From positions 744,001-808,000 of the forward strand of contig NC_043026.1 of the NCBI RefSeq assembly GCF_006345805.1: a DNA stretch of 64,000 nucleotides. Direction: 5' to 3'. The notes under the pieces are model-generated. The model was not told the origin of the DNA. It made no database searches and saw only the letters and a program-made list of their open reading frames with translations. The stretch is from Octopus sinensis (taxonomy: Eukaryota). Within the stretch, counting starts at the first letter, position 1. Each line of letters starts with the position of its first letter. The translations under genes and the position numbers were made by a program. Positions 1 through 64,000 of the stretch are shown in pieces.

Positions 1-430
1 GTATATAAATATATTTGTATACGTGTCATTGTTTTGACATTGTGTGATGTCATTCTTTTCATAAAAATAGCAACAATGATGATTGTGTATGTGTGTGTGT
101 GCATGTGTGTGTCCATGCATATGCATGTATATGTGTGTGTTAATGTGTAATGTTATCTTGACATTGCATGATGATTGCAAACGAGCATTGTTGACGTACA
201 AACAAGTTTTCTCATTTTCAGCTTTCCATGGAAAAAAAAAAAAAAAGAAACCTATCTGGCTATGGGAGAATATCTTGCTTGGAAAGAGGTGAGGATTAGC
301 AACAGGAAAGGCATCCAGCTGTAGAAAATTTCAACAAATTTCGTGTGACCCATGCACGCAGAGAAACAATGATCTTAAATGGTGATTATGAAGACTGAAG
401 ATGATATATAACAGAAAAACAAGAGAGGAG

Positions 431-461
<31 letters not shown>

Positions 462-577
462 CATATGTATAGAAATTGATTAATTAGCAAACAGATTCTA
501 GGCGAATATCTTATTTTCTTTGTCACCACCCTCATTCTCTCTTTCTTTATACACACACACACACACATATATATATA

Positions 578-915
578 TTACGGAGATGTACTTGCATAGC
601 AAGTGACCTGATCTGAGATTGTGTGCTGGAACGAAAACAATTGCATCATGGAAGGTGTTTATAAGCCATTTAAGAAACACACAAAAACCGTTAGATTCAC
701 TTCAAAATTTAAATTTAATTTGTCAAAATATTTTCATTGCTTTGAGACTGCGACCTGTTCACTGACAATGCAGCATGAAGTTTTGTCAGTGAAGAGGTCA
801 CGGTCTTAAAGCAACGAAAATATTTTGACAAATTAAATTTAAATTTTGAAGTGAATCTAAAGGCTTTGTGTGTTTCTTAAATGGATTACAAACACCTTCC
901 ACGCTGCAATTGTTT
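578..915. mobile_element. Fold-back element in (TA)n, family 1
   Basis: ~134-bp inverted arms (635-768 / 783-915) plus a one-sided ~57-bp tail. A second copy lies at 12049-12358. Confidence 0.8.
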
Positions 916-965
916 ATATATATATAGATGTCCAAACTACACACACACATATATATATATACAGA

Positions 966-1506
966 CAGTGGTGGACTGGCGAGGTTGCCAGCATGCCCGA
1001 TGGCAAGGGGGGCCCCTGCCCCAATAGAGTCCATATATGGGGACCCACATAAGTATCTAAGAGGCTCATCTCCTCAAGTTTGAGAATTTTTTATTCACTT
1101 CCGGAAGAATACATTATTTTAGCCTGGCTGTGTTTGTAGACAGTGGAAAAGAATACTTGTAACCCTTTCAATACCAGCCCCATGGAAACCGCCTCTGGCT
1201 CTGTAGTACAAATGTCTTGTTTTCATAAGTTCTGAATTAAAATTCTTCCACCAAACCTTAGTCACAATTTATGTTCCTAACACTAGGTTAATGATAATGA
1301 AGCTATTTTACTAAATTCTTCGTTATATTTAAAATTAATTGAAAGAAACACAGAACATCTCAAAATAAATATGGTGACGAAAGGGTTAACAAAAAAAAAT
1401 TAAATGATAGCATTGTAGTTGTGGCTGGGCCCTCTTGTAGTTGTGGCTGGGCCCCCTTGTAGTTGTGGGTGGGTTCCCTTAGTCTCCTGGCAACCGCCTG
1501 CCACTG
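966..1506. mobile_element. MITE with CAGTGG termini containing a nested piggyBac-like MITE (1163-1385)
   Basis: CAGTGG...GGTTGCCAG pairs with CTGGCAACC...CCACTG. The inner element is gtaa|CCCTTTC...GAAAGGG|ttaa. A 20-bp unit is repeated three times at ~1414-1478. Confidence 0.55.
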
Positions 1507-1669
1507 TGTACACACATATATACACGTATATACACATATTGTTTCCTACCTACATAAGCAACATCAAATATTTTTCAGTCCCACAATGTTAAAATGCAAC
1601 TCTAGATGCTGCTCTGATAAAGTGTCCTTCCAATAGAATCAATCACAGATATGGTCTTGACTTTCCTCC

Positions 1670-2078
1670 AGGTGCAGGAGTGGCTTTGTGGTAAGTAGCT
1701 TGTTTACCAGCCACATGGTTCTGGGTTCAGTCCCACTGCGTGGCACCTTGGGCAAGTGTCTTCTTCTATAGCCTCGGGCCGACCAAAGCCTTGTGAGTGG
1801 ATTTGGTAGACGGAAACTGAAAGAATCCCATCGTATATATGTATATATATATGTGTGTGTGTGTGTATGTGTGTCTGTGTTTGTCCCCCTAGCATTGCTT
1901 GACAACCGATGCTGGTGTGTTTACGTCTCCGTTACTTAGCAGTTCGGCAAAAGAGACCGATAGAATAAGTACAGGGCTTACAAAAGAATAAGCCCCGGAG
2001 TTGAGTTGCTCGACTAAAGGCGGTGCTCCAGCATGGCCGCAGTCAAATGACTGAAACAAGTAAAAGATTAAAAGAAAG
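1670..2078 (+). mobile_element. tRNA-derived SINE family A, full length
   Basis: A/B-box-like head (TGGCT.TGTGG...GGTTCAGTCCC), an internal TA/TG microsatellite, and a GGCGGTGCTCCAGCATGGCC...TAAAAGA tail. Confidence 0.85.
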
Positions 2079-2199
2079 AGAGAGTATAAAAATCATTGAT
2101 GAGCAACGACAGAAGAAATGAAGTGGAACAAAAACAGCTGAAACTAATGAAAGAAGATGGGCTGGGTTAGGTCCTTCGTTAGCTTAATTGGATCACTCA

Positions 2200-2585
2200 C
2201 AGAGACACAGCCACACACAGGCAGAGACACATGCACGTGTGCATGTGCACACAGACACACACTCACAGACACAGATACATACACACACAGACACACACTC
2301 ACGCAGACACACGCACACACAAAGCCACACACACACACAGACACATACAGACATGCACACACACACTCAGAAACACACACAGACAAATACACTTGCACAC
2401 ACACATACACACTCTCACACACACTGATACACTCACACAGACACACACTTGCACACACACATACACACACACATTTATACACACACACACGCTCAGACAT
2501 ACATACATGCACTCAATCTCACACACACACACACACACACCACACATGCACACACACACTCACACACACACACACATACACACAA
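2200..2585. repeat. Degenerate (CA)n tract
   Basis: Visible directly. Confidence 0.95.
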
Positions 2586-3034
2586 AATAAAACACAGCAA
2601 AACAGTACATTTTCGTAGACTGAAATTTTATAAAAAGCAAGCAAAAAGATCCGTATCATTGAAGACATGCATCTTAATGGAAAATGTTTGCGACTGAGCC
2701 ATGTTGTGGCCACCACTACTGACTACTATGACTACTGACCGACACATAAACAACAGTCATTAAAAACAAAACAAATAGATATAATCATCATCATCATCAT
2801 CACTTAACATTGTTCGCAACTTTCTCTCTCTCTCTCTCATGTGAATGCTAGTCTCTTCCTTCCCTCTTCCCCTCCACCTCTCTCTCTCTCCTCCTTTCTG
2901 TTAGTCTTTCTCTTTGTTGCTACTCTCCTCGGTAACATCACTACCACCACCTCCATCCCCACCATGAACTGTATTTGATTAATTTCACTTAGTAAAAACA
3001 TCAAACATCACAGGTACATACTTATAGTATATAT

Positions 3035-3250
3035 AGTTAGTTAGTTAGTTAATTTTTTGGCTCAAAAAGCAAACAGCAAGGCCATGTAGGGGGACATGGA
3101 GTTATGTACAGGGTGGTGTTCATGTAAAGAGTTCAGGCCACTTGTGGTCAAGGGAGACTTTGAACCGAGCGGTCGTCGGCATCTTCACCATCTCGTCTGG
3201 CAGCTTGTTCCACGGATCCGCAACCCGGACGGAGAAAGCCCCTCTCCTTC
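3035..3250 (-). mobile_element. CR1-clade LINE 3' fragment
   Basis: AFSVRVADPWNKLPDEMVKMPTTARFKVSLD* matches the CR1 ORF2 C-terminal pattern (FS.RV...WN.LP...V......FK..LD). (CTAA)n tail. Confidence 0.75.
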
Positions 3251-3261
3251 AATATGACAAT

Positions 3262-3565
3262 TAATGAGGAAGTGGCTGAGCACTCCACAGACATGTGTAC
3301 CCTTAATGTAGTTCTCAGGGAGATTCAGCATCACACACAATGTGACAAGGCTGGCCCCTTTGGAATACAGGTACAAAAGAAACAGGAAGAAAGAGTGAGA
3401 GAAAATTGCGGTGAAAGAGTAGAGCAGGGTTCGCCACCACTCCCTGCCTGAGCCTCATGGAGCTTTAGGCGTTTTTACTCAATAAACACTCACAATGACC
3501 GGTCTGGGAATTGAAACTGCGAACCTACAATCACAAGTCCGCTGCCCTAACCACTGGGCCATTAC

Positions 3566-3637
<72 letters not shown>

Positions 3638-3940
3638 GTCACCGTGACCGACCAGGTTATCAGATGTTGCTATACATCGCTGGTCACAATGCGCTTTGCA
3701 TTGTTTTAGCCTTCAAATGGCGCCACCCTGCTGGCTAAGTGAGCAAGCCAACAGAAGAAAGAGTGAGAGAAAGTTGCGGCGAAAGAGTACAGCAGGGTTC
3801 GCCACCACCTCCTGCCAGAGCCTCATGGAGCTTTAGGTATTTTCATTCAATAAACACTCACAACGACCAGTCTGGGAATTGAAACTGCGATCCTACAACC
3901 ACAAGTCTGCTGCCCTAACCACTGGGCCATTACACCTCCA
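3262..3940 (-). mobile_element. Two tRNA-derived SINE family C copies (3262-3570, 3640-3940) with different 3' tails
   Basis: tRNA-like head TGGCCCAGTGGTTAGGGCAGC...GTTTCAATTCCC on the minus strand and a shared core. Confidence 0.8.
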
Positions 3941-4147
3941 TATATGTATGTATGTATGTACGTACGTACGTATGTACATACAAACATGACAGGCTTCTTT
4001 CAGTTTCCATCTACGAAATCCACTCACAAAGCTTGATACCATAGTAGAAATGAATAATGTTTTTGATTTGGTTGTGTTATAACTTGCTGTATATCTACAA
4101 GCGAAATTCAGAACAGCTCAAGACTGACATAGACCAATATATAAAGA

Positions 4148-4455
4148 TTAGCAGTATCGCCCGGCGTTGCTCGGGTTTGTAAAGGAAATAACTATATAAG
4201 CATTTTTAGAGAGTTACTTCCCTTATATAACCTGAGCAAAAATCATTAAAAATGCGGAAAAATGATGGTAAATTTTTTTTTTAAATCGTAGACTCATTGT
4301 AGAAGCGCGCTAATACCCAGAAGGGCTCGATATGAATGACGACTATAAGATACCCGCTTTTGGTTAAACTGCACTGCAAAATGTGGGAGTAGTTAGGAAT
4401 CTAAATCGGAGGAGACAGAGTCTCACACACACAACTTGAATTTTATATATAAAGA
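4148..4455 (-). mobile_element. Non-autonomous Helitron-type element
   Basis: 5' A|TC, a 3' hairpin CCCGAGC-AAC-GCCGGG, then CTAA|T. It is a deleted version of 23035-23552. Confidence 0.75.
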
Positions 4456-4794
4456 TTTGCAAACAGTTTGCATATACAAATGCTACCATTTAGAAGCTGT
4501 GCATACCACACCCTAGCAGCAGGCTTATGGGATCACTAGAAGAGAATGCGCACCATTATGGGACCTTCTTCTCAACAGCATTATTGTGCACTTGGCTCTC
4601 TCACTGAGACGAGGCCCCACTTGCTTAGAGGAACTGGTTACTAGACTTTGCTCAATATTCTTCTGGCCATTTGCTCACAATCTCTTTTTAACCAAATCTT
4701 GTGGTTTGCCCTTTCCACTGTAGCAGGGATATTGCTCATGATGGTGTTTGCTTTACGTTGAGTTGGGCCTAGCACCAACAAACATTGTCTCATA

Positions 4795-5019
4795 CTTATT
4801 TCCTTTACTACCCACAAGGGGCTAAACACAGAGGGGACAAACAAGGACAGACAAACGGATTAAGTCGATTACATTGACCCCAGTGCATAACTGGTACTTA
4901 ATTTATCGACCCCGAAAGGATGAAAGGCAAAGTCAACCTCGGCAGAATTTGAACTCAGAATGTAAAGACAGATGAAATACCGCTAGGCATTTCGTACAGC
5001 GTGCTAACGTTTCTGTCAC

Positions 5020-5020
<1 letters not shown>
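4795..5020 (-). mobile_element. SINE family B
   Basis: GAGTTCAAATT B-box-like motif and body GTCGACTTTGCCTTTCATCC...CCCCTTGTGGG. Confidence 0.8.
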
Positions 5021-5051
<31 letters not shown>

Positions 5052-6159
5052 CTGTATGTGTGTTGTTGTTGTTGTTGTTGTTGATGTAGCAGATGTCATT
5101 TATGAAAATTTATAAAATTTTGATAAAATCTAAAATAATTCTTTTTCTTTTTTTTTTTTTTTTTGGAAGCGTAGATTTCGAAGCAGATGAAGCTAGAAAT
5201 AACAGCTTGTGAATAAAGGGCTGAAAACCCCTTCTAGATAGAAAGTGCCCTCAAAGTAAACTTAGCAACAACACAGGTTAAAGCCTTAGTTGCTGCAGTT
5301 GTGCTTGATATGCAGAAAAAGAAAAAAAAGAACAGCTAGGTGCACAAAAGATGTAATAGAATGAGGGACAGACTGAAAAGCAAGGACGTGCCACCTGGGT
5401 AGGTAAGGTAGGCAGTGTCTACCCTGAATAAAATAGGTCGATAGCAACATTTTCCTTTTATGGCAAAATATGTACCTAATTCAATAAAATCATGAGGGTT
5501 ACTCTGATTACTATGCATAAAATGCAAAATACTTTACTTTTTTGTAGATGGGGTGGGCATAATTCGCCCCTGCCTTTCAATCTCAGTATTTAAGCTATCC
5601 ACTGTTCTGCTGTAGTACACACGCTGCGTACATTCCTACAACAACGTTTTTTATATATGCTATAATGACAGAAGTAAGTCTGCCTTCAACTCAGTCATAC
5701 AGCTGTTTCGCTTATTTTTTGTGTGTTTTACTACATAAACGTCACCAACTGCCTACCCTGAGTAATTACTGACGGCACGTGCCCGCTGAGAAGGAAGGAG
5801 GTCTGTGACAGATGTATTGGAGTGAGAAGCAGTAAGGTTAGCCATAATTGAAGTTCTTTTAAAGTGGTGGAATGCTTCAGAAAATTAGTCAATAGCTTGT
5901 TACACAAATGACCGAATTAATAGTAAATATGGGTCCTGTGAAAGCAAATAAGACATAGGAAGAAAAGAGTGGGAAAAAGCTTGAGTAGCTATCATCTCTA
6001 CTGGCAATAAGGAAATTTTCTTTCCAAAACAAGGCTGGATTGTATGATGCTCATGTGCAAAGTGCAATGTAGCATGGCAGAGGAAGATTTGCTTGAAATG
6101 TGACGGATGAACAGGAATGAAATGGACACACCTTAGCGAATACATACACATACATATAA

Positions 6160-6491
6160 ATTTTTAATAATTATGAGTATAATTATAATTAGGGTTCATC
6201 AAAAATTTGCTTCACCACATACTGAAATTTAGAAATAGCATTTAAAACTAACTGTTTCTCTACCATGAGAAAATCTCTCAAACAAGAAATAGTTAGTTTT
6301 AACTGCTATTTCTAAATTTTGGTATGTGGTGAAGCAAATTTTTGCTGAACTCTAATTATAATTATACTTATAATTATAAAAATTTTTGTTTAAGTTTACC
6401 GATAATAGTTCTTTTAACATACCGAACTACTTGGTAAAATTATTAATTATTAATTAATTAATTAATTTTACCCTGTATTATTATCATTATT

Positions 6492-6495
<4 letters not shown>
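6160..6495. mobile_element. Fold-back element in (TA)n, family 2
   Basis: Inverted arms ~6161-6257 / 6284-6385 plus a tail. An inverted homologue lies at 42886-43272. Confidence 0.75.
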
Positions 6496-6544
<49 letters not shown>

Positions 6545-6811
6545 ATTATGACTTGAAATTATATTTAATAATATGAATAGTTTTTTTTTTTTATATTTAT
6601 GTAATTAGATATTGACTATAACTGAGATTAGATTATTTGTGGGTTTCTTACCTTAAAAATTAATATTTAACATTATAATCCATTGTATGACATAATCATA
6701 ATCGTTAAAGTTTCTAGTTTGATAATAATAGAGTTTTTTATTAAAATGATTATTTTATTTTTTTCTTAAAAAATATTGTTTAAATATTTCTGATTATTTA
6801 TTTAAATATTA

Positions 6812-6914
6812 TCATTAACCTGAAGATTGACTATAACCATAATTCGAATTATTAATTGAATTTAAATTATTGTTATTCGAATTTGTTTATGGGCATGAAA
6901 CGATCGTAATGGTT
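6812..6914 (+). ncRNA. Hammerhead-like motif with a long helix II
   Basis: CTGAAGA (6820-6826), a ~70-nt imperfect hairpin containing AATTCGAAT/ATTCGAATT, then GAAA and the palindrome ACGATCGT. Helix I register is ambiguous. Confidence 0.45.
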
Positions 6915-7799
6915 TTACTCTTTATCTTATATTAAACTTTTTGATAGTTATTTATATATATATATATATATATATAAAAACAGAAAGATAATGTGAACAG
7001 AAAATGAATTAGATGAAGGGATGAGAGTCATGAACTGGTCATTGTATGGGGTAATATGAATAGTGGGCCAAGAAGAAATGCCGAGTGATCTGAGTATAAG
7101 GGCTATGACCATCTTTGGCAACAATTATTTAACATTGCTAATTTGATGCTGACCTGGCATCAGGCTTTTTAATCTTTCTCTCATTCTCTCTCTCTCTCCC
7201 TCTCTCTCTTTCCCAGAATATCTACGCTAGCATATTTCCTTCATCCGATTGTGGCCGTTTGTCAGCCTTGTCTGGCACCTGAGCAGGTGGCATGTAAAAA
7301 GCACCCACTACACTCACGGAGTGGTTGGCGTTAGGAAGGGCATCCAGCCGTAGAAACATTGCCAGATCGGACTGGGCTTGGTGCAGTCTTCTGGCTTCCC
7401 AGACCCCAGGTGAACCGTCCAACCCATGCTAGCATGGAAAATGGACATTAAACAATGATGAGTTTGTAAAGAGGGAGATTGTTCGCCCCTAATGCCAAAA
7501 TGTGCTGTCGCGCCAAATCACGTCCAATGCCCGGTCAGCCGTGACACATTGTCGGCATCAACGAAGCCCTGCTCGGTCGGTCGGCTCGTTCCAGAGTGGT
7601 AGTGACCGGTAGGTCTCTGCCGATGAGAAAACAAACGATGATATGGAAAGAAGTAGCGAAGACCAATCTTGGGAGGCTGAACCTTACCGAGGGAGATGAT
7701 GACAGAGGACTGTAACAAATGATGAGAGATATCGTGCTGGAGAAGACTGACCCGATTCATGCAAGCATAGAAATATGGACAGAAAATGATGATGACAAT

Positions 7800-7829
7800 G
7801 ATGTATATATGCTTGTATATATATACACA

Positions 7830-7865
<36 letters not shown>

Positions 7866-7900
7866 ATATATATATATATATATATAATACACACACATGC

Positions 7901-7943
<43 letters not shown>

Positions 7944-8160
7944 ATATATATTATATATATATATATATATGTAATATTATATATATAATATATATATATA
8001 TATCACACATGCATATATACAACAAACATATATATATATATATAATATACATATGTATATATATGTAGATATATGTGTATATATATATATGTATTATATG
8101 TATACATATATGTATATATATGTATACATATATATGTATGTGTATATATGTATATATATA

Positions 8161-8194
<34 letters not shown>

Positions 8195-8730
8195 CATGTT
8201 TGTATGCATATTTGAAGAGAAAGTGAGAGAGGAATACAATGAAAAAAAGAAAAACAAAATACAAACGTTGAAACTGAAATAAATTTTAAAATGGTACAAC
8301 AACTACATATATACCCAAATATGGACATATAGTCACTAAAAGAGGAGGTAGAAAAAAAACTGCAGTATGCATTTGACATTGAAAACGACTATGTGTGTGT
8401 GTTGTGTGTGTGCATGTGTGTGCGTGTGTACTCAAACATAAATATATATATTTGTACACACACACACACACACAACACACACACACAGATGTATAGAATA
8501 GAATTTATTAAAAAAAAAATTTAATTAATTTAAATAATAGCAAAAAAAAAATATTTAATAATAATTGTGGACCAACAGGGATTAGACTCAAACCTAAGAG
8601 ATACTCACACAAGGAACTGAGCATTACTGTGATACATATACATACATATACATATATACACACACACACACACACATATACATTTGTAAGGATGTATTAT
8701 ATATATATATATATACACAACACACACAAC

Positions 8731-8761
<31 letters not shown>

Positions 8762-8798
8762 CATATATATACATATACATATATATATATATATATAC

Positions 8799-8843
<45 letters not shown>

Positions 8844-9007
8844 ATACGTATATATTATATATATATACGTATAATATATATATATATATTATATATATAT
8901 ATTATGTATATATATATATGTATATATAGTATATATATATATAATGTATATACGTACTCATAAATATATACTTATATCTGCATAATACCTATGTGTATAA
9001 TATTGAA

Positions 9008-9067
<60 letters not shown>

Positions 9068-9090
9068 ACATGTACACACACATATATACA
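7800..9090. repeat. (TA)n-dominated low-complexity region
   Basis: Visible directly. Similar tracts lie at 11160-11750, 42200-42700 and 45750-46080. Confidence 0.95.
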
Positions 9091-9410
9091 TACTGTTAAA
9101 AACATGACTATTAAATAATTTTAGAATATTCTTTAACTATGGTTTACATATTTCACAGACTCCATCTTCGTTTGCTGTACTCTTCAAACTATATACAACT
9201 TCTCCATTGAATGGCTGAGACTAATTTCTAATATTTCTTATGTGTGTCTGTTGTGTGTGTGAGGAGGGGGGGGGTGAGAAAGAGAGAGAGAGAGAGATCA
9301 AAAGGATAAAATGAGGGTTAGCGAGAGAGAGAGAGAAGCAGATATATAAGTTGTTCATCTCATCATTTAATGGTCAGTGTCCCCCTGAGCTGGCAAGGGC
9401 TGGACTATAC

Positions 9411-9790
9411 ATAATAATAATGAAATTATTGTATATAGTGCTCAGGTGCACCACAACTTGTCAGAAAGTGCGTATAAAGCCTATGCAGTAATGTACAAAT
9501 GCCTGGGAAGCGAACAATGTATGAGTCAGATACATGCTTGCGTGTGTATGGAGGGGAGAAGATCAGGTGTAGTGTTGGCGAATCTCAGGAAGCATGGAAG
9601 TTTTGAAGGATGCAGTGCTCCGACAACTAACAACTGATGCCAGCAGTTTGTTCCATGCTTCAGCAACTCTCAGCGTGAAAAAATGTTTCCGAAAGTCATG
9701 TAGGGAGCTGTGCTGTTTTCTGACTTTGTAAACATGTCCACGGGTGTTAGACAGGTGGAGTTTGAAAAGGTGCTCAGAGTTATTGTTTCC
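9411..9790 (-). mobile_element. CR1-clade LINE 3' fragment
   Basis: NTRGHVYKV...FRKHFFTLRVAEAWNKL...SFK, followed by a 3' UTR and (TTA)n tail. Confidence 0.8.
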
Positions 9791-9969
9791 TGTTTGATAG
9801 GATCTGATAGGTTCAAGGATTGCATTGTGCTCTAAAGTCTGCTTCTGCAATTGGATGCCCTTCCTAACAGCAACCACTTCACAGTGTACACTGGGTGCTG
9901 TGTTCTTGGCTCTGGCGCCAGCACTAGTGAGGTTGTCATGTAACTTGCAAGACAAAAAAAGATGAGAGA

Positions 9970-10392
9970 AAAAGGCGGTGAGCTGGCAGAAACATAAGTG
10001 CGCCGGGCGAAATGCTTAGCGGTGTTTGGTCTGCCATTACGTTCTGATTTCAAATTCCACCAAGGTCGACTTTGCCTTTCATCCTTTTGGAGTCGATAAA
10101 TAAAGTACCAGTTACGCACTGGAGTCGATGTAATCGACTTAATCTCTTCGTCCGTCCTTGTTTGTCCCCTCTATGTTTAGCCCCTTGTGGGTAGTAAAGA
10201 AATAGGTATTTCGTCTGTTTTTATGTTCTGAGTTCAAATTCCACTGAAATCGACCTTGCCTTTCATCCTTTCGGGGTCGATAAATAAAATACCAGTTATG
10301 CACTGGGGTCGATGTAATTGACTTAATCCCTTCGTCTGTCCTTGTTTGTCCCCTCTATGTTTAGCCCCTTGTGGATAGTAAAGAAATAAGAA
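9970..10392 (+). mobile_element. SINE family B, head plus 2 tandem bodies
   Basis: Head AAGGCGGTGAGCTGGCAGAA followed by the ~184-bp body twice. Confidence 0.85.
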
Positions 10393-10559
10393 AAACATGA
10401 GTGGAAAAGGAAACAGGGAAAGCCCCTCACTAGAAAAGCACCAGGCTTAAACCTAAATACTGGGGTTCGATTTCTTCAGCTAAAAGACTGTTACACATTC
10501 ATATCTATGTGTATATGTAGGTATATGTGTGTTGAATACATCTGCACTTTTGGCACTAT

Positions 10560-10565
10560 TTTATT
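10560..10565 (-). terminator. Possible polyadenylation signal AATAAA
   Basis: Minus-strand AATAAA downstream of the candidate stop. The hexamer is common in AT-rich DNA. Confidence 0.25.
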
Positions 10566-10873
10566 AGTAAACAGTACGAACTGTGTCTAAATATATAAGT
10601 ATCACTACGCTGAATGTCAGACAGTTCGTGTAACATGTAAAGCAAATAAACACGTAAACCAATAACAATGCCTTCATTTGAGTTGTCTATCACCCATCAA
10701 GAATGGAACTACACATAACAAAGACTTTAAGAAAATGCTCCAGAATGGTCTCTAGCCAATGAATGAATCAAATAAAAAACTAAAATAATAAGGGGCGACG
10801 TCTCTAACCATGAACATGACACTGTTAGCTAAAACCAAAACCCACCTCATTCACGTTTTTTCTTGTTTAGATG

Positions 10874-10968
10874 TCACGACGTGTGACAAGTGTCAGCCTT
10901 CCTTTCTAACCAAACATTGGTCGAGGTTTTTATATAGTTTGAATCAGTACAGGAAATAAAAGAATTCG
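10874..10968 (-). CDS. Candidate terminal coding exon (ANSFISCTDSNYIKTSTNVWLERKADTCHTS*)
   Basis: T-tract tttttttag|CG AAT... TGA. Phase 1 fits the 19-nt exon. AATAAA lies about 310 nt downstream on the minus strand. Confidence 0.45.
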
Positions 10969-11392
10969 CTAAAAAAAATATACATACATACATACATATA
11001 TATATATATGTATATACATACAGTAGTGTCGACTCCAGATAAAAAAGAGAATCAAAAGAAACCTTCAAAGGGAAGCAATTGGAGAATAAGTTAGGATTCA
11101 TGTTTTCAGCAGTACGTACATACAGAAGAGTTACTTCCCTTCTTACACGATACATTCGTACATATGTCTGTGTATACATACATATGTGTGTGGGTGTATG
11201 TATATATATATATGTGTGTGTATAATATATATATATATAATATATATATATATATTATATACATATATATAGATAGATAATAGATATATGTGCATGTGTG
11301 TGTGTATATATATATATAATACACACATCATCTATCTATATATATACATATGTGAGTGTGTGTATGTATGTATATGTATGTATATGCATATG

Positions 11393-11439
<47 letters not shown>

Positions 11440-11587
11440 ATATTATATATATATATGTATATTTATCTGTATGTATATATATGTTGTGTATATACATATA
11501 TATGTGTGTATATATATGTACATAATCACATACATTTATATATATACACACATATATACATATACATGTGTTAATGCATATGTGTGG

Positions 11588-11635
<48 letters not shown>

Positions 11636-11848
11636 ATATGCATGTATGTATACGTATATATATATACACGTGCACGTATATACATATGTGTACGTATGTA
11701 TGTATCTATTCACGAATATGTAATTATGTATGTATAAATGCACATGTATGTAAGTAAAATTGTCTAAGGTTTCTACAGGTAAGCTAGTTGCTATCACATA
11801 TGATATTAAAATATATATAGATATACATATATATATCGAAAAACTTAC

Positions 11849-11867
11849 CGATAAAAACACTCACACC
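11849..11867 (-). CDS. Candidate 19-nt microexon (GVSVFI+G)
   Basis: Branch-like CACTAAC (11893-11887). The first AG downstream is caag|GGTGTGAGTGTTTTTATCG|gtaagt, with a consensus donor. Phase 0 in and phase 1 out. Confidence 0.5.
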
Positions 11868-12048
11868 CTTGAGTCAAATCCCGTCGGTTAGTGCAATAAC
11901 AAGGTTTAAATGTAGATTATGTATTAGATATTATATAACATCTCATATAACTCGGGTGCTGTCTTTCATTATAATACAAAAAGCTTTAAAATTAATGATA
12001 TTATTGATAATAATAATTAAAGTATTATTGATAATACTATTTATAAAT

Positions 12049-12358
12049 ATTACGGAGATGTACTCGCATAGCAAGTGATTTGATCTGAGATCGTGTGCTG
12101 AAACGAAAACAATTGCAGCGTGGAAGGTGTTTGTAAGCCATTTAAGAAACACACAAAACCGTTAGATTCACTTCAACATTCAAGTTTAATTTGTCAAAAT
12201 ATTTTCGTCGCTTTAAGACCGCGACCTGTTCACTGACAAAAATCCGTGCAGCGACGAAAATATTTTGACAAATTAAACTTAAATGTTGAAGTGAATCGAA
12301 CGGCTTTTGTGTGTTTCTTAAATGGCTTACAAACACCTTCCACGCTGCAATTGTTTAT
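12049..12358. mobile_element. Fold-back element, family 1, copy 2
   Basis: Same tail (TTACGGAGATGTACT...) and arms as 578-915, with a shorter right arm. Confidence 0.8.
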
Positions 12359-12368
12359 TTATAAATAG

Positions 12369-12729
12369 TACGTTTATATATTTGTTGTGCAAGATTTTTT
12401 ATGTGAAGTCGTGTGTTGAAACAGATATTGTTATATTTCGGAATGGTCATTTTTTTGCCAGTTTAGCCAATAAAAAAACACACGCACTATATATTTGGTG
12501 TTGTCTTGCTTCAGTGTTTGTAAGGAGAGACACACAAATAAGAAAGAAGGAAACAAAGGACCACTGATGCGGTCACAGGAGAGTGACGAAAGAATTCTGG
12601 CCGAAATAAGATTAAGATTAATGTAAAAAATAAATAAATAAAACTGAAGCAAAACAACACCAAATATATAGTGCGTGTGGTTTTTATTGGCTAAACTGGC
12701 AAAATGACCATTCCGAAATATAACAATAT
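12369..12729 (+). mobile_element. Inverted-repeat element with hammerhead, family 3
   Basis: Arms ~12426-12514 / 12643-12729 enclose the hammerhead, with a one-sided tail and an end in a long (TA)n tract. Confidence 0.8.
12558..12602 (+). ncRNA. Hammerhead-like motif, variant core (CUGAUGCG)
   Basis: GGACCA-CTGATGCG-GTCAC(AGGAGA)GTGAC-GAAA-GAAT-TC^TGGCC. Confidence 0.55.
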
Positions 12730-12734
12730 ATAAA

Positions 12735-12823
<89 letters not shown>

Positions 12824-13879
12824 GTATATATATGTATATATATATATGAATATATATTTGTCATATGTTGGATAAGTATGTAGTGTTTACATGGATATAT
12901 ATTTGTGTGTATTATGTATGTATATATGTGTATATATGGCACACCAGCAACTTCATTTGCCTACAATAATGTAGACTGGTTGTACTTTTTGGACAATTGC
13001 ATACATTGTTCAGAGCAGTCACAGGCAACCTGCAGCCCACAGGAGAAAGAGACTCTGATGTAAAACCTGAATGTGGTTCAGTTTCTGCAGACTTGACCAA
13101 TGTTGGGCCAACAGGGAGTGAAATCTAGGTATTCAGTATGGAAAGTGAAAGTAGCTCCCTGCACACATCAGGCCCTGTAGTCAGTTTCACACTCAGGAAC
13201 TTCTTACAAGAACTAATAACTGATTTTTTTACCAAAGATGTTTGTTGTATCCTGAACATCTATGATAATGAAATGGCATCACTTTTATAGTTTCTTCACC
13301 AACGTGGATATGCATAAAATCAGTATAAGCAGAATAGGAGATGAATCTTTATTTAAACAGCCAGCAGCTTCCTCCATTTTAAGAAGCATCATCTGCATCA
13401 TCTATAAAAGACTGGAACCGGGACATGGGTCGGCTTGCTTCAATTATGTATGGGAAGAAGCATGGTACTGCTGCAGCAGTTTCTATCCAGCAAATCTTCC
13501 CACAAGGTCAGCCTAGGGCTATAGGAGAAGAATTGTGGCCAAGGTGTTGCATGATAAGACTGAAGCTGAAACCATGCATTTTGGAAGTTTGCTTTGCAAT
13601 CACAAAATCCCAGATTTGATCCCTATTTTATGCATCATTGCAAGGGTCTTTTACCAGTTTCTGGGCTGAGCCCCAAGCCTTCAGAGTAATATTTGATAGA
13701 TGGAAACTGTACTGAATCCTAGTAGATAGACTATAGCCATAATTCAAAAGTGCAGCCTTGAATCAATGTAACATAGTGTTACATTGATTCTGTGGAATAC
13801 TCAACCACTTATATGATAATTAAGTAATTAGTTCAATTCGTTATACAACTGGGCATGTATTGTTCTTGACAGGAGAAGT

Positions 13880-14430
13880 CATCATGTGTGTATGTGTGTA
13901 CATGCATATAAGTCAGTAAGTATGTATGTATATTATGTATGTGTGTATGTATGTAAATATTCATGTATATATATATGTGTATGTATGTATGTATGTATAT
14001 ATATATGTGTGTATGTATGTATGTATATATATATATATATGATTGTATGTATATACATGTGTGTATGTATGTATGTATGTATGTATATATATATGTGTAT
14101 GTATATATATATACGTGTGTATGTATGTATGTTATATATATATATATGTATGTATGTATATATGTGTGTATGTATGTGTGTATGTATGTGTGTATATATA
14201 TATGTGTATGTATATATATGTGTATGTATGTATGTATGTATGTATGTTATATATAATATATGTGTGTGTATGTATGTATATATATATGTATGTATGTATG
14301 TATGCATGTATGTATGTAATGTATGTATGTATGTATGTAATGTATGTATGTATGTATGTAATGTATGTATGTATGTATGTATGTATGTATGTATGTATGC
14401 ATGCATGCATGCATGCAAATATGTATATAT
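13880..14430. repeat. (TATG)n/(TA)n tract
   Basis: Visible directly. Confidence 0.95.
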
Positions 14431-14854
14431 CTATTTATTGTACGTAATTTTAATTCAGCTAAAATTATTTACACTTCGTTAAATTTGCTACAATTTAATT
14501 TGAATTTAACTAAAACTACAAGAACTACAACAACAACAACAAAAACAAAAACAACAACAACAACAACAATTATGATGACGATGGTGATGATGATGATGAT
14601 GATGATAATGACGACGACGAAGATGATGCCTTTGCTAAGCAGAATGCTTCAGATTTGTAACGGGAGGAGACAAGATGTAGTTGATTATATCAGCCCTGTC
14701 CCTCCCCCAGTATATAACTGGTACTTAGTTTAACTGAACCCCTTCCTATGACAGATGAAAGTTAAAATCCTGGTTGTATATGAAGTCAGAGCCTAGAGAG
14801 ATGGAAGATGCCACAAGGGGTTTCATCCCTCTCAGTCTCCAGTTTCAGCTATAG

Positions 14855-15565
14855 AGTCAGGCATGATGATGGTTAAGTCTGAAATTGTGTGAAAAGTCGG
14901 GGCTAGAGAGAGGCAAGATGTGGTACGAGCACAAACTGCAAAGAGGGGTGGAGTTGGAAACTAGCAGCAAAATCCTCTGGGATTTCCCAATCCAAATAGA
15001 TCAGGTGCTTGAGCATAACAGACCGGACCTAATGGTAGGGGACAAAGTGGCAAGCTGGCAGAAACGTTAGCATGCCGGGCAAAATGCATAGCTGTATTTC
15101 GTCTGCCGTTACGTTCTGAGTTCAAATTCCGTTGGGGTCGACTTTGCCTTTCATCCTTTCGGGGTCGCTAAAAATAAGTACCAGTTACGCACTGGGGTCG
15201 ATATAATCGACTTAATCCGTTCGTCTGTCCTTGTTTGTCCTCTCTGTGTTTAGCCCCTTGTGGGTAGTAAAGAAATGGGTAGGGGACAAGGTGCACCACA
15301 TGTGCTGTATGGTTGATGTTGTGTGCCCCTTCGACCCACGAATAGTCAAGAAGGAAGGCGAAAAGACAGATAGATACATCCCTCTTAAGTACGAAATAGT
15401 CCGGTTATGGAAAATGAGAAGGTGAAGATAGTGCCAATTTTTATTAGGTTCTTGGGAACTATATCAGAAGGCATCAAGAGGAATATAAAGGGAATTGGAA
15501 TAGAGTTCCCAGTAGAACTGTTACAAAAGGTTTGCTTCTTTGGCACGGCCAGAATAATCAGGGAA
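14855..15565 (+). mobile_element. R4/Dong-like non-LTR retrotransposon restriction-like endonuclease remnant, interrupted by SINE B (15050-15277)
   Basis: RHD...WYEH...ILWDFPIQ.D....HNRPDL...VDV.CP.D....KE.EK..RY..L...VKIVP....LG...LLQK....GTARIIR. A 16-bp duplication GGTAGGGGACAA(A/G)GTG lies at 15034 and 15278. Confidence 0.8.
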
Positions 15566-15960
15566 GAATATATGCAAACATCGTTTAACGTCCACTTTCC
15601 ATGCTGGCATGAGTTGGACGATTTGATTGAGGACTGGCGAACCAGATGGCTGCACCAGGCTCCAATCTGATCTGGCAGGGTTTCTACAGCTGGATGCCCT
15701 TACTAATGCCAACCACTCTGTAGGTGTAGTGGGTGCTTTTACGTGCTACCAACATGAGGGCCAGTCAGGTGGTACTGGCAACGACCTTGCTTGAATGTTT
15801 TTTCATGCACAACCGGCAGTAGGGCGACGCTGGTAATGATCATGCTCGAATGGTGCATTTTACGTGCCACCGGCACAGAAGCCAGTTAGTTGCTCTGATG
15901 GTGCTTGGATGGTGCTCTTAGCACTTCACTAGCATGGATGCCAGCCATCGAATTTGATTT

Positions 15961-16009
<49 letters not shown>

Positions 16010-16611
16010 CGTATATTTGCCATATAAATATGGATAACCCCTAAGGGTGGGTGCTACTGTAGTTTGTATCCCTAGGAGGACACCTCCTCTAGCTGGCCAT
16101 AGACACACTTTCTGTGCCCTACACACTTTCTTTTTTACATATATATATATATAATATATATATATATATGTATGTATGTGCATGCATGTATATATGTATG
16201 TGCATGTATGTATATATGTATGTTTATGTGTGTGTGTGTCTGTGTGTGTGTTTCTTTGCTTGTGTCTGTTCCAATGATTCCCGGTGTAAAGTGGAAGAGA
16301 TCGAGTATCTTCAGGACATAAACCGTAACTCAGGTGTTTGATAAATGGCGATTGATAAAATAAGGTCTAGACTTGAATAAGCTAAGGTGGGAGGGTAGGG
16401 GTCAATATAATAAACTGAAACCCCTTTTAAGACGGAGCTCCAGCATGGCCACAAACCAATGACTGAAACCAGGAAAAAAATGAATAAAAGACAACATTCA
16501 CGTATAGACCTATAAACATACATACACACATATATACATGTATATATGCAAACACACAGCTATATACATACATACATACACACATACATACATACATATA
16601 TATATATATAT

Positions 16612-17207
16612 CTTTACTACCCACAAGGGGCTAAACACAGAGGGGACAAACAAGGACAGACAAACGGATTAAGTCGATTACATCGACCCCAGTGCGTAAC
16701 TGGTACTTATTTAATCGACCCCGAAAGGATGAAAGGCAAAGTCGACCTCGGCGGAATTAGAACTCACAACGTAACGACAGACGAAATACCAATTTCTTTA
16801 CTACCCACAAGGGGCTAAACACAGAGGGGACAAACAAGGACAGACAAACGGATTAAGTCGATTACATCGACCCCAGTGCGTAACTGGTACTTAATTTATC
16901 GACCCCGATAGGATGAAAGGCAAAGTCGACCTCGGCGGAATTTGAACTCAGAACGTAACGGCAGACGAAATACCTATTTCTTTATTACCCACAAGGGGCT
17001 AAACACAGAGGGGACAAACAAGGACAGACAAACGGATTAAGTCGATTACATCGACCCCAGTGCGTAACTGGTACTTAATTTATCGACCCCGATAGGATGA
17101 AAGGCAAAGTCGACCTCGGCGGAATTTGAACTCACAACGTAATGACAGGCGAAATACTACCAAGCATTTCGCCCGGCGCGCTAACGTTTCTACCATCTCG
17201 CCGCCTT
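16612..17207 (-). mobile_element. SINE family B, head plus 3 tandem bodies
   Basis: Three near-identical ~184-bp units and a single head at ~17160-17207. Confidence 0.85.
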
Positions 17208-17221
17208 ATATATATACACAT

Positions 17222-17478
17222 ATCCGGATTGTTTGTAGAAATACATAATTCCAGAAAAAAAGCACACTCTGAGATGCAGGGCAGTTAATATTCCAGTGGG
17301 GCAGGCCGGTCTATGGTGTTACCCTGGGTTTAAATATTTTAAAGAGATCTAAATATTTAAAAATATTTTAAAGAGGTCTCAGGCCAAGCTGTGTTTGGGG
17401 TCTGAAGATATGCCATAAGGCTAAACCCCTTATGAGTGAGAAACCCAGGGTAACCCCATAAACCGGCCTGCCCCTCTA
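17222..17478 (+). mobile_element. Inverted-repeat element with hammerhead, family 4
   Basis: GGGGCAGGCCGGTCTATGGTGTTACCCTGGGTTT (~17297-17330) is inverted at ~17441-17474. TA flanks on both sides. A related tail fragment lies at 24959-25064. Confidence 0.75.
17397..17457 (+). ncRNA. Minimal type I hammerhead ribozyme with intact core
   Basis: GGGGT-CTGAAGA-[helix II CATAAGG/CCTTATG]-GAAA-CCCAGGG-TA^ACCCC. Helix I is GGGGU/ACCCC and helix III is the quasi-palindrome ACCCAGGGU. Predicted cut between 17452 and 17453. Confidence 0.75.
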
Positions 17479-17792
17479 TAATATATATATATATATGTGT
17501 ATGTATGTATGTATATATATATATGGAGAGAGAGAGAGAGAGAGAGACAGATCACATATAATGTTTAACATATCATACATATATAGTTTAGAATGGTAAA
17601 CTTAGTAGGGTTATATGTATATAAACTCATAAATGTAAAGGTACAATATACATATATATAGCTTAAAAGGGTCAACTCCAGGGTTAACACCCAAATGAAA
17701 TTACTCTATGTCCGCAAGTATGTATGTATATGCACAATCAAATGATAGTGATTCGACAAGTTATTGCAAAGCTGGAGAAGTTGGGACGTTAC

Positions 17793-17929
17793 CTGCATAT
17801 GTTTCGATTTAGGTGGTTTGTTCGTTACGTCTGAACACAATGATGTTAACATCTGATAGCCTGTTTTGTTGGTGGCCCGAGGGATCTTCGATTTACCCAT
17901 ATGTAGAGGGACATCTCCTTCCTGTTCGT
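17793..17929 (-). CDS. Coding exon (137 nt)
   Basis: Long polypyrimidine tract then tttcag|AC GAA... ATG CAG|gtaacg. The phase-1 start (G+AC=Asp) matches the previous exon. Encodes DEQEGDVPLHMGKSKIPRA...KHMQ and ends in phase 0. Confidence 0.85.
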
Positions 17930-18335
17930 CTGAAATGCAGAATGGGAGGAATAGAAAGAAAAGGGGTATTTTCAAGTTGAAAGGATCAGTGAATGACTTG
18001 TAAACAGTTGAAGAGTGAGTGTGATAGATATGGGAAGAGCAAGAAAGACATTGAGAGTTTGAGAGAAAGAGAGAGAGGGAGAGAGAGAGAGAGAAAGGGA
18101 GAGAGAGAGGAAGGGAGAGAGAGAGAGGAAGGGAGAGAGAGAGAGAGAGAGGGAGAGTAATTAGTATTTTTCTACTTTAGGCACAAGGACCAAGATTTTT
18201 GGCGAGGGGGCCAGTCAATTAGATCGACCACAGTATGCAACTGGTACTTCATTTATCAACCCCGAAAGGATGAAAAGGTGGAGTACAAACAAACAAATGT
18301 ATTAGTGTAGTGCTCAGGAATAGAAATAGAAAAAG

Positions 18336-18373
18336 TCTTTTACGTTTCGAGCCTATGCTCTTCAACAGAAAGA
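18336..18373 (-). ncRNA. Minimal hammerhead motif, variant core (CUGUUGA)
   Basis: TCTTT-CTGTTGA-A-GAGC(ATAG)GCTC-GAA-ACGT-A^AAAGA. Helices I and II are perfect, helix III is the palindrome ACGU, and A6 is changed to U. Confidence 0.6.
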
Positions 18374-18487
18374 TAAACAGAAAAGAAACAAAGAGAGAAA
18401 CAAGGAGAGAAAAAAATGCATGTAGGAGCTAATGATCTATCATGGCGTATATATATATAGTCATGTATGTAATAATGTTTCTCTTAC

Positions 18488-18615
18488 CTTTAACAATGGG
18501 ATGTATTTTCGATGAACCTCCAATTGCTATTCTGTCAACCGTCTCTTCCAAAATTCTATCTCCAATGATATCATTTCCTTCCCGAATATCTAATAACCGG
18601 TCATTCTTCCCAGCT
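18488..18615 (-). CDS. Coding exon (128 nt) downstream of the large exon
   Basis: T-rich tract then ctgcag|A GCT GGG... AAA G|gtaaga. The phase-2 start completes AG+A=Arg from the large exon. Encodes AGKNDRLLDIREGNDIIGDRILEETVDRIAIGGSSKIHPIVK and ends in phase 1. Confidence 0.85.
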
Positions 18616-19269
18616 CTGCAGAAAAAAAAAAAACAGAAAAAAAAGAAAGAAATTAATCATATATTAAATATTTATGGATTGAGGAGGCTTTGTTTTTTTT
18701 TTTATTGGTTTCACTCAGTGAACCATGGTGATTTTAAAGCAACACTTTCAATGCACTTTTAGTTTCTGTGAAGAGTAAAAGACCCAAAGTTTTGGGATCT
18801 TGTCTTTCTACAGAGAGAAAGACTATGGAGCTTCATGCCAAAATTGTCTGTGCTATTAGCTTCTGTATTTTTCTCCCTAAAGAAAGACAAGTTTGTAAAA
18901 TGTTGGGGTTTTTACACCTCATGCGAGATCAGCTTTTACAAAATAACTCTTACCAATGAAGACAGCCAGCAGCTGTTCAGAGAACCTGGATCTTAACTTC
19001 TTACACACATTCGAATAACATGCATATATATATATATGTATATACATGTGTGTGTGTGTGTGTGTGAGCGCACATGTGCATCAATGTCACATCTCAAAAG
19101 ACAACCACCAGATAACATTGACAAGTGTATTAATTTGATTTACCATCCATATTTATACATAAAATACTGTCATTTTTGATGGCACAGGGCCAGCTAGTAT
19201 GCATGTAATTATTGCAAATATATCAAAAATATATGTGTGTATGTATGTATATATATATATATATATATA

Positions 19270-19555
19270 TAAGGAAATGAAGAAAATGCTGACAAAATAA
19301 TTTAAGTAAGGGAGAGTGTATTTAATTAGGTGAAAGTTCAAACCGTCCAACCCATGCCAGATAAAAGAAAAAAAATCTATCAGAAAGGAACTCTATCTCT
19401 CTTAAAAAAATATCTTTTGATAAGCATAAGAAATGCGCAACCGGTAAAAAGAACTTTCACCTAATTAAATACACTCTCCCTTACTTAAATTATTTTGTCA
19501 GCATTTTCTTCATTTCCTTTTTTTATATATCACAACTCGTGTTCCACATCTCCTT
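19270..19555 (+). mobile_element. Inverted-repeat element, family 5, with degenerate hammerhead
   Basis: Near-perfect ~70-bp arms 19271-19340 / 19451-19521. Internal TCTTT-TGATAA-GCAT(AAGAA)ATGC-GCA-ACCGGT-A^AAAAGA. Confidence 0.7.
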
Positions 19556-19589
19556 TTTTAAATATATATATATATATATGTATTCACAT

Positions 19590-19830
19590 AAATATCAATA
19601 AAATCATTAATTAAAATACAGATCATATCAACTGGCCAGCAAGGAATAAAAACTTTATAGGTATTAATCATTATTAAAATTATAATTAAGGAACGTCTAA
19701 GAGATACCACCATGCTAGAGATAGCAGTCAAAACTTGAATCTAAAACCACATCATGTGGTTTTATAGTCAAATTTTGACTGCTATCTCTAGCATGGTGGT
19801 ATCTCTTTGATATCCTTAATTATAATTTCA
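19590..19830. mobile_element. Fold-back element, family 6
   Basis: Arms AATTATAATTAAGGA...GATACCACCATGCTAGAGATAGCAGTCAAAA (~19678-19732) inverted at ~19772-19827, with a tail and TA flanks. Confidence 0.7.
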
Positions 19831-20224
19831 TATATATACGTATATAAATGTGTAAATAAATCAGATTAGCCACTCTTAACTATGCAATGTAATCAAAGAC
19901 ATAATTCATACCATTATTATGCAATTCTAGACTCTATTGGAAACTATTTAGCAAATCTTGATGCTTTACCAATTACATATGTAGTTGAAGCTCAAACCAT
20001 GATTCCAGGTGTGGAGAAGAAAACAAACTACTATATACCATATTTTAAAGTGTGTAAGGAACCTGTTTTTTGTCAAAAATTAGGTTTAAAAATATATGGA
20101 TTTTTCTTTTACATGGATAGAATTATAATCCCTTACAAAACCATTTTCCCAAATTTTAAGCCCCCCCCCTCCCCAAATTAGGGTGTTTCCTGATACAGGG
20201 GGGTTCCTTATACAGGCTATAATA

Positions 20225-20597
20225 TGTGAAGGTGCAATGGCCCAGTGGTTAGGGCAGCGGACTCGCGGTTTCGATTCCCAGACCGGGCGTTGTGAGTGTT
20301 TATTGAGCGAAAACACCTAAAAAGCTCCACGACGCTCCGGCAGGGGATGGTGGTGATCCCTGCTGTACTCTTTCACCACAACTTTCTCTCACTCTTACTT
20401 CCTGTTTCTGTTGTACCTGTATTTCAAGGGGCCGGCCTTGTCACTCTCTGTGTCACGCTGAATATCCCCGAGAACTACGTTAAGGGTACACGTGTCTGTG
20501 GAGTGCTCAGCCACTTACACGTTAATTTCATGAGCAGGCTGTTCCGTTGATTCGGATGAACCGGAACCCTCGTCATCGTAACCGACGGAGTGCTTCT
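20225..20597 (+). mobile_element. SINE family C inserted in a probable MITE (~20036-20610)
   Basis: tRNA-like head with TAATATG on both sides. The host sequence is repeated at ~32440-32595. Confidence 0.75.
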
Positions 20598-20798
20598 AAA
20601 TAATATGGTTATATGCGGTCTTGGCTATGTGGTAAGAAGTTTGTTTCCAAACCATATGGTTTCAGGTTCAGTCCCAGTTAAACACCTTGAGCAAATTTAT
20701 TCCACTATAGCTTTAGGTCGACCAAAGATTTCTGAGTAGATTTTTGTAGATGGAAGCAGAATAAAACCAACTGTGTGTGTGTAAAATCGATGTTATCC

Positions 20799-21208
20799 AG
20801 GTGCAGGATTGGCTGTGTGGTAAGTAGCTTGCTTACCAACCACATGGTTCTGGGTTCAGTCCCACTGCGTGACATCTTGGGCAAGTGTCTTCAACTATAG
20901 CTTTGGGCCAACCAAAGCCTTGTGAGTGAATTTGGTAGACGGAAACTGAAAGAAGCCTGTCGTATATATGTATATGTATATATATATATGTGTGTGTTTG
21001 TGTGTCTGTGTTTGTCTCCCCAACATCGCTTGACAACTGATGCTGGTGTGTTTACGTCCCCATCACTTAGCGGTTCAGCAAAAGAGACTGATAGAGTAAG
21101 TACTAGGCTTACAAAGAATAAGTCCTGGGGTGTCGAGTTGCTTGATTAGAGGCGGTGCTCCAGCATGGCCGCAGTCAAATGACGGAAACAAGTAAAAGAG
21201 TAAAAGAG
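20799..21208 (+). mobile_element. SINE family A
   Basis: Collinear with 1670-2078. Confidence 0.85.
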
Positions 21209-21507
21209 ATATATGTCATTTACAGATGACATAAAGTGCACCTGTGCAGGTGCTGCATGGATGCAATCATGCCAGTGGCACGTAAAATGCACGCAGCATA
21301 CTTTGTAAAGTGTTTGGCATTACGAGGTGCACGCAGCCATAGAAACCATGCCAAACAGACAATCAGAGCCTGGATAGCTCCTCGGCTGGCTTGCCTCCCT
21401 GTCAAACCGTCCAACCCATGCCAGCATGGAAAAACGGACGTTAAGTGATGATAATAATGATGATGATGATGATGATGATGATATATTCCACATTTCATAA
21501 TATCTAT

Positions 21508-21913
21508 TCGAGGAGTGGCTGTGTGGTAAGTAGCTTGCTAACCAACCACATGGTTCCGGGGTTCAGTCCCACTGCATGGCATCTTGGGCAAGTGTCTTCA
21601 GCTATAGCCCCGGGCTGACCAATGCCTTGTGAGTGGATTTGGTAGATGGAAACTGAAAGAAGCCTGTCGTATATATGCATGTATATATATATGTGTGTGT
21701 GTGTGTTTGGGTGTGTTTGTCCCCCTAGCATTGCTTGACAACCGATGCTGGTGTGTTTACGTCCCCGTCACTTAGCGGTTCGGCAAAAGAGACCGATAGA
21801 ATAAGTACTGGGCTTACAAAAGAATAAGTCCCGGGGTCGATTTGCTCGACTAAAGGCGGTGCTCCAGCATGGCCGCACTCAAATGACTGAAACAAGTAAA
21901 AGAGTAAAAGAGT
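21508..21913 (+). mobile_element. SINE family A
   Basis: Collinear with 1670-2078. Confidence 0.85.
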
Positions 21914-22264
21914 AATCAATTGTCAACTGAAAAATAAAATAGGGGGAGAGGGTGTATAACAGATTATGTCTTTGATTTCATTCTAAGGTTACACAAGTGT
22001 TTGTTTCCAGTGATATATACACAAGTTACATTGCAGATAAAAATGCAGACAATACATTAAATAATAATAATAACAATGATAATATCAGGTCATCCCATAA
22101 GTTCTGTCCGAATTTTGAATAAAGAAAACAAGTGATCAAATGTTATATTTAATTGAAATTTAATCATCAATGTGCTTTCCCTGATTATCTATGGCTTCCT
22201 TCCATGAGGTCGACTTTGCCTTTCATCCTTTTGGGGTCGATAAATTAAGTACCAGTTAAGCACT

Positions 22265-22642
22265 CATCATTCATCATTGTTCGACCGTGGTCGAGACAAT
22301 GGAATTTACTATGTTGCGCCAGACTTCACGGTCCATCATAGCATTACGGAGGTCCTGTTGCTGGATGCCTGTATCCCTGGAGATTACATCAGGGTAGGAG
22401 AGTGTGCGCCCTCTAGTGTTACGAGTAGATGGCTTCCAGAGGAGAAGAGTAGAAATTACTTCTTTTTCAGCTCTACAACAATGTCCAGCAAACTGGACTC
22501 TCCTACCTTTCACAAGAGATGATACAGGTGGTAGTTTCCCATATATTTGCATTTTGGTTGGATGGCGCCTCCACGAGAGATTTTGAGCTCTCATAAGGAG
22601 GCGAGTGTAGGTTCCATCCAACTGCCTCTCAAGCTTCTTTGA
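22265..22642 (-). mobile_element. 5'-truncated RTE-clade LINE inserted in SINE B
   Basis: Uninterrupted ORF ...RRVQFAGHCCR...RGR...AMMDREVWR...*, a short TGA-repeat tail, and TSD TAAGCACT at 22257-22264 and 22643-22650. Confidence 0.85.
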
Positions 22643-23034
22643 TAAGCACTGGAGTCGATGTAATCGACTTAATACCTTTGTCTGTCCTTGTTTGTCCCCT
22701 CTATGTTTAGCCCCTTGTGGGCAATAAAGAAATATATTTACAAGCTTTTTAATCCCTTCCATGTAAAACTGTTTTGGATTCAAAGCGAAAAACTCTGAAA
22801 TGTCAGTTTTGACCTCTTCCTGGCTTGCGAAAGTTATATCCCCCAAATGATTCTGTAAACTACGAAACAAATGGTAGTCAGAAGGAGCAAGGTCAGGAAA
22901 ATAAGGTGGATGAAGAATTTTGTCCCAACCAAGTTCTTTGATCTTCTGTGATGTGATCTTTGCAGTACTTCCATGTAAGAAAGGGTTTTAATCAAAGAAA
23001 TTTTAATTCTATTATTCTGTAAAATTATATTTAA

Positions 23035-23552
23035 CTAGCAGTATCGCCCGGCGTTGCTCGGGTTTGTAAGGGAAATAACTATATAAGCATTTTTTAGAGA
23101 GTTACTTCCCTTATAGATGCCAATTCGGGCTTTCTTAGCCATTTCTCTTTTGGTGTCTTCAAGCCATGAAGTCGTTGTTCTAAAAGAACGCTGGTCTCCT
23201 TGACAACGCTTTACGACGTTGATTTCCTTACACTCCCTTCCCCACAGCTTCACGAGGGAGGGAAGAAGGGGGAGAAGCAAACACAGGTGCAGGTGTTTGA
23301 GCGTGGACGCCAACTCCGCCGCCATCGACACACGAAAAATTATGCATTAAAATGGAATAAAAAATGATGTTAAATTATTTTTAAAATCGTAGACTCATCG
23401 TAGATGCGCGCTAATACTCAGACGGGCTCGATATGAATCACGACTATAAGATACCCGAATTTGGTTAAACTGCACCGCAAAGTGTGGGAGTAGTTAGGAA
23501 TCTGAATCGAAGGGGACAGACACTCACACAACTACAGTTTTATATATATAGA
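23035..23552 (-). mobile_element. Non-autonomous Helitron-type element nested in the mariner
   Basis: A|TCTATATA...CCCGAGCAACGCCGGG-CGATACTG-CTAG|T. Canonical TC and CTAG ends, subterminal hairpin and AT target. Confidence 0.85.
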
Positions 23553-24261
23553 TTGGTGTAAATGTACACAAATGCATAAAAATAATTTCTAATTCCATTA
23601 GACATTCTAAAATACTATTAAATTTCATTCAATTTTAAAAAAGGTAAAATCGGACGGAACGTATGGGATTTGAACTCAGAATGTAACGACAGACGAAATA
23701 CCTGTTTCTTTACTACCCACAAGGGGCTAAACATAGAGGGGACAAATAAGGACAGACAAATGGATTAAGTCGATTACATCGACCCCAGTGCGTAACTGGT
23801 ACTTAATTTATCGACCATGAAAGGATGAAAGGCAAAGTCGACCTCGGCGGAATTTGAACTCAGAATGTGATGACAGACCTGTTTCTTTATTACTCACAAG
23901 GGGCTAAACACAGAGGAGACAAACAAGGACAGACAAATGGATTAAGTCGATTACATCGACCTCAGTGCGTAACTGGTAATTATGGCATGACCTGATAATA
24001 ATAATAATAATAATAATAATATTTTCAAATTTTGCCTCAAGGGCAGCAATTTGGGGGAGGGATGAGGTTAGTCGATTAGATCGATCTCAATACACAACTG
24101 GTACTTAATTTATTAACCCCCAAGAGGATGAAAGGCAAAGTTGACCTCAGCGGAATTTGAACTCAGAACATAGCAGCAGGCAAAATACCGCTAAGCGTTT
24201 TGCCTGGCGTGCTAATGATTCTGCCAGCTCACCACTTTAAATAATAACAACAACAACAATG

Positions 24262-24302
<41 letters not shown>

Positions 24303-24584
24303 ATGAATAATAAGAATGAGAACAATATAAAAACAACAATAAGAAGGGTGTCAATGAGAACAGGTAAGACGAAGGTGTTAATTAATGTTGACACCTGCAC
24401 AGAGGTTTGTTTGCAAAATTAATTTTGATTTTCCCTTTCAACTAACTTTAGTTTCTGGCTGCAGTTATTGATCTTTCACCTTTTACCATTTTATTTCTTT
24501 CAGTCATTGGACACAGGCCATGATGGAGCACAACTTTGAACGGTACTTTGGTCAAACAAAGCGAACCTGGGACTTATTTATATA

Positions 24585-24912
24585 CTCTTTTTACTTGTTT
24601 CAGCACCGCCTTTAGTCGAGCAACTCGACCCCGGGACTTATTCTTTGTAAGCCCAGTACTTATTCTATCGGTCTGTTTTGCCGAACCGCTAAGTAACGCT
24701 AGGGGGGACAAACACAGACACACAAACATATACACACACATATATATATATATACATATATACGACAGGCTTCTTTCAGTTTCCGTCTACCAAATCCACT
24801 CACAAGGCATTGGTCGGCCCGGGGCTATAGCAGAAGACACTTGCCCAAGCTGCCACGCAGTGGGACTGAACCCGGAACCATGTGGTTAGTTAGCAAGCTA
24901 CTTACCACACAG
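24585..24912 (-). mobile_element. SINE family A, internally deleted
   Basis: Reverse complement of family A with two internal deletions. Confidence 0.8.
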
Positions 24913-25065
24913 TATGTATGTATATATGTATATGTATATATGATTATGTATACGTATATCCGGATCATTTGTAGAAGTACATTAATCCGGAGGAGAATCA
25001 CACTCTAAGATGTAGAGCAGTTAATACTACAATGGGGAGGGGCAGTTAAACCAGCCTCCTCATCA

Positions 25066-25070
25066 TATGT

Positions 25071-25111
<41 letters not shown>

Positions 25112-25164
25112 GTGTGTGTGTGTGTGTGTGTTGTTTGTGTGTGTGTGTGTGTTTGCGTGTGTGA

Positions 25165-25196
<32 letters not shown>

Positions 25197-25208
25197 GTTT
25201 GTGTGTGT

Positions 25209-25260
<52 letters not shown>

Positions 25261-25379
25261 TTGGTGTGTGTGTTTGTGTGTGTGGTTGTGTGTGTGTGTG
25301 TTGTGTGTGTGTGTGTGTTTGCGTGTGTGAGTGTGTTGTGTGTGTGTGTTGTGTTTGTGTGTGTGTGTTGTGTGTTGTG

Positions 25380-25413
<34 letters not shown>

Positions 25414-25688
25414 GTGTGTGTGTGTGTGGTGTGTGTTTGTGTGTGTGTGTGTGGTGGTGTGTTTGTGTGTGTGTGTGTGTGTTTGTGTGTGCGTTTGTGT
25501 GTGTGTGTGTGAGTGTGTTTGTGTTTGTGTGTGTGGTGTGTTGTGTGTGTTGTGTGTGTGTTTGTGTGTGTTGTGTGTTGTGTGTGTGTGGTGTGTTTGT
25601 GTGTGTGTTGCGTGTGTGAGTGTGTTGTGTGTGTGTGTTTGTGTGTGTGTTGTGTGTGAGTGTGTGTGTGTGTTTGTGTGTGTGGTGT

Positions 25689-25719
<31 letters not shown>

Positions 25720-25820
25720 GTTGGTGTGTGTGTGTGTGTGTGTGGTGTGTGTGTGTGTGTGTGTGTGTTTGTGTGTGTGTGTTTGTGTGTGTGTGTTTGT
25801 GTGTGTGTTTGTGTATGTGT

Positions 25821-25857
<37 letters not shown>
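25066..25857. repeat. ~790-bp degenerate (TG)n tract
   Basis: Visible directly. Confidence 0.97.
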
Positions 25858-25858
<1 letters not shown>

Positions 25859-26151
25859 TTATATGTAAGTCAATGAACGAGTCTCTAAGTAATTGTTCAA
25901 CTTCATAGAAATGACAGCCAAAATATCCTTTAAACACACTACAAGGTTAGAAAACAAAGAACATGGTAATAATTTAGTGCAAGGTACACCATTCCTGAAA
26001 AATGAAACGACAGCTGAAATGGATTTAATTAGTAGAGTATTCAATTTGAGATAACTGGATGGTAAATAATAAAACATCACATGTGCACACACAGACACAC
26101 ACACATACACAAACAATATATATACATAAAAATATACATAGACAATATATA

Positions 26152-26446
26152 TATATTGTTATATTTCGGAATGGTCATATTGCCAGTTTAGCCAATAAAA
26201 ACACACGCGCTATATATTTGGTGTTATTTTGCTTCAGTGATATTTATTTTTTACATTAATCTTAATCTTATTTCGGCCAGAGTTCTTTCGTCACACTCCT
26301 GTGACCGCATCAGTGGTCCTTTGTTTTCTTCTTTTGTATTTGTGTCTCTCCTTACTAACCGTCAGCCATTCCGAAATATAACAATATCTGTTTCAACACA
26401 CAACTTCACATAAAAAAATCTTGCACAACAAATATTTAAACGTACT
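26152..26446 (-). mobile_element. Family 3, copy 2
   Basis: Reverse-complement homologue of 12369-12729 with one truncated arm, flanked by TA repeats. Confidence 0.8.
26275..26319 (-). ncRNA. Hammerhead-like motif, second copy of the CUGAUGCG family
   Basis: GGACCA-CTGATGCG-GTCACA(GGAG)TGTGAC-GAAA-GAAC-TC^TGGCC. Confidence 0.55.
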
Positions 26447-26537
26447 AATATATATATACATACAGATATACATGTAATGTAAAGAAATAAATGGTAAGCA
26501 TTGGTGTAATGGAATAAAATTTGGTTTTGATTCTTAC

Positions 26538-28084
26538 CTCTCTTGCAACCGCCCCGAAGTCAAACTAGTTTCCTTAAGAACTGTCTGACATTTGCACTTT
26601 GAACGCGTCTTTATCTTCTGTTTTTGGTAAACTCCAGTTAGGCAGGGCACTATCGGTGCTTTCATACAGTTTACGGATGCCTCCGAGCTCTGAGAGGCCG
26701 ACGGACTGATTTCGACCTTTTCTGGGCTATTGTTCTCCGCATCTGAGCGTTCCCGTTCCGAACGGGCATCTACATCCGAACGCAGCATGTCAAAGTCATC
26801 GCTATGAAAACTCTCAATGCGAGCGAGCGGACTCCTTAAAAATTGTTTGTTTGGTGTGATAGGAGTTTTTAATGAGGCGGAAGAACCTGTCCGCTTTTGA
26901 GACTTCACAGAGCCCGAGGAGTGCCGTAACAGCCCCGAGTGCGGCAAGCGTCGAGGGGAGTTCTCTTTTAAAACCTTAAGGATAATTGATTCGTTGTCAT
27001 CGTCTTCATCGTGCTCTTGCAATTCCGAAAATACCGTATCATCCGGCGTATGATCGGGTGGAGAGTTCTTGTTATCCAAAAAGCTTCCTGGAACCGTTAA
27101 ACGAGTCCGGGAAGTTCGTTTGGCGCTGCTTCCAACGCTAATGCAAAGACCACTTGATGACGCAACATTGACTGGTTCGGCGAGTAGGTGTGACGTACTG
27201 TCAATTTTCTCTTCTGGCTCGTCATTGTCTGTTAACTTAAGATCAATAATTCCCTGCTCTATTCGTTTCTCGCTATCTGTCCTAGGCAAGTTGCTATTGT
27301 TGTGTTTGCATTTTTCTAGCTTTTCGTCATCAGAGAGATTAGCATAGTTATTAGCCGGAATGGACTCAACGAAAGATTCGGAAGAACCCGAATTGTCGTT
27401 GGGTCCCAATAGCTTTGGTTGTGATGATGATGAAGATGAAGATGATCCCTTGTGTTTGGGTATTGCCCCTGATAAGCGAGAATCAACTGGCAACAAGAAA
27501 TTGTTCGTTAACAGTTTTTGTTTGGGTTTGACAATGATATTGTTCAAAACCCTAACTGGGGGTTTGTCTATAAGAGAAATTTTGGGGACGCTTGGTTCCA
27601 GCACTGAAGAATCCAAATTCTGTTCATTTTCTTCTTGTAAAAGGGGTATGTTTGACGATGATCCTTCATTGCTCTCGTGAAAATTTGTCGTCGAGCAAGG
27701 ATTGGAATTATCAGCAAAGTGCACCTCAACCGTTGTGAGGGGCCCATTTGGACTATGAGGTTCGATCTGCAGTTGTTTCACAGACGGCTTGTAACATCCC
27801 TGTATAGTTAGGCGTGCAGGTCGCGTTACGGGGCTTTGTCGTGGTGTGAGATCAACCTGTTCCTCATCAGCGACTTCAACTGTCGCAGTTTGTAAAGAAA
27901 GACTAGTGCGCTTATCATGTGGACCACATGATCTGGAACGGCGCTGAGAAGCTCGAGATTTTGCAGTTTCAACCGGTAACTTGTCCTTCCCATTGACTGG
28001 AGAATGAATGGGACTGCTTTCGTTGAGTCTTCCGGGATCGGGACTCTGAGATCTTGCTCTCTCACTGCTAGGGGTAGATCGGTC
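26538..28084 (-). CDS. Large internal coding exon (1547 nt) of an unidentified gene; Ser/Pro/Asp/Glu-rich, probably disordered
   Basis: Only long non-repetitive ORF (26534-28144). Acceptor ttatttcttcag|GAC at 28084 (phase 0) and donor GAGAG|gtaaga at 26538 (phase 2). Translation runs DRSTPSSER...SGRLQER. Confidence 0.9.
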
Positions 28085-28230
28085 CTGAAGAAATAAATAC
28101 GTAAGAATTAGATAAATAAATACGCAAGAATTAAAGAAATGCAATACATGTTAGAAAAAATATAGATCTAACAAACACATATAGAAGTAACATATATTTA
28201 AGAGCAAACAAGAAAAAGCAAACAGTGAAA

Positions 28231-28272
<42 letters not shown>

Positions 28273-29079
28273 GTAATAATAATAATAATAATAATGATGA
28301 TGATGATATTGATGATGATCATGATGATAATCAGAACAATGAAAATAATGAAAATAATAATTCTTTCTATTAAAGGCACAATGCCTGTAATCTTTTGTGG
28401 AAGGGGACTAGTCGATTGAATTGACCCCAGTTCTCAACTGTTACTCGTTTTATTGACCCCTTCCCCTCCAGAAAGGTGAAAGCAAAGTCGACTTTGGCAG
28501 AATTTTGGTGAGCATTTCGTCTAGGGAGCTAACGATTCTCTCAACTCTCCACCTTATTGCTGACGATCACGATGATGATGATGATGATGATGATGATAAT
28601 GATAATGATGATGATGATGATGACGATGATGATGAATTATCCAAAATACGTGGATCTTGAGATTGAAATATCCAAGATGTGGAGCGTGCAGGTGGAAAAC
28701 AATAGCAACAGAAATTGGAACATTAGGTATGATTAATTAAAAAAAAAGAACATTAGGTATGATTAATTAATTAAAAAAAGAACTATGAAATGAAACATAA
28801 AAGCCAAAGTGCACCTCACAGGACTAAATACACCCACCCTCCACCAAAAAAACCTCAAAAAACCCAAAAAGCCGATGTACAAGGAGATGGCAGGGGTTCA
28901 CTCCCATGCTCGCAATTTTATCAGAAGCAGCTGTGAATCGTTAACCCCTCTTGGGGTTAAAAAATCACAGTAGAGTCCACTTGATGGACAGCTATGTTAA
29001 AATGGCTATGAACATTACTTGTCAGTATAATTACGGCATTGGTCTCTTAGAGAGATTTTAGAACTAACATTTATAAAGG

Positions 29080-29313
29080 TCTCTTTTACTCTTTTACTTG
29101 TTTTAGTCATTTGACTGTGGCCATGCTGGAACACCGCCTTTAGTCGAGCAAACTGACTCCAGGACTTATTCTTCGTAAGCCTAGTACTTATTCTATCGGC
29201 CTCTTTTGCCGAACTGCTAAATTACAGGGACGTAAACACACCAGCATCTATTGTCAAGCGATGTTGTGGGGACAAACACAGACACACAAACATATACACA
29301 AACACACACACAC

Positions 29314-29347
<34 letters not shown>

Positions 29348-29553
29348 CGGGCATGGCTGTGTGGTTAGGGAGCTTGCTTCCTGGCTACATGGTTTCGGGT
29401 TCAGTCCCACTGCGTGGCACTTTGGGTAGGTGTCTTCCACTATGGCCCCGAGCCGACCGAAGCTTTGTGATTGAATTTGGTAGGTGGAAGTTACAGCCGT
29501 GTGTGTATGTGTGCGTATAGCTGCTCAGTGCCTCTCCGAAAGAGAGAGAGGGA

Positions 29554-29588
<35 letters not shown>

Positions 29589-29750
29589 AATGCCTTCTTT
29601 TAATTTCCGTCTACCAAATCCACTCACAAGGCTTTGGGCAGCCCGAGGCTATAGTAGAAGACACTTGCCCAAGGTGCCACACAGTGGAACTGAACCCGAA
29701 ACCATGTGGTTCGTAAGCAAGCTACTTACCACACAGCCACTCCTACGCCT
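29080..29750. mobile_element. SINE family A (minus) split at its internal microsatellite by a plus-strand family A head (29349-29490)
   Basis: The 3' half at 29080-29290 and the 5' half at 29585-29750 flank an opposite-strand head. Confidence 0.7.
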
Positions 29751-29893
29751 ACATTTAGGACTATATTTAAGTTTTGTTAGTTTTTTCAAACATGTTGATT
29801 CTGAATGTTTTTTAGTGTATATCTTCGAAGATTTAGCATTTTTTAAATTATTTTTGTTACAGAAAGGAAACTCTTAATAAAAAAATATATATA

Positions 29894-30291
29894 TATATAT
29901 TAGAAGAAATGAGGTACTCAGAAGATCGGATGGTTTATATTTACAGATATTTATTTGTATATTACATTTTTTACATATATATCATATCACTTAGATCATT
30001 AGCGCTTTCTCCCATTCTAGTGGGGTTTTCAAATCAAACTAAGTTCCTGTGTGAGGAGATTTGACCATTTTATAAAACTCTATAAAATGGTCAAATCTCC
30101 TCACACAGGAACTTAGTTTGATTTGAAAACCCCACTAGAATGGGAGAAAGCGCTAATGATCTAAGTGATATGATATATATATAAAAAATGTAATATACAA
30201 ATAAATATCTGTAAATATAAACCATCCGATCTTCTGAGTACCTCATTTCTTCTAATATATAATACCTGTACATCATCTCCAAACCTTCCAA
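29894..30291. mobile_element. Near-perfect ~180-bp-arm palindrome in (TA)n, family 7
   Basis: Arms ~29895-30074 / 30081-30260 are almost identical, with a ~30-bp tail. Each arm has a degenerate hammerhead (TTGAAAA-CCCCA...TGGGA-GAA-AGCGCT-A). Confidence 0.85.
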
Positions 30292-30516
30292 TATATATAT
30301 ATATATATCGTTGTGTTTTTTTTGTTCAACAATGGGAGATGATCTTCATATCGTACTAAATGCAAATGGTATTTTTATACAGTGCCATTTTTACAATCTT
30401 GTAAATAATGATAATGGCATTTTTATACAAGCTTAAAGCTTATGGCGATCACCGTAGAAAGCCTTCTTTTTTTCTGTCAAGGCCTTATATGCCCCTTTAT
30501 TAGACTATTTTCTTAC

Positions 30517-30580
30517 TAAATGTGGATCCATCATTAGAATGCTGAACACTTTAGAAGTCCTCTCAGACAGACGTACAAAG
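30517..30580 (-). CDS. Probable coding exon (64 nt) upstream of the large exon
   Basis: tgtccttttag|C TTT GTA CGT... CAT TTA|gtaaga. Open frame FVRLSERTSKVFSILMMDPHL. Phase 2 in and phase 0 out, matching the large exon acceptor. Confidence 0.6.
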
Positions 30581-32670
30581 CTAAAAGGACAGACATATAC
30601 CATAGGAGGCAAGAACCATCTAGTATGGGTGCAGTAACTGCAAGGTCATGGGATTTCAGTACTCTGTGCTTCTTCAGTGGCAGACATCAACCCAGCACAC
30701 ACTAACCAAATCCCACTGGCGATAATATAGAGAATAACGATGACTTTTCAATTACTGGAGTTACAAATAACCAACAGCAAAAACTAATATTAGCAAGAAA
30801 TAAGTATTATTAACTTCAAAAGGCAATCTTTACGCCTCATATCGTTAGAGTGCTGAATACAGTGGTATTTGCCTTGACAGGTCTTGATGATGATGGTGGT
30901 GGTAAAGACAATGGTGGCAGTGGTAATAATGATGATGATGATGATGAAGATAGTGATGGTGGTGATGATGAAGGCAATGATGACGATGACCATGGCAGCA
31001 GTGGAGGTGGGCTGATGATGATGATGATGATGATGATGAAGATAGTGATGGTGGTGATGATGAAGGCAATGATGACAATGACCATGGCAGCAGTGGAGGT
31101 GGGCTGATGATGATGATTATGATGTTGTTGTTGCTTAGCAACTACCCCCTGGATAGTAGGTCAGTGCTGCTCCTCAATCACCACCTGCCTCTCTGCCATC
31201 CTCAGCCATCTCTTCCTTAGGATGTGCAGATGGTGGAGGAACAGGGAAGTTGGGTAGGCGGCTCCTGAAAACTTGACCTGGGGGGGGGCGACCCTTGGGC
31301 TGGAGCCATCACGTCTCGAGTTTTTTTTTCTTTAGCCAGTAGTTGTTGGTTGAGAACTGTTCTTTGCCAATTGCCCCACCCCCCCGCAACACTTCTGGGA
31401 AGTCATTCTCCAGTTGGTGATGATGATGATGATGGTGGTAGTAATGGTGATGATACATAACTGACCAAATCCTTTTTGGCCGGCTGGTCTTAGCAAAGTC
31501 CAGGTTTTCCAAAGTTTATTTTTCTTTAAGTAATTTTTTTTTTTTTAATGTTTGTTGCTTTGTTAGACAGGAGATTCATGACTATATATCATTCAACCAT
31601 GAAAAATGATGATGATGGCTGGTGGCGCTGATGATGATGATGATGATGGTAGTTATGATGATGATGATGCTGATGGTAGTTACAATGATGATGATGATGA
31701 TGATAATGATGATGGTAGTTATGATGATGATGATGCTGATGGTAGTTACGATGATGATGATGATGAGCATAGTGATGATGATGATGACGATGATGATAAT
31801 GATGATGATGGTGGTGGTGGTGAGACACAGTTGACATGATTTTTGTGGCCGAATTCCTAGTGTATTCACAGACACATGGGTCCGGTTGGTAACCTAGCAA
31901 CGTCCTTACGTCCACTGACACCAATAAAATACGACAGCACTTTGACATTTGACATGGAAAGAGGTCCCTAGTCCCAGATGGCTACAATCATTTGGAACAG
32001 ATCGGTTCCCACTGGCAGAGAGATCAAGGCAAAGCATCTCGTTATAATTATCTTTGACTTCTTTCAGCCGTTGGACTGTGGCCATGCTGGGGCATTGACT
32101 TGAAGGACTTTAGTCAAACAAATTGGTCTCAAGTTTTTTTGTTTTTTTTTTCAAATCTGGTACTTATTCTATCTGTCTCTTTTGCCAATCTACTAAATAA
32201 CAGGGATGTAAGCAAACCAACACCAATTTTTGATGTGAACGTATACATAACAGGATTCTTTCAGTTTCCATCTACAAAATCTACTCAAAGGGCTATTGTA
32301 TAAAAAACTCTTGCTCAAGGTACCATGCCGTAAGACTGAACCTGAAGCCATGGGGTTGGAAACCACACACCCATGGCTGTATTAATAGATTAGAAAATAT
32401 AATTTTAGTTTGCAAATATAAAGCTTAATGACCAAATTTAATGTGTGTAACGAACCCTTTTTTGTCAAAACTTAGGTTAAAAAAATATGGGGGTTTCTTA
32501 TACATGGATAGTATTATAGATATTAATAAATTACTTAATTCCTTGAACCTCAAATCTCCGTATTAGGGGCTTCCTTATACACATTAGAATACAGTAGTTG
32601 TCTCTTTAGTTGTCAAAGATGTTATGTCTGTATAGTTAAATAAATCCCGTTCTTCCAAGATACTTATTAG

Positions 32671-33290
32671 TGGAGGCACACGGCCTAGTGGTTAGGGCAG
32701 CGAACTCGCAGTCGAGGGATTGCGGGTTCGAATCTCAGACCGAACAATGTGTGTATTTATGAGCGGAACACCTAAGCTCCACGTTGCTCCGGCAGAAGGT
32801 AATGGCAAACTTCTGCTGACTTTTCGCCACAACTTTCTCTCACTCTTTCCTCCTGCATCTTGCAGCTCACCTATGACGGACCGGTGTCCCGTCCAGGTGG
32901 GGAACCTATACGCCAAGGAAACCGAGAAACTGGCCCTTATGAGCCAGGCATGGCTCGAGAAGGAACAAAACAATATAATCCATCATTGTCGTGGAGGCAC
33001 ATGGCCTAGTGGTTAGAGCAGCGGACTCGTGGTCGAGGATCACGGGTTCAATTCTCAGACCAGACAATGTGTGTGTTTATGAGCGAAACACCTAAGCTCC
33101 ATGCGGCTCCGGCAGAAGGAAATGGCGAACTTCTGCTGACTCTTTCGCCACAACTTTCTCTCACTCTTTCTTCCTGCATCTTGCAGCTCACCTGCGATGG
33201 ACTGGCGTCCGGTCCAGGTGGGGAACCTATACGCCAAGAAAACCGGGAAACTGGCCCTTATGAGCCAGGCATGGCTCAAGAAGGAACAGA
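32671..33290 (+). mobile_element. Two adjacent SINE family C copies
   Basis: TGGAGGCAC..GGCCTAGTGGTTAG heads at 32671 and ~32992, each ~300 bp. Confidence 0.85.
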
Positions 33291-33494
33291 CAAGATACTT
33301 ATTGCTACTCAAACCACATCAAGACAAAAGTAATGCCTGCAATTAAATTAAGACTTGTGTTATTCAGATCAAATTCCATTTCATGAAGACAACCAAAAGC
33401 TTTGAAGAAGAAATATCGCAGTCTGAAGAATCAACAGATGAAACTAACAGTTACTGAATTATATTCAAGATTCCAGTATCTGAATTATATATTT

Positions 33495-34095
33495 ATATTT
33501 CTTTACTACCCACAAGGGGCTAAACACAGAGGGGACAAACAAGGACAGACAAATGGATTAAGTTGATTACATCGATCCCAGTGCGTAACTGGTACTGAAT
33601 TTATCGACCCCAAAAGGATGAAAGGCAAAGTCGACCTCGGCGGAATTTGAACTCAGAACAGGTGGCAGACGAAATACCTATTTCTTTATTACCCACAAGG
33701 GGCTGAACACAGAGAGGACAAACAAGGATAGACAAATGGATTAAGTTGATTACATCGATCCCAGTGCGTAACTGGTACTGAATTTATCGACCCCAAAAGG
33801 ATGAAAGGCAAAGTCGACCTCAGCGGAATTTGAACTCAGAACAGGTGGCAGACGAAATACCTATTTCTTTATTACCCACAAGGGGCTGAACACAGAGAGG
33901 ACAAACAAGGACAGAGAAATGGATTAAGTTGATTACATCGATCCCAGTGCGTAACTGGTACTGAATTTATCGACCCCAAAAGGATGAAAGGCAAAGTCAA
34001 CCTCGGTGGAATTTGAACCCAGAACGTAACGGCAGACGAAATACGGCTACGCATTTTGCCCGGCGTGCTAACGATTCTGCCAGCTTGCCGCCTTT
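33495..34095 (-). mobile_element. SINE family B, head plus 3 tandem bodies
   Basis: Same architecture. The units share locus-specific variants (GTTGATTAC, GGTACTGAAT). Confidence 0.85.
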
Positions 34096-34204
34096 ATAAA
34101 CACACACACACACACACACGCATATTGTTTTCAGTTAAAACAATACAATGCAAAAGGAGTGCTCAATAAATATTGCAAATTTTAGGGTACTTGCTATTGA
34201 GGGT

Positions 34205-34670
34205 TTCTCTCATGGAGGCAAGATGGCTGAGTTCCTTTCGAGCGTTGGGCCTCAAGGATGCAAAGTGGCCAAGTTCCTTACGAGTGTTGGGCCTCAAGGA
34301 TGCAAAGTGGCCAAGTTCCTTACGAGTGTTGGGCCTCAAGGATGCAAAGTGGCCAAGTTCCTTACGAGTGTTGGGCCTCACAGAGGCAACGACCGAGACC
34401 TTTGGCATTATGTTGTGCTTGAGAAGAAGACCCATCAAGCTGAGCAAAATAATAATCGTGGCAGATACTGGTGTCACAAAAATGGCACCCATGCTAGTGG
34501 CACCCGTTACACTCTCAGAGTGGTTGGTGTTAGGAAGGGCATCCAGCCTTAAAAAAACCACGACAAATCAGACTGGAGCCTGGCGCAGCCTTCCAGCATG
34601 CCAACCCAGTCAAACTGTCCAACCCATGCCAGCATGGACAACGGACATTAAATGATGATGATGAAGATGA
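34205..34670 (+). mobile_element. RTE-like 3' end / SINE family D with an internal 42-bp tandem repeat (~4 copies)
   Basis: GGAAGGGCATCCAGC...TCCAACCCATGCCAGCATGGA...(GAT)n tail. Other copies lie at ~7270-7461, 15580-15950 (minus) and 21265-21480. Confidence 0.75.
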
Positions 34671-34788
34671 GGATGGTTCCTGTTTTGTGCCACTGCAATT
34701 TTCATATACATACACATATACACTATACACTATACACACACACACATGTATATATTTATAATAATACATACACACACACACATATGTA

Positions 34789-34834
<46 letters not shown>

Positions 34835-35384
34835 AAGTAATAATGAAAAAAAACTAGTAAATCCAACAATTTGTTATTTTGAAATCAAATTATTTATTAT
34901 TACCAAAAAATTCTAAACAAAATTCAAAAAACGTAATACATACACACATATATATATATATATACACGTACATATATATATATGTAATAATAAAAAAAAA
35001 ATAACCAACAACAAGTATAAAACAACTCAGTTATAGAGAATGTGTGTTTATATATATATTCTATAATTCTTCCATTCTTCATTGGCTTCATTTACTAAAC
35101 TGAAACCAATTTCGGGTATCACTTTTAAAGTTATAATAGATTTAATTAATAAACCCCAGTACAACTGGACCAGTACTTTACTTAAGTGCCCCTGGAAGGA
35201 TGAAAGGGTAAAAGACATCAGTGGACAGAATTTGAACTAAGAGTCTAAAGGATATGAGATGTTTTGGATCAGCTGTTTTGGCTCTGCTGTTTTGGTTCTG
35301 CCATTTTGGCTCAGTCGTTCTGGCGCCGTTTATTTGGCATCACTGATCGGATGCTGACGCATTTCGCATCAGCCCTTTCAATGT

Positions 35385-35798
35385 TTATTATTTCTTTATT
35401 GCCCACAAGGGGGCTAAACGTAGAGGGGGACAAACAAGGACAGACAAACGGATTTAAGTCGATTACATCGACCACAGTGCGTAACTGGTACTTATTTAAT
35501 CAACCCCCGAAAGGATGAAAGGCTAAGTCTTCCTCGGCGGAATTTGAACTCAGAACGTTACGACAGACGAAATACCTATTTCTTTATTGCCCACAAGGGG
35601 CTAAACGTAGAGGGGGACAAACAAGGACAGACAAACGGATTTAAGTCGATTACATCGATCCCTAGTGCGTAACTGGTACTTATTTAATCGAACCCCGAAA
35701 GGATGAAAGGCTAAGTTGACCTCGGAGGAATTTGAACTCAGAACGTTGCGGCAGACGAAATACCAGCGTGCTAACGTTTCTGCCAGCACGCTGCCTTA
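35385..35798 (-). mobile_element. SINE family B, 2 tandem bodies
   Basis: Same family. Older variant copies lie at ~18170-18275, 24020-24238, 28365-28556 and 37608-37830. Confidence 0.8.
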
Positions 35799-36553
35799 AT
35801 GTTTCTCTCGCCATTTCAATGTCTCTCTCTCTCTCTCTCTCACACTTTCTTCCTCTCTCTCTCACTTTCTGCCTCTCTCTCTCTCTCTCACACTTTCTTC
35901 CTCTCTCTCTCTCTCACTTCTGCCTCTCTCTCTCTCTCTCTCTCTGTGTTTGTGTATGTGTGTGTATGTGAATGTGTGTGTTTATGTGTGTAAGCACATT
36001 TCTATTTATGTGCATGGAGAGAGGGAAAGTGTTTATGTTGTTTATATTCAATTAAAAAATTTTAATGGTCTCTCTCTCTCTCTCCTCTCTCTCATTCTCC
36101 TTCTCTTTCCCTCTTTCTTTCTCACTCCCGCTTTCTTTCCTCCTCCTTCTCACCTTACATGTGAGAACATTTCTCTTTTTGCGTATAAGGAAAAGTGTGC
36201 ACATCATTTGTGACAAATAAATATATCGCAACCTCTCTCTCTCTTTCAATCTGTATATATTCCTGCATGCATGTGTGTGTGTATGTGCGTGCATGTTTGG
36301 CACTAGCACCAAAAGGCACTGTCACCAAAACAGGCTGAATGACCATCGAGCAAAGCCAATCCACAAGCGCCCAAACAGCTGAGCCCTATCATCTCATTCT
36401 GGAATCTAAAGACGTATATAACTAAATACCATACGACTTATATAAATAGTAAGTCACACAAGTTCTGTCAATCTACAATCATAAATGCACGTACACAAAT
36501 ACGAAAAACGTGATTTTTCCAATAAAATATATATATATGGGTGTTAAAATTAC

Positions 36554-36579
36554 CATCTAGGTAAAAATGGTTTTGGTGG
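36554..36579 (-). CDS. Candidate 26-nt microexon (PPKPFLPR+TG)
   Basis: Pyrimidine-rich tract ...ttttaccgttatag|CCACCAAAACCATTTTTACCTAGATG|gtaatt. Phase 0 in and phase 2 out; TG+C=Cys with the 64-nt exon. Confidence 0.5.
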
Positions 36580-36843
36580 CTATAACGGTAAAACGGGGAT
36601 TTGAGATAAAGAGATAAACTCTCGGACTATTAACGTCATCTTTGATTTCTGTGTTTGTTTTTTTTTTTTTGTGTTTTAGATTAATTTCACTTTTATTTCT
36701 ACATACTCCTATCATATCTACCAAGAACCTGTTATTCATCAATATCTATTAATATATACGAATGTATGACTACCAGGTACTTGAGTACTAATCACATCCA
36801 TATACACTCTTACACACACACACACCACACACACACATATATA

Positions 36844-36875
<32 letters not shown>

Positions 36876-37542
36876 CTATATATATATAATATGTATATAT
36901 ATATATATGTATATACATATACATATTGACGTGCAGGCAATAAATTCTTCTCGCTTTCTCTCTATCCATCTATCTATCTATCTATTATCTACCTACCTGT
37001 TAATCTGTATAATTATCTTTCTATCAATCTATCTATTTATTTATCTATCTGTCTGTCTGTCTCCTACCTCTCATCTACCTATCTATCCATTCACCCATCT
37101 ATCTATCTGTCTGTCTATCTATCTATCTATCTATTTATGTCTATCTATCTATCTAACTATCTGTCTGTCTATCTATCTATCTATCAATTTATCTATCTGT
37201 ATGTATGTGTTCGTGCACATAAACATATTTGTGTGGTGTATGTGCGTATGTATATATATATATATATATATATACATACAAACATATATATGTATATAAA
37301 TAAATGCTTACATATATAAATATATAAATACATACATATACATATATGTATGTATGTATAATATAACAATATATATTAATAGATACATCCTATATGAAAA
37401 ATTAAGACAAACCCAGGTTTATGTTATTCATTCCTCATACTTTCCCCCATTACTTGGGACCCTACATTTGATATTTGAAAGGCAACACGTTACCAAGGAC
37501 TCAGCCCGCTCTAACCTAAATGCAATAACATGTTTCCCTTAC

Positions 37543-37559
37543 AATCTGCTCCGGTGAAA
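37543..37559 (-). CDS. Candidate 17-nt microexon (xSPEQI)
   Basis: tttttctctgtag|TTTCACCGGAGCAGATT|gtaagg. Phase 1 in and phase 0 out, matching the 26-nt exon. Confidence 0.5.
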
Positions 37560-38229
37560 CTACAGAGAAAAACTAATTATACAGTTGTGTTTATCTATAT
37601 ATATATCCTTTTCTACTCTAGGCACAAGGCCCGAAATTGGGGGGGGGGATGGGGGACCAGGAGATTAGATCGACCCCCAGTATGCAACTGGTACTTAATT
37701 TATCGACCATCAAAAGATGAAAGGCAAAGTCGACCTCAGCGCAATTTGAACTCAGAACGTAAAGACAGGCGAAATACTGCTAAGCATTCCACCTGGCATG
37801 CAAACGTTTCTGTGAGCTCACTGCCCTTGTTTATATATACATCTCCTACATTTGGTCTATATTAATTAAATACTAAATTGCTACTAATTATAATAGTTGC
37901 TTAACCATTTTACTGGGACCCTAAACTTAATCGTACAAGCCGCACGTCTATTTGTACACTCAAGATCCACTATGTATATAATAAGAGTAGAAGTCTATAT
38001 TATTAAATAATATTATTGAATAATATCAATTTGAAATAGGGGTTAGTATACTTAAAAACGTCCAAGGGCTGTGAATTTTATTTAAACGTGAACAATATGA
38101 GAGAACACTATGTGGATTCCTTGTATGCTAAACATAGACATGAAACTGTCTTACCACTAAATCTGTGTTCACAGCTTAGTACATGCTAGATGTTTACAAA
38201 CTAGACAAATACACACACACAACACACAC

Positions 38230-38275
<46 letters not shown>

Positions 38276-38446
38276 ATACATGTTGTATATCTGTATATGT
38301 GTGTGTGTGTGTGTATAAATATATATATATATATATATATATACCTACACGACATGGTGATGTGTTTAAAAAAGTTGAAAACTAGTGAAGTTTAAAGTGT
38401 TTAGATACAAGTGAAACTAGTAATTAACGTTAAGTAATTAACAAAC

Positions 38447-38603
38447 TCTTTGCACTTTTAACGAGTTTTTTTTTAACGGTGACAGGCACAGAGATAGTGT
38501 CAGAGGTGAGAATATGAACGTTATAAATTCTAGTGTTATATTTCGGGCTGGAAGCAACTGGATTAAAAGATATATTGGTTCGGCTATCACAGTATTGTTC
38601 CAT
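38447..38603 (-). CDS. Tentative first coding exon (MEQYCDSRTN...KSAK)
   Basis: ATG at 38603 in unique sequence, open to a weak AGA|gtttgt donor in phase 1. Compatible with the 17-nt exon, but supported by phase fit only. Confidence 0.25.
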
Positions 38604-38751
38604 ATAATAATACAGACACGCAGTTGGGTATTTGTATATAGCAGTATATATATATATATATGTATATAGAATATATATACAGTGTACTATATAGACATAT
38701 AAATGTGTGCACAATGCATTTCAGCATAAGTGTGTGTGCATGTGTGTATAA

Positions 38752-38786
<35 letters not shown>

Positions 38787-38863
38787 CACACACATATATA
38801 TAATATGACTGTGTGTGTATACCTGTGTGTGAGTATACATATGCAACTATATATATATATGTA

Positions 38864-39252
38864 TACTCTTTTACTTGTTTCAGTCATTTGACTGCGGCCA
38901 TGCTGGAGCACCGCCTTTAGTCGAGCAAATCGACCCCGGGACTTATTCTTTGTAAGCCCAGTACTTATTCTATCGGTCCATTTTGCCGAACCGCTAAGTG
39001 ACGGGGACGTAAACACACCAGCATTGGTTGTCAAGCAATGCTAGGGGGACAAACACAAACATACACGCACACATATATATACATATATACGACGGGCTTC
39101 TTTCAGTTTCCGTCTACCAAATCCACTCACAAGGCTTTGGTTGGCCCGAGGCTATAGTAGAAGACACTTGCCCAAGGTGCCACGCAATGGGACTGAACCC
39201 GGAAACATGTGGTTGCAAAACAAGCTACTTACCACACAGCCACTCCTGCGCC
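38864..39252 (-). mobile_element. SINE family A
   Basis: Reverse complement of 1670-2078. A more degenerate copy lies at ~32055-32380. Confidence 0.85.
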
Positions 39253-39335
39253 TATATATAAATTTATATATATATTATACACACACTAAAATTCTCTTTG
39301 GCATTGGTAACAAATGTATAATATACCTATATATC

Positions 39336-39366
<31 letters not shown>

Positions 39367-39813
39367 CATACATATATATATACATATATATATATAAATA
39401 TTTATATCTCCACGCACACATATTTATACATGTGGCCATAGAAAGAACAAGAAACAACAATTTAATTAATTCTCATGTTAAGTCTGTTGTAATTTGTTTA
39501 ATTACTACATTTTAATTAATATGTTAATTTCCAACATATTTAATGCATTTGATTTCATCAATCCCAGTATATAACTGCTACTAATTTTATCCTAACTCTT
39601 TCATTGAGGTCACCCACATAACTGAACATAACTGAATAACACACGATATATTAGTGGGACGCTCTACCGATTCTGTTGTCTGTTGTCCTAATAAAGATTC
39701 CAATCAGAGGAGATGTAAGAACAGAAATTAGGATTTGCTTCTTTGGTGACTGGCATGGTGGGGAACGATACGGTGAAAATTTAAACTGAGATTGTGGAAG
39801 TGTTGAAGGATTG

Positions 39814-40240
39814 CGGTGGTGGTGGTGGTGGTTGTGGTGGTTTTGGCGGTGGTGGTGGTGGTTGTGGTGGTAGTGGTGGTGGTGGTGGTAGTGGTGGTGG
39901 TAGTAGTGGTGGTGGTGGTGGTTGTGGTGGTTTTGGCGGTGGTGGTTGTGGTGGTGGTGGTGGTGGTTCTGGTGGAGGTGGTGGTGGTAGTGGTGGTGGT
40001 CAAGGTGTTGGAGGATGGTGTGGGAATGAAGGTGATGGAAGAGGATTAGTGATCGTGGTGCTGTTGATACAAGCAAGGGTGGTTGAGATGGTAGTTGCTG
40101 TTGGTACAAGTGGTGATGGTCATGGTGATAGAGTTAGTTGTGAGCAGAGCAGTGGAGGTGGTGGCAATGGTGGTACTTTTGGCAGTAGAGTGGTGGTGGT
40201 GGTGGGGGGGGTCGTGGCAGTGGTTGTGGTGGGTAGTTGA
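39814..40240. repeat. (GGT)n tract
   Basis: Visible directly. Other trinucleotide tracts are (GAT)n at 30885-31120 and 31605-31822, and (TAG/TGG)n at 45150-45695. Confidence 0.9.
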
Positions 40241-41269
40241 CGGCATCAGGTGAGGTGGTCATGGTCGTGCAAGAGCTGGCCACATTGTTTTAATGACTCT
40301 GACACTTGTGTTTATGACGGAAGAAGGGTTCGTGACAGTGGATCACAGTGGTAGGGTAATTCACAGTGGTGGCCATGGTGGGAAGGAAGGCGTGAACGGA
40401 GATGGAGAGAAATAATAATGCTAGAGGGAGATCAGTGGATGGAAGGTGGGGCAAATTATTTTTGGAAGAAGCATAAAGTATAAAGTTAAACAAACTGAAT
40501 GAACTATTCTGCCCTAATATATAACTGGTACTTTAATGTAATCAACCGCTTCCCTTGTTTTTTAAATTTTTTCCAAGGAGGAATGGAAGACTAAATGAAC
40601 TCAAGAAACATCACAGGAATACATCTCTCTCTCTCTCTCTCTCTTTTGCTCTCTCTGTCTTTCTCTTTCTATCAGTCTATCTCACCCTATACGCTGCGTC
40701 AAGATGGCACCATCACTTCACAACTCTAAGAAAGATAGCAGATTGAAATGCAATAGATCGATACTAGGGTCATAAATATGGGTGACAGTTTCACCATTTC
40801 ATATGGCACCGCTAGAAAAAAACTGCCGGTCAAACCGAAGAGATCCTAACAATTCCTTAATTTCTCCATCTATCGGTTTTTAGAATCTTGTCCCCTTTTA
40901 TCTCATTCACTTTCATCAGTGGTACAATTAATTAATGTTCAATGTCGACATTTAGATAAATGATTAATATTAAGTATTCAATAATTTATGCGTGTAAGAA
41001 ATTTCACAACATCAGTCGATGCATTCTGTTATTTTATATACACGACAATCAGTAGAGTTTTGTCAACAATTGCGGGTGCATCATCTAAAAATTCTTCCTA
41101 AAACCGTTATATTGAGTACAAAAAAGAGGTTCATGAAATGGATATATATATATATATACACACACACATATACACAAAGATAAATACATATATGTACACA
41201 TAATCATTTATATATCTATATGTACACCTACCCACACACACACATATATATACACACACACATATATAT

Positions 41270-41314
<45 letters not shown>

Positions 41315-42312
41315 CACACATGCAAAATATACATACATATATATATGTATATAATATCTCCCCACTGCCTGTACATTGTACAGATTTTTTTCTAGATATG
41401 AATAAAGTGGAAAAAAAAAAGGATACATTTATTAATCTTTATCCTAGATATAACACAATTAATTTTAAAAGTGATTGATTAGGGAAGGATTAGGAAAGAC
41501 TAAATCAATTAATTAATTAATTAATTAATTAATTATAAAAAAGATGTTCCAACAGCACACTCACACAAACATATACCTACATATACATGTACATATATGT
41601 CTGTATGTGTGTACATATGTGTGTGTGTGTGTGAACACGCAAATCAGCGTGTTTATTTTGCGTTTACAATTGTATGTATATGTTAATATACACATTATAC
41701 ACATCATACTCATTACATACACAAATTAGTTTGTGTGTAAACATCAAGTGAACTCTGAAGTTGGCTAAGAGAATGTCTGACAATATATATATTATATGTC
41801 AATTATTATAACTGTACAAATGTTTATACAGAGGTGTTTTGATGCGATTGTCAGTGGAAATCTGTCAGAGAAAGGGTTTGTATTTTATGCTGGATTTGTT
41901 TTCAGCTGACAGTTGTTGATTTCGCACGTTAAATAGAGTTTGATTAGAGATCTGACGAAGATTTGTTCGTGTATTGTTTTGACTAGCTCTAACGAGCGAA
42001 AGGACAGCCATCACTACTTCAGAGCACTTCATCAAAATAACCGACGGAGGTCAGTAATTTGCATCATTCTTTTATAAACTTGGTAAAGTACCAAAGAAAA
42101 AAATTTGGTCACAACATATGTGGATAGAGAACGTTCCACAAAGTAAATATTTTTCCTTACTTAAAACTCACACATGACCCTAATATTTACATACGTATGT
42201 GATACATCCATACATACAACACACACACACACACACACACACAACACACACATATATATAGATATATATATATATATATATATACATATATATCTATATA
42301 TATATATGTATA

Positions 42313-42359
<47 letters not shown>

Positions 42360-42386
42360 ATATATATATATGTATATAATATATAG

Positions 42387-42417
<31 letters not shown>

Positions 42418-42885
42418 GTATATGATATATATATGTTATAATGTATATATAGGTAATATATGTATATATATATAATATATATATGTATAGATATATATAT
42501 ATGTATTACATATTATATATATATATATAATATATATACAAACACATATACACACATATGTATATATATATATGATAAATTAAATATACATATATAAGTG
42601 ACATATATACGATAAACACTGTAGAATATATGCATAAAATACATATGCTTCATATATACATACATCCATCCATCATATATACATACACATACACACACAC
42701 TCAAACGCTACGCACGGACGTACTCATTAATCTCTAAACAGTATTATTTGGCAAGTATTAGCAAATCAAGATTTTAAATATCACATGAGACACAACTCTT
42801 TCACACACAGTACAGACTGATTCACGAATCTAATGAAGAGTTGTAAAAACTTTGGTATTTATATATATATATATATATATATATA

Positions 42886-43270
42886 AGCAATAATAATAAG
42901 GGGTAAAATTAATTAATCAGTTTATAATTAATAATCTTACCAAATAGCTCAGAACCATTATCGGTAAACTTATACAAAAATTATTATAATTATAAACATA
43001 ATTGTAATTAGGGCTTGGCAAAATTGCTTCACCACATACCGAAATTTAGAAATAGCAGTTAAATACTATCCTTCTACCATAAGATAACACCCAGACAGCA
43101 ATACTCTCAACACACACAGGGAAAGAGGTCGGACTCCTTATTTTTTCTCTTTGCCTCTGTGTGTTGAGAGTATTGCTGCTCTGGGAGTTATCTGATGGTA
43201 GAAGGATAGTATTAACTGCTATTTCTAAATTTCAGCATGTGGTGAAAGCAATTTGCAAAGCCCTAATTAT

Positions 43271-43272
<2 letters not shown>
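42886..43272. mobile_element. Fold-back element, family 2, copy 2
   Basis: Shares GCTTCACCACATAC.GAAATTTAGAAATAGCA arms and the tail with 6160-6495. Arms ~43005-43128 / 43148-43272, flanked by TA runs. Confidence 0.75.
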
Positions 43273-43315
<43 letters not shown>

Positions 43316-44694
43316 TAGACATACATACATATCTATCTCTCTCTATATACATATATATCAATGTAAAACTTGTAATAGAGCTTTTGGAAGTGCTTTGGAT
43401 ATTTTTTCTATGTACTTATAAGTATATTATGATATGCAGTGGCATATCTGTAGTGATATATGCAATATAATATATATATATAATATATATATTGATATAT
43501 ATACCATATTTTATATATATATATTTAGATATATACATATATGTGAATATGTATGTTTAAAATTCACATATAAATATCTACATACATATATGTATACACA
43601 CATATATATGTGTATATATATATATATATATATACATATATATAGCCATTTATTAATGGCATTGTCTACAGAAGCATTTGTTAGTGTCAAACAACACAAG
43701 GTGTGTATTTTATAAACTTTACTATAATAGTAATAATAACAATAATAATAATAATATAATTATTATTATTATTACTATTATTATAGTAAAATAATAACAA
43801 TAATAATAATTATTATTATTATTATAATGATAATAATAATAAAGACAATAATTTTGATTATAGGCTCAAGGCCAAGAAACTTTGTAGGGGAGGGTACAGT
43901 GGATTAAATTAGCTCATTAATTAACTTTATTTTATCAACTCCCAGAATGGATAAGTTGACAGCTTTTCGAGATTTGAACCCAAAACTAAATACTGTGAAG
44001 GCATTTCTTTGCTATTCTTCATTCTCTCGGTTTCATTCCGCTAAGTTATCAATCACACTGTACTACCTCAAAATACAGTACAAATATTGTTTGTTTGTAT
44101 TACGTAGAAAAAAAAAAATTTCATGAAAAAAAAACAAAAAACAACCGTTATAAGGCATTTTGCCGTTACCCAAAAACCAACTTCATTTTGGGTAACCGAC
44201 TAGTTTTTCGAAGAGGAGTATATGCGGATTCTGAAATAGAACACGTGTCACAGTTAGATGTGGAGTTCTAAAACAGAAATAACTTCTTATATATATTAAT
44301 ATACATACATAAATATATATTTATATATATCTATACATATATATATTTATGTTGTATACATATCATTTTCGTCGCAAGGCCAAGTGTATAAACTGTATTT
44401 ACACCATGATTTGATATTTCGAAATTTTTAAAATTATAATCGAGTCTCTTTAAAAAAAATAAACTTGATGACACATTCACCCAAGAACCATGTAATTTGG
44501 GATTGGTTTAAGTCAATGAATCACAAAAAAAAAAAAAAAAATAAATTAAAACGTCCTCATAAATATTTGTTGTTTTATCCTGATAATATGATTCGTCATC
44601 GTCATAATCGCTTTTATATGGGCATTTTGTTTGTTTCCTGTTAAAATGAATTCAGTTGTACAACCATGGGACTTTGAATTGTTTCATTTCATAG

Positions 44695-44760
44695 ATGTGG
44701 AGCAGACCTTGAGTGAAAGAACAATCTGTGGGCAAAGGGACATTTGTCTGCACGAACAGG
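44695..44760 (+). CDS. Candidate 66-nt exon of a second, plus-strand gene
   Basis: gtttcatttcatag|ATGTGG...GAACAGG|gtgagt. Only the phase 1-1 frame is open: (D)VEQTLSERTICGQRDICLHEQ(G). It could also be a UTR exon. Confidence 0.5.
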
Positions 44761-44922
44761 GTGAGTATAAAAGTATATTTTATATATATATAGACAGAAG
44801 TCACCCTGGAACATGCAAAAGTCTTACGTGATCAGTAGAATTTTAAGAGTTTGAAATTTTAAAAATGATATATCACAGTGGTGCTAAATAGCCACCGATT
44901 TACTGAAAGCAAGCAGTAGTAG

Positions 44923-45022
44923 NNNNNNNNNNNNNNNNNNNNNNNNNNNNNNNNNNNNNNNNNNNNNNNNNNNNNNNNNNNNNNNNNNNNNNNNNNNNNN
45001 NNNNNNNNNNNNNNNNNNNNNN
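44923..45022. other. Assembly gap (100 N)
   Basis: Run of 100 N, a typical placeholder of unknown true size. Confidence 0.99.
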
Positions 45023-45626
45023 GTACAATATTAATTAGTTAATTAATGGCGATGGTTAATGACAATGTGAATGTGCTTTAACGAGAGAATTTAACTGAAA
45101 GAGAAATAAAAAAAAAATTTCAACAGAGATCGACAATGAAAGTGGTTTAGTGGCAGCAGTAGTACTAGCTGTACCAGTATAGTAGTAGTAGTAGTAGTAG
45201 TAGCTAGTTAGTGTTAGTGGTTGTGATTATGATTGTGGTAGTGGTAGGGTTGATGGTGGTGGTGGGGTGGAGGGTGAGGTGATAATAGCAGCAGTGGTGG
45301 TAGTGGTGGTGGTGGTGGAGATGGTAGAGTCAGTAGTGGTAGTATTAGTAGTAGTAGTCGTAGTAGCAGCAGTAGTAGTGGTGGTGGGGTGGTAGTAGTA
45401 TAGTAATACTAGTAGTAGTAGTAACAGTAATGGTGGTGGCTGGGTGGTGATGGTGGTAGTTGTAGCAGTGGTGGTGGCAGTAGTAGTAGTGGTTATAGTA
45501 GTAGTAGTATGTGTAGTGGTGGGTAGTAGTAGTAGTAGTAGTAGAGGATAGTGGTGGTGGGTAGTAGTAGTAGTAGTAGTGTATAGTAGTGGTGTGATGG
45601 TGGTAGTCAAATAGTGACAGTGGTGA

Positions 45627-45664
<38 letters not shown>

Positions 45665-45836
45665 TAGTAGTAGTAGTGGTAGTATAAGTAGTAGTAAACT
45701 GGCCCCTATTGAAATTCTTACACAAAATATATATGCACTGAGAACCATTATATGTATATATGTATATATATATCATATATATAATCATATAATATATCAT
45801 ATATATAAAAGAGAGAGAGTAAAGAGTATATATTAT

Positions 45837-45878
<42 letters not shown>

Positions 45879-46081
45879 ATTATATATATATATATATCTA
45901 TATCTATAAATATCTATATATATGTATATATTATATATATATATATATATATGTATATTATATATATATATATATATATCTATATCTATAAATATCTATA
46001 TATATGTATAATATTATATATATATATAATATATATATATATGTGTATCATATATATAAAGATATATAATACTATATATAT

Positions 46082-46204
46082 TACGTTTATATATTGTTTT
46101 GCAAGATTCTTGATGTGAAATCGTGTGTTGAAAACAGAGTTGTTGGTTTAGGAATGGTATTATTGGGCTAAACTGGCAAATGACCATCCTAAATACAACA
46201 ATAT
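46082..46204 (+). mobile_element. Family 3 remnant at the satellite junction
   Basis: Diverged tail (TACGTTTATATATTG...GTGTGTTGAAA) and collapsed arm ends, directly abutting the 300-bp array. Confidence 0.65.
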
Positions 46205-46205
46205 A

Positions 46206-49200
46206 ATATTTATCTTACTATTTTATTTCGTTGTTACTACGTTTCTTCATACATGTTACGAAAATTTAACCTTTTAGGCTATATTTCAAGCCTTCGCCAT
46301 AACTTGATTATCTTTCTATCTCTCTCTACAAAATTTAACCTTAGGCCAGGCTACCTCAAGCGTCGTAACCCTATTCTTCCCATCTCTTCCCATCTCTTTC
46401 CATCTCTCAGCCATTGGCGGTCTTTTTTCCTCCTCTCACCATTACGATTCTATAATTAAATTCCCAATTCAATTTCAACTCCCGTTCGATGTCCGCAGCA
46501 AGTTCTTAAAAATTTATCTTACTATTTTATTCGTTGTTACTACGTTTCTTCATACATTGTTACGAAATTTAACCTTTTAGGCTACTTTCAAGCCTTCGCC
46601 ATAACTTGATTTATCTTTCTATCTCTCTCTCTACAAAATTTAACCTTAGGCCAGGCTACCTCAAGCCGTAACCCATCTCTTCCATCTCTTCCATCTCTTT
46701 CATCTCTCAGCCATTGGCGGTCTTTTTTCTCCTCTCACCATTACGATTCTATAATTAAATTCCCAATTCAATTTCAACTCCCGTTCGATGTCCGCAGCAA
46801 GTTCTTAAAAATTTATCTTACTATTTTATTCGTTGTTACTACGTTTCTTCATACATTGTTACGAAAATTTAACCTTTTAGGCTACTTTCAAGCCTTCGCC
46901 ATAACTTGATTTATCTTTCTATCTCTCTCTCTACAAAATTTAACCTTAGGCCAGGCTACCTCAAGCCGTAACCTATCTCTTCCCATCTCTTCCCATCTCT
47001 TTCATCCTCAGCCATTGGCGGTCTTTTTTTCCTCCTCTCACCATTACGATTCTATAATTTAAATTCCCAATTCAATTTCAACTCCCGTTCGATGTCCGCA
47101 GCAAGTTCTTAAAAATTTATCTTACTATTTTATTCGTTGTTACTACGTTTCTTCATACATTGTTACGAAAATTTAACCTTTTAGGCTACTTTCAAGCCTT
47201 CGCCATAACTTGATTTATCTTTCTATCTCTCTCTCTACAAAATTTAACCTTAGGCCAGGCTACCTCAAGCCGTAACCTTCTCTCCTATCTCTTCCCATCT
47301 CTTTCCATCTCTCAGCCATTGGCGGTCTTTTTTCCTCCTCTCACCATTACGATTCTATAATTTAAATTCCCAATTCAATTTCAACTCCCGTTCGATGTCC
47401 GCAGCAAGTTCTTAAAAATTTATCTTACTATTTTATTCGTTGTTACTACGTTTCTTCATACATTGTTACGAAAATTTAACCTTTTAGGCTACTTTCAAGC
47501 CTTCGCCATAACTTGATTTATCTTCTATCTCTCTCTCTACAAAATTTAACCTTAGGCCAGGCTACCTCAAGCCGTAATCCTATCTCTTCCCATCTCTTCC
47601 CATCTCTTTCATCTTCAGCCATTGGCGGTCTTTTTCCTCCTCTCACCATTACGATTCTATAATTTAAATTCCCAATTCAATTTCAACTCCCGTTCGATGT
47701 CCGCAGCAAGTTCTTAAAAATTTATCTTACTATTTATTCGTTGTTACTACGTTTCTTCATACATTGTTACGAAAATTTAACCTTTTAGGCTATTTTCAAG
47801 CCTTCGCCATAACTTGATTTATCTTCTATCTCTCTCTACAAAATTAACCTTAGGCCAGGCTACCTCAAGCCGTAACCCTATCTCTTCCCATCTCTTTCCT
47901 TCAGCCATTGGCGGTCTTTTTTCCTCCTCTCACCATTACGATTCTATAATTTAAATTCCCAATTCAATTTCAACTCCCGTTCGATGTCCGCAGCAAGTTC
48001 TTAAAAATTTATCTTACTATTTATTCGTTGTTACTACGTTTCTTCATACATTGTTACGAAAATTTAACCTTTTAGGCTACTTTCAAGCCTTCGCCATAAC
48101 TTGATTTATCTTTCTATCTCTCTCTCTACAAAATTTAACCTTAGGCCAGGCTACCTCAAGCCGTAACCCTATCTCTTCCATCTCTTCCATCTCTTTCCAT
48201 CTCTCAGCCTGGCGGTCTTTTTTCCTCCTCTCACCATTACGATTCTATAATTTAAATTCCCAATTCAATTTCAACTCCCGTTCGATGTCCGCAGCAAGTT
48301 CTTAAAAATTTATCTTACTATTTTATTCGTTTTACTACGTTTCTTCATACATTGTTACGAAAATTTAACCTTTTAGGCTACTTTCAAGCCTTCGCCATAA
48401 TAACTGATTTATCTTTCTATCTCTCTCTCTACAAAATTTAACCTTAGGCCAGGCTACCTCAAGCCGTAATCCTATCTCTTCCCATCTCTTCCCATCTCTT
48501 TCCATCTCTCAGCCATTGGCGGTCTTTTTCCTCCTCTCACCATTACGATTCTATAATTTAAATTCCCAATTCAATTTCAACTCCCGTTCGATGTCCGCAG
48601 CAAGTTCTTAAAAATTTATCTTACTATTTTATTCGTTGTTACTACGTTTCTTCATACATTGTTACGAAAATTTAACCTTTTAGGCTACTTTCAAGCCTTC
48701 GCCATAACTTGATTTATCTTTCTATCTCTCTCTACAAAATTTAACCTTAGGCCAGGCTACCTCAAGCCGTAATCCTATCTCTTCCATCTCTTCCCATCTC
48801 TTTCCATCCTCAGCCATTGGCGGTCTTTTTTTCCTCCTCTCACCATTACGATTCTATAATTTAAATTCCCAATTCAATTTCAACTCCCGTTCGATGTCCG
48901 CAGCAAGTTCTTAAAAATTTATCTTACTATTTTATTCGTTGTTACTACGTTTCTTCATACATTGTTACGAAAATTTAACCTTTTAGGCTACTTTCAAGCC
49001 TTCGCCATAACTTGATTTATCTTTCTATCTCTCTCTCTACAAAATTTAACCTTAGGCCAGGCTACCTCAAGCCGTAATCCTATCTCTTCCCATCTCTTCC
49101 CATCTCTTTCCATCTCTCAGCCATTGGCGGTCTTTTTTCCTCCTCTCACCATTACGATTCTATAATTTAAATTCCCAATTCAATTTCAACTCCCGTTCGA

Positions 49201-52200
49201 TGTCCGCAGCAAGTTCTTAAAAATTTATCTTACTATTTTATTCGTTGTTACTACGTTCTTTCTTATACATTGTTACGAAAATTAACCTTTTAGGCTACTT
49301 TCAAGCCTTCGCCATAACTTGATTTATCTTTCTATCTCTCTCTCTACAAAATTTAACCTTAGGCCAGGCTACCTCAAGCCGTAACCCAATATCCCATCTC
49401 TTTCCATCTCTCAGCCATTGGCGGTCTTTTTTCCCTCTCTCACCATTACGATTCTATAATTTAAATTCCAATTCAATTTCAACTCCCGTTCGATGTCCGC
49501 AGCAAGTTCTTAAAAATTTATCTTACTATTTTATTCGTTGTTACTACGTTTCTTCATACATTGTTACGAAAATTTAACCTTTTAGGCTACTTTCAAGCCT
49601 TCGCCATAACTTGATTTATCTTTCTATCTCTCTCTCTACAAAAATTAACCTTAGGCCAGGCTACCTCAAGCCGTAATCCTATCTCTTCCATCTCTTCCCA
49701 TCTTTCCATCTTTCAGCCATTGGCGGTCTTTTTTCCTCCTCTCACCATTACGATTCTATAATTTAAATTCCCAATTCAATTTCAACTCCCGTTCGATGTC
49801 CGCAGCAAGTTCTTAAAAATTTATCTTACTATTTTATTCGTTGTTACTACGTTTCTTCATACATTGTTACGAAAATTTAACCTTTTAGGCTACTTTCAAG
49901 CCTTCGCCATAACTTGATTTATCTTTCTATCTCTCTCTCTACAAAATTTAACCTTAGGCCAGGCTACTCAAGCCCGTAACCCTATCTCTTCCCATCTCTT
50001 CCATCTCTCAGCCATTGGCGGTCTTTTTTCCTCCTCTCACCATTACGATTCTATAATTTAAATTCCCAATTCAATTTCAACTCCCGTTCGATGTCCGCAG
50101 CAAGTTCTTAAAATTTATCTTACTATTTTATTCGTTGTTACTACGTTTCTTCATACATTGTTACGAAAATTTAACCTTTTAGGCTACTTTCAAGCCTTCG
50201 CCATAACTTGATTTATCTTTCTATCTCTCTCTCTACAAAATTTAACCTTAGGCCAGGCTACCTCAAGCCGTAACCCTATCTCTTCCATCTCTTCCCATCT
50301 CTTCCATCTTCAGCCATTGGCGGTCTTTTTTCCTCCTCTCACCATTACGATTCTATAATTTAAATTCCCAATTCAATTTCAACTCCCGTTCGATGTCCGC
50401 AGCAAGTTCTTAAAAATTTATCTTACTATTTTATTCGTTGTTACTACGTTTCTTCATACATTGTTACGAAAATTTAACCTTTTAGGCTACTTTCAAGCCT
50501 TCGCCATAACTTGATTTATCTTTCTATCTCTCTCTCTACAAAATTTAACCTTAGGCCAGGCTACCTCAAGCCGTAACCTATCTCTTCCCATCTCTTCCAT
50601 CTCTTTCATCTCTCAGCCATTGGCGGTCTTTTTTTCCTCCTCTCACCATTACGATTCTATAATTTAAATTCCCAATTCAATTTCAACTCCCGTTCGATGT
50701 CCGCAGCAAGTTCTTAAAAATTTATCTTACTATTTTATTCGTTGTTACTACGTTTCTTCATACATTGTTACGAAAATTTAACCTTCTAGGCTACTTTCAA
50801 GCCTTCGCCATAACTTGATTTATCTTTCTATCTCTCTCTCTACAAAATTTAACCTTAGGCCAGGCTACCTCAAGCCGTAATCCTATCTCTTCCCATCTCT
50901 TCCCATCTCTTTCCATCTTTCAGCCATTGGCGGTCTTTTTTCCTCCTCTCACCATTACGATTCTATAATTTAAATTCCCAATTCAATTTCAACTCCCGTT
51001 CGATGTCCGCAGCAAGTTCTTAAAATTTATCTTACTATTTTATTCGTTGTTACTACGTTTCTTCATACATTGTTACGAAAATTTAACCTTTTAGGCTACT
51101 TTCAAGCCTTCGCCATAACTTGATTTATCTTTCTATCTCTCTCTCTACAAAATTTAACCTTAGGCCAGGCTACCTCAAGCCGTAATCCTATCTCTTTCCC
51201 ATTCTTTCCATCTTTCAGCCATTGGCGGTCTTTTTTCCTCCTCTCACCATTACGATTCTATAATTTAAATTCCCAATTCAATTTCAACTCCCGTTCGATG
51301 TCCGCAGCAAGTTCTTAAAAATTTATCTTACTATTTTATTCGTTGTTACTACGTTTCTTCATACATTGTTACGAAAATTTAACCTTTTAGGCTACTTTCA
51401 AGCCTTCGCCATAACTTGATTTATCTTTCTATCTCTCTCTCTACAAAATTTAACCTTAGGCCAGGCTACCTCAAGCCGTAACCTATCTCTTCCCATCTTT
51501 CCCATCTCTTCCATCTCTCAGCCATTGGCGGTCTTTTTCCTCCTCTCACCATTACGATTCTATAATTAAATTCCCAATTCAATTTCAACTCCCGTTCGAT
51601 GTCCGCAGCAAGTTCTTAAAAATTTATCTTACTATTTTATTCGTTGTTACTACGTTTCTTCATACATTGTTACGAAAATTTAACCTTTTAGGCTACTTTC
51701 AAGCCTTCGCCATAACTTGATTTATCTTTCTATCTCTCTCTCTACAAAATTTAACCTTAGGCCAGGCTACCTCAAGCCGTAATCCTATCTCTTCCCATCT
51801 CTTCCATCTCTTTCCATCTTTCAGCCATTGGCGGTCTTTTTTCCTCCTCTCACCATTACGATTCTATAATTTAAATTCCCAATTCAATTTCAACTCCCGT
51901 TCGATGTCCGCAGCAAGTTCTTAAAAATTTATCTTACTATTTTATTCGTTGTTTACTACGTTTCTTCATACATTGTTACGAAAATTTAACCTTTTAGGCT
52001 ACTTTCAAGCCTTCGCCATAACTTGATTTATCTTTCTATCTCTCTCTCTACAAAATTTAACCTTAGGCCAGGCTACCTCAAGCCGTAATCCTATCTCTCC
52101 ATCTCTTCCCATCTTTCATCTCTCAGCCATTGGCGGTCTTTTTTTCCTCCTCTCACCATTACGATTCTATAATTTAAATTCCCAATTCAATTTCAACTCC

Positions 52201-55200
52201 CGTTCGATGTCCGCAGCAAGTTCTTAAAAATTTATCTTACTATTTTATTCGTTGTTACTACGTTTCTTCATACATTGTTACGAAAATTTAACCTTTTAGG
52301 CTACTTTCAAGCCTTCGCCATAACTTGATTTATCTTTCTATCTCTCTCTCTACAAAATTTAACCTTAGGCCAGGCTACCTCAAGCCGTAATCCTATCTCT
52401 TCCCATCTCTTCTCATCTTTCAGCCATTGGCGGTCTTTTTTTCCTCCTCTCACCATTACGATTCTATAATTTAAATTCCCAATTCAATTTCAACTCCCGT
52501 TCGATGTCCGCAGCAAGTTCTTAAAAATTTATCTTACTATTTTATTCGTTGTTACTACGTTTCTTCATACATTGTTACGAAAATTTAACCTTTTAGGCTA
52601 CTTTCAAGCCTTCGCCATAACTTGATTTATCTTTCTATCTCTCTCTCTACAAAATTTAACCTTAGGCCAGGCTACCTCAAGCCGTAACCTATCTTCCCAT
52701 CTCTTCCCATCTCTTCCCATCTCTCAGCCATTGGCGGTCTTTTTTCCTCCTCTCACCATTACGATTCTATAATTTAAATTCCCAATTCAATTTCAACTCC
52801 CGTTCGATGTCCGCAGCAAGTTCTTAAAAATTTATCTTACTATTTATTCGTTGTTACTACGTTTCTTCATACATTGTTACGAAAATTTAACCTTTTAGGC
52901 TACTTTCAAGCCTTCGCCATAACTTGATTTATCTTTCTATCTCTCTCTCTACAAAATTTAACCTTAGGCCAGGCTACCTCAAGCCGTAATCCTATCTCTT
53001 CCCATCTTTCCCATCTCTCAGCCATTTTCAGCCATTGGCGGTCTTTTTCCTCCTCTCACCATTACGATTCTATAATTTAAATTCCCAATTCAATTTCAAC
53101 TCCCGTTCGATGTCCGCAGCAAGTTCTTAAAAATTTATCTTACTATTTTATTCGTTGTTACTACGTTTCTTCATACATTGTTACGAAAATTTAACCTTTT
53201 AGGCTACTTTCAAGCCTTCGCCATAACTTGATTTATCTTTCTATCTCTCTCTCTACAAAATTTAACCTTAGGCCAGGCTACCTCAAGCCGTAACATATCT
53301 TCCCATCTCTTTCCATCTCTCAGCCATTGGCGGTCTTTTTTCCTCCTCTCACCATTACGATTCTATAATTTAAATTCCCAATTCAATTTCAACTCCCGTT
53401 CGATGTCCGCAGCAAGTTCTTAAAAATTTATCTTACTATTTTATTCGTTGTTACGTTTCTTCATACATTGTTACGAAAATTTAACCTTTTAGGCTACTTT
53501 CAAGCCTTCGCCATAACTTGATTTATCTTTCTATCTCTCTCTCTACAAAATTTAACCTTAGGCCAGGCTACCTCAAGCCGTAATCCTATCTCTTCCCATC
53601 TCTTCCCATCTCTTCATCTCTCAGCCATTGGCGGTCTTTTTTCCTCCTCTCACCATTACGATTCTATAATTTAAATTCCCAATTCAATTTCAAACCCGTT
53701 CGATGTCCGCAGCAAGTTCTTAAAAATTTATCTTACTATTTTATTCGTTGTTACTACGTTTCTTCATACATTGTTACGAAAATTTAACCTTTTTAGGCTA
53801 CTTTCAAGCCTTCGCCATAACTTGATTTATCTTTCTATCTCTCTCTCTACAAAATTTAACCTTAGGCCAGGCTACCTCAAGCCGTAATCCTATCTCTTCC
53901 CATCTCTTCCCATCTCTCAGCCATTGGCGGTCTTTTTTCCTCCTCTCACCATTACGATTCTATAATTTAAATTCCCAATTCAATTTCAACTCCCGTTCGA
54001 TGTCCGCAGCAAGTTCTTAAAAATTTATCTTACTATTTTATTCGTTGTTACTACGTTTCTTCATACATTGTTACGAAAATTTAACCTTTTTAGGCTACTT
54101 TCAAGCCTTCGCCATAACTTGATTTATCTTTCTATCTCTCTCTCTACAAAATTAACCTTAGGCCAGGCTACCTCAAGCCGTAAACCCATCTCTTCCCATC
54201 TCTTCCCATCTCTTTCCATCTCTCAGCCATTGGCGGTCTTTTTCCTCCTCTCACCATTACGATTCTATAATTTAAATTCCCAATTCAATTTCAACTCCCG
54301 TTCGATGTCCGCAGCAAGTTCTTAAAAATTTATCTTACTATTTTATTCGTTGTTACTACGTTTCTTCATACATTGTTACGAAAATTTAACCTTTTAGGCT
54401 ACTTTCAAGCCTTCGCCATAACTTGATTTATCTTTCTATCTCTCTCTCTACAAAATTTAACCTTAGGCCAGGCTACCTCAAGCCGTAACCCTATCTCTTC
54501 CCATCTCTTTCCATCTCTCAGCCATTGGCGGTCTTTTTCCTCCTCTCACCATTACGATTCTATAATTTAAATTCCCAATTCAATTTCAACTCCCGTTCGA
54601 TGTCCGCAGCAAGTTCTTAAAAATTTATCTTACTATTTTATTCGTTGTTACTACGTTTCTTCATACATTGTTACGAAAATTTAACCTTTTAGGCTACTTT
54701 CAAGCCTTCGCCATAACTTGATTTATCTTTCTATCTCTCTCTCTACAAAATTTAACCTTAGGCCAGGCTACCTCAAGCCGTAACCCTATCTCTTCCCATC
54801 TCTTCCATCTCTTTCCATCTCTCAGCCATTGGCGGTCTTTTTTCTCCTCTCACCATTACGATTCTATAATTTAAATTCCCAATTCAATTTCAACTCCCGT
54901 TCGATGTCCGCAGCAAGTTCTTAAAAATTTATCTTACTATTTTATTCGTTGTTACTACGTTTCTTCATACATTGTTACGAAAATTTAACCTTTTAGGCTA
55001 CTTTCAAGCCTTCGCCATAACTTGATTTATCTTTCTATCTCTCTCTCTACAAAATTTAACCTTAGGCCAGGCTACCTCAAGCCGTAACCTATCTCTTCAT
55101 CTCTTCCCATCTCTTTCCATCTCTCAGCCATTGGCGGTCTTTTTCCTCCTCTCACCATTACGATTCTATAATTAAATTCCCAATTCAATTTCAACTCCCG

Positions 55201-58200
55201 TTCGATGTCCGCAGCAAGTTCTTAAAAATTTATCTTACTATTTTATTCGTTGTTACTACGTTTCTTCATACATTGTTACGAAAATTTAACCTTTTAGGCT
55301 ACTTTCAAGCCTTCGCCATAACTTGATTATTTCTTTCTATCTCTCTCTCTACAAAATTTAACCTTAGGCCAGGCTACCTCAAGCCGTAACCCTATCTCTT
55401 CCCATCTCTTTCCATCTCTCAGCCATTGGCGGTCTTTTTTTCCTCCTCTCACCATTACGATTCTATAATTTAAATTCCCAATTCAATTTCAACTCCCGTT
55501 CGATGTCCGCAGCAAGTTCTTAAAAATTTATCTTACTATTTTATTCGTTGTTACTACGTTTCTTCATACATTGTTACGAAAATTTAACCTTTTAGGCTAT
55601 TTTCAAGCCTTCGCCATAACTTGATTTATCTTTCTATCTCTCTCTCTACAAAATTTAACCTTAGGCCAGGCTACCTCAAGCCGTACCCTATCTCTTCCCA
55701 TCTCTTCCCATCTCTTTCCATCTCTCAGCCATTGGCGGTCTTTTTTCCTCCTCTCACCATTACGATTCTATAATTTAAATTCCCAATTCAATTTCAACTC
55801 CCGTTCGATGTCCGCAGCAAGTTCTTAAAAATTTATCTTACTATTTTATTCGTTGTTACTACGTTTCTTCATACATTGTTACGAAAATTAACCTTTTAGG
55901 CTACTTTCAAGCCTTCGCCATAACTTGATTTATCTTTCTATCTCTCTCTCTACAAAATTTAACCTTAGGCCAGGCTACCTCAAGCCGTAACCTATCTCTT
56001 CCCATCTCTTTCCATCTCTCAGCCATTGGCGGTCTTTTTTCCTCCTCTCACCATTACGATTCTATAATTTAAATTCCCAATTCAATTTCAACTCCCGTTC
56101 GATGTCCGCAGCAAGTTCTTAAAAATTTATCTTACTATTTTATTCGTTGTACGTTTCTTATACATTGTTACGAAAATTTAACCTTTTAGGCTACTTTCAA
56201 GCCTTCGCCATAACTTGATTTATCTTCTATCTCTCTCTCTACAAAATTTAACCTTAGGCCAGGCTACCTCAAGCCGTAACCCTATCTCTTCCCATCTCTT
56301 CCATCTCTTTCCATCTTTCAGCCATTGGCGGTCTTTTTTCCTCCTCTCACCATTACGATTCTATAATTTAAATTCCCAATTCAATTTCAACTCCCGTTCG
56401 ATGTCCGCAGCAAGTTCTTAAAAATTATCTTACTATTTTATTCGTTGTTACTACGTTTCTTCATACATTGTTACGAAAATTTAACCTTTTAGGCTACTTT
56501 CAAGCCTTCGCCATAACTTGATTTATCTTTCTATCTCTCTCTCTACAAAATTTAACCTTAGGCCAGGCTACCTCAAGCCGTAAACCTATCTCTTCCCATC
56601 TCTTTCCACTCTTCAGCCATTGGCGGTCTTTTTTCCTCCTCTCACCATTACGATTCTATAATTTAAATTCCCAATTCAATTTCAACTCCCGTTCGATGTC
56701 CGCAGCAAGTTCTTAAAAATTTATCTTACTATTTTATTCGTTGTTACTACGTTTCTTCATACATTGTTACGAAAATTTAACCTTTTAGGCTACTTTCAAG
56801 CCTTCGCCATAACTTGATTTATCTTTCTATCTCTCTCTCTACAAAATTTAACCTTAGGCCAGGCTACCTCAAGCCGTAATCCTATCTCTTCCCATCTCTT
56901 CCCATCTCTTTCCATCTCTCAGCCATTGGCGGTCTTTTTTCCTCTCACCATTACGATTCTATAATTTAAATTCCCAATTCAATTTCAACTCCCGTTCGAT
57001 GTCCGCAGCAAGTTCTTAAAAATTTATCTTACTATTTTATTCGTTGTTACTACGTTTCTTCATACATTGTTACGAAAATTTAACCTTTTAGGCTACTTTC
57101 AAGCCTTCGCCATAACTTGATTTATCTTTCTATCTCTCTCTCTACAAAATTTAACCTTAGGCCAGGCTACCTCAAGCCGTAATCCTATCTCTTCCCATCT
57201 CTTCCATCTCTTTCCATCTCTCAGCCATTGGCGGTCTTTTTTTCTTCCTCACCATTACGATTCTATAATTTAAATTCCCAATTCAATTTCAACTCCCGTT
57301 CGATGTCCGCAGCAAGTTCTTAAAATTTATCTTACTATTTTATTCGTTGTTACTACGTTTCTTCATACATTGTTACGAAAATTTAACCTTTTAGGCTACT
57401 TTCAAGCCTTCGCCATAACTTGATTTATCTTTCTATCTCTCTCTCTACAAAATTTAACCTTAGGCCAGGCTACCTCAAGCCGTAACCCTATCTCTTCCAT
57501 CTCTTCCCATCTTTCCATCTCTCAGCCATTGGCGGTCTTTTTTTCCTCCTCTCACCATTACGATTCTATAATTTAAATTCCCAATTCAATTTCAACTCCC
57601 GTTCGATGTCCGCAGCAAGTTCTTAAAAATTTATCTTACTATTTTATTCGTTGTTACTACGTTTCTTCATACATTGTTACGAAAATTTAACCTTTTAGGC
57701 TACTTTGAAGCCTTCGCCATAACTTGATTTATCTTTCTATCTCTCTCTCTACAAAATTTAACCTTAGGCCAGGCTACCTCAAGCCGTAATCCTATCTCTT
57801 CCCATCTCTTCCCATCTCTTAGCCATTGGCGGTCTTTTTTTTCCTCCTCTCACCATTACGATTCTATAATTTAAATTCCCAATTCAATTTCAACTCCCGT
57901 TCGATGTCCGCAGCAAGTTCTTAAAAATTTATCTTACTATTTTATTCGTTGTTACTACGTTTCTTCATACATTGTTACGAAAATTTAACCTTTTAGGCTA
58001 CTTTGAAGCCTTCGCCATAACTTGATTTATCTTTCTATCTCTCTCTCTACAAAATTTAACCTTAGGCCAGGCTACCTCAAGCCGTAACCTATCTCTTCCC
58101 ATCTTTCCATCTCTTTCATCTCAGCCATTGGCGGTCTTTTTTCCTCCTCTCACCATTACGATTCTATAATTTAAATTCCCAATTCAATTTCAACTCCCGT

Positions 58201-61200
58201 TCGATGTCCGCAGCAAGTTCTTAAAAATTTATCTTACTATTTTATTCGTTGTTACTACGTTTCTTCATACATTGTTACGAAAATTTAACCTTTTAGGCTA
58301 CTTTCAAGCCTTCGCCATAACTTGATTTATCTTTCTATCTCTCTCTCTACAAAATTTAACCTTAGGCCAGGCTACCTCAAGCCGTAATCCTATCTCTTCC
58401 CATCTCTCCCATCTTTCATCTCTCAGCATTGGCGGTCTTTTTTCCTCCTCTCACCATTACGATTCTATAATTTAAATTCCCAATTCAATTCAACTCCCGT
58501 TCGATGTCCGCAGCAAGTTCTTAAAAATTTATCTTACTATTTTATTCGTTGTTACTACGTTTCTTCATACATTGTTACGAAAATTTAACCTTTTAGGCTA
58601 CTTTCAAGCCTTCGCCATAACTTGATTTATCTTTCTATCTCTCTCTCTACAAAATTTAACCTTAGGCCAGGCTACCTCAAGCCGTAACCCTATCTCTTCC
58701 CATCTCTTCCCATCTCTTCCATCTCTCAGCCATTGGCGGTCTTTTTTTCCTCCTCTCACCATTACGATTCTATAATTTAAATTCCCAATTCAATTTCAAC
58801 TCCCGTTCGATGTCCGCAGCAAGTTCTTAAAATTTATCTTACTATTTTATTCGTTGTTACTACGTTCTTCATACATTGTTACGAAAATTTAACCTTTTAG
58901 GCTTTTCAAGCCTTCGCCATAACTTGATTTATCTTTCTATCTCTCTCTCTACAAAATTTAACCTTAGGCCAGGCTACCTCAAGCCGTAACCCTATCTCTT
59001 TCCATCTTCTTCCATCTCTCAGCCATTGGGCGGTCTTTTTTCCTCCTCTCACCATTACGATTCTATAATTTAAATTCCCAATTCAATTTCAACTCCCGTT
59101 CGATGTCCGCAGCAAGTTCTTAAAAATTTATCTTACTATTTTATTCGTTGTTACTACGTTTCTTCATACATTGTTACGAAAATTTAACCTTTTAGGCTAT
59201 TTTCAAGCCTTCGCCATAACTTGATTTATCTTTCTATCTCTCTCTCTACAAAATTTAACCTTAGGCCAGGCTACCTCAAGCCGTAACCTATCTCTTCCCA
59301 TCTCTTCCCATCTCTTTCATTCTCCATTGGCGTCTTTTTTCCTCCTCTCACCATTACGATTCTATAATTTAAATTCCCAATTCAATTTCAACTCCCGTTC
59401 GATGTCCGCAGCAAGTTCTTAAAAATTTATCTTACTATTTTATTCGTTGTTACTACGTTTCTTCATACATTGTTACGAAAATTTAACCTTTTAGGCTACT
59501 TTCAAGCCTTCGCCATAACTTGATTTATCTTTCTATCTCTCTCTCTACAAAATTTAACCTTAGGCCAGGCTACCTCAAGCCGTAACCCTATCTCTTCCCA
59601 TCTTTCATCTCTCAGCATTGGCGGTCTTTTTTTCCTCCTCTCACCATTACGATTCTATAATTTAAATTCCCAATTCAATTTCAACTCCCGTTCGATGTCC
59701 GCAGCAAGTTCTTAAAAATTTATCTTACTATTTTATTCGTTGTTACTACGTTTCTTCATACATTGTTACGAAAATTTAACCTTTTAGGCTACTTTCAAGC
59801 CTTCGCCATAACTTGATTTATCTTTCTATCTCTCTCTCTACAAAATTTAACCTTAGGCCAGGCTACCTCAAGCCGTACCCTATCTCTTCCCATCTCTTCC
59901 CATCTCTTTCCATCTCTCAGCCATTGGCGGTCTTTTTTCCTCCTCTCACCATTACGATTCTATAATTTAAATTCCCAATTCAATTTCAACTCCCGTTCGA
60001 TGTCCGCAGCAAGTTCTTAAAAATTTATCTTACTATTTTATTCGTTGTTACTACGTTCTTCATACATTGTTACGAAAATTTAACCTTTTAGGCTACTTTC
60101 AAGCCTTCGCCATAACTTGATTTATCTTTCTATCTCTCTCTCTACAAAATTTAACCTTAGGCCAGGCTACCTCAAGCCGTAAACCTATCTCTTCCATCTC
60201 TTCCCATCTCTTTCATTCTCAGCCATTGGCGTTTTTTTCCTCCTCTCACCATTACGATTCTATAATTTAAATTCCCAATTCAATTTCAACTCCCGTTCGA
60301 TGTCCGCAGCAAGTTCTTAAAAATTTATCTTACTATTTTATTCGTTGTTACTACGTTTCTTCATACATTGTTACGAAAATTTAACCTTTTAGGCTATTTT
60401 CAAGCCTTCGCCATAACTTGATTTATCTTTCTATCTCTCTCTCTACAAAATTTAACCTTAGGCCAGGCTACCTCAAGCCGTAACCCTATCTCTCCCATCT
60501 TCCATCTCTTTCCATCTCTCAGCCATTGGCGGTTTTTTCCTCCTCTCACCATTACGATTCTATAATTTAAATTCCCAATTCAATTTCAACTCCCGTTCGA
60601 TGTCCGCAGCAAGTTCTTAAAAATTTATCTTACTATTTTATTCGTTGTTACTACGTTTCTTCATACATTGTTACGAAAATTTAACCTTTTAGGCTACTTT
60701 CAAGCCTTCGCCATAACTTGATTTATCTTTCTATCTCTCTCTCTACAAAATTTAACCTTAGGCCAGGCTACCTCAAGCCGTAATCCTATCTCTTCCCATC
60801 TCTTTCCATCTCTCAGCCATTGGCGGTTTTTTTCCTCCTCTCACCATTACGATTCTATAATTTAAATTCCCAATTCAATTTCAACTCCCGTTCGATGTCC
60901 GCAGCAAGTTCTTAAAAATTTATCTTACTATTTTATTCGTTGTTACTACGTTTCTTCATACATTGTTACGAAAATTTAACCTTTTAGGCTACTTTCAAGC
61001 CTTCGCCATAACTTGATTTATCTTTCTATCTCTCTCTCTACAAAATTTAACCTTAGGCCAGGCTACTCAAGCCGTAACCCTATCTCTTTCCATCTTTCCA
61101 TCTCTTCCATCTCTCAGCCATTGGCGGTCTTTTTTTCTCCTCTCACCATTACGATTCTATAATTTAAATTCCCAATTCAATTTCAACTCCCGTTCGATGT

Positions 61201-64000
61201 CCGCAGCAAGTTCTTAAAAATTTATCTTACTATTTTATTCGTTGTTACTACGTTTCTTCATACATTGTTACGAAAATTTAACCTTTTTAGGCTACTTTCA
61301 AGCCTTCGCCATAACTTGATTTATCTTTCTATCTCTCTCTCTACAAAATTTAACCTTAGGCCAGGCTACCTCAAGCCGTAATCCTATCTCTTCCCATCTC
61401 TCACCCATCTCTCAGCCATTGGCGGTCTTTTTTTCCTCCTCTCACCATTACGATTCTATAATTTAAATTCCCAATTCAATTTCAACTCCCGTTCGATGTC
61501 CGCAGCAAGTTCTTAAAAATTTATCTTACTATTTTATTCGTTGTTACTACGTTTCTTCATACATTGTTACGAAAATTTAACCTTTTTAGGCTACTTTCAA
61601 GCCTTCGCCATAACTTGATTTATCTTTCTATCTCTCTCTCTACAAAATTTACCTTAGGCCAGGCTACCTCAAGCCGTAATCCTATCTTTCCCATCTCTTC
61701 CCATCTCTTTCCATCTCTCAGCCTTGGCGGTTCTTTTTCCTCCTCTCACCATTACGATTCTATAATTTAAATTCCCAATTCAATTTCAACTCCCGTTCGA
61801 TGTCCGCAGCAAGTTCTTAAAAATTTATCTTACTATTTTATTCGTTGTTACTACGTTTCTTCATACATTGTTACGAAAATTTAACCTTTTAGGCTACTTT
61901 CAAGCCTTCGCCATAACTTGATTTATCTTTCTATCTCTCTCTACAAAATTTAACCTTAGGCCAGGCTACCTCAAGCCGTAACCCTATCTCTTTCCATCCT
62001 TCCCATCTCTTTCCATCTTCAGCCATTGGCGGTCTTTTTCCTCCTCTCACCATTACGATTCTATAATTTAAATTCCCAATTCAATTTCAACTCCCGTTCG
62101 ATGTCCGCAGCAAGTTCTTAAAAATTTATCTTACTATTTTATTCGTTGTTACTACGTTTCTTCATACATTGTTACGAAAATTTAACCTTTTAGGCTACTT
62201 TCAAGCCTTCGCCATAACTTGATTTATCTTTCTATCTCTCTCTCTACAAATTTAACCTTAGGCCAGGCTACCTCAAGCCGTAATCCTATCTCTTCCCATC
62301 TCTTCCCATCTTTTCCATCTCTCAGCCATTGGCGGTCTTTTTTCCTCCTCTCACCATTACGATTCTATAATTTAAATTCCCAATTCAATTTCAACTCCCG
62401 TTCGATGTCCGCAGCAAGTTCTTAAAAATTTATCTTACTATTTTATTCGTTGTTACTACGTTTCTTCATACATTGTTACGAAAATTTAACCTTTTAGGCT
62501 ACTTTCAAGCCTTCGCCATAACTTGATTTATCTTTCTATCTCTCTCTCTACAAAATTTAACCTTAGGCCAGGCTACCTCAAGCCGTAACCCTATCTCTTC
62601 CCATCTCTTCCATCTCTCAGCCATTGGCGGTCTTTTTTCCTCTCTCACCATTACGATTCTATAATTTAAATTCCCAATTCAATTTCAACTCCCGTTCGAT
62701 GTCCGCAGCAAGTTCTTAAAAATTTATCTTACTATTTTATTCGTTGTTACTACGTTTCTTCATACATTGTTACGAAAATTTAACCTTTTAGGCTATTTTC
62801 AAGCCTTCGCCATAACTTGATTTATCTTTCTATCTCTCTCTCTACAAAATTTAACCTTAGGCCAGGCTACCTCAAGCCGTAACCCTATCTCTTCCCATCT
62901 CTTCCCATCTCTTTCCATCTCTCAGCCATTGGCGGTCTTTTTTCCTCCTCTCACCATTACGATTCTATAATTTAAATTCCCAATTCAATTTCAACTCCCG
63001 TTCGATGTCCGCAGCAAGTTCTTAAAAATTTATCTTACTATTTTATTCGTTGTTACTACGTTTCTTCATACATTGTTACGAAAATTTAACCTTTTAGGCT
63101 ATTTTCAAGCCTTCGCCATAACTTGATTTATCTTTCTATCTCTCTCTCTACAAAATTTAACCTTAGGCCAGGCTACCTCAAGCCGTAACCTATTCTCTTC
63201 CCATCTCTTTCCATCTCTCAGCCATTGGCGGTCTTTTTTCCTCCTCTCACCATTACGATTCTATAATTTAAATTCCCAATTCAATTTCAACTCCCGTTCG
63301 ATGTCCGCAGCAAGTTCTTAAAAATTTATCTTACTATTTTATTCGTTGTTACTACGTTTCTTCATACATTGTTACGAAAATTTAACCTTTTAGGCTATTT
63401 TCAAGCCTTCGCCATAACTTGATTTATCTTTCTATCTCTCTCTCTACAAAATTTAACCTTAGGCCAGGCTACCTCAAGCCGTAACCCTATCTCTTCCCAT
63501 CTCTTCCCATCTCTTTCCATCTCTCAGCCATTGGCGGTCTTTTTTCCTCCTCTCACCATTACGATTCTATAATTTAAATTCCCAATTCAATTTCAACTCC
63601 CGTTCGATGTCCGCAGCAAGTTCTTAAAAATTTATCTTACTATTTTATTCGTTGTTACTACGTTTCTTCATACATTGTTACGAAAATTTAACCTTTTAGG
63701 CTATTTTCAAGCCTTCGCCATAACTTGATTTATCTTTCTATCTCTCTCTCTACAAAATTTAACCTTAGGCCAGGCTACCTCAAGCCGTAACCCTATCTCT
63801 TCCCATCTCTTCCCATCTTTTCCATCTCTCACATTGGCGGTTTTTTCCTCCTCTCACCATTACGATTCTATAATTTAAATTCCCAATTCAATTTCAACTC
63901 CGTTCGATGTCCGCAGCAAGTTCTTAAAAATTTATCTTACTATTTTATTCGTTGTTACTACGTTTCTTCATACATTGTTACGAAAATTTAACCTTTTAGG
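46206..64000. repeat. Tandem satellite array, ~300-bp unit, 59 full copies plus a partial, running off the window
   Basis: GATGTCCGCAGCAAG recurs 59 times from ~46488 to ~63906 (mean period ~300). Units are near-identical apart from the (CCCATCTCTT)n tract and homopolymers. Confidence 0.98.

What the first reader, a model, noticed from the sequence alone, without database searches (positions are those of the whole stretch)
578..46204. A diverse system of (TA)n-embedded fold-back mini-elements carrying hammerhead ribozymes
Seen: at least 7 sequence-distinct families (578, 6160, 12049, 12369, 17222, 19270, 19590, 26152, 29894, 42886, 46082) share one architecture. Each is 120-400 bp and non-coding, sits in a TA microsatellite, and has two inverted arms plus a one-sided tail. 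Four of these families, plus two further TA-flanked elements (6.5-6.95 kb and 18.3 kb), contain a CUGANGA-like box, a hairpin, GAAA, a palindrome and UH, each with a different palindrome (ACGT, ACCGGT, AGCGCT, ACGATCGT, ACCCAGGGT). Known: Penelope-like elements carry minimal type I hammerheads with palindromic helix III in pseudo-LTRs that can be inverted and have a tail. Inference: these are non-autonomous Penelope-derived, ribozyme-bearing elements at about one per 4 kb. They would probably be mislabelled as MITEs or unknown repeats.
Basis: partly seen in the sequence, partly recalled or inferred. Interest (0 to 1): 0.85.

Follow-up and report, generated by a model that had tools for sequence, protein, structure and literature searches.

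The report
Fold-back stubs of Penelope-like retroelements
These short hairpin-shaped repeats, likely from an octopus, are real; one very abundant family carries the first 30 codons of a Penelope-like jumping gene plus a predicted self-cutting RNA motif, so they are likely end pieces left behind by such genes, a known kind of by-product rather than a new element.

Summary
The architecture is real: 11 of 11 named elements have two inverted arms and a tail on one side; most ends sit in TA repeats. Hammerhead motifs are clear in four families (578/12049, 12369/26152, 17222, 18.3 kb), weak in three (19270, 29894, 6.5-6.95 kb) and absent in two (6160/42886, 19590). Rfam models find none.

The Penelope link is shown for family 578/12049. 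Its arm plus tail encodes 30 residues 93% identical to the start of an Octopus protein whose relatives are full-length RT plus C-terminal GIY-YIG proteins of Neptune-like layout. Family 12369 is homologous to it. So these two families are not non-coding: they are pseudo-LTR ends (hammerhead, ORF start, tail) joined head to head.

The inner joints differ between copies, so the hairpin is not copied as a unit. Public contigs suggest a fixed 5' end about 22 nt before the hammerhead core. Most likely each insertion is made anew from RNA of a Penelope-like element; self-copying non-autonomous masters are not excluded. Inverted pLTRs, tails, TA targeting and opposite-strand hammerhead pairs are all published. 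Minor extra: family 578/12049 has a natural G3:C8 core swap. Cleavage is untested.

The parts
578..915 (.). Family A copy 1: tail 578-634, left arm 635-768, right arm 783-915
720..768 (-). Family A hammerhead motif in left arm, core GUGAACA (G3:C8), helix II decayed; the right-arm copy at 789 (+) reads GUGAAGA
577..669 (-). ORF start of a Penelope-like protein (31 codons, one stop at codon 8)
   Evidence: tblastn 87% to P0005 residues 1-31
12049..12356 (.). Family A copy 2: tail 12049-12106, long left arm 12107 to about 12249, right arm 12251-12356
12190..12240 (-). Family A type I hammerhead motif: 7-bp helix I, GUGAACA, extra G, 5-bp helix II, GAAA, palindrome AAUAUU, UU
12052..12141 (-). 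Open ORF start, 30 codons (P0001); the tail-less arm ends at codon 11
12367..12729 (.). Family D copy 1: tail 12367-12424, short left arm 12425-12515, long right arm 12516-12729
12558..12602 (+). Family D hammerhead motif: CUGAUGC (C at position 9; A in a minority of genomic copies), helix II, GAAA, short helix III
12367..12450 (-). Open ORF start, 28 codons (P0002), homologous to family A
26153..26447 (.). Family D copy 2: long left arm to about 26360 with hammerhead on - strand (26313 to 26280), 22-nt right arm, tail 26388-26447
46082..46205 (.). Family D copy 3: tail and two very short arms, cut before the hammerhead
17222..17477 (.). Family E: tail 17222 to about 17294, short left arm to 17331, long right arm
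17396..17459 (+). Family E hammerhead motif with intact boxes CUGAAGA and GAAA, palindrome ACCCAGGGU, 6-bp helix I
24958..25037 (-). Second, tail-only copy of family E (80% identical)
18334..18375 (-). Solo hammerhead motif (CUGUUGA, one core mismatch; palindrome ACGU) in a non-inverted element of about 18285-18440
19270..19560 (.). Family G: arms 19271-19339 and 19451-19519, 23-nt filler from another repeat at 19338-19360, tail to 19560; weak hammerhead candidate at 19417 (+; UUGAUAA, GCAA)
   Evidence: missed by descriptors
19580..19828 (.). Family H: tail 19580-19676, arms 19677-19750 and 19756-19828; no hammerhead found
29894..30291 (.). Family I: near-perfect 181-nt arms, 6-nt loop, tail 30262-30291; weak hammerhead candidate at 30123 (+; UUGAAAA, GAAA, AGCGCU) mirrored in the left arm
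6158..6495 (.). Family B copy 1: arms 6158-6259 and 6285-6386, tail of about 100 nt on the right; no credible hammerhead
42886..43275 (.). Family B copy 2 (about 80% identical): tail on the left, arms 42982-43127 and 43147-43275
6545..6952 (+). Very AT-rich element between two TA runs, not inverted; hammerhead boxes at 6820 and about 6897 with palindrome ACGAUCGU, helices weak

Best explanation
The elements of families A and D are pairs of Penelope-like pseudo-LTR ends (predicted hammerhead, ORF start, tail) joined head to head, likely made anew at each insertion when the RT-endonuclease of a Neptune-like element primes on both strands of a cut TA repeat and copies only the short 5' part of its RNA. 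Shown: the sequence content, the ORF link, outward-pointing sense strands, fixed outer ends and variable inner joints. Inferred from published work on another element: the enzyme cuts both strands, one cDNA starts at the tail end and the other about 58 nt further in, which gives a tail on one side only. Inferred here: the template stops about 22 nt (A) or 48 nt (D) before the hammerhead core, probably at the transcription start in the pLTR, so the cDNAs are at most about 210-280 nt and are joined with variable loss and occasional filler. The hammerhead is a passenger, predicted to need a dimer to cleave. Families B, E, G, H and I are probably the same product from other Penelope-like lineages.
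For: ORF link: a two-sequence profile of the A and D peptides found 2 proteins in 1.84 billion; P0003 is an Octopus bimaculoides record. P0001 is 93% identical to the N-terminus of P0005 from O. sinensis, which continues in frame. P0005 aligns with O. vulgaris P0006/P0036 and with the 1045-aa P0007 (31% over 204 aa, E 8e-26). 29 longer relatives of P0006 share YVDD, a CxxxxCxxC linker and a C-terminal YxGETSR; RVT_1 hits 5 of 29 and C-terminal GIY-YIG 6 of 29, both together in 2; the Atlas first hit for P0007 880-1030 scores 0.97 with GIY-YIG on 13% of members. The tail-less arm ends at codon 11 and the tail runs to codon 31, as published for Adineta pLTRs (12 and 22 aa; PMC3846280). In 7 of 7 fold-back copies with a hand-assigned motif (5 families) its sense strand points outwards. 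Inner joints differ in both A and all three D copies; contigs show 15 listed joints, all different, plus 170 unlisted. Loose ends at 12249 in 93, 100, 10 and 11 contigs of four runs agree for 6-8 letters and then fall to 0.46-0.53 agreement. Two-strand cleavage and extension, a predicted dimer and two internal RT starts bounding the tail are published (PMC11167929). TA preference is published for linker-bearing clades (PMC8557442).
Against: No ORF body lies in the window: tblastn of 34 proteins hit only A and D ORF starts. No genome was available, so no full element with this pLTR was seen as DNA. All RVT_1 and GIY-YIG hits are below Pfam's cut-offs; NCBIfam and PDB sequence searches gave nothing relevant. 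No longer protein with a D-type start was found. A/D protein likeness (10 of 25) is not more than their DNA likeness predicts (P 0.15; 0.07 with no stop), and 5 of 12 listed variants in the ORF starts are synonymous (P 0.09-0.28), so coding constraint is not shown. None of the 24 listed loose ends runs on into an ORF beyond the tail (1480 rows hidden). The fixed 5' end fits a short non-autonomous master equally well, and contig counts favour unique joints. B and H have neither hammerhead nor ORF link. Only families A and D were laid on public data.
Confidence: 0.65

Rival explanations
1. Short non-autonomous masters (leader, hammerhead, ORF start, tail; about 210-280 nt) are transcribed from the pLTR's internal promoter and mobilised in trans, each insertion forming a new head-to-head pair.
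For: Fixed 5' end and very deep contig pile-up (summed depth up to 3.3 million against 43.4 on the flank in run X2; the tool warns this is no copy number). pLTR sequences suffice in trans and the promoter is internal (PMC3846280; PMC2377424). Non-autonomous Chlamys families and retrozymes exist.
Against: The A peptide is 28 of 30 identical to an ORF-bearing copy; common variants F14S and K21R also occur in P0003; no shared stop among non-CpG variants listed; no tandem units as in retrozymes.
Confidence: 0.22
2. Ordinary random 5' truncation of full-length cDNA started at the 3' pLTR, or later deletion of the ORF body between inverted pLTRs; or self-priming on an antisense template as proposed for Adineta.
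For: Heavy 5' truncation and inverted truncated copies are general for these elements (PMC8557442); truncation explains opposite-strand hammerhead pairs in Schistosoma (PMC4209133); self-priming was proposed from junction palindromes. One arm is always variably cut.
Against: Random truncation predicts a shared continuation upstream of 12249; the listed loose ends show none. Two D copies end within a few bases of each other. Joints at 578, 12049 and 19270 are not palindromic turns, and 19270 has foreign filler.
Confidence: 0.15
3. The elements are MITEs (DNA transposons with terminal inverted repeats and a TA target), and the hammerhead likenesses are chance in AT-rich DNA.
For: Inverted arms, TA flanks, no Rfam hammerhead hit; loose descriptors do hit AT-rich DNA by chance. 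Remains open for B and H.
Against: One-sided tails, variable inner joints, ORF start of an RT-GIY-YIG protein in A and D, strict descriptor above all 150 shuffles.
Confidence: 0.03

Closest known systems
Inverted pseudo-LTRs with tail in endonuclease-bearing Penelope elements of Adineta vaga (PMC3846280; passages read)
   Same: pLTR of about 200 bp that holds the first codons of the ORF, tail extends the frame, inverted copies are head to head, solo pLTRs occur.
   Different: Here the ORF body is missing between the inverted ends, targets are TA repeats so no target duplication can be read, and abundance is far higher.
Minimal hammerheads of metazoan PLEs (Cervera and de la Pena 2014, PMC4209133; parts 1-2 of 4 read)
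   Same: Type I fold, extra base between 9 and 10.1, G10.1-C11.1, palindromic helix III, pairs on opposite strands 100-700 bp apart, U3-A8 swap.
   Different: Family A has a G3:C8 swap, which the parts read do not mention; family D mostly has C at position 9. Cephalopods are not named in the parts read.
Neptune/Nematis clades of C-terminal EN+ PLEs (Craig et al. 2021, PMC8557442; passages read)
   Same: C-terminal GIY-YIG, CX2-5CxxC linker, hammerhead present, microsatellite bias, inverted truncated copy and one-sided tail.
   Different: Tails here are 58 nt (A, D) to about 100 nt (B, H) against 30-40 bp; the DKG motif reads DKS; clade placement was not tested by a tree.
Poseidon of Anolis carolinensis (Frangieh et al. 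2024, PMC11167929; parts 1-2 of 4 read)
   Same: Hammerhead, ORF start and tail in the same order; two internal RT starts explain the tail; the engineered C3G/G8C double change partly keeps cleavage.
   Different: There the ORF starts inside the hammerhead; here about 55 nt (A) after it.
Non-LTR retrozymes (bioRxiv 10.64898/2026.07.22.740005, parts 1-2 of 5 read; PMC7229834, listing only)
   Same: Short, PLE-related, type I hammerhead.
   Different: Retrozymes are head-to-tail tandem repeats; these are inverted pairs with an ORF start and variable joints.

Membership tests
EN+ Penelope-like element (pLTR part) | Sequence continuous with an RT plus GIY-YIG ORF | tested here: met
   Family A by protein chain; D only through homology with A; DNA contiguity not seen
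EN+ Penelope-like element (pLTR part) | pLTR holds the first codons of the ORF and the tail extends them | tested here: met
   Arm ends at codon 11, tail at codon 31
EN+ Penelope-like element (pLTR part) | Inverted truncated copy head to head, tail at one end | tested here: met
   polarity 7 of 7 copies with a hand-assigned motif
EN+ Penelope-like element (pLTR part) | ORF link for families B, E, G, H, I and the two solo elements | tested here: inconclusive
   No tblastn hit with the 34 proteins in hand; no family-specific protein search was run
Neptune clade | C-terminal EN with CX2-5CxxC linker and CCHH motif | tested here: met
   Seen by eye in P0007 and relatives; these are 28-55% identical to P0006 over the matched part, not the Octopus element itself
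Neptune clade | Placement in an RT tree with reference clades | not tested
   No named reference PLE proteins were fetched
Type I minimal hammerhead | Core boxes, helices I-II, palindromic helix III | tested here: met
   A, E and 18.3 kb; D with A9C and a non-palindromic two-base loop; weak for G, I, 6.5 kb; absent in B, H
Type I minimal hammerhead | Covariation in helices across copies | tested here: inconclusive
   3 of 3 listed stem variants in A keep pairing as G-U, but half of all transitions would; no two-sided change; 40 of 50 variants shown. Across families the 3:8 pair is C:G, U:A or G:C in hand-picked boxes
Type I minimal hammerhead | Match to an Rfam hammerhead model | tested here: not met
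Type I minimal hammerhead | Self-cleavage | not testable with these tools
   Only contigs were available; they cannot show RNA ends
Non-LTR retrozyme | Head-to-tail tandem units each with a hammerhead | tested here: not met
   No tandem array of these elements; the 303-bp satellite has no descriptor hit
MITE | Fixed-length unit with symmetric terminal inverted repeats | tested here: not met
   One-sided tails and different joints in every copy
Non-autonomous element with its own master copies | Subfamilies that descend from a short master rather than from ORF-bearing copies | not testable with these tools
   Needs the genome

The most novel reading that the evidence does not exclude
Octopus Neptune-like elements mass-produce 'strong-stop' stubs: a dimeric RT-endonuclease primes at two sites near the 5' end of its own mRNA from both strands of a cut TA repeat, so each stub records the transcription start, both priming sites and the hammerhead of its parent. 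The stubs would be a genome-wide read-out of the unresolved Penelope transposition cycle, and family A would be a very abundant natural hammerhead with the G3:C8 rescue pair fixed.
Probability: 0.35. Interest if true: 0.55.

Novelty: new member of a known kind. Interest (0 to 1): 0.3.

Why it matters
How Penelope-like elements form tandem and inverted ends is still open (PMC8557442, PMC11167929). A high-copy family with fixed outer ends, a fixed 5' end and many different joints would let twin-priming and self-priming models be tested by counting. For annotation, such stubs look like MITEs or miRNA hairpins (Rfam's best sub-threshold matches were plant miRNA models); an O. vulgaris repeat annotation lists MITE and unknown families and, in the parts read, does not mention these stubs (PMC13282606, parts 1-2 of 3). 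Whether its library already holds them was not checked; its supplement and Zenodo data were not read. The kind itself is known.

Tried and rejected
Own genome: none held. Rfam: five scans, no hammerhead listed. First descriptor without 3:8 covariation: 3 hits at two mismatches, one outside any element. Loose descriptor: noisy in AT-rich DNA, treated as weak. Selection on the ORF start: not significant. RNA editing: A>G counts in the two possibly-RNA runs (6, 6) are not above the DNA runs (7, 8); contigs are a poor test. Expression: runs X12 and X14 are only guessed to be RNA, so no claim is made. Empty orthologous sites: no listed joint skips a whole element (15 of 185 shown). D-type long protein: none. 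Pfam on P0001-P0004 and P0006, NCBIfam on four proteins, PDB with profile A3 and the Atlas with P0003: nothing useful. The 303-bp satellite as a retrozyme: rejected, no descriptor hit in 700 nt tested. No structure model was obtained, so domain identity rests on motifs and sub-threshold hits. Lunse et al. 2017 on PLE hammerhead variants was not held, so whether natural G3:C8 cores are already in print is open; one search listed only two papers, and one search listed none holding 'G3-C8' among 15 of 30 shown. 'non-autonomous Penelope' gave one butterfly preprint, not read. PMC12602865 and PMC8967140 (passages) and PMC6765202 (passages) added only background.

Full report
Setting. No genome is held for this window. 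Named Octopus proteins match its repeats at 88-94%, so the host is likely an octopus. Twenty of 24 listed public runs, from 10 studies and four organism labels plus one metagenome, hold the stretch 12040-12735.

Observation. All 11 named elements have inverted arms and a one-sided tail and fall into 7 blastn groups, called A, B, D, E, G, H and I here. 19 of 26 ends have a TA run within 12 nt against 11.6% of random places. Rfam finds no hammerhead. My strict descriptor hit 3 of 14 intervals, more than any of 150 shuffles at one core mismatch; the only two perfect-core hits in 46 kb are both family A. A looser descriptor, tuned after the fact, recovered the hand-assigned motif in 4 intervals and also gave chance hits. 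Minimum-energy folds of the excised motifs form helices I and II for A 12049, D, E and the 18.3 kb motif; G, I and the 6.5 kb motif fold weakly or in other registers. I rate A, D, E and 18.3 kb as good, G, I and 6.5 kb as weak, B and H as negative.

The Penelope link. Read towards the tail, families A and D each have an ATG frame open to the tail end. A profile of the two peptides found 2 proteins among 1.84 billion. One is an O. bimaculoides record. It led to an O. sinensis protein whose first 30 residues are 93% identical to the A peptide and which continues in frame, and to O. vulgaris proteins that reach the first RT motifs. [quoted passage not shown] By the definitions in PMC8557442 this is a Neptune- or Nematis-like layout; no tree was built. 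The tail-less arm stops at codon 11 and the tail at codon 31, matching the published pLTR anatomy (PMC3846280). A and D share 44 of 75 nt there and have tails of equal length; their protein likeness is not above what the DNA likeness gives. A search for a long D-type protein failed. The window holds no ORF body.

Variation among copies. I laid 4 of the 24 listed runs, all contigs, on 11840-12735 only. 32,586, 23,407, 2,635 and 1,197 records fit. Summed depth reaches 3.3 million on the elements against 43.4 on the left flank in run X2; the tool warns that this is not a copy number, so I say only 'very abundant'. The 15 listed joints all differ (170 more unlisted). The outer ends of D run into TA repeats (70, 59 and 68 contigs in the listed rows). 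At 12249 the loose ends agree for 6-8 letters and then scatter, which points to a fixed 5' end about 22 nt before the core; the 578 copy's right arm starts at the same place, and the two long D arms end within a few bases of each other. Caveat: the table counts contigs, favours unique joints and hides 1480 rows. No core position of A is among the 40 of 50 variants shown, so G3:C8 appears to be the family norm; the three stem variants keep pairing as G-U, which half of all transitions would do. In D, position 9 is C in most and A in 5-55% of depth by run.

Mechanism. In 7 of 7 fold-back copies with a hand-assigned motif the sense strand points outwards, as expected if each arm is a cDNA primed from one target strand. 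Published work on a lizard element shows cutting and extension of both strands, a predicted dimer and two internal RT starts bounding the tail, with the hammerhead dispensable for insertion in vitro (PMC11167929). Applying this here is inference. With a template that begins in the pLTR (internal promoter, PMC2377424), priming near the 5' end gives short cDNAs that are joined with variable loss; the 23-nt filler from another repeat in 19270 fits such joining. In read-through RNA the arms are predicted to pair (62-90% of bases), which would bury the motif in 578 and 29894. I give this 0.65, short trans-mobilised masters 0.22, random truncation, deletion or antisense self-priming 0.15, MITEs 0.03.

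Comparison with what is known. Inverted truncated copies, tails and TA preference (PMC8557442), opposite-strand minimal hammerheads from truncated elements and a U3-A8 swap (PMC4209133), and ORF-start-bearing pLTRs are in print. Retrozymes are tandem and do not fit. Earlier unchecked notes of this scan on other genomes reached a similar reading; look-ups by place and by sequence found nothing. I looked at these notes after forming my reading and do not count them as support. Supplements of the cited papers were not read and may already list Octopus families or G3:C8 cores.

Verdict. A correct and well-observed catch of a known kind. The new details are the explicit ORF link, the apparent fixed 5' end and the natural G3:C8 core. 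Interest 0.3.

Noticed in passing
window 26534-28150 (-): A 538-codon stop-free, serine-rich frame, probably a host exon; the D copy at 26152 lies just downstream of it. Not identified.
   Followed up: partly
window 46208-64000: A 303-bp satellite of 59 copies, 95% alike, with strong strand skew, begins directly after the D copy at 46082. No hammerhead by descriptor.
   Followed up: partly
window 19338-19360: Filler at the inner joint of family G is identical to a piece of another repeat at 21402-21424 and nearly so at 34610-34632, suggesting a template switch.
   Followed up: partly
window 12049-12730: Copies of the related families A and D lie about 10 nt apart, without a TA run between them.
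   Followed up: no
protein P0005 (O. sinensis XP_029654200.2): The gene model fuses about 215 residues of the Penelope-like ORF to a methyltransferase domain: mis-annotation or exonisation.
   Followed up: no
window 15290-15570 and 9400-9830: Look like decayed 3' parts of other LINE types (R4/Dong-like and CR1-like; labels recalled, not tested).
   Followed up: no
window 10037-10388, 16611-17157, 33496-34044, 35389-35764, 32670-33288: Short tandem arrays of 183-188 bp and 321 bp SINE-like repeats (SINE label recalled).
   Followed up: no
window 44923-45022: A run of N (assembly gap).
   Followed up: no
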